Positions 1 to 64,000 of a stretch of DNA of 64,000 nucleotides are shown here, one piece after another; the first letter of the stretch is position 1; every line of letters starts with the position of its first letter. Under the pieces are notes generated by a model. That model made no database searches, was not told where the DNA came from, and saw nothing but the letters and a program-made list of their open reading frames with translations. The stretch comes from Malacoraja senta. Taxonomy: Eukaryota. The stretch covers positions 7,256,001 through 7,320,000 of the forward strand of contig CM075993.1 of NCBI GenBank assembly GCA_038087875.1, in the 5' to 3' direction. A program made the translations under genes and the position numbers.

Positions 1-616
1 GCACGTTTTCAGTATTTTGACCATTGTGTATATATTTATAGAATGCCTTGTAGTAAATGCCTACTATGTTCTGTTGTGCTCAAGCAAAGCAAGAATTTCA
101 TTGTCCTACCAGGGACACATGACAATAAACTCACTTGACTTGACTTGACTTGACAGGGGTGGTCCTCTCCTCCTAAAGTCCATTATTAACTCAATTTATC
201 GATGGGATTTATGTTTATATGACACTCAACTTCTCCAGCCCAGCGTTAGACCGAGTATAACTGTGGTCTCATTGCGGCCGATAGCAACCGTCAGATGTGC
301 ATGTGGATAGGGATGAACTAGATGTTTTCACAGTCTCCAACTTGAGAAAAACAAGGTGCAATGAGCATTCGGTACAAATAGAATGAAAAATCACAAATAA
401 AAGGCCTAAGGTAGACAGAAATGCTGGAGAAACTCAGCGGGTGAGGCAGCATCTATGGAGCGAAGGAATAGGTGACATTTCGGGTGACCCGAAACGTCAC
501 CTATTCCTTCGCTCCATAGATGCTGCCTCACCCGCTGAGTTTCTCCAGCATTTTTTGTCTACCTTCGATTTTTCCAGCATCTGCAGTTCTTTCTTAAACA
601 AATAAAAGGCTTAGAT

Positions 617-841
617 CAGCGGTCCCCAACCTTGTTCGTCCCGTTTACCCCTGGCAACTTTAAATAGCACGCAACAATGCTATTTCACTTATTTATGAAC
701 AGCTAATGATGAACAGATACCACAACCAAACACAGTCAGTCAATGAGAACAAATGTACAAATCCAGAATCAACAAATTTACCCCCTGGGTCGGAGAAATT
801 TACCCCCTGGGGGTAAATATACCCCGGGTTGGGAACCCTTG
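617..841. mobile_element. hAT-like MITE
   Basis: Ends cagcggtccccaacc / ggttgggaacccttg; degenerate 8-bp TSD gcttagat / gccaagat. Confidence 0.6.
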
Positions 842-1749
842 GCCAAGATAGAGTGGATGTGGAGAAGATAGGCAGAAAAAGTTGGAGTAACTCAGCGGGA
901 CAGGCAGCATCTCTGGAGGAAATCGACAGGTGACTCTGGTCCCAACTCGAGACGCCGTCTCTCCATTCCCTAAGCCTGTAAGACATTGGAGCAGAATTAG
1001 GCCATTCGGCCCATCGAGTCTCCGCAGCCATTTGATCATGGCTGATCTATTTTCCCCTCTCACCCTCATTCTTCTCCCCGTAAGCTTTGACACCCTTACT
1101 AATCAAGAACCTGGCAATCGCCACTTAAAAAATACTCCCTGACTTGGCCTCCACAGCCATCTGTGGCAATGAATTCCACAGGTTCACCACCCTCTGGCGA
1201 AAGAAATTCCTCCATCTCCATTTTAAAGGTAGTGGCCGGTTGTAGACGACGATAGCATGGTTATGCAGTCTTCTTGCACAAAATCCCGTGCGTGGGAGAG
1301 ATTAAGGTGGAGAGGCTGTTGTACAGGACCAACCCCACCCTCTCAGCTGCAGGAGCTGGATTCCAGTGGCACAGTTAGACGTAATGGCTGGAAACCCCCT
1401 TGGTTGCAGTGGACGGCCATGACTTCTTTCACAAGGATCGAGGAGTACAGGTGCATGGTTCCTTGAAGGTCAAGTCACAGGTAGATAAGATGGTCATAAA
1501 GGCTTTTGGCACATCCCTCTCATCATCAGAATGGCCCCCACCATCGACTGCCTAAAGTCGAGGCTATTTCTACTTCCTAGCGTTTTTGAGGCCCTCTGAG
1601 GGGGCGCTGTGAACAGTTTATGTATGTATTGTTGGGTCTGTGTACCATTGTATGTAGTACATTAATACCTGCACTGATGTACAGCACTTTGGTCAACGTG
1701 AGTTGTTTTTAAATGTGCTATACAAATAAAATTGATTGATTGATTGAAT

Positions 1750-2345
1750 GGTTGAGTATAGAAGTTGGGAGGTCAAGTTGCAGTTGTATAAGACGTTGGT
1801 GAGACCGCATTTAGAATATTTTGTTCAGTTCTGGGCACCATGTTATAGGAAAGATATTGTCAAGCTTGAACTGGGTTCCGAGAAGATTTACGAGGATGTT
1901 GCCAGGACTAGAGGGTGTGAGCTATAGGGAGAGGTTGAGTAGGCTGGGTCTCTGTTCCATGGAGCGTAGGAGGATGAGGGGAGATCTTATAGAGGTGTAC
2001 AAAATCATGAGAGGAATAGATCGGGCAGATGCACCGAGTTTCTTTCCCAGAGTTGGGGAATTGAGGACCAGAGGACATAGGTTTAAGGTGAAGGGGAAAA
2101 GATTTAATAGGAATCTGAGTGGTAGCTTTTTCACACCAAGAGTGGTCGGTGTATGGAACGAGCTGCCAGAGAAGGTAAGTGAGGCAGGGACTATTGCAAC
2201 GTTTAAGAAACAGTTAGACAGGTACATGGATAGGACAGGTTTGGAGGGATATGGGCCAAACGTTGGCAGGTGGGACTTGTGTAGATGGGACATCTTGTCC
2301 GGAGTGGGCTGGTTGGGCCGAACGGCCTGTTTCCATGCTGTATCA
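1750..2345 (+). mobile_element. CR1 LINE 3' fragment
   Basis: [10 protein letters not shown]...RMRGDLIEVYKI...TRGH...RVVGVWNELP. Confidence 0.85.
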
Positions 2346-3135
2346 CACTACGTTCTGGTGATGGTGTGATGAGACTCCAGCTAACCCAAACATCCTCCTT
2401 TCCAGGTGGTTTAACTCGAAGCATTGGTGATTACTGATGTCTCTTGACTTCAGTTTCACCAGGGCTCCTTGGTAGTAGACTTGCGCAAATTCTGGCTTAA
2501 TCTAGAGAGTAGTCACTCTCCTCCCTCCACTAGAATGCAGCTCATTAGTGTGAATAGACAATAGACAATAGACAATAGGTGCAAGAGTAGGCCATTTGGC
2601 CCTTCGAGCCAGCACCGCCATTCAATGTGATCATGGCTGATCATCCCCAATTAATACCCCGTTCCTGCCTTCTCCCCATATCCCCTGACTCCGCTATTTT
2701 TAAGAGCCCTATCTAGCTCTCTCTTGAAAGCATCCAGAGAACTGGCCTCCACCGCCCTCTGAGGCAGAGAATTCCATTGTAGTACACCCCTGAGACTGAT
2801 TTATAGTGCAACCATTTTACCACTTGACTATGGAGATAGAGGGCTTCTTGGGCCTCTATGTGTGCAAACATGTTCTTCTCCTCTCCACAATAGCATCCAG
2901 AACGGTGCGGTGACTGCTTTATTTCACCCTCTGCCATTACTTGTTCCAGTTGACCAAAACCGGTGGAATGATTTCCATTACCTGCTGCAGACAGTGAAAC
3001 AATTCAGTCACAATCTTCAATCACCTTGAACTATTTTCAAATGCTGCCAACAACTAATGAAATTGGATCGCATGGATATTTGTTAAGGGAATAGAGTATG
3101 GTTAGCATTGCCTGAATGATGAAATGAATATTGTG

Positions 3136-6100
3136 CATAGAAACATAGAAAATAGGTGCAGGAGTAGGCCATTCGGCCCTTCGAGCCTGCACCGCCATTC
3201 GATATGATCATGGCTGATCATTCAACTCAGTATCCTGTACCTGCCTTCTCTCCATACCCCTGATCCCTTTAGCTACAAGGGCCACATCTAACTCCCTCTT
3301 AAATATAGCCAATGAACTGGCCTCAACTACCTTCTGTGGCAGAGAATTCCAGAGATTCATCACTCTCTGTGTGAAAAATGTTTTCCTCATCTAAAAGATT
3401 TCCTCATCTAAAAGATTTCCCCCTTATCCTTAAACTGTGACCCCTTGTTCTGGACTTCCCCAACATCGGGAACAATCTTCCTGCATCTAGCCTGTCCAAC
3501 CCCTTAAGAATTTTGTACGTTTCTATACGATCCCCCCTCAATCTTCAAAATTCTAGCGAGTACAAACCGAGTCTATCCAGTCTTTCTTCATATGAAAGTC
3601 CTGCCATCCCAGGAATCAGTCTGGTGAACCTTCTCTGTACTCCCTCTATGGCAAGAATGTCTTTCCCCAGATTAGGAGACCAAAACTGTACGCAATACTC
3701 CAGGTGTGGTCTCACCAAGACCCTGTACAACTGCAGTAGAACCTCCCTGCTCCTATACTCAAATCCTTTTGCTATGAATGCTAACATACCATTCGCCTTC
3801 TTCACTGCCTGCTGCACCTGCATGCCTACTTTTAATGACTGGTGTACCATGACACCCAGGTCTCGTTGCATCTCCCCTTTTCCTAATCGGCCACCATTCA
3901 GATAATAGTCTACTTTCCTGTTTTTGCCACCAAAGTGGGTAACCTCACATTTATCCAGATTATACTGCATCTGCCATGCATTTGCCCACTCACCCAGCCT
4001 ATCCAAGTCACCTTGCAGCCTCCGAGCATCCTCCTCACAGCTAATACTGCCCCCCAGCTTCGTGTCATCCGCAAACTTGGAGATGTTGCATTCAATTCCC
4101 TCGTCCAAATCATTAATATATATCATAAATAGCTGGGGTCCCAGCACTGAGCCTTGCGGTACCCCACTAGTCACTGCCTGCCATTGTGAAAAGGACCCGT
4201 TTACTCCTACTCTTTGCTTCCTGTCTGCCAGCCAGTTCTCTATCCACATCAATACTGAACCCCCAATACCTTGTGCTTTAAGTTTGTATACTAATCTCTT
4301 ATGTGGGACCTTGTCGAAATCCTTCTGAAAGTCCAGATATAACACATCCACTGGTTCTCCCTTATCCACTCTACTAGTTACATCCTCGAAAAATTCTATA
4401 AGATTCGTCAGACATGATTTACCTTTCATAAATCCATGCTGACTTTGTCCAATGATTTCACCACTTTCCAAATGTGCTGCTATCCCATCTTTAATAACTG
4501 ATTCTAGCAGTTTCCCCACTACCGATGTTAGACTAACTGGTCTGTAATTCCCCATTTTCTCTCTCCCTCCCTTTTTAAAAAGTGGGGTTACGTTTGCTAC
4601 CCTCCAATCCTCAGGAACTACTCCAGAATCTAAAGAGTTTTGAAAAATATCACTAATGCATCCACTATTTCTGGGGCTACTTCCTTAAGTACTCTGGGAT
4701 GCAGCCTATCTGGCCCTGGGAATTTATCGGCCTTTAATCCATTCAATTTACCTAACACCACTTCCCGGCTAACCTGGATTTCACTCAGTTCCTCCATCTC
4801 ATTTAACCCCCGGTCCCCTGCTATTTCCGGCAGATTATTTATGTCTTCCTTAGTGAAGACAGAACCAAAGTAGTTATTCAATCCGTCTGCCATGTCCTTG
4901 TTCCCCATGATCAATTCACCTGTTTCTGACTGCAAGGGACCTACATTTGTTTTAACTAATCTTTTTCTCTTCACATATCTATAAAAGCTTTTGCAGTCAG
5001 TTTTTATGTTCCCGTCCAGTTTACTTTCATAATCTATTTTCCCTTTCCTAATTAAGCCCTTTGTCCTCCTCTGCTGGACTCTGAATTTCTCCCAGTCCTC
5101 TGGTAGGCTGCTTTTTCTGGCTAATTTGTACGCTTCATCTTTTGTTTTGATACTATCCCTGATTTCCCTTGTTATCCATGGATGCACTACCTTCCCTGAT
5201 TTATTTTTTTGCCAAACTGGGATGAACAATTGTTGTAGTTCATCCATGCAGTCTTTAAATGCTTTCCATTGCATATCTACCGTCAACCCATTAAGAATCA
5301 ATTGCCAGTCTATCTTGGCCAATTCACTTCTCATACCCTCAAAGTTACCTTTCTTTAAGTTCAGGACCCTTGTTTCTGAATTAACAATGTCACTCTCCAT
5401 CCTAATGAAGAAGTCAACCATATTATGGTCACTCTTGCCCAAGGGGCCACGCACAACAAGACTGCTAACTAACCCTTCCTCATTACTCAATACCCAATCT
5501 AGAATAGCCTGCTCTCTCGTTGGTTCCTCTACATGTTGGTTTAGAAAACTATCCCGCATACATTCCAAGAAATCCTCTTCCTCAGCACCCCTGCCAATTT
5601 GATTCACCCAATCTATACGTAGATTGAAGTCACCCAATAACTGTTTTACCTTTGTTGCACGCATTTCTAATTTCCTGTTTGATGCCATCCCCAACTCCAC
5701 TACTACTGTTAGGTGGCCTGTACACAACTCCCACTAGCGTTTTCTGCCCCTTAGTGTTTCGCAGCTCTACCCATATCGATTCCACATCCTCCAAGCTAAT
5801 GTCCTTCCTTTCTATTGCGTTAATCTGCTCTCTAACCAGCAACGATACCCCACCTCCTTTCCCTTTCTGTCTATCCCTCCTGAATATTGAATATCCCTGG
5901 ATGTTCAGCTCCCAGCCTTGGTTACCCTGGAGCCATGTCTCCGTGATCCCAACTATATCATAGTCATTAATAGCTATCAGCACATTCAACTCATCCACCT
6001 TATTACAAATGCTCCTTGCATTGAGACACAAAGCCTTCAGGCTTGTTTTTACAACACTCTTACCCCTTATACAATTATGTTGAAAAGTGGCCCTTTTTGA

Positions 6101-7090
6101 TTTTTGCCCTGGATTTGTCTGCCTGCCACTTTTACTTTTCACCTTGCTACCTATTGCTTCTACCCTCATTTTACACCCCGCTCACACATTTAAGAAACCC
6201 TTTCCCTTTAACTCCATCCTCAACTATCCCATTCGACACCCCACCCCCCTTATTCAGTTTAAAACCACCCGTGTAGCAGTGGCAAACCTGCCTGCCAGAA
6301 TGCTGGTCCCCCACCTGTTAAGATGCAATCCGTCCCTTTTGTACAGTTCCCTTTTACTCCAAAACAGATCCCAGTGATCTAAAATCTAAATCCCTGCCCC
6401 GTGCACCAGTTCCTCAGCCACACATTCAGGTCCCGTATCTCCCTGTTCCTGCTCTCGCCAGCACGAGGAACTGGAAGCAAACCGGAGATAACAACCCTGG
6501 AGGTCCTGCTTTTCAGCATTTTTCCGAGCTCTCTAAAGTCACGCTGCAGAATATTCATCCCCTTCTTTCCGACATCGTTTGTGCCGACATGCACTACCAC
6601 TTCCGGCTGTTCACCTTCGCCCTTGAGGATTTTCTGCACTCTGTCTGTGACATCCTGGATCCTGGCACCAGGAAGGCAGCACACCATCCTCGAATCCCGT
6701 CTGTTGCCGCAGAAACCCCTGTCCGTACCTCTCACAATGGAGTCTCCCACTACAATGGCGTTGCCTGACTTTGGCCTTTTTGGTTTTGGCTCAACAGCCC
6801 TATTCGCATCGCAAGCCAGTCTGCCGCTCAGTGTTAAACGTCTTCTGTCCCAACAGCTTCTAAGTGGGCGAACCTGTTCACAAGAGGTACAACACCCGGG
6901 GACGTTTGTATTCCATGCTTCCCTCCCTTTCTCACTGTCTCCCACCTTCTCACTTCCAGTACCTTAGGTGTAACAATCTTACTGTAGGACTTGTCGAGGA
7001 ACGACTCCGTTTCTCGGACAAACCTGAGGTCATCCACTTGCTTCTCCAGTTCCCCAACACGGTCCTTCAGGAGCTGTACCTGGAAGCAAG
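3136..7090 (-). mobile_element. CR1-clade LINE, near full length, 5'-truncated within ORF1, with frameshifts
   Basis: ORF1: coiled coil plus SGNH esterase (VVGDSIVR...LPGARIQDV...VHVGTNDV, 6379-6945). ORF2: APE endonuclease (CLNARSI, GITETW, GDFN, SDH; 4630-6100) and RT (NYRPVSL, GVPQGSVLGP, KFADD; 3545-4555). The tail repeat (ttctatgt)n is at about 3136-3150. The 5' limit is approximate. Confidence 0.93.
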
Positions 7091-8199
7091 CGATAAGGCC
7101 TGGATAAGGCCCAATATGGAGTGATAACGCCTGGACAGTGCTCTTTTGTCCGTTTAATTCATATCTAAATCATTTAGTTTCGTTTAGTTTAGTTTTGAGA
7201 TACAGCGCGGAAACAGGCCCTTCGGCCCAACGAGTCCGTACCGACCACACTAACACTATCCTACACACACTGGGGACAATTTACACTTACACCAAGCCAA
7301 TTAACCTACAAACCTGTACGTCTTTGGAATGTGGGAGGAAACCGAAGATCTCGGAGAAAATCCACGCGGTCACGGGGACGACGTACAAACTCCGTACAGA
7401 CAGCACCCGCAGTCAGGATCGAACCCGGGTCTCTGGCGCTGCAAGGCAGCAACCCCACCGCTACACCATCGTGTCGCCTCATATCTATCATAGATTTGCT
7501 ATCAAATCTGAATTTGAATCAGATGATGGGTCATACAGCATAGAAGCAGGCCCTTCGGCCCAACTCGTCCCTGCTGACCAAGATGCCCCATCCAAGCTAC
7601 TCCCAATTACCCGCCCCTGGTCCACGCCCCCCCCCCCCCCCTTCACTAAAAGACACCAGATTATCAGAAGATACACACAAACTGCTGGAGTAACAGCGGG
7701 ACAGGCAGCATCTGCCATCTGCGGGGAGAAAGAATGGATAACATTTCCGTTCAAGACCCTTCTGCAGACTGAGAGTCAGGGGAGAGGGATATGGAAGAGT
7801 AAGGTGTGAAAACGACAGATCAAAGCAGACGATGATCAAGGAAATATAGAATGGTTCATTGTTTGGCTGAGGGAGGGGCAACAATGAGGCAAAGAATCAG
7901 TAAAATGAATCAGGAGGACAGTGGAACTAGTCAGGAGAACTAGGATGTAGACAAAATTGCTGGAGAAACTCAGCGGGTACGGCAGCATCTATGGAGCGAA
8001 GGAAATAGGCAACGTTTTGGCCCAAAACGTTGCCTATTTCCTTCGCTCCATAGATGCTGCCGTACCCGCTGAGTTTCTCCAGCAGTTTTGTCTACCTTCG
8101 ATTTTCCAGCATCTGCAGTTCCTTCTTGAACAGGAGAACTAGGATGAGGGGAAGGACGGAGAGAGAGGGAAAGCAATGGTTACTTGAAGTTAGAGAAAT

Positions 8200-10600
8200 A
8201 CAGCCCTCCGCTCACTCTGCAGCAACCCTGACACTAATAATCAAACCCGCGGACCAGGGAGGTGCCGTGGTAGTCTGGCGCGCTGACCTCCAGGCGACAA
8301 CTCTCAGACACCTCCTCCTACTTATCCTTGGACCAGGATCCCACAGACGAGCACCAGGCCTTAATCTCAAACACCATTGTTCACCCGACGCCGGAGTTCC
8401 ATCTTCCCGGCAAGAGGGCCTGAAAACATCGGTCTGGCTGCGGAGGCCACAAATAGGCCCCGACCTCGGGTGAACACAGAAGGAGAGGACTGAACTTTCT
8501 GATGCCTTTCCCCACAGTGGAACATTTTGATTCTGTTGTGGGGGGACGTTCATGTTGAATTCTATAATGTGTCGTGTCATTTTTCTTTATTTTAATTTTT
8601 TCTATGGATGTACGGAAACGTCATTATTTCTTCTATGTAAAGCACTTTGGTTTCAACGCGAGTTGATTTAAACGTGCTATATAAATAGAATTTACTTACT
8701 TACCATTACTGAATTCATCACTTCCGGCTGTCTGTCTTCCACCGCCTCCAACCTCATCGTTTCCCAGCCCCGCACGGCCCGGTTTTACATCCTCGCCACA
8801 ATCCACAAACACAACTGCCCTGGCAGACCCATTGTTTCTGCCTGCTCCTGTCCCATGGAAATGATTTCCACGTACCTCGACTCCATCCTATCCACCCGGT
8901 CCAATCTCTCCCGACCTATGTCCAAGATACCTCACATGCCCTCGTCTCTTTAATGACTTTCCGTGCCCCCACTCCCTCATCTTTACTATCGACGTTCAGT
9001 TACTCAACACCTCCATCCCTCACAGGAAGGCCTTAAAGCCCTCTGTCTCTTCCTCGACCGCAGAACCATCCAGTATCCCTCTACTAACAGTCTACTCTGC
9101 CTAGCAGAGCTGGTCCTCCCCTTAATAACTTCTCCATTGACTCCTCCCACTTCCTCCAAGTCCAAGGCGTGGCTATGGGCACCCGCATGGGCCCCAGCTA
9201 TGCCTGCCTCTTTGTCGGGTACGTTGAACAATCCCTGTTCCAGGCGTACACTGGCCCTATTCCATGAACTCTATCTCCATTGATGACTGCATTGGTGCTA
9301 CCTCCTGCACCCATGCAGAACTCATGGACTTCATCAACTTCATCACCAATTTTCATCCTGCACTCAAATTTACTTGGACATCTCCGACACCTTCCTCCCC
9401 TTTCTTGATCTCACAGTCTCCATTACAGGTAATAGACTATTGACTGACGTCTATACAAACCCACTGACTCCCACAACTATCTCGACTACACTTCTTCCCA
9501 CCCTGCTTCCTGCAAAGACTCTATCCCCTACTCCCAATTCCTCCGTCTACGCCACATCTGCGCCCAAGATGAGGTGTTCCATACTAGAACATCCGAGATG
9601 TCCTCATTCTTTAGGGAAGGGTGTTCATTCCCCTCTCACATCATAGATGAGGCCCTCACTCGTGTCTCCTCGGTACCCCGCAGCTCCGCCCTTACTCCCC
9701 CTCCCCCTAGTCACAACAGAGTCCCCCTAGTCCTTACCTTCCACCCCATCAGCCGTCACATACAACACATAATCCTCTAAAATTTCCACCACCTCCAACG
9801 GGATCCCACCACTAGCCACATTTTCCCATCTCCACCCCTTTCCGCCTTCCGCAGAGACCGTTCCCTCCGCAACTCCCTGGTTAGCTCATCCCTTCCCACC
9901 CAAACCACCCCCTCCCCAGGTACCTTCCCCTTCAACTGCAGAAGATGCGACACCTGTCGCTACACCTCCTCCCTCGACTCTGTCCAGGACACTGACAGTC
10001 CTTTCAGGTTAGGCAGAGGTTCACTTGCACCTCCTCCAACCTCATCCACTGTATCTGTTGTTCAAGATGTGGGCTCTTGTACATCGGCGAGACCAAACGC
10101 AGGCTGGAACACCTTCGCTCAGCCCGCGTGAACCCACCTGATCTCCCGGTTGCTGGACACTTTAATTCTCCTTCCCATTCCTACACAGACCTTTCTGTCC
10201 TCGGTCTCCTCCATTGTCTGAGTGAGGCTAAACGCAAATTGGAGGAACAGCATCTCATATTTCGCTTGGGCAGCTTACAGCCCAGTGGTATGAATATTGA
10301 TTTTTCTCACTTCAGGTAGCCCCGGCATTCCCTCTCTCTCTATCCCTCCCCCACCCAAGTCGCACTAGCTTCTCATTTTCACCCTACAAACAGCTTACAA
10401 CGGCCTGTTTCCTTTATCATCGTTACTTTTTTGAATATCTTTAATTCATTGTTCTTTATCTCTCCACATCACCGTCTATATCTCTTGCTTCCCTTACCCC
10501 TAACCAGTCTGAAGAAGGGTCTCGACCCGAAACGTCACCCATTCCTTCTCTCCAGAGATGCTGCCTGTCCTGCCGAGTTACTCCAGCTTTTGTGTCTATC
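8200..10600 (+). mobile_element. Decayed Penelope-like retroelement (RT plus GIY-YIG endonuclease), 5'-truncated
   Basis: Fragments across frames: IIKPADQGGAVVVW, GRPIVSACSCP, GVAMGTRMGPSYACLFVG, LPFLDL, YIGETKRRL, PVAGHFN, EQHLIFRLGSLQPSGMN. The 3' end carries CTGAAGA..GAAAC. It is interrupted by a roughly 320-bp insert at about 8378-8701. An inverted PLE-type 3' end lies just upstream (about 7650-8198). Boundaries are approximate. Confidence 0.88.
10509..10536 (+). ncRNA. Minimal hammerhead-ribozyme-like core at the PLE 3' end
   Basis: CTGAAGA-A-GGGTC(TC)GACCC-GAAA-CG-TC: core boxes, a 5-bp stem II and a palindromic ACGT mini-helix III. Stem I pairing is weak. Confidence 0.6.
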
Positions 10601-10697
10601 TTCAATGTTCATACCACTGGGAAGATTGTTCCCGGTGTTGAGGAAGTCCAGAACAAGGGGTCACAGTTTAAGGATAAGGGGGAAATCTTTTAGGACC

Positions 10698-10947
10698 TGT
10701 AGATCAGTGCATGTTCCTTTAACTTAGTGACCTCACCACTACTAACCACTCCCCATTGTCTCTCGTATAATTGTAAGGTCACGCGGGCTGAGCGAAGGTG
10801 TTCCAGCCTGCGTTTGGTCACGCCGATGTACAAGAGCTCGGCTCTCTAGCTCCAGTGATGACCACGGACAGCTATTGCATGGTGTGTGTTAGTGATTATA
10901 ATAAACCATCAGTAAAAGACTCTGTGTAGGAACCAAGTCATTTTACA
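10698..10947 (+). repeat. 5' LTR of outer Gypsy
   Basis: Direct repeat of 18142-18345 apart from one replaced internal segment and a single substitution; TG...CA ends; contains aataaa. Confidence 0.95.
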
Positions 10948-11311
10948 TGGTGTCACAGCGGTAGACTCGCGTCTCCTGTTTATCGTTTTTTCTTTTTATT
11001 CTTTGCTTTCTCCCAGTTGTTCACGTCTCCCCCCCCGTTTTCATTATGTCCAACTCCTGTCGTCGACCCGACATTTTGGTCTTTGACACGGACATTGTCC
11101 ACCGCTGGACTGTGTTCCAGCGCGACTTTGAACATTACACAGCCATCGCTCATCCTGATGCCACCCCTGCTGTGCAGGCTCACCTGCTGCTCAACCTCGC
11201 TGGCCCGGAGGCCATGGATCACTATGCTTCATTCGACTTCGCCCCCGGAGAAGACCGTCGGGACCCGGTATGTCTCATGGCTAAATTCACTGCCCTCTGT
11301 GATATCCCTAC

Positions 11312-14248
11312 TGTGGTGTATGCCCCTTTAAGAGATATCATACACCTATTGTAATACCGGTAGCCACAAAAGGGGGCTTGCTTAGTATAAAAGCCCTGGT
11401 GGTAGTGTGAGCACTCTCTCTTCCTTTCCCCCCTCTGAAACCATGATTAAAGGCACGTTGTTTTACCTGATGGTTTCTCGATGGTTATTTAAGTATCTGA
11501 CTCCAGTACTTAACAGTTGCGACGAGATTAAAGAACCCTGATGTCTTACCGACCTCGGCATCCTGAAAGATCGAGTGGAGAACGCTCCCCGCACCCTCCC
11601 AAGGCAAAGAAGCTTGGTAGAGGCGGGTGTGTGGTTGAGGCTGGACTGGAGCTCCAAAGTTGTGAGGGTTGGGGCAAAGTGCAGTCAAGGGGGAGAAGTG
11701 ACCTCAGAGAGCGGGCCCCAGGAACGCATTGGTAGTTGGGGTGAATACCGTCGGTAGTGCATAGTGTGCCGGTGGGGGTTTTCCAGTTTCAGCAGTTAAA
11801 GAGGCCTGTATACCCAATGGAGGCTGAAGAGACTGGTTGGAAACGGACCTAGAGGGTCCAGGAAAAAGAAACGCTGCGAGAGAAGGGCGCAGACAGGGCG
11901 GGAACCGCCATTTTTGGCACGCCTAAAAACCGGAAAGAGAAGGGTGCAAAAGCGGGAACCGCCATTTTTGGCACGCCTAAAAACGGAAGAGAAGGGTGCC
12001 ATTTTACAAGTTTTACAAATTCCATTGAAGCTAATTGATGAGCAACATGGCAATAAAAGGAAAATTTGGAATCTTCGAGAGCAACTTAGAGACTTGGGAC
12101 ACATATTTGGAAAGATTTGATGTTTTCTGTACTGTTAATGATATAGCAGATGATAAGAAAGCTGTGAATTTATTGAATTATATGGGTGCTAAGACTTATG
12201 GATTAGCAAAGGGGTTGTTACATCCTACAAAAGCTGCAAATGCAACATTTAAACAGATATCTGATAAATTAAAGGAACACTTGAATCCAGCACCATTGTT
12301 CTTATCTGAGCGTTTTGCATTTTATAAAAGGACCAGCAGTTAGAAGAAACTGTGGCACAATTTCTGGCAGAGCTAAGAACATTAGCTGTATTTTGTAAAT
12401 TTGATGATTTTTTAAATCGAGCATTACGGGATAGATTTATTTGTGGATTGAAAAGTGAGACTCTATTACAAAAACTGTTAGCTGAGGGTGATATAGATTT
12501 GTCCAAAGCATTTACAATGGCTACGTCATTTGAGAAAGCCCAAGATGGCACGGCGGCCATACAACAGAAGAGTCCAGAGTTTGAAACCCATAAATTATTA
12601 CCAAAGGCTGAGAGATGTGTCCGGTGTGGAAAAACCACTCACCATCAGAAAGATTGCTGGTTTAAAGATAAAATATGTAATGGATGTGGAAAAGTGGGTC
12701 ACATTGTACGGGCTTGTAGGTCAAAGAAGCCTGGTAGAAGTGAACACTATAGAGCAAGGACATTGGGGGCTGAGGCCAAGTTAGTCCATGAAGTTAGGGA
12801 AAGTAGTGTGAGCAGCAGTTGTAGTGACTCAGACGTAGAAGCAAGAGAAGTAAGTTGCTTAAAGATTAAAGCAGTGCAGAATTCGACAGAACTGGATACA
12901 ATGTGGGTAATGTTGACCATTTCAGGAGTTTCATTGAAACTAGAACTGGATACTGGTTCAGCGTTAACGGTGATAAATGAGAAGGATTATTATAGGTATT
13001 TTTCACAAGAACGGTTGCAGAAGACTAATATTGCTTTAAAAACTTATACGGGTCAAAAGGTTAGGCCAAAAGGAAGGATTGAGGTATCAGCCAAGTACAA
13101 TGGTATGACAGTGAGGAATCTGTTTATATACGTGCTGAGGGAAGGCGGACGGCCATTACTGGGTAGAGAGTGGGCTAGGAGACTGAAATTTGATTGGTCA
13201 ACTATTCACTCATTAAAGCACAGGGAGCTGGGGTTAACAGGGCCCTTGCAAAGTAAATTGGTTGAAGTAAAGCATCGGGAGCGGGGGTTAATAGGACCCT
13301 CAAAAAGTAAATTGGCTGAAGTGTTGGCAACAGCTCCAGAGGTGTTTTCAATCAGGACTTGGCAAGTTGGTTGGTATTCAAGCTACTATATCAATTACTG
13401 AGGGGTCTGCCCCCAAGTTTTTTAAACCTCGACCAGTACCGTTTGCAATTAGACCAGCAGTGGAAGCTGAATTAGATAACTTAGAGCAACAAGGAGTGCT
13501 CTCAAGGATAGATTGGAGTGAATGGGCTACACCTATTGTGCCAGTTATGAAAAAGGCTTTGCCGGATGGCCCGGGATTAGCACAGAAAGTACGTATTTGT
13601 GGGTGATTTTAAAGTTTACAGTGAATCCAGTGTAAAAAGTAGTACAATATCCATTGCCAAAGATTGATGAGATTTTTGCCTCATTGGCAGGAGGGCAACA
13701 TTTTTCTAAAATAGATCTGGCACAAGCATATTTGCAGATGGAGGTAGAGGAAGATTCCAGACATTACCTGACGATTAATACGCATAAAGGCTTGTATAGG
13801 TATAATAGGTTGGTTTTTGGGGTAGCTTCGGCGCCGGCTATGTGGCAGAGAGCCATGGAGCAGGTGCTGCAAGGTATTCCAGGTACCCAATGTTACTTGG
13901 ATGATATTTTGATCACAGGTAGGACGGTGGAAGAACACCTCTCCAATTTGGAACGGGTGTTGGGCAGGTTAAAACGTTATGGCCTTAGGGCTAACAAGGC
14001 CAAGTGTGACTTCTTCAAGGAACAACTGGTGTATGTGGACATTTGATTGATAGACATGGGTTGCATAAATCACCAGACAAAATTGCTGCGGAAGTAAATG
14101 CGCCAGCTCCGGTGAATGTGTCACAGTTACGCTCATTTCTGGGACTGATAAATTACTATCATAAATTTTTGCCAAACTTATCTGCTATCCTGTATCCATT
14201 AAATGGATTGTTAAAATCAGGGGTGAAATGGAATTGGTCGTTGGAAGC
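11312..14248 (+). mobile_element. Second Gypsy (Mag-like) nested in the outer gag, 3'-deleted
   Basis: LTR-like TGT...ACA at 11312-11515 followed by PBS-like gttgcgacgag. gag starts at 12047 (WDTYLERF, LRDRFICGL, CX2CX3HX4C and CX2CX4HX4C). Protease ELDTGS and RT CYLDD are present, with frameshifts. It ends abruptly after GVKWNWS, with no RNase H, integrase or 3' LTR. It is visibly more AT-rich than the host element. Confidence 0.9.
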
Positions 14249-17200
14249 GAGCATATTGACGCTTTTATTGCCTCTTTGCGTCATATGGCTCGGCGCTGTC
14301 GCCTTGAAACAATCTCCACGGACGAATTGATCAGGGATGTCCTGGTCAATGGTCTCCTGAACGCTAAGCTGCGTGACGAGCTCCTTATGAAACATGATTT
14401 GACACTAAGGGAGGCTATGCATGCCGCTCGTATGGCCTCTGCTGTTAGCTCCGTGTCTCAACCGGTGTCCCAGGACATTAACTTTACCGGTGCAGCTGGC
14501 CGCCGGCGGAACACTGGTCCGCCACGACGAAACCCCGCTGCAATGCCCGCTAAGGTCACCCCACGCCGTTGCCCCAATTGTAATTTTTCTTTCCACCAGT
14601 TCAACGTTTGCCCCGCGCAGGGTAAGACTTGTAATTCCTGTGGCAAACTGAACCACTTTTCAGCGGCTTGTCGGTCCCGTGATAAGCCGCTCCCTGCTCC
14701 AAGGAGGAATTTAAACAACCTTGCAGACCCTGATAGCGCGCTTGGTTATCAGTACCAGTCGGACTTTGATAGGAGCTCCTCCCATGGTGATTCAAACGGT
14801 GTTTTTGCTTTTGGGTGCACCTGCTACGATAACAGATCCCTCTGTGCATGTTACTGTGAATGGCCATTGATTCTCTGCCAAGGTCGATACTGGTGCCTTT
14901 GCAAATGTTATGTCTGTCAGCCTTTTCAAGCGGATAAGATCTGGGGAGATAGTTACTCCCGATGACACCCGCCTTCATGTCTATGGGGGAGGAGTTCTAG
15001 TTCCAGTGGGGAAGGCCACGCTTATCTGCACAGTCCTTGAGACTTCTCGGCCCCTCACCTTCCACCTGCTGGATTCTGACAACGTCACCCTGTTGGGTGC
15101 CCGTGCGTGCCAGGACCTTGGCTTGGTTTCTTTCCACCGCGGAATTCACCTGGTGCAGGCCCCCATGGACCCCCTGGGCGAATACCCCGACCGTTTTGAT
15201 GACATTTTGGGCAAATTGCCCTGTGACTATAAAATCGTTGTCGACCCGAGTGTCGACCCGGTGGTTCGACCGGCCCACCGCGTCTCCTTTGCTATGAAGG
15301 GCCGCGTGGAATCTACTCTGCGTGATATGGTGACCATGGGCATCCTCAAGGAGGTGAGCGCTCCCACCAGGTGGGTCTCAAACATGGTTGTCGCTGCCAA
15401 GAAGGATAAGAGCGAGATCCAGATCTGCATTAACCCAAAGGACCTGAACCTGGCCATCAAGCGCCCGCACTACCCCATGCGGACGGTGGAGGACGTCGCT
15501 GCACAGGTCGGTCCTGCCACTGTCTTCTCTGTCTTAGACGCCAAAAGCTCATTTTGGCAGATCCCTTTAGATGAACGTTCCTCATTCCTGACCACCTTCA
15601 TCACACCTTTCGGCAGGTTCCGTTTCCTCCGCATGCCGTTTGGGATCAACTCGGCTAGTGAGGTTTTCCAGCGCACCATGGAACAGCTGTTCGCTGGGTT
15701 GCCGTCCGCTATCATCGTGGATGACATCCTGGTGTACGGGAGGGACGTCGCTGAGCACGACCTGCACCTCCGCAAAGTCCTGGACAGGGCTCGTAAAATC
15801 AATCTCAAGCTCAACCCCAAGAAGTGTCGGTTCCGGGTCCCGGAAGTCACTTACGTCGGTCACGTTTTCACGGCGGGGGGTTTAAAGCCTGACCCCCAGA
15901 AAACATCAGCAGTCACCGAGATGCCCGCTCCTACTGATGTTCCCGGCCTGCAGCGCTTCCTGGGCCTGGTCAATTACCTGGGGAAGTTCATACCTGACCT
16001 CAGCGAACTGAGTGCTCCCCTGAGGGAGCTGATCAAGAAGGACTCCGCATGGGTCTGGCTCCCGCATCACCAGTCGGCGTTCGTGGCTCTGAAGTCCAAG
16101 CTCACACACACACCGACTCTCAAGTTCTTCGATCTGCACAGACCAATTGTCCTCACTTGTGATGCCTCTAAGTTCGGTCTCGGTGCCGCATGTCTGCAGC
16201 TTTATGACGGCCTGCAGCTACCTGTCTCCTACGCTTCTCGCACCATGACCCCTGCCGAGCAATGTTATGCCCAGATCGAGAAGGAGCTACTTGCCGTGGT
16301 GTTCGCCTGCTCCAAGTTTAAGGACTACATTCTGGGCAACACCTTCACCATTGAGACTGACCACCAGCCGCTGGTCACTATTCTGAACAAGCCTATCCAT
16401 GTCGCCTCTTCCCGGTTGCAGCGGATGATGCTGCAGCTCCAGCGTTTCACGTTCCGGATTGTGTACCGCAAGGGCAAAGATATGTTTGTGGCCGACACAT
16501 TGTCCCGTGCGCCGCTCCTTCAGTTGCCCGCCACCCGTACGAATCGTCTGACCTGATGGTACAGAATGTTAACATTGTTCCATCCCAGCAGATGCAGTCC
16601 CTGGTCAAACACACTGCTGATGATCCTGCCCTGCAACAACTTGCGGACGTTATCCGCCGTGGTTGGCCTGACCGACGCTCTTCCCTGCCGGCTGGTGCCG
16701 TGCCCTACTTCCTGGTTCGTGATGAACTGGTGCTACACGACGGCGTGGTGGTGAAGGGTCACAAGGTCGTGGTGCCGGCCGCTCGGCGGGATCACTATTT
16801 CCAATCTGCACACAACGGCCACCCCGGGGTGGAGGCCACTTTGTCACAGGCCCAGAGCCAATTCTACTGGCCAGGTATGGCTCAGGACATCCGTGACAGG
16901 GTCTCCGTTTGCGCTGCCTGTAACAGTCTCCTGCCTCATCAGCAGCACCAGCCCCTCCTGCAGCAGCCGGCCCCCGAGCTACCGTGGATGTCTGTTGCCA
17001 CGGACTTTTTCGAATGGCGTAGCAAGCACTTCCTGGTCCTGGTGGACTCATACTTCCAGTTGGTTTGAGGTGGATCAGCTGCCTTCCATCACCTCTGCCG
17101 TCGTCATCGGGAAGCTTTGCCATCACTTTTGCACCTTCGGATCCCCGGTGACCCTCCAATCGGACAACGGCAGCCAGTTCTCCAGCGCCGAGTTCCGTGC

Positions 17201-18141
17201 CTTCGCTGCCCGTTGGAACTTCGCCACATCACCAGCAGCCCTGAGTATCCGCAGAGCAACGGCCTTGCGGAACGCGCCGTCCGCAGTGCCAAGGAGCTGC
17301 TGGAACACTGCCGCCTTTCACATTCCGACTTCTACCTTGCCCTCCTCAACCTCCGCAACATTTCCCGCGACCCCGCGCTCGGTTCACCTGCCCAACGCCT
17401 CATGTCCCGCACCACTAGACCACCTCTCCCTGTCTCGCAACAGTCCCTCAAACCCTCGGTCCAGAACTCTGCTGCTGTCACAGAGCGCATCATCGAGAAG
17501 AAAGCCATCCAGAAGCGCTCCTTTGACAAGTCGGCCCGGCCGCTTCCTTGCCTGTTCCCGGGCCAGGTGGTTCGGATGCAGTCCCCTCCGGGCACTACAG
17601 GCTGGCCGTAGTGGTTGGTAATGCCGGCTCTCCCCGGTCATACCTCGTCGACTATGAGGGCGCTAACTACCGTCGGTCACGCCAGCACCTCCTGCTCGTC
17701 AACGAGCCTCCTCCGCCTCCCGCGGACCCGTTTCAGCCACCTATCCCTTCCATTCTGCCCGAGGCTCCGCCAGCCCGTCACTCCTCGCATGTCACGGAAA
17801 CTGCCCTCCCAGCTCTCTATGCCCCGCGCTCACAAGCTTCTTTCCCCTGCCTTGCCTGCCAGCGTGCCCGTTTCGCCTCGCTGTTCTCCTCCGTCTCCGG
17901 TTCGTTCCCCGCCCGGCTCTCCCACCTCTTTCCCTGACTCTGTCCCTTCTGCTCCTGCGGTTGAGGGGGAATGCGGGTTGCGCACCCGCTCTGGCCGGTT
18001 GGTCAAGCCGCCTGTCCGTTACGGGGAGCTTGCTTAGCTGTGTTATGACACGATTAACTGTTCCCAGCGCGGTTTGTAATCCTAGCGTATGAGCCGTGGT
18101 CGCTCTGTGTATTGCCATGTTTTTGTTTCCAAGAGGAGGGA

Positions 18142-18345
18142 TGTAGATCAGTGCATGTTCCTTTAACTTAGTGACCTCACCACTACTAACCACTCCCCAT
18201 TGTCTCTCCTATAATTGTAAGGTCCCCACCTCCAGCCCACTCTCTAGCTCCAGTGATGACCACGGACAGCTATTGCATGGTGTGTGTTAGTGATTATAAT
18301 AAACCATCAGTAAAAGACTCTGTGTAGGAACCAAGTCATTTTACA
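18142..18345 (+). repeat. 3' LTR of outer Gypsy
   Basis: Preceded by the polypurine tract and followed by TSD GGACC. Confidence 0.95.
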
Positions 18346-18424
18346 GGACCGAGATGAGGAAAACATTTTTCACACAGAGAGTGGTCAATCCCTGGAATTC
18401 CTCTGCCACAGAAGGTAGTTGAGG

Positions 18425-18624
18425 NNNNNNNNNNNNNNNNNNNNNNNNNNNNNNNNNNNNNNNNNNNNNNNNNNNNNNNNNNNNNNNNNNNNNNNNNNNN
18501 NNNNNNNNNNNNNNNNNNNNNNNNNNNNNNNNNNNNNNNNNNNNNNNNNNNNNNNNNNNNNNNNNNNNNNNNNNNNNNNNNNNNNNNNNNNNNNNNNNNN
18601 NNNNNNNNNNNNNNNNNNNNNNNN
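18425..18624. other. Assembly gap (200 N)
   Basis: Run of n characters. Confidence 1.
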
Positions 18625-20399
18625 GCTCCATGTGGATGACTTCTATTGAAAGGTCATTCATTGATCTGAGAAATGTTTCTCCTTCAGCAATGCTGTTTGG
18701 CCTACTGAGTATTTATTACGTTTCCTGTTTGTTTCAAGTTTTCAATGTCTGAAGCATTTTTGCCTTTCTTTGACAGGGACAAAGTTTAAATGGTTTCTGG
18801 AATCTGACTGACTTTCTTCAGCTAAATGATGGTTATGTGACTAGATTCTAGGTTTTGATTACTGGGACACTTCATATCCGCACAGCACAGCACAAGCATG
18901 CCCTTGATGTGGACGCAAGATAAAATTCGATACTTTGACATTGGGAATTGGGAAAACTTCTTGTAGTTTAAACTTTAGATAACCTTGAACTTTTGTAAAC
19001 AAATTCTCAGTTTATGTGTCAATGTCATTAGGGCAGATCAGTGGCAAAACAGCAGAGTTGCTGCCTTACAGAGGCCCGGGTTCGATCCTGGCTACAGGTG
19101 CTGTCTATATGGAGTTTGTACATTCTGCCCGTTAGTTTTCTCCGGTTGCTCTGGTTTTCTCCCGCATTCCAAAGACATGCAGGTTAATTGGCTTCGGTAA
19201 AATTGTAAATTGTCCGTGGTGCGTGTGTAGGATAGTGTTAGGTGTGCTGGGGTTGCTAGTCAGCGTGGATTCGGTGGGCCGATGCGCCTGTTTCCACACT
19301 GTATTTCTAAAGTTTAAAGTAAAAGTCGTGTTCAATGCTTTCCTGTAAATATGTGCTTCGGAGGAGAGGACCATGTATGTGTTTAACAGCTAAATTAGAA
19401 ATGTGCAGCAATTGCTGTTGCTGATTTTTGTTTTTAAAGTCAAGTCGAGTTCATTGAACAAGTACGGTGAGGCACAGGTACTATGGAAAATGTTGCATGC
19501 AGCAGTATCACAGCCACAAACTCGGATAAACGCACACAAACAGAAATCATATATAAATCGCACAGATTCTGCAAGACGGTAAAAGGAAAAGGACTGCAAA
19601 AAAAACACATTTGTGTGTAACACAATTAGGAAAAAAATCTATGGTAGTGCAAGAGGTGATTTATTCTGAACCGTTTAGTACCTCTAGTTTCCCTCTCCCC
19701 TGAACCTGTCTAAAGAAGGGTCTCGACACCTATACCTTTACTCCAGTGATGCTGCCTGACTCGCTGAGTTACTCCAGCATTTTGTGCCTATCTTCTCTGT
19801 AAACCAGCATCTGCAGTTGCTTTCCACACAGGTGATCTGTAGTGTTCTGTTGAGAGAAGATTAGGGTTGTACGAGTTGGTTCAAGAACCTGACAGTTGTA
19901 GGAAGATGTTTAAGAAGGAACTGCAGATGCTGGAAAATCGAAGGTAGACAAAAATGCTGGAGAAACTCCGCGGGAGAGGCAGCATCTATGGAGCGAAGGA
20001 AGTAGGCAACGTTTCGGGTCAAAACGCTGCCTATTTCCTTCGCTCCGTAGATGCTGCCGCACCCGCTGAGTTTCTCCAGCACTTTTGTCTAGTCGTAGGA
20101 AGATAGCTGTTCCTGAATCTGGTGACATGGGACTTAAGGCTTCTGTATTCCTGCCTGATGGTAGCAGTGAGAAGAGGGGACAGCTTAGATGATGGGGATC
20201 CTTGATAATAGATACCACCTTCTTGAGGCAGCGCCTCATGTAGATGCTTTTGATGGCGGGGAGGTTTGTGTCGTGATGGACTGGGCTAAATTGGAATGAG
20301 ATTACTGAGTAAATATCATTTGGGGTGCGTGTGCTGTTCTGTACAGAAATGCAACTATACAAAATCCTAAACTATGATTGAGGTTTGCTATAATTGGAT

Positions 20400-20900
20400 T
20401 AGACAATAGGTGCAGGAGTAGGCCATTCGGCCCTTCGAGCCAGCGCCGCCATTCAATGTGATCATGGCTGATCATCCCCAAACAGTACCCCGTTCCTGCC
20501 TTCTCCCCATATCCCCTGACTCCGCTATTTTTAAGAGCCCTATCTAGCTCTCTCTTGAAAGCATCCAGAGAACCCGCCTCCACCGCCCTCTGAGGCAGAG
20601 AATTCCACAGACTCACCACTCTCTGTGATAAAAAGTGTTTCCTTGTCTCCGTTCTAAATGGCTTACCCCTTATTCTTAAACTGTGGCCCCTGGTTCTGGA
20701 CTCCCCCAACATCGGGAACATGTTTCCTGCCTCTAGCGTGTCCAAGCCCTTAACAATCTTATATGTTTCAATGAGATTCCCTCTCATCCTTCTAAACTCC
20801 AGAGTGTACAAGCCCAGCTGCTCCATTCTCTCAGCATATGACAGTCCCGCCATCCCGGGAATTAACCTTGTAAACCTTGCACTCCCTCAATAGCAAGAAT
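20400..20900 (-). mobile_element. CR1 LINE 3' fragment
   Basis: ORF 20302..20853 (MAGLSYAERM...RVVSLWNSLP); near-identical to 26238-26714. Confidence 0.85.
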
Positions 20901-21816
20901 TGTAAACCTACGCTACGCTACGATTGTGTGTCTTTTAGTTGCTGATGCTGGAAACCTTGCAATAAAGTGTGTGTCCATGCATACAGTTTTACTGAGGACG
21001 TAATAGATCATGACAGTGGCAGCAGTGTGACAAATTGCATGTTGTGTCGGGTTGTGCGGTGGCTCCACTGACCACCTTCAAAATTAACTGCACTCACAAT
21101 CCGTCCACAGAAACATTTCAGCTTTCAAAATGTTTATACAGTTTTGAGAAGCAGAAGCATGTATCTATATATTGTGAATGGTTCGATTGTAATCATGTCT
21201 TGTCTTTCAGCTGACTGGTCAGCACGGAACAAAAGCTTTTCGCTGTAACACATTTGTAACACATGACGATATACTAAACAACGTTTTTAATCTTGAATTT
21301 AAATTGGTAATGAATGGGAGACATTGCCAACTGAATCAGAAGTTGCAGTTTGAACTCCATTCCATCCTATCACCAACTGGAGAGTGGTTCTGAACTCCCA
21401 TTGGATACCTTTCTTTTTTTTTCTTTTTTAAAAAATTTATTAGAAACAAATGTACAAGAGTAGAACAATCGGCATATAAAATTATACAGTTAATGTACAG
21501 CTTCAATTTTAACTTTAAAATAGAGGAAAAGAAAAGAGAAAGAACAAGAGAGAAAAAGTGAGAGGTGCAAAGAAGGACCCCATGACTACCAAAGTATCAT
21601 TGGATATCTTTCATCGAAATTCACTGGACTTTATCTTGCAGTAAACTTTATTTCCTTTATCCTGTATCTGTACACTGTGGACAGTTTGATTGTACTCGGC
21701 TTGATGTACAGTCTTTGCTAACAGGATAGCACGCGGAAATAAAAAAATAAAAGCATGTACATGTGACAATGAGAAACTAAGCTGAACTCTGTTTCTGTCC
21801 ACAGACCCTGGAAGCC

Positions 21817-22560
21817 ATGGAGGTGGGCCACATCCCAGTGTCCGAGGGTCTGCCTCACGCCAGTGACATGACTGAGAAAGCCAGGAGCTACTCCACGTCT
21901 CAGTCGAAGCCCAGAAGCATGAATGCATACCCGCCGGTCTGCCGCTTTTACTCTCGAGGAAAGTACTGCCAGTTTGGCCGTAGGTGCCGGTTCCTGCACG
22001 AGCACCTGGAGCCACGGACGGCTCCAGGGGTGCCAGACAGCCCGTGCAGCGGTGCTGCAGCCGCGGAGAGCGCCCCTCGGTGCCAGGGCGGCGCCGAGTG
22101 CCCCACTGACGGCGGCACGGTGCGGTTTGCCGAGGACCCGGCCGCGCAGGGCCGAACGCGGTTTGGAACGCCCAAGCCGCCGCCGCCGGCGGCCCTCAGA
22201 GACAGAGCGAGGAGGCCGTGCCGCTACTTCCTGAACGGCTACTGCGTGATGGAGGAGCGGTGCCGCTTCTGGCACCCCGAGAGGTTGCCTGCCGTCAGGG
22301 ACCCCCTGGACCACGAGCCCGCCCGCATCAGCCTGAGACCGCCGGGGCCGCTCATACGAACGGCCGTCCCCCGTCCCGCCGTGGTTAAGGACGAGGTGAA
22401 GCTCACCGAGCTGACCCAAGAGGTCGCCCGCCAACTCCGAGACACTGAGATCAGCCAGCTGTTGAAACGCTTCCCCAAGGACCAGCTCATCGTTCAGAAG
22501 AGTGAGGATGGGAAGCAGACTTACTACCGCATCATGGTGGAGCCTACAGACCCCGACTGG
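21817..22560 (+). CDS. Coding exon 1 of an 11-coding-exon CCCH / RWD-like / CHY zinc-finger gene (start codon, two CCCH fingers, start of RWD-like domain)
   Basis: Acceptor ttctgtccacag ends at 21804 and the Kozak-like gccATGG has its ATG at 21817. CCCH motifs are CRFYSRGKYCQFGRRCRFLH (21940-21999) and CRYFLNGYCVMEERCRFWH (22219-22275). The exon ends VEPTDPDW, followed by donor gtgagt at 22561 (phase 0). Confidence 0.92.
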
Positions 22561-22808
22561 GTGAGTCCTGCACTCCCAACACTGCGTGGATCGAGTGATT
22601 TGAAGGAAACCGGCGCTTCGGCCCACCAGGTCCACGCCGACCATCGATCACCTGTTCGCACTAGTTCTGTGTTCGTAAGTTAGTGTTATGGGAGCAGAAT
22701 TAGGCCATTCAGCCCAGCACGTTTACTCTGCCACTTAACCATGGCTGATCTATTTTTCCCTCTTAACTCAATTTTCCTGCTTTCTTCCCAAAATCCCTGA
22801 CACCCTAA

Positions 22809-22991
22809 ATGGCCTGTCCCACTTATGTGATTTTTTTTTGGCAACTTGCCGGCACCCGTCATAGCCACAGCAGGTGGCCGAAATTTTCAACATGTTGAAA
22901 ATCCTGCGGCGACCAGAAAAAGGTACGGCTCTTTGGGCGACTACTCACACCATACAGGCGCCGAAAAAATCGCGTAACTGGGACAGGCCCT
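22809..22991. mobile_element. PIF/Harbinger-type MITE (related to 48548-48878)
   Basis: TIR ggcctgtccca / tgggacaggcc; TAA flanks; shares the internal palindrome ttttcaacatgttgaaaa. Confidence 0.75.
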
Positions 22992-25272
22992 TAAACCTGC
23001 GCCTTAAAAATACCCTATAACTTGACCTCCACAGCCATCTGTAGCGATTAATTCCACAGATTCAAAGTGTTATCCCACTTCTTCCCTTTTTACTTAACAT
23101 TACCTCTTTCAGTGGAAGGCTCCATCTTGCTTATATGCTTGATCTCAAGAATTCCAGTGCCTCGCAGTTTCAGTTTAGTTTCGACTTGCAGTGTGGAAGC
23201 CTGCCCTTCATCCCACCCAGTCCACACCACCATTCACACTTCTATCCAATCCCACTCCCTACACACCAGGGACAATTTACAGAGGGCCAATTCACCTACA
23301 AACCCGCAAGACTTTGGTATGTGCGGGGAAATGGTACATGCGGTCACGAGGGAACGTGCAAACTCCACACAGTCAGCACGCCAACCATCGATCACACGTT
23401 CTACATTATCCCAATTTCTCACCGTTTTACTTAATAATTCTTTTTTCAGTGGAAGGCTCCATCTTGCATATTTTTTATATCTCAAGAATTCCAGTACCTC
23501 ACAGTTTTAGTTTAGTCCTACCCAGTCCACTCTGACTATTGATCGCTAATTCTATGTTATCCCACTTTCTCATCCACTCCCTACACACTTGGGCAATTTA
23601 TAGATCAGTTGACCTGCAAACCCGCACGTCTTTGGGAAACCCACGCAGTCACAGGGAGAACATGCAAACTCCACACAGACGGCACCCGGAGTCGGGATCA
23701 AATCCATGTCTGGTGCTGTGAGGCAGCAGCTCTGTGCTGCCTGCGTTGGTGTCGACCGAGGCTTTGTTGATAGAATGAGCAAGTTGTAAATCTTCCTCCA
23801 GCTTAGAGCAATACTGTTGCATGGGGTACGCATCGTAGACATTCTCCCAGCTGTTTTGTTGCACTTTGTCCATTATTTTCTTCTTCGTCTGTACTGCTTC
23901 ACTTTACCTTTTAAATGCATAGAGGCGGCGGAACAGTAGAGTTGCTGCCTCACAGCGCCAGAGACCTCGGTTCGATCCTGACTACGGGTGCTGTCTGTAG
24001 AGAGTTTTTACGTTCTCTCTGTGACCATGTGTTTTTTTTTTGCCGGGTGTTCCGGTTTCCTTCCACATTCTAAAGATATGCAGGTTTGTAGGTTAATTGG
24101 CTTCTGTAAATTGTCCCGAATGTGTAGGATATAATGAGCGATCGCTGATCGGTATGGACTTCGATGGACCGAAGGGCCTGTTTCCTCGCAGTATCGCTAA
24201 ACTAAACGAACTTCCAAACTGTTCACTTCATGAATCATAGAAATGGCCCATTTGCTCTATTGTTCCTGCTATAAAGTCAAGTCAAGTCACTTTTATTTCT
24301 ATAGCACATTTAAAAAACAACTCTCGTTGGCCAAAGTGCTTTACATTGGTGGAGGTACTAACGTTATACAACAGTGGTTCATAGATTAAGTACATACATA
24401 AATACATACATATAGCCCGCCCTCGGAGGACGTCAAGAAAGGCTTGAGAGTAAAGATGAGTTTTAAGTCTCGACTTAAAGGAGTCGATGGAGGGGGCAGT
24501 TCTGATGGGAAGAGGGATGCTGTTCCACAGTCTAGGAGCTGGCAAAAAAATTTGGCAAAAAAAAAGGGGGGGACTTGATCCACTTTTTCCTTTTTTTCCT
24601 TTGGAACCATGCAACTCTTTCTTGTTATAATCCATCCCTTCGACAGAAATCTGAGGTATAGAGGTGGGACTAGAATGTACTGGGAAGACACAAGACTTCC
24701 CAGGACATATCATGGTGATCCATTAATTTAATTGGGTTCACCTGTATATTGTGCAATATATTTTAATAAAAGGAATTAAAAATGTCATAGAGTCATACAG
24801 CATGGAAGCAGGCTCTTCGGCCCAATTTGCCCACACGACCAACATGCCCCATCTACACTAGTCCCACCTGTGTGCGTTTGACCCATATCCTTCCACACCT
24901 GTCCTATCCAAATCATTTTTTTTAATGTTGTGGTAGTACCTGCCTCTACTACCTCTGGAGGCAGCCTATTTTATGTGCACTGGGAAGACTGAGACACTTT
25001 AGTTGTAGATCACTGGTCACAGTCTATCCCGGGTAATTGCAGATTAAAAAAAATAACGCAGGCGATAGAATTCTGAAAGAAAAAGTGCTGCGAATACTCA
25101 GCAGGTAAGGCAGCATCTATGGATGAGGAACAGTTAACCTGTCAGGGAAATGTTGTTTTTCTCAGATCTGACAAAATATCATTGAACTGAAAGGCCCTGT
25201 TTCTCTGTGGAAAATGCTGCCCGACCTGCTCAGCGCTTTGTTTTTATCCTCCCCCCAGCTTGCAATACATTA

Positions 25273-25705
25273 CAGTAAACCCCCGCAATAACGGACTGGG
25301 GAGGGAGTGGATCCATTGTCTGCTGTAACCGAGTGAGGGGGGTAAAAGTTTAACCCACAGTTGGGAGGGAAGAATCTGGGGGGATTAAACGAGCAGGAAT
25401 TCACAGGCCGGGGAGCCGCAGAGCCCCCGTTCCCACGTGCGACGGTGACGGACCCGGCACACACGCCACCTTCATCCTGCTCGCTCGCTCCGCTCCTGTC
25501 ATGGGCAGCTTGCACCGTGTGGGGGGGTGCAACGGGAACCTCGGTCCACTATAACTGAAATCCACTCAATAGTCTGAAGAAGGGTCTCCGCCCGAAACGT
25601 CGCCTATTTCCTTCGCTCCATGGATGCTGCCTCACCCACTGAGTTTCTCCAGCATTTTTGTCTACCTTCCACTCAATAGAGATCAGTTAGTGCGAGGGTT
25701 TACAG
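25273..25705. mobile_element. Tc1/mariner (pogo/Tigger-like) non-autonomous element
   Basis: TIR cagtaaacccccgcaataac / gttagtgcgagggtttacag, flanked by TA; contains a nested PLE-related short element with TSD tccactcaatag. Confidence 0.7.
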
Positions 25706-25907
25706 TATTCAGTTTGTGCATTGCATTGTAGAGCAGATATATTGGACTCAGTGCAGTGGTGTAAACTCACTACAATGCCATCCTTTTGCTAAAACATCCC
25801 TGATAATACCGATCCCCACAGTTTGTCTAATACAAGACCCACATACACCCAGTGGCCTGTCTTCATCCAACTCTATTTGATCGTTCTAGCCTTGTTGCCA
25901 GAACAAG

Positions 25908-26170
25908 GGCGGCACGGTGGCGCAGCGGTAGAGTTACTGCCTTGCCGCGTTTGCAGCGCTGGAGACCCGGGTTCGACCCCGACTACGGGTGCTGTCTGTA
26001 CGGAGTTTGTACGTTCTCCCCGTGACCGTGTGAGTTTTCTCCAAGATCTTCGATTTCCTCCCACACTTCAAAGAGTTACTGGTTTGTAGGTTAATTGGCT
26101 TGGGTAATCGCTGGTCGGTGCGGATCGATGGGCCGATGGGCCTGTTTCCGCTCTGTATCACTAAACTAAG
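25908..26170 (+). mobile_element. tRNA-derived SINE (HE1/V-SINE-like), representative copy
   Basis: A-box tggcgcagcggtag, B-box ggttcga, central gtgctgtctgtacggagtttgtacgttctccccgtgacc, and tail gggcctgtttcc...ctaaactaa. Further copies lie near 7175-7475(-), 19045-19320(+), 23925-24205(+), 28090-28355(-), 29860-30140(-), 30820-31085(+), 36765-37070(-), 40510-40810(+), 41280-41590(+), 42958-43232(+), 54575-54860(-) and 55070-55405(-). Confidence 0.85.
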
Positions 26171-26237
26171 CGATGAATCCTAATATGAAGAAGGGTATGA
26201 AGAAGAGTCTCGACCTGAAACGTTACCTATTCCAGAG

Positions 26238-26714
26238 ATAGACAATAGACAATAGATGCAGGAGTAGGCCATTCGGCCCTTTCGAGCCAGCACCGCCATT
26301 CAATGTGATCATGGCTGATCATCCCCAATCAGTACCCCGTTCCTGCCTTCTCCCCACCTCCTCTGACTGCTATTTTTAAGAGCCCTATCTAGCTCTCTCT
26401 TGAAAGCATCCAGAGAAACCCGCCTCCACCCCCCTCTGAGGCAGAGAATTCCACAGACTCACCACTCTCTGTGAGAAAAAGTGTTTCCTCGTCTCCGTTC
26501 TAAATGGCTTACTCCTTATTCTTAAACTGTGGCCCCTGGTTCTGGACTCCCCCAACATCGGGAACATGTTTCCTGCCTCTAGCGTGTCCAAACCCTTAAC
26601 AATCTTATATGTTTCAATGAGATCCCCTCTCATCCTTCTAAACTCCAGAGTGTACAAGCCCAGCTGCTCCATTCTCTCAGCATATGACAGTCCCGCCATC
26701 CCGGGAATTAACCT
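26238..26714 (-). mobile_element. CR1 LINE 3' fragment
   Basis: ORF 26385..26699; (attgtct)n tail. Confidence 0.85.
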
Positions 26715-27809
26715 TATTGACTGACCTGCTGAGTTGCTCCAGGATTTTGTCTATCTTTTTCAATCCTAATATTAATTTATCTGTGGAGCTTCACCCAGCC
26801 CTGGTGTTGAATTTCCTCTAATCTGCATAGCAAGCTATTTTTGCTCTTCACTCTTCTGTAGTGTTTCATTGCTGCCAAATTTGCAGCTGTAGCCATGTGT
26901 TCATCTATAAACGTTCCACAATTGCACTTCTTCCAAGCACTGCTTAAAAACCTGATCACTTTGCCTTTAAATCCTGTTTTCATAAAACATAGGAGCAGAA
27001 TTAGGCCATTCGGCCCATCGAGTCTGCTCTGCCTTTCTTTTTCCCTCTCAACCCTATTCTCCTGCCTTCTCCCTGTAACCTTTGACACCCTTCCCAATCA
27101 AGATCCTATCAATCTCCGCTTTAGGAACCTGTCCTCCACAGCCGTCTGTGGCAAAGAATTCTGCAGATTCACCACCCCCTGGCTCCACTCTAATGGTATG
27201 CCTTTTATTCTGAGGCTGTGCCCTCCGGTCCTGGGCTCCCCCAATATTGGAAACGTTCTCCACGTCCATGCAATTCAGGCCTTTCATTATTCAGTAGTTT
27301 TCGATGAGAATCCTTCTAAACTGCAACGAGTCTAGAGACTTCCAACGCTCTTCATACGTTAACCCAATGGTTCCTGGGATCATTCTCGTCAAACTCCTCT
27401 GTGCCCTCGCCAACGCCAGCAAATGCCTCCTCAGTTACGGGGCCCCATTAGCTTGGCTTTCAAACACCTCCCCCCCCCAATCTATCACCCATCATTAACA
27501 ACCCTTACTTATTCACTTTGTGAATGAGCTGGGTGGTGTTGAGTTTTTGCTTTCCACAGCCTGTCCTAACATTACAAAGATAGACACAAAGTGCTGGAGT
27601 AACTCAGTGGGTCAGGCAGCATCTCTGGGGGGAAGAATGAAAAGTCCCAACCCGAAACGTCACCCATCCTTTTTCTCCAGAGATGCTGTCTGACCCGCTG
27701 AGTTACTCCAGCACTTTGTGTCTATTATCGGTATAAACCAGCATCTGCAGTTCCTTCTTGCGCATCCTAACATTACAAAGTTGATTCTTATTCTCTCCTT
27801 CTCTTACAG

Positions 27810-27869
27810 CCTTTTGATTTGAAGGAGCTGGACATTCAGATTTCCTTCCCGGATGATTATCCTTTGGAG
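27810..27869 (+). CDS. Coding exon 2 (PFDLKELDIQISFPDDYPLE)
   Basis: Polypyrimidine tract plus ttacag acceptor; gtaaga donor; 60 nt, phase 0/0. Contains the FPxxYP motif typical of RWD/UBC folds. Confidence 0.9.
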
Positions 27870-29281
27870 GTAAGAAGTCATATTGCCGACGGCACAAAGT
27901 GCAGGCTTGCGCGTACTGGAGCTGTATCTGTTGCCACATTCTCTGGGGCATTATGTTACAATGAAAGGCAAGTTGTGGCTGACCACACTAATCTACGACA
28001 CAAACATTGCGGATTGTTTTTGGAAGAATGTAACAAACTCTATTCCTTCCGTCAGTAAGATCAATTCTGCTATATTCATCAACATAATTTAGTTCAGAGA
28101 TAAAGCACAGAAACAGGCCCTTCGGCCCACCCAATCCGCACCGACCAACCATCCCCCGCACATGAACATTATCCTACACACACGTGGGACAATTTACACC
28201 AAACCAAGTAACCTACATGCCAGTAGTGGAGTGTGGGAGGAAAGTGAAAATCTCCGAGAAACCCCACACGGTCACGGGGAGAGCGGACAAACTCCATACA
28301 GACAGCGCCCGTAGTCGGGATGGAACCCGGGTCTCTGGCGCTGGAAGGCAGCAACTATAAGAATAGTTTACACTAATAACCTTATGCTGTGTTGATCTAC
28401 CCACGCTAAGTCACATTTCGATGACTGCACCTGCAGAGGAACTGAAGTAGAAACGCCTAAATTACAGCACAGAAATAGGCCCTTCAGCCCAAGATGTCTG
28501 TGCCGAGCATGATGCCAAGATAAGCTGATCTCATCTGTATGTGATCCATATCCCTCCATTCTCTGCATATCCCTATGTGCCTATCTATATGCCTCTTAAA
28601 CGCCACTATTCTATCTACCTCCACCACCACCCCTAGCAGTGCGTTTCAGTCACCCACCACATACAGTGGAACTGTCCGCAAGGGTCATTCAGCTCGACCC
28701 CTGACCTTCAGTAGTTGAGGGAGGTGTATTTCTGGCCACACCTACTGCTTTCGCCCTGTTGCGATTAGATCTGCCAGAGGTGCGATACAGGTCCAACGCC
28801 GACTCTTCCGGCACCCTTGGTTCCAGAGCCTTTCTGGATTGTCCGTTTTGCCGGACCCACAGAGGTCACGGCCTCTGAGAGGAGTCGTGCAGTAGTGGAT
28901 CGGCCCGCCTAGGCCGCCAGGGGGCTGAGGTACCGGCCCGCAAAGTTGGCCTCGGAAGTCAGCTATGGGAACGGATCTGCCGGCTCCGGCCGGGCCGGAG
29001 TTCCAGAGCCCCGGCCGCAGGGGGCAAATTCCACCCGCCGATCGGTGCGGAAGCCCTGATGAGGTTGACATCGGCCGCCTCACCCGAGGTTGTTGCTACA
29101 TTTTTGCGGGGAGGTGGGGGGGGATCTCAAGTGCGCTCTCATAATTTTGTCCAGCTTAAAGGAGGTGCCGGACCACCAGTTGCCGGAAAATCGGTGGTGG
29201 ATCCGTGCTTCCCACTCTTTCTCCCACCTCAAATACGGGTAGCATGTTGCTCGATTCTCTTCATCTTTCTCTTCTTCTAAG

Positions 29282-29334
29282 GTGTTCACTTTGGACATTC
29301 CCGAGGATCAGGATCTGCCAGCGTCTATGGCAAG
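29282..29334 (+). CDS. Coding exon 3 (VFTLDIPEDQDLPASMA-R)
   Basis: Long pyrimidine tract plus taag acceptor; gtaagg donor; 53 nt, phase 0/2. Confidence 0.88.
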
Positions 29335-31122
29335 GTAAGGAGAAACAAGGATAAAATACTGAACCATTGGCATTGGTGTATCTCCTCGGTGTAGGCTTGG
29401 ACTGAAAACCCTGTGCTGTAGTTCAAGCCCGAGCTGTTTTCCAAAGATAAATGAATGCTTCTTTACTTTCACTGTAAAATCTTACTTGAGTGACCGCAAG
29501 AGTATATTAATGTCATCTCAATGTAAAGAAGAAAGAACTTGCCCCATTTATATGTAGACCAAAGATGCTGAAATCTGAAACAGCGGGTGGAAGAACTCAG
29601 TGTGTCAAGCAGCATCTGCGGAAGCAGAAGGTATACAACCCTGCACAAATTCAATTTTTCAAGATTTTGACAACAAGCCTAAGTGGTACCACGCTTTAAC
29701 TCGAATACAGACAGAGAAAGCATGAAACATTCAGTGGGGAATTGAGGGCTGTGGGCATGTTGGCATAGAAGGGGAAATGTGGCCTGGAGAAGATCTGCTA
29801 CGATCACATTGAATGGAAGGCTACGCTTGAGGGACCAGGAGGCCCGTTCCTGCTCCTACTTTAGAGATACAGCGGGAAGCAGGGTCGTTGGCTCACCGAG
29901 TTTGTGCCAAACAGCCATCACCCCGTCTGCCAGCGCTATCCTACACATTAGAGACAATTTACAATTTTTACCAAAGCCAGTTAACCGACAAACCTGTACG
30001 TCTTTGGAGTGTGGGAGGAAACCGGAGCACCCAGAGAAAACCCATGCGGTCACAGGGAGAATGTACAAACTCCGTACAGACAGCACCCTTAGTCAGGACC
30101 GAACTTGGGTCTCTGGTACTGTAAGGCAGCAACCCTACCACTGTATATATAACTATGACAGGCATTGATAGGGTAGACAAAATGTTTTCCCCCAGAACGG
30201 AAATGTCTAAGACCAGAACGCAGAGCTTTAAGGTGAGAGGAGCAATGTTTAAAGGAGATGTGTACGGTCAAGTTTTTTACACAGAGGTTGGTGGGGGCCT
30301 GGAACCTACTGCCAGGGGTAATGGTGGAGGCAGATATGACAGTGGCATTCAGAGGCTAATGGATATGGAGGGATATGGATCAAGTGTAGAATGAGATTAG
30401 TTTATCTTGGCGTTGTGTTCGGCACAGACATTGTGGGCCGATGGGCCTGATCCTGTGCTGTACTCTTCTATCTCCCATGACATCTAAAGACGTATCCTTT
30501 CAGTGGAGCGTTTACAGGTGTGGCAACTTGTGCGTGGAGCAAAATAGATTTTGCATGACCAGCCCCTTGCGAGATGTAGCAGTGAGAGCTTCAGTTGCCT
30601 TGTTTGATTATGCAGCAGAATTGTGGTCACTACCATCAGTCAGGAAGCACCATAGGATATGATGTTCATCAGTTGTTGGAAGAGCCGCAAGATCTTTAAC
30701 CCAAACCTGAAAGCAAAATGTTACTGAGAGAATACATGACAAAACTGGGTACTATACAAGGCAGTGGTAGGGGTCATAAGGAATAGGAGTAGAATTAGGC
30801 CATTTGGCCCATCAAGGTTATAGCGCCCGATCTCCGGGTTCGATCCTGACTATGGGTGCTGTCTGTACAAAGTTTGTTCTCCCCGTGACCCACGTGGGTT
30901 TTCTCTGAGATCTTTGGTTTCATCCCACACTCCAAAAACGTACAGGGGTGTAAGTTAACTGGCTTGGTATAAATGTAAATTGTCCCTAATGTGTGTGGGA
31001 TAGTGTTAATGTGCGGGGATCGCTGGTCGGTGCGAACCCGGTGGTCGTGAGAAGGGCCTGTTTCCGTGCTGTATCTCTGAACTAAAAGGCAGAATGAATT
31101 CTCATCCCAACCTCTTTCCTTC

Positions 31123-32730
31123 CAATCAAATCAAATCAATCAAATCAAAAACTTTATTTGCCATTTGTGCTTACACACATAGGAAATCTTGTGCGGTTGT
31201 TCAGAGAGTCAAGTCAAGTCGAGTTAAAAAGACACACAGAAAAACACATAATCTATAAAAACATATACTTCTCTAGAAATATAAAAGAAAAGTGCCTAAA
31301 ACCCTATGTTATGAGGTGGATCAGGGCATCAGTTCATTTTGTTTTGGCCAAGAGTCTCACTGTGGCAGGGAAGAAACTCTTGAAAAAGCGTGTTCTGTTT
31401 ATGACGATGCTGTCCGCTCGTCTGTGCCTGAGGTTGTATGTGCAGTTTTTGTGTTTGAGCAGGGAGTGAGCTGGATGTAGTGTGTCTCTGATGATTCTCT
31501 CTGCTCTTTTTTGACAGCGCTGTGTAGATTGTTTCCATGGAGGGAAGTTCCGTTCTGATAATCCTCTCTGCAGTCTTTATGACTCTTTGCAGAGCCTTCC
31601 TCTCTGTCTGTGTGGTGTTTCCATACCACACCGTGATGCCTGTGGTGAGGATGCTCTCTATCAGTCCTTTGTAGACCTGGGTGAGAGGGCGACAGTGCAG
31701 ACCAGCTTTTCTGAGCAGCCTGATGAAGTACAGTCTCTGCTGGGCTTTTTTCACTGTTGCAACAGTGTTCAAAGTCCAGTTCAGATCTGATGTTACTTGT
31801 AATCCCAGGTATCTGTAACTGTCAGCCCTCTCCACCACAGTCCCCTTGATGATGAGGGGCTGCAGGGGGGGTAGATTTTTTCTGAAGTCCATTATTATTT
31901 CTCTTGTCTTGTCTGTGTTGAGGCTTAGGTCGTTCACCTCACCATAGGCAAGAATGTCATTCACCAGATTCCTGTAGCCCGACTCGTCCCCCCCCTTGAT
32001 GAGGCCCAGGATGGTGGTGTCATCCGCATACTTAATAATGATGGTATTTTCCTGGGTGGAGACACAGTCGTGTGTGTACAGGGTGAAAAGTTTGGGACTG
32101 AGACAGCAGCCTTGTGGTGATCCTGTGCTGACGGTGAGCTCTGCAGACACCCTCCTTCCCATCCTCACCACCTGTGGTCTTTCAGTCAGGAAATCCAAGA
32201 TCCAGTTGCAGGTGGGAGTCGGGACGCCGAGGTCTGTCAGCTTCTCAGTCAGCCTGCCCGGGCGAATGGTATTAAAAGCCAAACTGTAATCCAGGAACAG
32301 CGTTCTGACGTATGTTCCTCTGCTGTCCAGATGTTGCAGGATGTGGTGTAGAGCAATGGCCACTGCGTCGTCCACTGAGCGGTTGGGGCGGTAGGCGAAC
32401 TGGAGGGGGTCGATCGTGCCCGGGACCATGTGATTGATATGTGTGAGAACCAGTTTTTCTAGACACTTCATGGCAACTGGCGTGAGTGCCACTGGCCTGA
32501 AGTCATTCAGGGTGGATGGATTAGGTTTTTTTGGAACTGGTACGATGGTGGAAAATTTAAAAATACGGGGGACCACTGCTTGGTTTAAAGACAGATTGAA
32601 GATGTCTACATACACTCCAGTGAGTTGTTCTGCACAGGCCTTCAGAACTGTAGGAGGGACGCCATCTGGTCCCACAGCCTTGTGGGGGTTCACCTGCCTC
32701 AGAGCTTTCAGGACCTGTGTGGGTGTCACC
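31123..32730 (-). mobile_element. Rex1/Babar-type LINE, 5'-truncated RT fragment, in the intron between coding exons 3 and 4
   Basis: ORF 31329..32729 contains LNDFRPVALT, LQFAYRPNRSVDDA, GSPQGCCLSP, YADD and KKAQQRLYF. The 3' end has aataaa plus a (gattt)n tail. Confidence 0.9.
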
Positions 32731-33017
32731 TGAAAGACAGTGGCTTTTCACTGACAACTTCGGTGCACGTCACAATAATAAACAGAAGGTAAACTAAAGT
32801 CTGAGGGAAGGGGAGCCTGAAGAAAGGTCCCAACCCGAAACATCACCTATCCATGTTCACCAAGGATGCAGCCTGACCTGCTGAGTTACTCTAGCACTTT
32901 GTGTCTTTTTTTCCTGAGGTAAACTAAATTGAGTTTGTACAGTAAAGCTCTGGTGATTCATTCACGATTATTTGTAAATTTGTAAATATATACTCTTGTG
33001 CAATATATTTTAATAAG

Positions 33018-34718
33018 CTCTGTGCCGAACAACTGGCACCGGTGTACACAGACATTTTCAACCAGTCAATGCAAACCTGTACTGTCCCTAGGTACACAAA
33101 AATGCTGGAGAAACTCAGCGGGTGCAGCAGCATCTATGGAGTGAAGGAAATAGGCAAAGTTTCGGGCCGAAAACCCTGAAGGAAATAGGCAACGTTTCGG
33201 GACGAAACCCGGAAGGGTTTCGGGCCGAAACGTTGCCTATTTCCTTCGCTCCATAGATGCTGCTGCACCCGCTGAGTTTCTCCAGCATTTTTGTGTACCT
33301 TCGATTTTCCAGCATCTGCAGTTCCTTCTTTAACACCTGTACTGTCCCTGCCTGCTTCAGAGTCTCCACTATTGTCCCTTTACCCAAAAAGGCAAGGATT
33401 ACTTGTCTTAATGACTACAGGCCTGTCGCACTGACCTCTGTAGTCATGAAGACCCTTGAAAGGCTTGTACTGGCCAAGCTGAAAAATATCACGAACCCCC
33501 TGCTGGACCCTCTGCAGTTTGCATATCGGGCCAATAGATCTGTGGATGACGCAGTCAACCTGGGCCTGCACCTCATCCTCCAGCACCTAGACCGCCAGGG
33601 GAACTATGCGAGGATTTTGTTTGTTGATTTTAGCTCTGCATTCAACACCATTGTGCCAGAGCTACTACACTCCAAATGTTCCGAGTTGACTGTGCCTGAA
33701 CCCCTCTGTCAGTGGATCACCAGCTTCGTGACAGACAGGAAGCAGCATGTGAGGCTGGGAAAGCACCTCGGACCAGCAAACGCTCAGCATAGGAGCACCG
33801 CAAGGCTGCGTACTCTCTCCTCTCCTTTCCTCTACTCTCTCTACACCAATGACTGCACCTCTACTGACTCCTCTGTCAAGCTTCTCAAGTTTGTGGACGA
33901 CACAACCCTGATTGGACTGATCCAGGATGGGGAGGAATCTGCCTACAGACAGGAAGTGGCACAGCTGGCGTCCTGGTGCCATAGCAACAACCTGGAGCTC
34001 AATGCTCTTAAGACAGTGGACTTTAGGAGAGCTCCCCCTCCCGTCCCCCCACTCACCATCAACAACACCACAGTCACATCTGTGTAGTCTTTTAAGTTCC
34101 TGGGAACCATCATCTCCAAGGACCTTAAGTGGGGGGCTACCATCAACTCCACAGTCAAAAAGGCACAACAGAGGATGTACTTCCTGCGGCTGCTGAGGTA
34201 GCACAATCTGCCACACGCAATGATGGTCCAATTCTACACGGCCATCGTAGAGTCTGTCCTCTCCTTCTCCATCATGGCGCAGCCACCAAGCACGACATCC
34301 GGAGGCTGCAGCGAATCATCCGATCAGCTGAGAAGGTTATTGGGTGCAACCATTCCCTCCCTTCCCTCCTCCCTCCCTCCTGCAAGGGCCAGGAAGCGAG
34401 CGGGTAGATCACCTCTGACCCCTCTCACCCTGGCCACAAACTCTTTGAATCACTTCCCTCCGGACTGTCAAAGCCACCACAGCCAGACATAAAAACTGCT
34501 TTTTTTCCACGAGTAGTAGCTCTACTCAACAACGAAAAATCTGTAGTCGCCTTATGCTCTGGTATTTTATTTAATTCACATGTTTAATCAATAATGTTAT
34601 ATTATTTTTAATGTTTTATGTATCATTCTTAACTGTCACTGTATGTCATGTTGTCACTTGCGGGCGAAGCACCAAGCAAATTCCTTGTATGTGAATACTT
34701 GGCCAATAAACTTATTCA
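33018..34718 (+). mobile_element. Rex1/Babar-type LINE, 5'-truncated and decayed, interrupted by a fold-back element at 33090-33334
   Basis: [50 protein letters not shown] and KKAQQRMYFLR, with stops and frameshifts; aataaa near 34705. Confidence 0.88.
33090..33334 (+). mobile_element. Short fold-back element related to the PLE 3' end (representative copy) with 15-bp TSD
   Basis: Long internal inverted repeat; TSD acctgtactgtccct at 33075-33089 and 33335-33349; interrupts a Rex1 ORF. Confidence 0.85.
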
Positions 34719-35452
34719 TAAAGGAATTAAAAGTGTTATAGAGTCATACAGCATGGAAAAAGGCCCTTCTACCCAACTTGCCCACCCCGACCAACATGCC
34801 TCACCTGCCTGCGTTTGGCCCATATCCCTCTAAACCTATGCTATCCATGTACCTGTCCAAATGTTTTTCAAACGTTGTGATAGTACTTGCCTCAACTACT
34901 TCTTCCAGCAGCTTGTCCCCTATACCTACCAACCTTTGTGTAGAAAGAGTTGACCCTCAGGTTCCTATTAAATCTTGCCCCCTTTACCTTGAACCTATGT
35001 TCTCTGGTTCTTGATTCCCCTACTCTGGGTAAAAGATCTGTTTTATTCTGGCCTTTTCTCTCCTCTAATTCCCCCCCCCCCCCCCCCCCCATCATCCCCT
35101 GCACTCCTATTCTTCAGTCTGACCCAAAACATCGCCTGTTCCTTTGCTTCGGAAATGCTGCGTGACTTGCTGAGTTACTCCAGCATATTGTGTCGTCTCT
35201 GAGCATTCACCCTGTCTAGTCCCCTCGTGATCTTACAGGCTGTGTAAGATCGCCCCTCATCCTCCTGCTCTCCAAGTGTTGGGATTCTAATGGGGATAGC
35301 ATCCAATCGTCTGGAAAATCTACCCCAGTCTGGCACCAACGTGTGTTTGGAGTTTTACCATGTTCTTCATTTCTCAAATGGTTGTTCATTTCCACTAAGT
35401 CCTGGTTTTGAGGGCCGCTTCACAAGGTTACCTTCCCTCCTCTCCACCTCAG

Positions 35453-35597
35453 GCACGTGTGCAACGCCTCAGAGGAGTGGCTTCAGGCCAAACATGCCAC
35501 CAACAGGCTGACAGGAAAACTCGAGCTGCTGTTTCGTCCGTACCTGCGGTGGCTCGATCGCAACCTGGAGAAGCTGTTCATCGAGGGAGCCAGAAAG
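35453..35597 (+). CDS. Coding exon 4 (HVCNASEEWL...LLFRPYLRWLDRNLEKLFIEGARK)
   Basis: ccacctcag acceptor; gtaaga donor; 145 nt, phase 2/0, open in the frame required by exon 3. Confidence 0.9.
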
Positions 35598-38492
35598 GTA
35601 AGACCATGCCGCCCTGTTCAGTGACGTCTTGCCCGATGGGAACAAAATAAGGCACTTGGGAGATGAAAGAAAGAAGAAAACATATCACAGGCTGGGCTAT
35701 TCTCAGTGTCTCATTGTGTCAGAATCGACACTTCCCAGCTGTCAGACTGTCCACTGATTAAGAGGTGTTTTTCTAACTGGTTATTGAAAGGAATTCTGCA
35801 GAATAAGTTGCACCTAAATCTGAAGTAAACTAAGATTCAAGAGAGGAGTTATGTGAAGGAAGGGTCCCGACCTGAAACATCACCTCTCCATGTTCTCCAA
35901 GGATGCTGCCTGGCCCCTTGAGTTACTCCAGCACTAAAGCACAGTAGCACGGTCATAGAGTTGCTGCCTTACAGCGGCAGAGACCCAGGTTTGACTACGA
36001 GTGCTGTCTGTACGGTGTTTATACAATCTCCCCATGACATGTTCTGTATTCATGCCTACTATATTGTGTTGTGCTGAAGCAAAGCAAGAATTTCATTGTC
36101 CTATCTGGGACACATGACAATAAACTCTCTTGACTTGACCTGCGTGGGTTTTCTCCGGTTTCCTCCCACACTCCAAAGATGTGCAGGTTTGTAGGTTAAT
36201 TGGCTTTGGTAAAGATTGTAAATTGTCCCTAGTGTGTGTAGGATAGTGCTAGTGTATGGGGATGGCTGGTCAGCATGGACTCGGTGAGCCAAAGGGCCTG
36301 CTTCAGGACTAAAGTAAAAGTTGCACCAAATCCTAAAGTAAACTAAGGTTGAAGAGAGAGGTCGTCTGAAGGACCCAAAACGTCACCTATCCATGTTCTC
36401 CAAGGATGCTGCCGGTCCTGCTGAGTTACTCTAACACTTTGTATCCATTTTTTCTAAAGTATACTAATTTGATTTTGTACTGTGAATCTCTGGTCATCTA
36501 CTTTCTGATTGTTTGGAAATACAGAAGGTTTGGCATCTGGTTCACCTGGGCACAGATTAATAATACAATGTCCTTCGTAAATTGGACCTTTGAATATGTT
36601 TGTGGGATCCTGCTGCTCACAGTTGTGAGGCTGGGTTTTCCTGTTGTTAAGATGAATACTTTTGGCATTACAGAAAATCTTAGACACATGCAGCAACTTG
36701 TCTGCATAATTTGCAGCCAGATTTATCATATATCTGAATGTACCTGAACATTGAAAGTCGTCCATTAGTTTAGTTTAGAGATACAGCGCGGAAATGGACC
36801 CTTCGGCCCACCGAGACCGCGTCGACCAGCGATCAGCATACACTAGCACTATCCTATACGCACTAGGAACAATTTGTAATTATACCAAACCAATTAGCCT
36901 ACAAACCTGTACGTTTTTGGAGTGTGGGAGGAAACCGGAGCTCCGGAGAAAACCCAAGCAGGTTACAGGGAGAACGTACAAACTCCGTAAAGACAGCACC
37001 CGTAGTCGGGATTGAACCGGGTCTCAGGCACTGTAAGACAGCGACTCTACCGCTGTGCCACTGTGCTGCCCTTTAGTTTCTGCTTTATTAATGAATTTAT
37101 TAATGATTTCTTGCTTCCCCCTCCCCACGCCACCATCACCACACATCCACATTATCCAGTCATGTCAAGAGTATTTCATTGTGTAGGAAGGAACTGCAGA
37201 TGCTGGTTTGAACCGAAGATAGACACAAAATGCTGGAGTAACTGCGGGACAGGCGGCATCTCTGGAGAGAAGGAATGGGTGACATTTCGGGTCAAGACAA
37301 GAAGGGTCTCGACCAGAAACGTCGCCCATTCCTTCTCTCCAGAGATGCTGCCTGTCCTGAAGAGTATTTCATTGTCATACATACTGTCACAAAGCACGGT
37401 AACAGGCTCTTCAGCCCACCTTGTCAATGCCCCCTCTAAGCTAGTCCCATTTAGCCTTGTTTGCCCCATATTGTCAAATGTCCCCACAACAAAACAATGA
37501 AATTCTTTACTTGCAGCAGCTTACCAGGCCTGTAAACACAATATACATAGATAACATATAATAATCACAAATTCTATAAAATAATAACAACAATACTATC
37601 GCAAAAACGAAATCCCAAGATCCTTGGTGCTACCAAAGACAGTCTACAGAAATTCATCGTTGGGGTTAGAGTTCTATAATGTTCAAGAGCCTGATGGTTG
37701 TTGGGAAGAAGCTGTTTGTGAACCTGATGGTCACGGTTTTCAGACACCAATATTCCCGATGGCAGGAGTGAAAGGAGAGGTCATTTGGTCCATTCACAAT
37801 CCATTCCATCACTTGTAGAATATAGAACAGCACAGCACAGGATCAGGCTCTTTGGCCCACAATGTCTGTGCCGAACATGATGGCAAGTTAAACAAATCTT
37901 CTCTGCCTGCACTTGATCGCTATCCCTCCATTCCCTGCATGTCGACATGTCTATCCAATCTGGTCAATTTGAAGAAGGGTTCCGACCTGAAAAGTCATAA
38001 ATTCCTTTTCTCGGGAGATGCTGCCTGACCCGCTGAGTTACTCCAGCGCTTTGTGTCTATCTTCAGTATAAATCAGCATCTGCAGTTCCTTCCTACATAT
38101 TTTGCTGATACAAACGCCTCTTAAATGGCACTATAATATCTGCCTTCACCACTACCCTTGGCTGCCCAACAAGTTTGCTGTGGACAAGCCATGCTGACCC
38201 TCCCGAATTAGTTTAGTTTAGAGATACAGCGTGGAAACAGGCCCTTCGGCCCACCGAGTCCGTGCCGACCGGCGATCCCCGCACATTAACATTATCCTAC
38301 ACACACTAAGGACAATTTGACCAAGCCAATTAACCTACAAACCTGTAAGCCTTTGGCGTGTAAGTATCCCGTTCCCTCCTGCCCTGTGACCTTTCCTCTT
38401 TATTGAGGAGGTGACATGAATTATTGTGGAGAATGCTGTCCATATGATTGCGGTTTTGAAAACTAACATTTCACGTTTTCTACCCTTTCCAG

Positions 38493-38923
38493 ATAAAGAG
38501 GGATTTGGACGTGGAGAAATCCGGGATCCGCTTTGTACCGTTCCAGGACCTTCAGCCGCGCCTGGCGGACGCGCGGGTTCTGCAGTCGACAGAAGGGCCT
38601 CTGTGCCCCCAGAAAGAAGATGTGGTCAGGGGGTTGTCGCAGCAGCTTCAGCAGACCAAGTTCAACGAAGCAGAAAGCCCAGAGATGAGTGGCACAGGCA
38701 GTGAAGTCAGCTCTGGTGAGGAGGTTGATGGTTGTTCAAGGACTGATGCCCCTCGCAGGCATAAAACCCTCCCGGCTGGCAATGGGAGCGGGCAGCTGCC
38801 GGTCGAGTCCAACAGCAAGGGCCTGCATAAGGGAACAGCAGTGCGATTTGTTGGCTTTCAGCTGGGAGAAGGGACAGCGACGCTGGCCGCTCTGCAGATC
38901 ACCGTGTCGCTGAAGTGCAGCAG
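38493..38923 (+). CDS. Coding exon 5 (IKRDLDVEKSGIRFVPF...QITVSLKCS-R)
   Basis: ccctttccag acceptor; gtacga donor; 431 nt, phase 0/2; matches ORF 38505..38939. Confidence 0.88.
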
Positions 38924-41904
38924 GTACGATCAGCGTTAGTGGCGTGAGAGTGAATTTACGTAATTAATTGTACGATGCAAAAACCTTTCTACAGGGCTTT
39001 GGTGATGCTGCCTGCCTTCTTGAGGCAGTGCCTCCTATAGATCCCTTTGATGGTGGGGAGGTCAGTGCCCACGGTGACCCAGGCAGTGTCTGCCACTTGC
39101 CATTTTGTCCACAAACAACTATGCTCAGTCCATAATGTCTCTGTTCTAAAAGCTGTGTTCTTAAGAGCAAAATGTGTGGCAATGTTTATATTGCCGACAG
39201 AGTTTTAGTAGTAAACTAAAACTTTTTAAGTATCCTCTATGGAGCGAAGGAAATAGGCTATGTTTCATGTCGACATCCCGAAACGTTGCCTATTTCCTTC
39301 GCTCCATAGATGCTGCCTCACCCGCTAAGTTTCTCCAACATTTTTGTCTACCTTCAGCCGCACCTGCGAGTTGGGGGCTATACGTGAGTGGATAGGGCGG
39401 GGGATGGGGTAAAAGGAGTGAATTAATAATATTAATATAATATCAATGAGGGTGGTTTGTGTGTGTGGGGGGGGGGTTAGTGTGTGTGAGGGGTTGGCTA
39501 GTGTGTGTGTGTGACGCCGCAGGCCGCCCCCTCCCCCCGCAACCGCGCGTTGAGGGGACGGGACCCAACGGGTCCCCCTTGGTCTAGTTAAGCCCCAATC
39601 ATTTTTAAAACGATTTCATTTGCTATCATAAGATATTCTGAGGTCTTGCAATGATGATGTGTACAAATCCAAGATGGGCACAAAATTCCAGAGTAACTCA
39701 GAGGGACAGGCAGCAGCACTGGAAAGAAGGAATGGGTGACGTTTCGGGTCGAGACCCTTCAGACTGATAGTCACGGGAAAGGGAAACGAGAGATATAGAC
39801 TATGATGTAGAGAGATAAAGTATAATGAATGAAAGATATGCAAAAAAAGTAACAATGATAAAGGAAACAGGCCATTGTTAGCTGGTCCCGATCTAAGCTC
39901 GTCCCTAAGCCTACAAATGTACACAACACCATCTGTTACTCTTTTCAAAGTGCTTGAAAAGTGCTTCACTGTTCTGAAGAAGGGTCTTGACCCGAAACGT
40001 CACCCATTCCTTCACTCCAGAAATGCTGCTGCCTGTCCCGCTGAGTTACTCCAACATTCTGTGTCTATTTCAATGTTCCTTAAGATTGTTTTGCATAGAG
40101 AAAATTTGCCATAATTGAAGGACATCTCAGTCTCTCTGAAACATTGTGTTTCTCCTACTAAAAAATGGACTCTTCCATTTCTTCCATGATTTTCCTCCTC
40201 ACCAAACTTCCCAAATCCCTTGCATTCTCCTCACTACTTGCTTTCCATCTAGGTTTACATCTTTGGGGGGGGGTAAATTGTTACATCCTTTTGATAAATC
40301 CTCTGTTGTTGATAACAATGGCAAAATATCTGAAACCACGCACAAATCCTTGTGCAAGCTGCCAAACTGAAGGCAGCTTCCTCTGTCGACCTGCACTGTT
40401 AATATATTACTCTCAATCCACTGAGCCTTCATTTAATAACCTTGCATTAAGTGCTTTATGAAAATCTAATTCTACTACATCTACTGATTTTCTCCTTGTG
40501 TGTTCTGGGGCGGCCGAGTGGGGCTGCTACCTTGCAGCGCCAGAGACCTGCTTTCAATCCTGACCTCGGATGCTGTCTGTGTGGAGTTTGCACGTTCTCA
40601 CTGTGATCGCGTGGCTTTCCTCCGGGTGCTCCGGTTTCCTCCCACATTCCAACGATATGTGGGTTTGTAGTCTAATTGACCGCTGTAAATTGCCCCCAGT
40701 GCATAGGGAGTGGCTATGAAAGTGGGATAACGAGGAACTAGTGTGAATGGGTGATCAATGGTCGGCATAGACCCGGTGGGCCGAATGGCCTATTTTCGCG
40801 CTGTATCTCTAAGCAACTCTGCTAGTCACAGCTTCCAAGATAAATCAAGATAGATTTGTCAAATACTCTCAAACTATGCTGATTCTGTGCAACATATTAT
40901 GGTTTTAATGAGACACTGTTACCACAGACTGGATAACAGATTCCATCACCCAATACAACTCTATTAAACTCCAGAGTTGCAAAGGCAGTTTGATAGCTAG
41001 CGCATTTGGACATGAGACGAGTGCAAAAATATCATGAATATTGTAGTCAGTGGCCTGAAATGTTCACTTTTTTTCTCTCCACAAATATTGTCTGCCCTAT
41101 TGAGTATTTCTAGTATTTACTGTAGTTTATTTTTTTTAATTTCCAGCCACAGTTTTTTTGCTTTTCAATTACCATTGTGATTAATAAGTCTGATTTAGTT
41201 TCCTTGCTTATCCATTGGCGATCTCCCCCCTGGTAGTGTTCTCTTACAATGATGTTGTAGTATGCTTATGTTCTCTGTGTGGGGCAGCACAGTGGCTAAA
41301 GCTGCTGCCTCCCAGTGCCAGAGACCCAGGTTCGATCCTGACCTCGGGTGCTGTCTGTGTGGAGTTTACACGTTCTCCCTGTGACCGCGTGGCTTTCCTC
41401 TGGGTGCTTCCGATTTCCTCCTACATCCCAAAGACGTGTGGGATTTGTCAGTTAATTGGCCTCTAAATTGACCCAGGTGTGTAGGGAGTGAATGAGAAAG
41501 TGCAGTAACATTGAACTAGTGCGAATGGGTGATCGATGGTCGGCATGGACTCAGCGGGCAGGGTCCGATTCCATGCTGTATCGCTAAAATTATAACTTGA
41601 GGTATGTGGGTCTCAACTACTGAAACTAGTGTGAACGGGTGGTCAGCGTAGACTCGATGGGCCGAAGGATCTGTTTCCATGCTATGTCTCTAAAATGGAA
41701 ACTGTAACGTTGGATATGTGGGTCACGACTGCTGACATTTTCTGTCACTCCCTGTTCGTAGGCTGCCTTAATTGTTATTTTTTATGGTCTTGTAATTGAG
41801 TCGGAAAACCAAATGGCAGCGACGATTGAGGAGGGTCTTGGCATACAACAACCTCCAGTGGATAGCTTTTGTTGAACTGACCACTGTTCACTTTCTGTTC
41901 AAAG

Positions 41905-42133
41905 GTGCAAAGTAGCTGTCGACCTGACCGTTTCCCAGAAGCAGCCTTGTTCTGCCAGCTGTGAGAAATGTAGCACGGCCATCAGTGCCACGTTCCAGCC
42001 CAGTGTCCTCCACGAGAACTCGGATGTCATGGGTTACCTGGACCTGCATGGATGTGTCCCCGTAGATTTGGTCGTACAGGAGAGTTCCTTCTCTGTGTGC
42101 TGCCTAAACTGCTCCAAGGAGGGAGATTTGCAG
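41905..42133 (+). CDS. Coding exon 6 (CKVAVDL...CEKC...GYLDLHGCVPVDL...CLNCSKEGDLQ)
   Basis: ttctgttcaaag acceptor; gtcagt donor; 229 nt, phase 2/0. Completes a CSRC motif across the exon 5/6 junction. Confidence 0.9.
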
Positions 42134-43867
42134 GTCAGTTCGTAAAGCGGGTGCCTCTTCCGAATGTAACTTTGGATACGTGGGTCACGACTTACCTGTT
42201 GGCGATTCCAGTGGTTTTTCCTCCTCTTGCATAAAAGGTTAAGGACCATAAGACATAGGAGCAGAATTAGGCCATTCGGCCCATCGAGTCTGCACCGCCC
42301 TTCGATCATGGCTGAACTATTCTTCCTTCTCAACCCCCTTTTTCCTGTTAACCCTTGACGCCTTTAACAATCAAGAACTGTGAAGGAAGGAACTGCGGAT
42401 GCTGGTTTAAACCGAAGATAGACACAAAATCACAAAATGCTGGAGTAACTCAGCGGGACAGGCAGCATCTCTTGAGAGAAGGAATGGGTGACATTTTGGG
42501 TCGAGACCCTTCCTATCTCTCCAGAGATGCTGCCTGTCCCGCTGAGTTACTCCAGCATTTTGTGTCTACCTAAAAAGTTATCAATCTCCACTTTAAAAAC
42601 ACCCAACGACTTGGCCTCCACCGCCATCTGGATTCCACAGATTCACTGCCCTCTGGCTAAAGAAATATAGTGGAGATAGACCTTTGTATTGTGTTATTAT
42701 ATGAGCCATATTGCATTGGGCACCTTAATGAGAAAGCAACAGGTTTTGGGCATCTGGATCGGTGACTCCCAGCCCTTAACATCCACAGTCTGAAAAGTAA
42801 TCAAACATTTGGACTTGCAGCCCATTTTTTAAGTTGACACTATAAATGAATTGATAATTCTGTCAAAATGATTCAAGTTTTCATTAACATTTTAATTTGG
42901 CATTGTAGTGAGTCACAAAATTAAAACATTAAATACAAATACATTTTTCATAATTTGGGGGTGGCGCAGTGGTAGAGTTGCTACGTTGCAGCGCCAGAGA
43001 CCCGGGTTTAATGCTGTCTGTACGGAGTTTGCACGTTCTCCCCATGACTTGCGTGGGTTTTCTCCGAGATCTCCCATCTCCTCCCACACTCCAAAAACAT
43101 ACAGGTTTGTAGGTTAATTGGCTTTGGTAAAATTGTAAATTGTCCCTATGCATTAGTGTGCGGGGATCGCTGTTTGGCGCGGACCTGGTGGGCCGCGGGG
43201 CCTGTTTCTGCGCTGTATCTCTAAACTAAACTAATTGACAAACAAGTATGAAGTGAAATTTAAATTAAATTTTGAACCCCCCCCCCTCATAGCCCAGTTT
43301 CAATCCTTCGTGGGGCCAGTTTTGGGAGCAGCTAGTGGTTGGGAAGCAGTGATCTAGATGATGTATGCGTGCGGTCAGATATTCTGGGGACCTTAGATTA
43401 CAGCAGAACAAACAGAGAATTCTAAAAGGGCTTCGTCCACAATGGAAGCCTGTGTTTCCCAGTCCGATACTGATTTAAACTCCTCTGTATCTCCGGGTCT
43501 TTGTGTTTGTTTCCTATCTTTTATATTTTCCCTTTAAGATTGTGTTTGACCCATTACCACCTCATATTAGACAGCGAAGGAAAGCAAACCCATGCTTCAG
43601 AGTCACAGTGTCACTTTGTCTTGCCAAGGCATATACTTAAAATGTGCAAAGATAGACACAAAATGCTGGAGTAATTCGTGGGTCAGGCAGCATCGCTGGA
43701 GAAAAGGAATAGATGACGTTTCAGGTCTGAAGAAGGGTCTCGACCTGAAATGTCACCTTTTCTCCAGAGATGCTGCCTGACTCGCTGAGTAACTCCAGCA
43801 TTTGGGTCTATCTTCGGCATAAACCAGCCTCTGCAGTTCCTTCCTACATACTTAAACTCTGTGATAT

Positions 43868-44706
43868 GAGATTAGAGATTAGAGATTCCTTTATTTGTGA
43901 TTCAGACCTTTCGGTCTGAACGAAATTTTGTTGCCTGCAGTCATACATATAATAATAAATAACAAAACACACAATAAACACAAATTAACATCCACCACAG
44001 TGAGTTCACCAGGCACCTCCTCACTGTGATGGAGGCAAAAGTCATAAAGTCTCTGTCTCTTCCCTCTTTGTTCTCCCTCTGCGCTGAGGCGATCCAGGCT
44101 TCTGATGTTGTGACCCCGCCGGGTGATGGTAAGTCAATCCCGCGGCTGAATCCGTGCTCCGTCCGCGACGGGCCGGTTCAAACTCCGCGGCCCGGGGTGG
44201 CCGAAGCTGCCGCCCTCCAGTCCAGCGGACGCAGCTGTAGTTGCGGGAGCCCCAGAAAAAACAGGGCACCAACCTGTGACCTGCGAGCTCCCGACGATGT
44301 CGCCCACCGGGCCCGCGGCCGAGCCTCCGGATTCAGGTCGCCACCAGTGTCCTCGGTCGCCACCGCCGGAACGCCACCGCAGCCCCGAAGCAGGCCAGCC
44401 CCGCGCTGGTAAGTCCTGGCTCTGCCTCCAGGGCCTCGAGGTCGGTCGCTCGCAGTTGGAGTTGGAGGCCGGCAGCTCCGCCATTAGGCCTCGGCGCAGA
44501 CGGAGGCAGAGAAGGGGGATACGACAAGAAGAAGTCGCATTCCCCCGAAGGAAGAGACAAAAATCATGTTTCACCCCCCACACCCCACACATACACAACC
44601 CAATAAACTAAAATTTAACTAAAACAGGACAAAAGAAAACAACAAAAAAAGTAAAAACAGACGGACTGCAGGCGAGCCGCAGCTGTTCGACAGCGCCGCC
44701 ACTTCC
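43868..44706 (-). mobile_element. Unclassified non-autonomous retroelement with a GC-rich body
   Basis: On the minus strand it has aataaa plus an (aatctct)n tail at about 43870-43895. A short segment (aacatccaccacag...tcactgtg.tgga.g) recurs near 52010-52045. No recognisable coding motif. Confidence 0.45.
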
Positions 44707-44779
44707 AGAGGGTTGAAAGACTATTTTTGATGTAGTTTTACAATCAAAAGGGTTCAGTTCCTGATTAGGTTTCGGAAGT

Positions 44780-45460
44780 GCAAAGGGACGGGAGTGCTGG
44801 TGCAGGATTCCCGAAAAGTTAATTTGCAAATCGAATCGTTAGCAAGGAAGGCAAACGCATTTATTTCAAGAGGACTCTAATACAAAAATAGGGATGTAAT
44901 GCTGAGGTTTTGTAAGATGCTGGTCAGACAGCATTTGTAGTATTGTGAGCAATTTTGGATCCCATATCTGAGGAAGGATGTGCTGGCGCTGGAGAGTTTT
45001 AAGAGAATGATCCCAGGAACAAGTGGGTTAACTAACATAGGATGAGCGTTTGACAGCACTGGGCCTCTACTCGCTGGGCTTTAGAAGGGGAAACCTCATT
45101 GAAACCTACAGAACAGTGAAAGGCCTGGATAGAGTGGATGTGGAGAGGGTGTTTCCACTAGTGGGAGAGTCGAGGACCAGAAGTCACAGCCTCAATAAAA
45201 GGATGTTCCTTTTAAATGGAGATGAGGAGGAATATCTTTAGTCAGAGGATGGTGAATTTGTGGCATTCATTGCCGCAGAAGGCTGTGGCGGCCAAGTCAA
45301 TGGGTATTTCTAAGGCAAAGATAGATAGATTCTTGATGTCATGAGCCATAGGGAAAAGGCAGGAGAATGAGGTTAAGAGGGAAAGATAGATCAGCCATGA
45401 GTGAATGGCAAAATAGACCTGATGGACTGAATGACCTAATTCTGCTCCTATCACTTATGA
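44780..45460 (+). mobile_element. Older CR1 LINE 3' fragment
   Basis: Degenerate LGLYSL..GNLIETY..TRSH motifs plus a CR1-type 3' UTR. Confidence 0.75.
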
Positions 45461-46207
45461 AGCATTGTTTTGCACGCTATCGCATCAAATCGGATAAAAC
45501 TATTCCTAAATACAATCAAGCCAAACTCAAATACAACAGTTAGAGCAAAGGGAAAGATACAGAATGCACTATACAGTTTTCAGCGGGTTAGATACATAGT
45601 ACAGTACAGATCTCAGCAGGGAAAAATATGCAGTATGTAGTTCTCAGCACAGTAGTGCAACAGGTTCAGAGGCAACGTCCAATGTTTCCAATGAGCTAAA
45701 GGTGAATGGGACTGTACAATAGCTGATGGAACTTTGCACTGTAAAGTAAGTAAGTTAGTTTATTGGCCAAGTATTCACATACAAGGAATTTGCCTTGGTG
45801 CTCCGCCCACAGGTAACAACATGACATACAGTGACAGTGACGAATGACTCAGAAAACACTAAACATTAATAATAATAAAACATTTATGATAAAACACCAT
45901 TGATCAAGCATGTGAACCAACAAAATACCAGATCAAAGGGAGGCTACAGATTTTGGCTGTTGAGTAGAGCAACTACTCGTGGATAAAAACTGTTTTTATG
46001 TCTGGCTGTGGCAGCTTTGACAGTCCGGAGTCGCCTTCCAGAGGGAAGTGATTCAAAGAGTTTGTGGCCAGGGTGAGAGGGGTCAGAGATGATCTTGCCC
46101 GCTCGCTCGCAGTTAGGAGCTATATTTAACTCCATTGAGAGTCTCCTGTATTTTTTGTTAACCCTCTGAGTGACCGCAGTTGCTAACTCTTCTCTCTTGT
46201 TGTCCAG

Positions 46208-46325
46208 GGTCTAACGTACGGGCGGTACAAGGAACTAAACTGCTTGCACTGCCACGGGAAGCTGAGTGTGTTTGCGGAGGCGGCCCAATTTTACCAGATG
46301 AACGCCCAGTCAGAGGATGAAATGG
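46208..46325 (+). CDS. Coding exon 7 (GLTYGRYKELNCLHCHGKL...SEDEM)
   Basis: cttgttgtccag acceptor; gtgagc donor; 118 nt, phase 0/1. Confidence 0.88.
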
Positions 46326-46687
46326 GTGAGCAGAGCTAAATGTAGTTGACTTCATTCATAGCCGGGTTATGGAGTTGGGGGAAAAGAAGGTCTGTTGCAA
46401 AGAAACACATTTGGAATACGGCCCTGGAGATTTACAGAGAGTGGGGACACATGGAGTGTCCATCCCAATGTCCTGTCGTCATTCTCTTCCTTTCCTACCT
46501 CAGCATTTCTCCCCCACATCCCACCCCCTCTCTCCCCACCCTCTCATCCTCTGCTCCTTCCTCTGGCTTCACAATCAGTCTGTCTCACATTTTCTGCTTT
46601 AATCTCTGACCTTTGCTCCGACCATCTACCTACCACCCCCCCCCCCCCCTCCGTCTGTATCCACCTATTACCTGCTACACTTTGTCA

Positions 46688-47878
46688 TAGAAGCATAGAA
46701 GCATAGAAAGTAGGTGCGAGAGCAGACCACCAGGCCCATCGAGCCCGCACCGCCATTCGCTCATGGCTGAACACTAAACAGACACCCTTACCCACAAACA
46801 GTAGACACAAGACACAGAACACAAGACACTACCCTCCCCTTTATACCGCTATCACCCCTCTCCACCCCAAGAACCGCGTGATCTCCTGGGGGAGGCAAAA
46901 AAACGGATAAAAACCCAGGTCCAATTCGGGGAAAAAATCCGGGAAATTCCTCTCCGACCCCAATCCAGGCGATCGACACTTGTCCAGGAGATCACTCAGG
47001 TCTTACTATACTAACCATACCTAGGTCCATATCCCTGCCTTCTCCCCGTAGCCCCTTATCCCCTTGGCAGCTAAAAAACCATCTATTTTAGACTTAAATA
47101 TATTTAATGTTTCTGCTTCCACTGCTCCCTGGGGCAGTGAATTCCATAAATTAACCACCCTCTGGGTGAAGAAGTTCTTCCTCATCTCAGTTTTAAAAGA
47201 GCCCCCCCTTATTCTACAACTATGTCCCCTAGTTCTAGTTTCCCCGATCATTGGGAACATCCTCGGTGCATCCACCCGATCAAGGCCCCTCACGATCTTA
47301 TATGTTTCAATGAGATCGCCTCTCATTCTTCTAAACTCCAAAGAGTAGAGTTCCAGCCTACTTAACCTTTCCTCATATGTCAATCCCCTCATTGCAGGAA
47401 TTAATCTTGTAAACCTTCGCTGCACTGCCTCCAGGGCCAGTACATCCTTTCTTAAGTATGGACCCCAGAACTGTACACAGTATTCCAAATGTGGTCTCAC
47501 TAATACTGTGTACAGCTGCAGCAAGACCTCCGTGTTTTTATACTCAATCCCCCTAGCAATAAAGGCCAAAACTCCATTGGCCTTCCTGATTGCTTGCTGC
47601 ACCTGCATACTAACTTTTAGTGATTCATGTACTACTACCCCTAGATCCCTTTGCGTTGCATTACAATGCAGCTCCACCTCATTTAGAAAATAACTTGCCC
47701 TATCATTTTTTTTCCCAAAGTGAATGACTTCACATTTATTAGTATTAAATTTCATCTGCCAAGTTGTTGCCCACTCACCTAGCTTATCTATATCCTTTTG
47801 CAGACTCTTCCTATCCTCCTCATCCCCTACTTTTCCTCCCATTTTTGTATCGTCCGCAAATTTTGATATATTACACTC
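46688..47878 (-). mobile_element. CR1 LINE 3' fragment (different subfamily with a longer 3' UTR)
   Basis: ORF 47021..47842 contains [19 protein letters not shown] and TRGH; (cttctatg)n tail at about 46688-46708. Confidence 0.88.
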
Positions 47879-48547
47879 TCATGCCTCTCCTCTCTCCCAG
47901 CTTTCTTTCCTTCCCCCCCTCCACAATCAGTCTGAATCCCGATATGAAGCGTCACCTATCCGTGTTCTCCAGAGATGCTGCCTGACCCTGAAGAAGGGTT
48001 TCGGCCCAAAACGTTGCCTATTTCCTTCGCTCCATAGATGCTGCTGAACCTGCTGAGTTTCTCCAGCACTTTGTCTACCTTCAATTTCCCTGCATCTGCA
48101 GTTCCTTCTTAAACAACACGCTGCCTGACCCGCTGGGTTGCTCCAGCATTTTTTGTCAGTAGATCACTGGTTCCCTTTTTCCTGTGTTTCCTTATAAAAA
48201 ACACTTCATTTCAACCACTTCCCCCAAATATAGAATTAGTAGGCTTCGCATTCTCACTACCCTCTTCAGAAAATAAGTTTCTTCCGAATCTCCGTTGTAA
48301 TTTTCCACTTACTATCTCGCTCTGTAAAGTTGGTCTTTCTTTCACTTTCGCAGTCAATCCTTCCCCCATTCCTGTTAAAATCTTTCATTGCCCATTCTAG
48401 GCCACTCCTTGTCCTTCTCACTGTAAGACCAAACAGATAGGGACTGCTTGATCCTGATGGATATTGACAATTCCATTATTAAACCAAAGCTATTTATGGC
48501 TAACTAACTAGCCTGTGTACTCGAGAGGACACAAATTGCTGGAGTAA

Positions 48548-48878
48548 AAGCCCTGTCCCACAGTACGAGTTCATTCCAAGAGCTCTCCCGAGTTTGCCCC
48601 GATTCGAACTCGGAGATTTACGGTAATGACCACTCGTCGGTACTCGGGGCTCTCGTGGACATTTTTCAACATGTTGAAAAATCTTCACTAGTCTTCCCGT
48701 GCTTACCTGCCATTAGCGAGTCTTCCCGAGTACCTGCCGTTAGCGTTACGAGCCGCTAAGAGACGTCCCCGAGCTCCGACGTACCCGCTACATTCATTCT
48801 CCGTGCTTACCACGAGTTCGATTTTTTTTTTAACTCGGGAGAGCTCTTGGAGTGAACTCGTACCGTGGGACAGGACTT
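48548..48878. mobile_element. PIF/Harbinger-type MITE
   Basis: Long TIRs (aagccctgtcccacagtacgagttcattccaagagctctcccgagtt / aactcgggagagctcttggagtgaactcgtaccgtgggacaggactt); TAA TSD; splits the ggagtaa|ctcagc motif of a PLE-related repeat. Confidence 0.85.
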
Positions 48879-50755
48879 TAACTCAGCGGGTCAGGCAACA
48901 TCTCTGGAGAACATGGATAGGTGACATTTTGGGTTGGGACCCTTCTTCAGCCTGATTGTAAGGAGGCGAGAGAAAGCTGGGAGAGAGGAGGAACAGGACA
49001 AAGCCTGGCAGGTAATAGGTTGATGCAAGTGAGAAGGTTTTTTTTTGGTTAGATAGGCAGATGGTAAGCACAAAGGCCAGAAATGAAAATGCAAATGGTG
49101 TCAGACAAAAGGACTGAAGAGTTGCGAATTGTGAAGCTAGAGGAAGGAATGTAAGTGGAGGGGAGAAATAAGTGCGAGTCCTGGGGGGGGGGGGGGTTTA
49201 CAGAACTTTTGTCCTGCCCCTCCTCTTCCAGCTTTCTTCTTTCCCCCAGTTCCACACTTCTTTTGCAAACAAGCATCTGCAGTTCCATATTTTTATGGTC
49301 GGTGTGCCTACTGCTCATACGCAAGTTAATTAAGAAATAGCCTATGATCTGATCAAATCACTCGAAAGGCAATTACCAAGAAGGTTCATAGACCTTATAA
49401 AAAAACTCGTACACTGAGGCATCCACGGTGGTTGAGGTCAGCAAAGATAAACACCAAGAGGTGTCAGACAAGGGGATCCTTCGTCACCGATCTTATTCAA
49501 CGTTGTGTGTAGGAAGGAACTGCAGATGCTGGTTTACACCGAAGATAGACATAAAATGCTGAAGTAACTCACCGGGACAGGCAGCATCTCTAGAGAAAAG
49601 GAATAGGTGACGTTTTGGGTCACGACCCTTCTTCAGACTGTGTCTGGGAGGAGGGGACACTGGAGGTATGGAAAAGTACAGAACAAGGCAGAGCATGTCC
49701 GGCAATTCTTGGAGGAACAGCACCTCATATTTCGCTTGGGCAGCTTATTGATATGAATATTGATTTCTCAAACTTCAAGTAACCCCTGCTTTCCCCTCTC
49801 TGTCCCTCCCCCACCCTAGTCCTCTTGTTCCTTTCACCATTTGTATTCGTTCGTTATCACCTTGTCCGCAACCAACAATGGACCATTGTGGGCTCCACCT
49901 TCCCTGAATCATTGATGCAGGCTCTGCTTTGTTCTGTACCTTCCCGTGCTTCTAGTTTCTCCCTCCCTGACTCCCAGTTGGATGACGGGTCACCTACCAC
50001 CCGAAGTGTCACCTACTCCTTTGCTCCAGAGATGCTGCCTGACCCTTGAGTAACTCCAGCATTCTGTGTCCATTCATCATGGGGAAGGTAGTGTGGGTGA
50101 AGTCAGGCAACCAGACTATCAGACGAGCAGCTCTGGCCTCCACAGATGACTTGTGGATCATTAAATGATTTTTCATTCATTTCTTAATTAAATAAATAAG
50201 AAATGAACAAGAGTTTTCTTATTTTTTTTAAAAGACACAGTCTAAGTGCTAGAGCAACTCAGCAGATCAGGCAGCATCTGTGGAGAACATGGATAGTTGA
50301 CGTTTCAGGTCGGGACCCTTCTTCACACCCTAAACGTTAGCTGTCCATGTTCTCCAGGGATGCTGCCTGGCCCGCTGAGTTTTGACTTCTCCAATTTCCG
50401 GTAGCCCTTGCTGTCTCCCCCCCTTCTCCCCACCCTCCAGCAGTCTGAAGAAGGGTTTCGGCCCGAAACGTTGCCTATTTCCTTTGCTCCATAGATGCTG
50501 CCCCACCCGCTGAGTTTCTCCAGCACTTTTGTCTCCTCCACCCTTTGTGTGGGTTTTTTTGTGAACCAGCATCTTCCTTGTTTCTACAATAGTTTTCTCA
50601 ATACTGGGAAAGTGCAGGATGGGTCACAGTTAGGGAGAAGAATGTTGTCCCCTGGGTTATCCGCTCCTTGAGCTCGGAGGTTGTGTGTTGGACTGCAGAT
50701 GTCTCGTAACCATTCAGTAACCAGTCGCTCGGTTTTTTTTTTCCCCTTGCTCTAG

Positions 50756-50879
50756 ACAATAAGAATTCAGTTCACCGACATCCGAAGAGGCTGCCCCAAG
50801 TATCGACCATCCAGCTGGGGAAGCCTCTGCCTGAGTTTGGCACTTGCGGCCACTACAAGAAGAGTTGTCGCTGGCTCAG
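50756..50879 (+). CDS. Coding exon 8 (…GKPLPEFGTCGHYKKSCRWL-R), start of CHY finger
   Basis: Poly-T tract plus ctctag acceptor; gtaagg donor; 124 nt, phase 1/2; CxHY motif. Confidence 0.92.
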
Positions 50880-52193
50880 GTAAGGTCTGCTCTAACTTCG
50901 GCTTTTGTGGCTGAATAATAGGCAGCAGGTCATTCGGCCCTTCGAGCCAGCACCGCCATTCACTGTGATCATGGCTGGTCACCTATGGAACTGATGCACT
51001 ACGATGCTGAGAACTATATTCTGCACTCTGCATCTTGCCCTTTGCTCTACCTATTGTGCTTGACCTTGAGTTTGACCTGATAGAATAGCAGGTAGACAAA
51101 AGTGCTGGAGAAACTCAGCGGGGTGCAGCAGCATCTATGGAGCGAAGGAAATAGGCAACGTTTCGGCCCGAAACGTTGCCTATTTCCTTCGCTCCATAGA
51201 TGCTGCTGCACCCGCTGAGTTTCTCCAGCACCTTTGTCTACCTTTGATTTTCCAGCATCTGCAGTTCCTTCTTAAACACAACTGATAGAATAGTAAAGCT
51301 TTTCAGTACATCGGTACACATAAAAATCATAAACCTAAACCTACATTATATCCTGTTTAAGAAGGAACTGCAGATGCTGGAAAATCGAAGGTAGACAAAA
51401 ATGCTGGAGAAACTCAGCGGGTGAGGCAGCATCCATGGATGCTGCCTCACCCGCTGAGTTTCTCCAGCATTTTTGTCTACCTACATTATATCCTCATTTT
51501 TTTTATAGCCTGTACCCCACCGATCATTTAGATGTAGAGAGTTGGAGCAAGATTATTCTCCCTGCAGATTTTGGGTTCAGGACCCACTCCTGCTCAATGT
51601 GACCATGTTTAAGGATAATTTAGTTTACAGATACAGCGCGGAAACAGGCCCTTCAGCCCACCGAGTCCATGTCCACCGGCGATCACATGGTACACTAGCA
51701 CAATCCTACACACTAGGGACAATTTACTGAAGCCAATTAACCTAGAAATCTGTAGGTCAGGACTACTCGCTGGTTGGTGAAAGGACAGTCCAATTGCCTG
51801 ATAACAACTGGGAAGAAACTGTCCCTGAATCGGCAGGTGTGCGTTGTCACACTTTTTGCCTGATGGGAGAAGAGGGGGTGATGGGGGTGAGACTGGTCCT
51901 TCAATCAATATCAATATCAGTTTTGTTCGTAATTTTATTTTACATGAATTTGCCAGCAGCGGTACAATGAAAAAAGAACACACAACAACACAATAAAAAT
52001 TTAACACTAACATCCACCACAGCATTCATCACTGTGGTGGAAGGCACAAAGGTTGGCCAGTCCTCCTCCATTTCCCCCCGTGGCCGGGCCCTCAACCTTG
52101 ATTATGCTGGTGGTCTTGCGGAGGCAGCGTGGCCTGTGTGTGTCTCTGCATGCGGCAGTGTTTTAAATGTTCCTCTTCTGGTGAATCTTTCAG

Positions 52194-52305
52194 GTTTCAG
52201 TGTTGCGGGAAAGCCTACCCGTGCGACCTGTGTCACGACAACAGGCAGGACCACCTGATGGAGATGGCCACACGCATGATCTGTGGCTTCTGCGCCAAGG
52301 AGCAG
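52194..52305 (+). CDS. Coding exon 9 (FQCCGKAYPCDLCHD...MICGFCAKEQ), CHY finger core
   Basis: ctttcag acceptor; gtgagg donor; 112 nt, phase 2/0; CC-x5-C-x2-CH-D and CxxC pattern of zf-CHY. Confidence 0.93.
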
Positions 52306-54427
52306 GTGAGGGGCGGCCGTTTCAGCTTGGTCTGTTGTCACCTGTGCCGAGGTGCAGTGAAAAGCTTTTGTTGCGTGCTATCCAGTCAGCAGAAAGACAA
52401 TACATGATTACAATCGAGCCATACTGTGTATTTGCAGTACAGTACAAGGGATAACGTTTAGTGCAAGGTAAAGCCAGCACAGTCCGAGCAAGGAAAGTCT
52501 GAGGGTCACCAAAGAGGTAGATAGTAGTTCAGCACTGTGTCCGAGTAACCTTGGGTGACCTGACAGTATGGGACGTGATAATCGTGTTCAGTTTATGTAG
52601 GAAGGAACTGCAGATGCTGCTTTACACTGAAGACAGACACAAAATGCTGGAGTAACTCAACATGTTACTCTGGAGAAAAGGAATAGGTGAAGTTTCAGGT
52701 GGAGACCCTTCTTCAGCCTGAGAATTGGGGGTGTGAGATACATCCCCTGATACCTCTCGTCTCCCTCTCCCCTGACTCTGTCTGAAGCAGGGTCTCGACC
52801 CTATTGCTTTTCTCCAGAGATGCTGCCTGACAGCTGAGTTACTCCAGCGTTTAGTGTTCATCTCTCATTTAGTTTATGGTTGCCATGTGTACCAAGGTGC
52901 AGTGAAAAGCTTTTGTTTGTGCTGTCCAGTCAGCCAAAAGACAATACATGATTACAATCAATGTCTTCAGTACACAGATAAAGGATAAAGTGTACAACAT
53001 TTAGTGCAAGATGAACTCCAATTAAAGATTGGTCTCTAGTGAGGTCGATCGGAGGTCAGAACCGCACTCCAGCTGATGAGAATGATGGATCTTATAGAAA
53101 CATATAAAATACTGGACCTTATAGAAACATATAAAATACTTAAGGGATTGGAGAGGCTAAATGCAGGAAAAATGTTCCCCATGTTGGGGGAAGTCCAGAA
53201 CCAGGGGTCACAGTTTAAGAATAAGGGGTAGGCCATTTAAGACTGAGATGATGGAAAACTTTTTCACCCAGAGAGTTGTGAATCTGTGGAATTCTCTGCC
53301 ACCGAAGACAGTGGAGGCCAATTCACTGGATGGTTTCAAGAGAGTTAGATTTAGCTCTTAGGGCTAACGGAAATTATGGGAATGCAAGGGGGTTGGTGAG
53401 GAGTTGTTGGGCTGAATGGTATCCTGCTTTGTTGGAAGAGAATATGAAAGTGATGGTGGTGAAGAGCTACTGTGCAGAGTGTGGTGAAGTTCTGCCTCCA
53501 CTGGTGTTAGTTAGGGTGCTCGATGTGGCTGAGACTTGCTGAGGATAAAGGCACTAAATTTCCAAGACAGGACACAGTGCCTGCCCGCTGAATTACTCCA
53601 GCAAAAGTGTCCTTTTTTTGCAAAACAGCATCTCAATTCTTGTTAGATGGACAGAGACAGACACAAAGTGGTGGAGTAACTCAGCGGGTAAGGCAGCATC
53701 TCTGGAGAAAAAGGGTGGGTGACAATAGACAATAGGTGCAGTAGTAGGCCATTCGGCCCTTCGATGTGATCATGGCTGATCATCCCCAATCAATACCCCG
53801 TTCCTGCCTTCTCCCCATATCCCCTGACTCTGCTATTTTTAAGAGCCCTATCTAGCTCTCTCTTGAAAGCATCCAGAGAACCGGCCTCCACCGCCCTCTG
53901 AGGCAGAGAATTCCACAGACTCACCACTCTCTGTGAGAAAAAGTGTTTCCTCGTCTCCGTTCTAAATGGCTTTCCCCTTATTCTTAAATTGTTTCAGGTT
54001 GGGACCCTTCTTCAGACCTTCTCAGTTCCAAGCCAATTGGTCTTGTGCAACTTTGAATGAAAGATATACAGCTTTAAAAACATGCCCTTTGGCCCACCAA
54101 CCATGTCCCAGCCAACCATTGATCATCCATTCACACTAGTTCTATACTATCCCACTTTCACGTCCATTCCCTACACACAAGGGGCAATTTGCAGAGGTCA
54201 ATTAACCTGCAAACCTGCACATCTTTGGGGTGTGGGAGGAAACTGGAGCACCGGTGGAAAACCCACACGGTCACGGGGAGGACACTTCTCTGGTCTCTTG
54301 CGCTGTGAGCAAGCAGCTCTCCCAGCTGCACCACTGGGCTGCCCAAGTGGGGGGGGGGGTGTGTAGTCTAGTCTGGGCCGCGGCCGAGCTGCTCCATCTC
54401 TGACTCACGCAGTGCGCTTGTTTCCAG

Positions 54428-54540
54428 CCGTACAGCAACGGGAAGCCGTGTGCAGCCTGCGGAGCCATGATGACCAAGGGATCCCACACCAGCCACTGGG
54501 AAGGAGGCCAAGGCTGTCGGAGCCAGATGCGGATGAGTCG
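54428..54540 (+). CDS. Coding exon 10 (PYSNGKPCAAC...HWEGGQGCRSQMRMS-R)
   Basis: tttccag acceptor; perfect gtaagt donor; 113 nt, phase 0/2. Confidence 0.92.
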
Positions 54541-55978
54541 GTAAGTCTCCCCCGTGCCGATCCTCGTCTCTTTACTTTAGACTGTGGAGTTACAGCGTGG
54601 AAACGGGCTCCGCCGACCAGCGATCGCCCGTACACTAGCACCATCCTGCACACTGGGGACAACTCACGGTTTATAAAAGCCAACTGACCCACAAACCTGC
54701 ACATCTTTATAGTGTGAGAGGAAACTGGAGCACCCGGAGAAAACCCACACGGTCACAGGGAGAACGTACAAACTCTGTACAGACAGCACCGTAGTCAGGA
54801 TTGAACCCGGGTCACTGGCGCTGTGAGGCAGCAACTCTACCGCTACGCCAACGTGCCGCCCTATTCTCGGTGTCCCCGACTTGCAAAGTCGGAGAGCGGG
54901 ATTGCTCTTATTCACGAGAAAATCCCGCTCACAACCTGCACTGGAATTATTTTCCTGGTTTGCTGATGCTTACACTTATATTTTTACTTTTTTACTTAAT
55001 GTTTCCTCTTCAATAGAAGCCTCCATCTTACATAACTCCTTAATCTCAAGAGTACCAGTGCCTCGTGGTTTTAGTTTAGTTGAATGATACAGCATGGAAA
55101 CAGGCCCTTCGGCGCACAATGTCTACGCTGGACATGATGCCAGTCCACGCCAACCAACCGTCACAGGTTCACACTAGTTCTATGTTATCCCACTTTCTCA
55201 CCCACTCCCTACACACGAGGGGCAACATAGAGGCCAATTAACCTACAAACCCTCCCGTCTCTGGGAGGAAACCAGAGCACCCGGAGGAAACCCACACAGT
55301 CACATGGGGAACGTGCAAACCCCACACAGACAGCACCTGAGGTCAGGATGGACCCCAAGTCTCTGGTGCTGTGAGGCAGCAGTTCAACCCGCCGCACCAC
55401 TGTGCCGTCTCACAGGTTCTAAGATCAATGTCCAATGTCTCCCCTCCTGTGGTTCCTCTCTGTCACCCAGCATGTTGAAGGGCAAGTCCATGGGCGGGCT
55501 TAGATTTAGCGAGTGGTGAAAGTGCTGGGTGCATGTCTATGCGAGCATGTTTATTGCGAGCATGTTTATGAAGGAACTGCAGATGCTGGAAAATCGACGG
55601 CAGACAAAAATGCTGGAGACACTCAGCGGGTGAGGCAGCATCTATGGAGCGAAGGAATAACTCTTTCCCCATGCTTATTAAGGATGCATTCCATCCCCCG
55701 CTGTGCCGAGCGGTCCCGGAAATCGCCCAGTGTGCCCGTGGACCCGCATGGCCCTTCTCTAGGACCACCCTGGCGCGGATGTAACCCCGGAAAAGGGGCA
55801 GGCAGCCGGTTCTGGCGGAGCCCTCTTCCGCCTGGCGCCGCGCGCGACTGCCTTTTTCTTTTGGTGCATTTTAACCGAATCGTCCACTTGTTGATTAATG
55901 GCGCGAGGGTGATTGACCGTTCCTCTGCTGAGCCCGCTCGCCTTTAACCCCGCGTTGCACTCTGTGTTCCTTACGCAG

Positions 55979-56051
55979 CAAAGACAAGCAGAAGTACTCG
56001 AACGCTGCGAAGACGGTCTCTCGCCGGTCTCTGCACCAGCAGCCCAAGTGA
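55979..56051 (+). CDS. Terminal coding exon 11 (KDKQKYSNAAKTVSRRSLHQQPK*)
   Basis: ccttacgcag acceptor, phase 2; TGA at 56049-56051; AATAAA 146 nt downstream. Confidence 0.87.
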
Positions 56052-56196
56052 TCGGCAAGGCCGGGGTTGGGATCCCTCACCTGCGAACGGTGGCCTTAGT
56101 AACAACTCTGTGAGTGGGTTTGGTGTGTGCGTGTTTTTTTTTTTTTTCCCCTCCCCTGTTGTTTCTTTCCCCCCTCGTACAACGAGGTGGTGAGAG

Positions 56197-56202
56197 AATA
56201 AA
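56197..56202 (+). promoter_or_regulatory. Candidate proximal polyadenylation signal of the zinc-finger gene
   Basis: AATAAA shortly after the stop codon. Confidence 0.5.
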
Positions 56203-59200
56203 ATGTTTTCAAGTTTCGAGGATCTTGGGGAGAGGGGTTTGAGGAATCGGACGGCCTTTAGTTTGATCAGGCCCGAAGTAAGATGCCGTCTCTGCCCCAG
56301 TGGGGGCCGTACAAACCTCAGAACGACTTGCCCCGCATTGTTTACCCTGTGTGAGAGGCTCAAAAGTCGGCAACATTTATTGTGCCCCTGCTTTCGACTA
56401 ACTCCACCTGCTCTGAGCCAAGCAGCCGACACCTGCAGGCCGTGTCACGTCACGGCTCTGGGTGTGTTTGTACCACCTCATGTTCCAAGTATGTAGTATT
56501 CACAAGGGCATGGCTAGATGTCCACCCGATAGCCTGATTTACAAGGGATATGGGCCAGGTGCTGCTCCTACCCCCCCCCCTTGCTAGTGGCATAAACAGA
56601 GGACAGCCCCCCACTGGGACACCTGCCACGGCACAGATGCCCACTGCAGTAGTGTAGAGAGGCTTGTAGATGTTGGGCAGCGTGGCAGAGTCCTGTGCCA
56701 ACTCCCCGAGGACTGATGGTGCTCTTAACTCAACTCCAGCCTCCGAGTCGGTGGGGGAGCGGAGCCTGCACAAGTGCATTTGGAAGTTGCGTTCTAATTT
56801 GGTTTTGAATGTTCAAGGTTATCACTGTGTTGATTTACATTTAATTTGGCAATTTTATAAAATGCGGTCAAATCTTGTACTATGCAACACATTGCCATGC
56901 CAACAGTGAGCAAGGAAACGCTTGCGACCCTGTAAATGAGATGAAGGAACGAACTGTGCACATCTAAGGTACCGCAGACATCCACTTGGGAGGTGGTTCA
57001 TAAAGGGTGGTTTGTCGAGGCTGCTTCAGTGTGGTTCCGATCGACTACAGTTAGTTACATGCTGGAGGAAGTCTGTGGGTTGGATTTTCTGCCGTCTCCC
57101 GTGCCCTGTGAATCATTCTGCGATCGTGACCCCCACCCCCCCATCTATGTGACGAGGGGTAAAGAGAACATCGTTCCCTTACTAGAACCTGTTCAGTCAT
57201 TCACTCTGGGTGCAGCTGATCAATTCCCCTGCCCCCCGCAGCCACTGACACCCTTACACAACAAAACGTTGCATGTCTCCGAAGCTCGAGAGGCGGCTGG
57301 GAACCCAAAATAAAAACAACAGCAAAAACTGTGCATCGTCTGTGGACAGAAAAACGATGAATGTTCCCCAGGTCCAAGGCGGTCATCAAAGTGTGAAGGA
57401 GAGGATACAGGTTGCAAGGGGGTTGGGGAGGATATGGGCCAGGGGGAATATGCTGTAACTCTTGTCGGTCTCTTCCACAATGGAGGCAAGGCCTTGGTAG
57501 ATGGAAAGGCACAGTCTGGATAGATGTTGCAGGAGTAGAATGAGCTTGGTCCTGCCTTTTAGACTCTGTGGCCACTGCAGTGAGATGCCAGTTGTCCGTC
57601 CACATGGAGTTCCAACACTGATTCATCTCCCAGTCCATCACGTTTGTTTAAGCCCCTTGCAGTTGCCCGGTTAGATATTGCCAGTTCCCACCACATAAGC
57701 AGCGGAGATCCCACCTCCCAGATTCTTCATCGCTGCCTCACTTTGCTCGCTTTAGTTCCGCAAACTCAATGTAGACTTAACGGCCAGGATTGCAGAGCGT
57801 GTTGGCTTGCGGCACCTCCTCCCCTGGCAGTCGTCCTCATCCTGTGCTTTAGGAGCTAGGAGTTAAACACGCTAACATTGAGCAGGTAGACAAAAGTGCT
57901 GGAGAAACTCAGCGGGTGCAGCAGCATCTATGGAGCGAAGGAAATAGGCAACGTTTCGGCCCGAAACCCTTCCGGGTTTCGTCCCGAAACGTTGCCTATT
58001 TCCTTCAGGGTTTTCGGCCCGAAACGTTGCCTATTTCCTTTGCTCCATAGATGCTGCTGCACCCGCCGGGTTTCTCCAGCACTTTTGTCTACCTTCGATT
58101 TTCCAGCATCTGCAGTTCCTTCTTAAATTCTCTAACGTTGACCAGGTCCAGTTACTTGTACCCTGGGCCTGCACGTGTCCCACCGCTCCTGTCCTGCTCC
58201 ACACCTTGCGTCTGTCCCACCACGTTGCCTCAGGATTTGGGACCTTTGCGTGGCTGCAGCCGTCCCCCAAATCTCCACCTTTCCCACTCTGCCCCCTGGC
58301 TCGCGTCCCGGGAGAGGATCGGCTGCCAAAGCGTTGGGGGAGGCCTCAACGCGGCTCACGGCCAACAGTTTCCCCCCCCCCGCGGACGCATCGGCAACGG
58401 GGAGTTTCACCACCTCCCTTCCTGCAGCCGGAGCTTCTGACCTGGGCTCCAATGTTCCCCTGAACAAAGAACTGCAGATGCTGGCTGATACCAAAGGTAG
58501 ACACAAAGTGCTGGTGTAACTCAGCGGGTCAGGCAGCATCTCTGGAGAGAAGGAATAGGTTTCCCCCTCTGGAGGAAAAGGGAGGCTGACGAATTAGGTT
58601 GGAACCCTTCTTCAGACTGGCCAGAAACGGCACCCGTCCTTTTTCTCCAGAGTCCAGCCCTGACCGGCTGAGTTACGGCAGCAGTTTGTGTCTATCTATG
58701 TTGCAGTGAGCTGAAGATAGTCCTGTTTCCTGTTCATTAACACTGACAGCACCGTTTCCAGAGCCCTTGTCCGAAGGTCAGAGTCCACTCCCCCCCCCCC
58801 ATGCCCATGGTGACAAGGGGCAGCGTCTCCCTGGAGCTGTGGAGGTGACGTACCTGCCCGAGAGGTGAAGGAGTCCGAGGGAAGGTAGCCGGCTTAAAAT
58901 ACAGGCTCTTGTTCCCCCGCCTCACTGCCGCCCAACCGGCCCTGTAAGTCCAGTGTAGAAACAATGAATTACAGACACTGGTTTACAAAGGAGTGTTGGA
59001 GTCACTCAGCGGGTCAGGCATCATCCCCGGAGAACATGGATAGATGATGTTTCGGGTTGGGCCCCTTCTTCAGACTGACAAAGGGTCACCTATCCATGCT
59101 CTCCAGAGATGCTGCCTGACCCGCTGAGTTACATCACAACTTTGTGTCCTTCGACATGTCCAATGCTGTCTCCCTCTTAATTTGGGATCTCTGCTTTTGC

Positions 59201-60036
59201 ACTCTTTTTTATCTTCACCTCCTGCTCTTCCCTTATTCGTGTTCTTTGATCTCCACCCGTTACGATCGGCCGCTGGCTGGTTAGCAAAAGGGAAGCTTAG
59301 TAAAGAATTAAACCTGCCCTTGGTGAAGTGTGCACTGTGTGTTGGTGCCAGTGCCGGGGCGGGCAGCTGGGCAGTGAGGTGGCCACGGTGAGGACTTGTT
59401 GCTTCTCTTCTGCGTTAGGGTTTAACTCCACACTCTCTCTCGATCCGACGAGGTTTTCCATGTCATCAAACGACGAGCGCCACTTTTGTAACGAGAGTGC
59501 CTTTGGGTGTTCTTCCCCATCACCTCCACCAGCTGGATACACCGCCCACCCGCCACTCGGCAGTGTGTGTGCCCGCCCCCACTCACCAACCAAGGCATTC
59601 ACCCAGTCAGGTCCCTGTACAGTCACTCTGCTTGCTGGCACTGCCCTACCAGAGTAGTCTTGCTGCGCTGATACACCTGGGTTAGTTTGACCCAAGCTGC
59701 CGTCGGGAGGTAGACCTGGTCTCCACCTGCGTGGGTCGGGAACGCCGGCACTGCCAGAGTTTGATCCATGATCCGCAGCACCGATCGGGATTTGGCCGAG
59801 TCTCTGGGTGAGCTGCACACCGCCCCGTGTCCTCACTCACTCACTCACTCCCAGCGACACGGAGACACACGGGGCAGTCACATGCAGTATTTTGTTGGAA
59901 TTATTAACTTTAATCTGGTCATATTTCTGATTTTTGGTGCAAAATTATCTCTGAAATGGTTAATATGAACTGGCAAGATATTTTAAAAATGAAAAAAATA
60001 TACATTTGCATGTATGTAGAGTTGACAGTATTTTAA

Positions 60037-60042
60037 AATAAA
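60037..60042 (+). promoter_or_regulatory. Candidate distal polyadenylation signal
   Basis: AATAAA preceded by an AT-rich stretch and followed by T/GT-rich sequence, at the end of a mostly unique 4-kb region downstream of the stop. Confidence 0.4.
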
Positions 60043-60617
60043 CTTTAGTTTTGTCAGTTTTGAGATGTTTGTCTTCCTGTAGCTGAAGTGAAAGACTCTT
60101 TTATCTTGCTTATAATCTCCTTGGCCTGTTTGTAAATTAGCAAAGCGATCTATGGTCATCGCTAGACGAACTAAGTAGGCGTCTCAACGGCTGTCAACCT
60201 GCCACCACTGGTCAGTCAGGTCTGACAAAACCACCAATGCTGGGCAGAAATGCAGATTAACTACTTCACATTTACAAATGAAGTTGAGTTTCATGCACTA
60301 GAGAGAGGTGCAGGTACAATGGGAATCTTGCAACAGCAACACAGCACGTGCTCAAACACACAAAGGCATAGAAACATAGAAAATAGGTGCAGGATTAGGC
60401 CATTCGGCCCTTCGAGCCAGCACCGCCGTTCAATATGATCATGGCTGATCATCCAAAATCAGTACCCTGTTCCTGTTTTTCCCCCTCTCCATATCCCTTG
60501 ATTCCTTTCGCCCTCAGAGCTTAATCTACAGCTCAAGAAGGAACTGCAGATGCTGGAAAATCGAAGGTAGACAAAAATGCTGGAGAAACTCAGCGGGTGC
60601 GGCAGCATCTATGGAGC

Positions 60618-60821
60618 GAAGGAAATAGGCAACGTTTCGGGACGAAACCCTGAAGGAAATAGGCAACGTTTCGGGACGAAACCCTGAAGGAAATAGGCAA
60701 CGTTTCGGGACGAAACCCTGAAGGAAATAGGCAACGTTTCGGGACGAAACCCTGAAGGAAATAGGCAACGTTTCGGGACGAAACCCTGAAGGAAATAGGC
60801 AACGTTTCGGGACGAAACCCG
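60618..60821 (+). repeat. 6 x 34-bp tandem repeat inside a fold-back element
   Basis: Unit gaaggaaataggcaacgtttcgggacgaaaccct starts at 60618, 60652, 60686, 60720, 60754 and 60788. Confidence 0.95.
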
Positions 60822-61933
60822 GAAGGGTTTCAGCCCGAAACGTTGCCTATTTCCTTCGCTCCATAGATGCTGCCGCACCCGCTGAGTTTCTCCAGCATTT
60901 TTGCCGAGCTTAATCTAACTCTCTCTTGTACTGCATAAATTATAGACACAAAGTCCTGGAGTAACTCAGCAGGTCAAGCAGCATCTCTGGAGAAAAGGAA
61001 TAGGTGACGTTTCGGGTCGAGACCCTTCTTCAGCATTTTGTGTCTGTACTGTCCTGTGTTCTATGTCATGACACTGGAAAGAATGCGGAGAAGAATTACG
61101 AGGATGTTGCCAGCACTCGAGGGCCTGAGTTAAAACTTGGAACAGCGAGGTTTGTTGATCAACTTTCTGCTTTAATTATCTTTTTACCAATAAATCCATC
61201 AGCCAGATTACCACTCGCTCCTCGATACACCAAGTATTGGGATTACATTTAATGTTACACCGCATGCCATAATCAGCCAAACATCTGGGTTTGTGCATGT
61301 TTAGTTTAGAGATACAGCATAGTGGAAAAAGGCACTTCGATCCATCGAGTCGGGGAAATCAGGAACTAGAGGGCATTGGTTTAAGGTGAGAGGAGAAAGA
61401 TTTTATGGGAAAGGACTCTCAAAGTGCTCGAGTAATTCAGCAGGTCAGGCAGCATTCCAAGAGAACATGGAAGGTAGCATTTGGGACCAGGACCCTTCTT
61501 CAGATGGCTCGACCCAAAACATCACCTATGTGTGTTCTCCAGAGATGCTGCCTGACCTGCTGAGTTACTCCAGCACTCTGTGTTCTTTTGTGTAAACCAG
61601 AATCTGGTTCTAAGTCTTACTGGGAAGGTGAGGGGCAAGTGTTTCACACAGAGGGTGGTGGGTATATGGAATGAGCTGCCTGGGGAAGTGGTTGAGGCGG
61701 GCTCAGTAACATTTAAAAGACATCAGGTGGATACGGAAGGTTTAGAGGGAAATGGGCCAAACCCAGGCAGATGGGACTAGCATGGATGGGCATGGACAAG
61801 TTGGGCCGAAGGGCCTGTTTCTGTGCTCTAAGACAGTACCCTGATTGGATGACTAGCTGGGGAGTGGTGTCACTGAGAAACCAAATCCTCTGCAGATGAA
61901 TCTGATGAAGCAGTACTTAGAGAAATTTAGTTT

Positions 61934-62557
61934 AGGATTTGAGTATCGGAGCAGGGAGGTTCAACTGCAGTTATACAGGGCCTTGGTGAGACCACACCTG
62001 GAGTATTGTGTACAGTTTTGGTCTCCTAATCTGAGGAAAGACATTCTTGCCATAGAGGCAGTACAGAGAAGGTTTACCAGACTGATTCCTGGGATGGCAG
62101 GACTTTCATATGAAGAAAGACTGGATAGACTCGGCTTGTACTCGCTGGAATTTAGAAGATTGAGGGGGGAATCTTATAGAAACTCACAAAATTCTTAAGG
62201 GGTTGGACAGGCTAGATGCAAGAAGATTGTTCCCGATGTTGGGGAAGTCCAGAACAAAGGGTCACAATTTAAGGATAAGGGGGAAGTCTTTTAGGACCGA
62301 GATGAGAAAAAAAAATTCACACAGAGAGTGGTGAATCTGTGGAATTCTCTGCCACAGAAAGTAGTTGAGGCCAGATCATTGGCTATATTTAAGAGGGAGT
62401 TAGATGTGGCCCTTGTGGCTAAAGGGATCAGGGGGTATGGAGAGAAGGCAGGTACAGGATACTGAGTTGGATGATCAGCCATGATCATATTGAATGGCGG
62501 TGCAGGCTCGAAGGGCCGAATGGCCTACTCCTGCACCTATTTTCTATGTTTCTATGT
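61934..62557 (+). mobile_element. CR1 LINE 3' fragment (same subfamily as 3136-7090)
   Basis: GFEYRSREV...[17 protein letters not shown]; (ttctatgt)n tail. Confidence 0.88.
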
Positions 62558-63446
62558 TTATTGTCAAGTGTACCGAGGTACAGTAAAACGTTTTTGTTGC
62601 TTGCTAACAGTGGAAAGACAATCCATGATTACAATCGAGCCATCCACAGTGTACAGATACATGATAAGGGGATAACGTTTAGTGTAAGGTAAAGTCCGAT
62701 TAAAAATAGTCTGAGGGTCTCCAGTGAGGTAGATAGTAGCTCAGGACTGCTCTCTAGTTGTTGATAGTCCCTCATCATGCATCTGTACGCTGTCAATGTA
62801 TCGATTGTAATCATGTGGTAGACAAAAATGCTGGAGAAACTCAGCGGGTGAGGCAGCATCTATGGAGCGAAGGAAATAGGCAACGTTTCGGGTCGACCCT
62901 GAAACGTTGCCTATTTCCTTCGCTCCATGGATGCTGCCTCACCCGCTGAGTTTCTCCAGCATCTTCAATTTTCCAGCATCTGCAGTTCCTTCTTAAACAT
63001 TGTAACCATGTATTGTCTTTCTGCTGACTGGTTAGCACGCAACAAAAGCTTCTCACTGTACCTCGGTACACGTGACAATGAACTCAACTGAACTGATAGG
63101 ATGGTTCATCAGTTGCCTAATAACAGCTGGGAAGAAGCTGTCCATGAATCTGTGGAGGTGTATGTTTCACACTTCTGCACCTCTTGCCTAATTACACATA
63201 AATTTCAAATAAATTATACATAAATTACATGCAAAATGGAAATAAATTACACATAAATTATACATAAATCACACACAAAGTGTTCACAGATTCTACGTAC
63301 ATTACACAGAAATTCTCTAAGAACTTGTATCTTCTGAAGAGGCCACTGAATGATATGATACTGAAACACGGAAAATAGGTGCAGGAGTAGGCCATTCGGC
63401 CCTTCGAGCCAGCACCACCATTCAATATGATCATGGCAGATCATCC

Positions 63447-63785
63447 AGGCAGGAAACATGTTCCCGATGTTGGGGGAGTCCGGAACCAGGGGCCACAGTT
63501 TAAGAATAAGGAATAAGCCATTTAGAGCGGAGACGAGGAAACACTTTTTCCTCAGAGAGAGTGGTGAGTCTGTGGAATTCTCTGCCTCAGAGGGCGGTGG
63601 AGGTGGGTTCTCTGGATGCTTTCAAGAGAGAGCTAGATGGGGCTCTTAAAAATAGCAGAGTCCGGGGATATGGGGAGAAGGCAGGAAAGGGGTACTGGTT
63701 GGGGATGATCAGCCATGATCACATTGAATGGCGGTGCTGGCTCGAAGGGCCAAATGGCCTACTCCTGCACCTATTGTCTATTCTC
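63447..63785 (+). mobile_element. CR1 LINE 3' fragment, preceded by an inverted CR1 3' end (about 63370-63446)
   Basis: MFPMLGES..TRGHSLRIR..RVVSLWNSLP; the 3' UTR is shared with the other CR1 copies. Confidence 0.8.
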
Positions 63786-64000
63786 TACTGGAAGTTGTAA
63801 AAATTGTCCAGTATAAAATTCTCCATTTATCAAGACAATCAACCTGCTGAGTATTTCCAGATTTTTTTTTCAAAATTGGTTTTTGAGAATTCAGATTGAG
63901 AATATTGAGAATATACTAACTGTTCACTTCCAAGTCTTGCAGATACATTTCTAATCCCTGTTAATCGCTAGTGAGACTAGTGATCATTATCACATGGAAG

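Follow-up and report, generated by a model that had tools for sequence, protein, structure and literature searches.

An intact gene and its orthologues

The window analysed here, a stretch of 64,000 nucleotides from Malacoraja senta (assembly GCA_038087875.1, contig CM075993.1, positions 7,256,001 to 7,320,000), contains a gene whose product joins CCCH fingers, an RWD-like segment, CxxC pairs, and a CHY finger. Which protein does this locus encode, how are its domains folded, and in which process might they act together? An earlier reading, made from the sequence alone, had proposed 11 GT-AG exons that run from ATG to TGA and encode 733 amino acids (aa). We recovered all 11 coding exons at exactly the proposed lengths, and the spliced exons (2202 nt) form a single open frame from ATG to TGA, with GT at 10 of 10 donors and AG at 10 of 10 acceptors. 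Coding exon 1 (21817-22560; all features lie on the + strand, in window coordinates) encodes aa 1-248, with two CCCH fingers, a low-complexity linker, and the start of the RWD domain; exon 2 (27810-27869, 60 nt) includes the RWD's YP motif, and it is followed by exon 3 (29282-29334, 53 nt) and exon 4 (35453-35597, 145 nt), the latter with the C-terminal helices of the RWD. Exon 5 (38493-38923, 431 nt) encodes a helix, a disordered linker, and the start of a DUF866-like domain, and exons 6 (41905-42133, 229 nt) and 7 (46208-46325, 118 nt) come next. The CHY module starts in exon 8 (50756-50879, 124 nt), ahead of exon 9 (52194-52305, 112 nt) and exon 10 (54428-54540, 113 nt), in which a WEGGxGxR motif begins at 54494; the coding part of exon 11 (55979-56051, 73 nt) supplies a basic tail and the TGA. 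Because a pyrimidine-rich splice-acceptor AG (21803-21804) can be read 12 nt 5' of the ATG, the gene probably starts before the first coding exon, with a further exon expected upstream. A candidate polyadenylation signal, AATAAA (56197-56202), lies 145 nt 3' of the stop.

By sequence comparison, the gene is the M. senta orthologue of si:dkey-24l11.2 and a member of a CCCH-RWD-CHY family. Its product is identical at 698 of 733 positions (95%), with no gaps, to the uncharacterised si:dkey-24l11.2 protein (733 aa) of the little skate, Leucoraja erinacea. Since that protein was annotated independently, the exon chain is not a product of chance, and the skate gene is intact and real, with exon junctions predicted from the sequence. 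Identity to other full-length vertebrate members is 44-80%, and in a quick tree the M. senta protein is sister to that of Leucoraja (SH-aLRT 100), with branching that follows vertebrate species relations. The annotation si:dkey-24l11.2 is used in fish, cartilaginous fish, and amphibians, and we found no substantive difference between these orthologues and the skate gene. A full-length family member was also found in Saitoella, a fungus related to S. pombe, and none of the 154 homologues in an incomplete list is an amniote protein. These data bear out the earlier view of an ancient, broadly conserved, uncharacterised family and agree, among the 154 homologues listed, with its supposed lack of a mammalian member. 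All si:dkey-24l11.2 members are labelled uncharacterised or bear automatic names, and many homologues carry the automatic UniRef name nucleoporin NUP42. NUP42 is marked by FG repeats; we rejected this name for the skate protein, which has only three scattered FG dipeptides in 733 aa.

The architecture, which the sequence-only reading took to be unremarked, has already been described by Patil et al. (2023; Cell Rep, PMC10591846). In the available parts of that paper, an "RWD-fused clade" (CCCH+RWD+CHY) dating back to LECA is named, with a pocket signature in which the aromatic is kept and Arg41 is replaced by an acid, and E2 or ribosome binding is proposed for it. The skate protein has the CHY treble-clef and zinc ribbon, the fused RWD, the CCCH fingers, and the pocket signature of this clade, and its family shares the CCCH + RWD + CHY architecture and wide eukaryotic spread. 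The main text, as far as available, makes no mention of the DUF866-like middle domain, fungal tandem RWDs, or Yil161w, some of which Figure S10 may show; neither the DUF866/MDF1 fold of the CxxC region nor Yil161w as the best RWD match was found in the searchable literature. A weak Myb-like hint in an oomycete member is a further likeness to the clade. The gene itself is an unexceptional orthologue within a family that is annotated but unstudied, and the added value lies in the reading of its domains.

CCCH fingers and CHY module

CCCH finger 1 (21940-21999, aa 42-61) has the spacing C-x8-C-x5-C-x3-H, and finger 2 (22219-22275, aa 135-153) has C-x7-C-x5-C-x3-H. In the Leucoraja orthologue (95% identical), both fingers pass the Pfam zf-CCCH cut-off (33.7 bits vs 20.5), and zf-CHY is matched at 39.5 bits against a cut-off of 31.3, which upholds the two CCCH fingers and the CHY finger first noticed in the sequence. 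The CCCH fingers are similar to fingers that bind RNA, those of the TTP type among them; weak DUS3L-type CCCH scores were also seen.

The CHY treble-clef and zinc ribbon (50845-54472, aa 624-687, exons 8-10) were modelled, and the model was compared with solved structures, giving Z 8.9 and rmsd 1.9 over 68 residues to Pirh2 (7ynx). Residues Y627 and D646 correspond to Pirh2 Tyr23 and Arg41, as placed by a relative aligned to 2k2c; both are kept in 140 of the 145 selected alignment rows, and no row has Arg or Lys at 646. The CHY module is common to the skate protein, RCHY1/Pirh2, and Hot13; however, in the skate protein it is C-terminal, there is no RING, the tripled treble-clef repeats are absent, and the Ala-tail arginines are replaced. 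RCHY1/Pirh2 was rejected as an identity, with both the RING and the Arg41/Arg54 Ala-tail pocket missing. Makorins carry a C3HC4 RING among their CCCH fingers; no RING was detected here by Pfam or pattern, and this identity was rejected as well. That the gene is neither RCHY1 nor a makorin is in line with the earlier reading.

RWD domain

The segment spanning aa ~198-340 (22408-38510, exons 1-5) had been called RWD-like from its sequence. Its model (aa 198-340) has pLDDT mostly 93-97, an alpha-beta-beta-beta-alpha-alpha layout by DSSP, and Z scores of 9-11.6 to seven RWD entries, so that structure prediction and fold search agree with the call; Pfam RWD gives no such support on this protein, and its cut-off is passed by two relatives. 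YPxxxP is the RWD motif: [YF]P is present in 132/145 rows, and the skate protein (YPLEVF) lacks the final Pro, which few family members have. No column of the family RWD corresponds to a conserved E2 catalytic Cys, the highest Cys column reaching 27/145 rows.

The closest solved RWD, by profile and fold search, is Yil161w of S. cerevisiae (chain sj of the FAP-80S complex, PDB 7ZW0). In VIA Z it scores 11.6 (7zw0_sj, 130/135 residues, rmsd 5.1), followed by RWDD3 (11.0) and GCN2 (10.5); in Foldseek, 7zw0_sj is the top-ranked RWD (E 9.7e-4), and PDB profile searches returned Yil161w at E 2.7e-5 and 3.2e-10. Since whole-protein profile matches to Yil161w take in a biased stretch rich in K/N (bias 6.6 and 7.9), the search was repeated with a profile restricted to the core and built from 12 second RWDs of fungal type, which gave E 9.1e-7 with bias 0.1 (next RWD, 0.019). 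In a fungal alignment search for short Yil161w-like relatives, 0 of 7746 candidates scored at E<=0.001. The likeness to Yil161w extends to the helix preceding the RWD; however, Yil161w (235 aa) has no counterpart of the CCCH, DUF866-like, or CHY parts. Taken together, these results predict an RWD domain that is closest to Yil161w, a likeness missed by the earlier note, with the profile match obtained in one direction.

A predicted DUF866-like domain in the CxxC region

Between the RWD and the CHY module, aa 447-585 (38829-46300, exons 5-7) contain eight invariant Cys arranged in two internal repeats, with CxxC pairs in both, and the two halves align to each other with an HHalign probability of 94%. 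Against a first model, the best entries were C1orf123 (Z 12.8, 135 aligned, rmsd 2.9), a Plasmodium protein (11.1), and three microsporidian MDF1 chains (10.9, 9.9, and 9.5). A second model gave Z 12.7-9.3 for DUF866-fold entries; two Pirh2 chains, matching the CHY part, came next, and the score then fell to 4.4. Over both models, DUF866-fold entries thus scored 9.3-12.8, and the next unrelated entry 4.4. Pfam PF05907 had no match at E<=1 in 9 proteins and none at E<=0.5 in 12 proteins; weak Pfam matches to cytochrome c, CpXC, and zinc-ribbon families in the middle region were set aside as chance CxxC matches. The CxxC region is therefore predicted to fold as DUF866/C1orf123/MDF1, with two likely zinc sites; the earlier reading had missed that its CxxC pairs form one domain, as these models indicate.

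DUF866, C1orf123 (CZIB), and MDF1 have a two-fold repeated beta fold of ~150 residues, and the skate domain is predicted to share this all-beta fold, with its internal repeat, over ~135 residues. C1orf123, however, stands alone, and its N-terminal half holds a single zinc site (CX2CX30CX2C), whereas the skate domain is embedded and has CX2C-X17/18-CX2C in each half. Because PF05907 is unmatched and two shorter CxxC-CxxC sites are present instead, we regard the domain as having the same fold and not as a member of the DUF866 family. A symmetric ancestor has been proposed for DUF866 (PMC6166629), of which the two-site domain, if truly so built, would be a living example.

Possible function

Three modules independently suggest ribosome quality control: Yil161w belongs to the Fap1-80S complex, MDF1 to dormant ribosomes, and Pirh2 to the Ala-tail pathway. 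In the available text of the respective sources, Fap1 attaches polyubiquitin to uS3 on monosomes that have stalled (PMC9953336), and MDF1 obstructs the ribosome's E site and acts as a mimic of deacylated tRNA (PMC8807834, PMC10522483). Because its predicted domains resemble two ribosome-bound factors, we tentatively favour, at somewhat less than an even chance, a non-catalytic adaptor in RNA/ribosome surveillance (ribosome or mRNA quality control), which would recruit the ubiquitin machinery to ribosomes that are stalled or idle; the protein has neither a RING nor a conserved E2 cysteine. Binding of mRNA or rRNA would fall to the CCCH fingers and basic tail, contact with the small subunit or the E-site region, in the manner of MDF1, to the DUF866-like domain, and recruitment of an E2 or an E3 of the Fap1/NFX1 type to the RWD. 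The CHY pocket, acidic where that of Pirh2 is basic, might read a basic peptide or terminus and not the Ala-tail carboxylate, and stalled or idle ribosomes would then be marked with ubiquitin or parked. The RNA-binding adaptor linked to ubiquitin or translation control that the sequence-only reading had proposed is plausible in its role; much the same had already been put forward in the available parts of Patil et al.

Several observations count against this adaptor. Function cannot be read from a common fold, and the skate DUF866-like domain is 6-16% identical to DUF866/MDF1 chains and carries a net charge of -1 (family median, +4); human C1orf123 has been linked to copper-chaperone binding and mitochondrial respiration, and its 40S pull-downs are only doubtful; by structure, RWDD3 and RWDD2A score within 1 Z of Yil161w and so tie with it, and Yil161w was not recovered at E<=10 when one fungal second RWD served as a single-sequence query; and the domains do not pack confidently in the full-length model (pTM 0.42). 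Deletion of SPBC18H10.09 in S. pombe, a putative member, causes no nuclear poly(A) retention. If the surveillance adaptor is nevertheless right, the family would provide a candidate animal counterpart of the Fap1 cofactor and a testable ribosome-dormancy factor in zebrafish and Xenopus, and loss from amniotes, if confirmed, would mark a difference between fish/frog and mammalian surveillance. In a bolder version, which we consider unlikely, the family would be the full-length ancestral Yil161w, a LECA-age factor that joins in one chain a Fap1/NFX1 cofactor RWD, an MDF1-like two-zinc E-site (tRNA-mimic) domain, and a Pirh2-like peptide pocket, and links the hibernation of ribosomes to 40S decay driven by ubiquitin; budding yeast would have kept the RWD only, and amniotes would have lost the gene.

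The same modules allow other readings. The CCCH fingers could pick RNA while the RWD and CHY recruit proteins off the ribosome, in an RNA-decay or processing adaptor (exosome, mRNA turnover); their likeness to RNA-binding fingers, which number up to 6 in invertebrate members, and the more than 2-fold rise of SPBC18H10.09 poly(A)+ RNA occupancy in exosome mutants point this way. However, deletion of SPBC18H10.09 causes neither the RNA retention noted above nor a rise of tf2-1, the CCCH regex fails to match many family members, and the Yil161w and MDF1 likeness would be left unexplained, so that we find this account rather doubtful. That the protein is itself a ubiquitin ligase like RCHY1 or the makorins, with the Cys-rich middle as a cryptic RING or RBR, is highly improbable: CHY and CCCH are common to those ligases, and an RNF14-type RWD is among the Atlas look-alikes (score 0.76, a lead only), but the middle domain models as DUF866, not RING/IBR, and is as devoid of a RING by Pfam and pattern as the rest of the protein.

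Two further proposals were considered. For the CHY and DUF866-like modules, relatives that occur as separate proteins are linked to zinc and mitochondria: Hot13 removes zinc from Mia40, to which it binds, and human C1orf123 binds the HMA domain of the copper chaperone CCS and is tied to mitochondrial respiration. We nonetheless consider a zinc-handling or mitochondrial-import adaptor quite unlikely, as the aromatic cage of Hot13 is missing at the Arg41 site (D in 140/145), the eight Cys are all invariant, as for structural zinc, and CCCH and RWD suggest RNA and ubiquitin. A tRNA- or Elongator-linked factor acting with KTI12 would draw on the position of KTI12 directly upstream on the same strand, its joining to the family protein in two frog gene models, the tRNA-elbow mimicry of MDF1, and the weak DUS3L-type scores. 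It is very unlikely, since KTI12 has its own stop codon ~28 kb upstream and is fused in only 2 of the 154 listed homologues, one fused model holds retroelement-like sequence (by eye), and synteny by itself is common. Where three database models show KTI12 or fatty-acid-hydroxylase "fusions", we take the annotation to have run on into the true neighbours.

Gene model and orthology

A search by exon length and phase recovered a single coherent exon chain from 21817 to 56051 on the forward strand, and its spliced product is 2202 nt long and encodes 733 aa, with the sole stop at its end. All donors are GT (10/10) and all acceptors AG (10/10), which bears out the 11-exon, in-frame gene and the exon lengths proposed by the sequence-only reading. 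The predicted protein aligns without gaps to P0001, a 733-aa Leucoraja erinacea homologue annotated as "uncharacterized protein si:dkey-24l11.2" (698/733 identical), and at the sequence level the model agrees with this independent annotation; the identity marks the source animal as a skate or something closely related. An acceptor-like AG lies 12 nt upstream of the ATG, and an AATAAA lies 3' of the coding part at 56197. When one exon was searched against the same genome, a single match was returned. Homologues of 650–680 aa from several fish and frogs are encoded on contigs of just 2.0–2.7 kb, which are probably spliced transcripts. A 200-base assembly gap at 18425–18624 precedes the first coding exon by 3.2 kb.

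Family distribution and previous descriptions

Two homologue searches, whose method depends on shared words, returned 75 of 75 matches listed and the best 120 of 473, together 154 distinct proteins from sharks, rays, a chimaera, bony fish, coelacanth, lungfish, amphibians, and one nemertean. Among the 125 species-assigned proteins of these 154 (best 120 of 473 in one search) none is from an amniote, in line with the earlier claim that no mammalian member is known; the other 29 each share 76% identity or more with a protein from a named fish, lungfish, or amphibian. Loss of the family in amniotes is suggested. Screening 1.84 billion representatives with a profile yielded 643 proteins at E ≤ 1e-30, and a species look-up for 30 of the best 150 gave 24 clusters with species names, including animals (hagfish, starfish, brachiopod, scorpion, nematodes, a fluke), fungi (chytrids, blastoclads, zygomycete-grade fungi, Saitoella, Penicillium, Blastobotrys), one oomycete, and one amoebozoan. 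In a quick tree of 35 rows, Leucoraja is the sister of the window gene, and the main vertebrate groups are recovered. Many homologues carry the automatic names "Nucleoporin NUP42" (UniRef) or "Rchy1," both of which look wrong.

S. pombe SPBC18H10.09 is a putative member of this family. In the accessible part of an RNA-interactome study, exosome mutants show enrichment of its protein on poly(A)+ RNA, and the assays described gave no phenotype for its deletion (bioRxiv 10.1101/2020.07.01.181719; PMC8645331); a Theileria gene is named "C18H10.09" in the accessible text of another paper (PMC4583173). The architecture had been called unusual: the CCCH, RWD, and CHY parts are indeed present, but the accessible text of Patil et al. 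(2023; bioRxiv 10.1101/2023.05.03.539038; PMC10591846) already describes such a clade, with the CHY core fused to RWD and CCCH by LECA, predicts E2 or ribosome binding for it, and notes an acidic pocket residue. The window gene is a new member of this described but unstudied clade. No mention of dkey-24l11.2 was found in the literature searched, with most subscription papers outside its reach, and searches of that literature found no paper linking DUF866/C1orf123, CHY, RWD, MDF1, or Yil161w to the family. Relative to the accessible main text of Patil et al., the predicted DUF866/MDF1-fold domain with paired CxxC and the putative Yil161w likeness appear to be new.

Domain anatomy

Conservation was counted in a family alignment of 145 selected rows, 21 from the two homologue searches and 124 of 147 new profile representatives; most of the 23 left out were fragmentary or missed a domain, and the counts depend on this selection. 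An AlphaFold2 model of the Leucoraja orthologue shows separate confident domains joined by disordered linkers (mean pLDDT 75.5, pTM 0.42). The protein has two CCCH fingers, followed at aa ~198–340 by a modeled helix, three to four strands, and two helices; this segment, read earlier as RWD/UBC-like, has an RWD fold in the model, with Z 9–11.6 to RWD entries and lower scores to true E2s (VIA). [YF]P occurs in 132/145 rows, and a conserved Cys is absent from the RWD across the 145 rows. The CHY module (aa 624–687) matches zf-CHY by Pfam (in the Leucoraja orthologue) and Pirh2 by fold comparison, and a basic tail with WxGGxGxR is present in 141/145 rows. In the oomycete homologue P0236 the order differs: the RWD leads, and two CCCH fingers and a weak Myb-like match follow it; a Myb-like oomycete arrangement is mentioned in the accessible text of Patil et al. 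(PMC10591846).

A predicted DUF866/MDF1-like fold in the middle domain

Eight Cys are invariant in aa 447–585 (145/145 rows), for which Pfam matched no named family. DUF866/MDF1 chains took all seven top places in the Foldseek search (E 2e-6 to 2e-4), and VIA comparison gave Z 12.8 to C1orf123 (135 aligned, rmsd 2.9), 11.1 to Plasmodium 1zso, and 10.9, 9.9, and 9.5 to microsporidian MDF1. The likeness was reproduced with a second model (a 393-aa homologue), where the next unrelated fold falls to 4.4. The two halves align with each other over 56 columns (HHalign probability 94%), a profile of the first half also matches the second in 284/309 proteins, and each half carries CX2C-X17/18-CX2C. Internal two-fold symmetry is shared with C1orf123, which, in the text accessible, binds zinc in its first half only (PMC6166629, PMC6160046), whereas the window protein has Cys pairs in both halves and probably two zinc sites.

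Likeness of the RWD to Yil161w

Outside zinc fingers, Yil161w was the family profile's best PDB match (E 2.7e-5; 7ZW0, the FAP-80S complex, chain sj); fold searches ranked it first among RWDs, yet less than 1 Z from RWDD3 and RWDD2A. Two RWD-like segments occur in 27/308 proteins, three of which are one domain split in two; the species-assigned ones among the remainder are all fungi (P0230, P0255, P0267, P0289, P0290, and others). Their second RWD is the more Yil161w-like, and SQINYL is common to the Penicillium member and Yil161w. A 22-row tandem-RWD profile matched Yil161w through the second RWD (E 3.2e-10; next RWD 8.9e-4). Because these matches take in a biased stretch, we made a further profile from just the core of 12 second RWDs, which matched positions 4–115 of 119 (E 9.1e-7, bias 0.1; next RWD 0.019); since the region was picked for already matching Yil161w, this removes the bias and is not a blind test. 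A single fungal second RWD as query did not find Yil161w, and no short Yil161w-like relatives turned up with which to search in reverse.

Proposed role

Yil161w partners Fap1 in 18S decay. Fap1 polyubiquitinates uS3 on stalled monosomes (review, accessible text, PMC9953336), and MDF1 occludes the E site of the ribosome and mimics tRNA (accessible text, PMC8807834, PMC10522483). Because RNA-binding fingers, an MDF1-like domain, and a Yil161w-like RWD would be combined in one protein, we tentatively read it as an adaptor in the surveillance of ribosomes or mRNA, at somewhat under an even chance; an RNA decay role off the ribosome is a rival reading of the same protein. The window protein lacks a RING and an E2 cysteine and is therefore seen as an adaptor and not an enzyme, against the rival of a cryptic ligase. 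In the CHY pocket, the Pirh2 Tyr23 site is aromatic (Y627), the Arg41 site is Asp (D646; basic in 0/145 rows), and the Arg54 site is mostly hydrophobic in the family, so Ala-tail carboxylates are not an expected ligand of the pocket; its ligand may instead be basic.

A role in zinc or mitochondrial handling competes with the surveillance adaptor, as does a KTI12/tRNA-linked one. A wider version of the surveillance reading, which we consider rather unlikely, would make the family the full-length ancestor of Yil161w: a LECA-age surveillance factor uniting a Fap1/NFX1-cofactor RWD, an MDF1-like E-site domain, and a Pirh2-like pocket, and coupling hibernation to 40S decay, with the gene lost in amniotes and only its RWD kept in budding yeast.

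Genomic neighbors

Multi-exon KTI12 lies upstream of the window on the same strand (G000:C17:7221292–7249694, covering the own-genome stretches L002, L003, and L004:483–3709), with its own stop ~28 kb before the window gene ATG. A fatty-acid-hydroxylase-family gene, presumably CH25H-like, lies about 4–5 kb past the window end (L005:4257–4924); it has an in-frame stop and a seemingly out-of-frame stretch and is either a pseudogene or an assembly error. Two frog models (P0052, P0054) join KTI12 to the homologue, and one teleost model (P0067) fuses the homologue to the hydroxylase-family neighbor; since these models carry true neighbors, they point to conserved gene order and not to fusion. By eye, broken LTR-retrotransposon-like ORFs with gag, protease, RT, and integrase motifs occupy 12328–17621, and LINE-like reverse-transcriptase ORF fragments lie at 3545–6181 (reverse strand), 31329–32747, 33257–34087, and 47021–47878, three of the four being intronic in the window gene.
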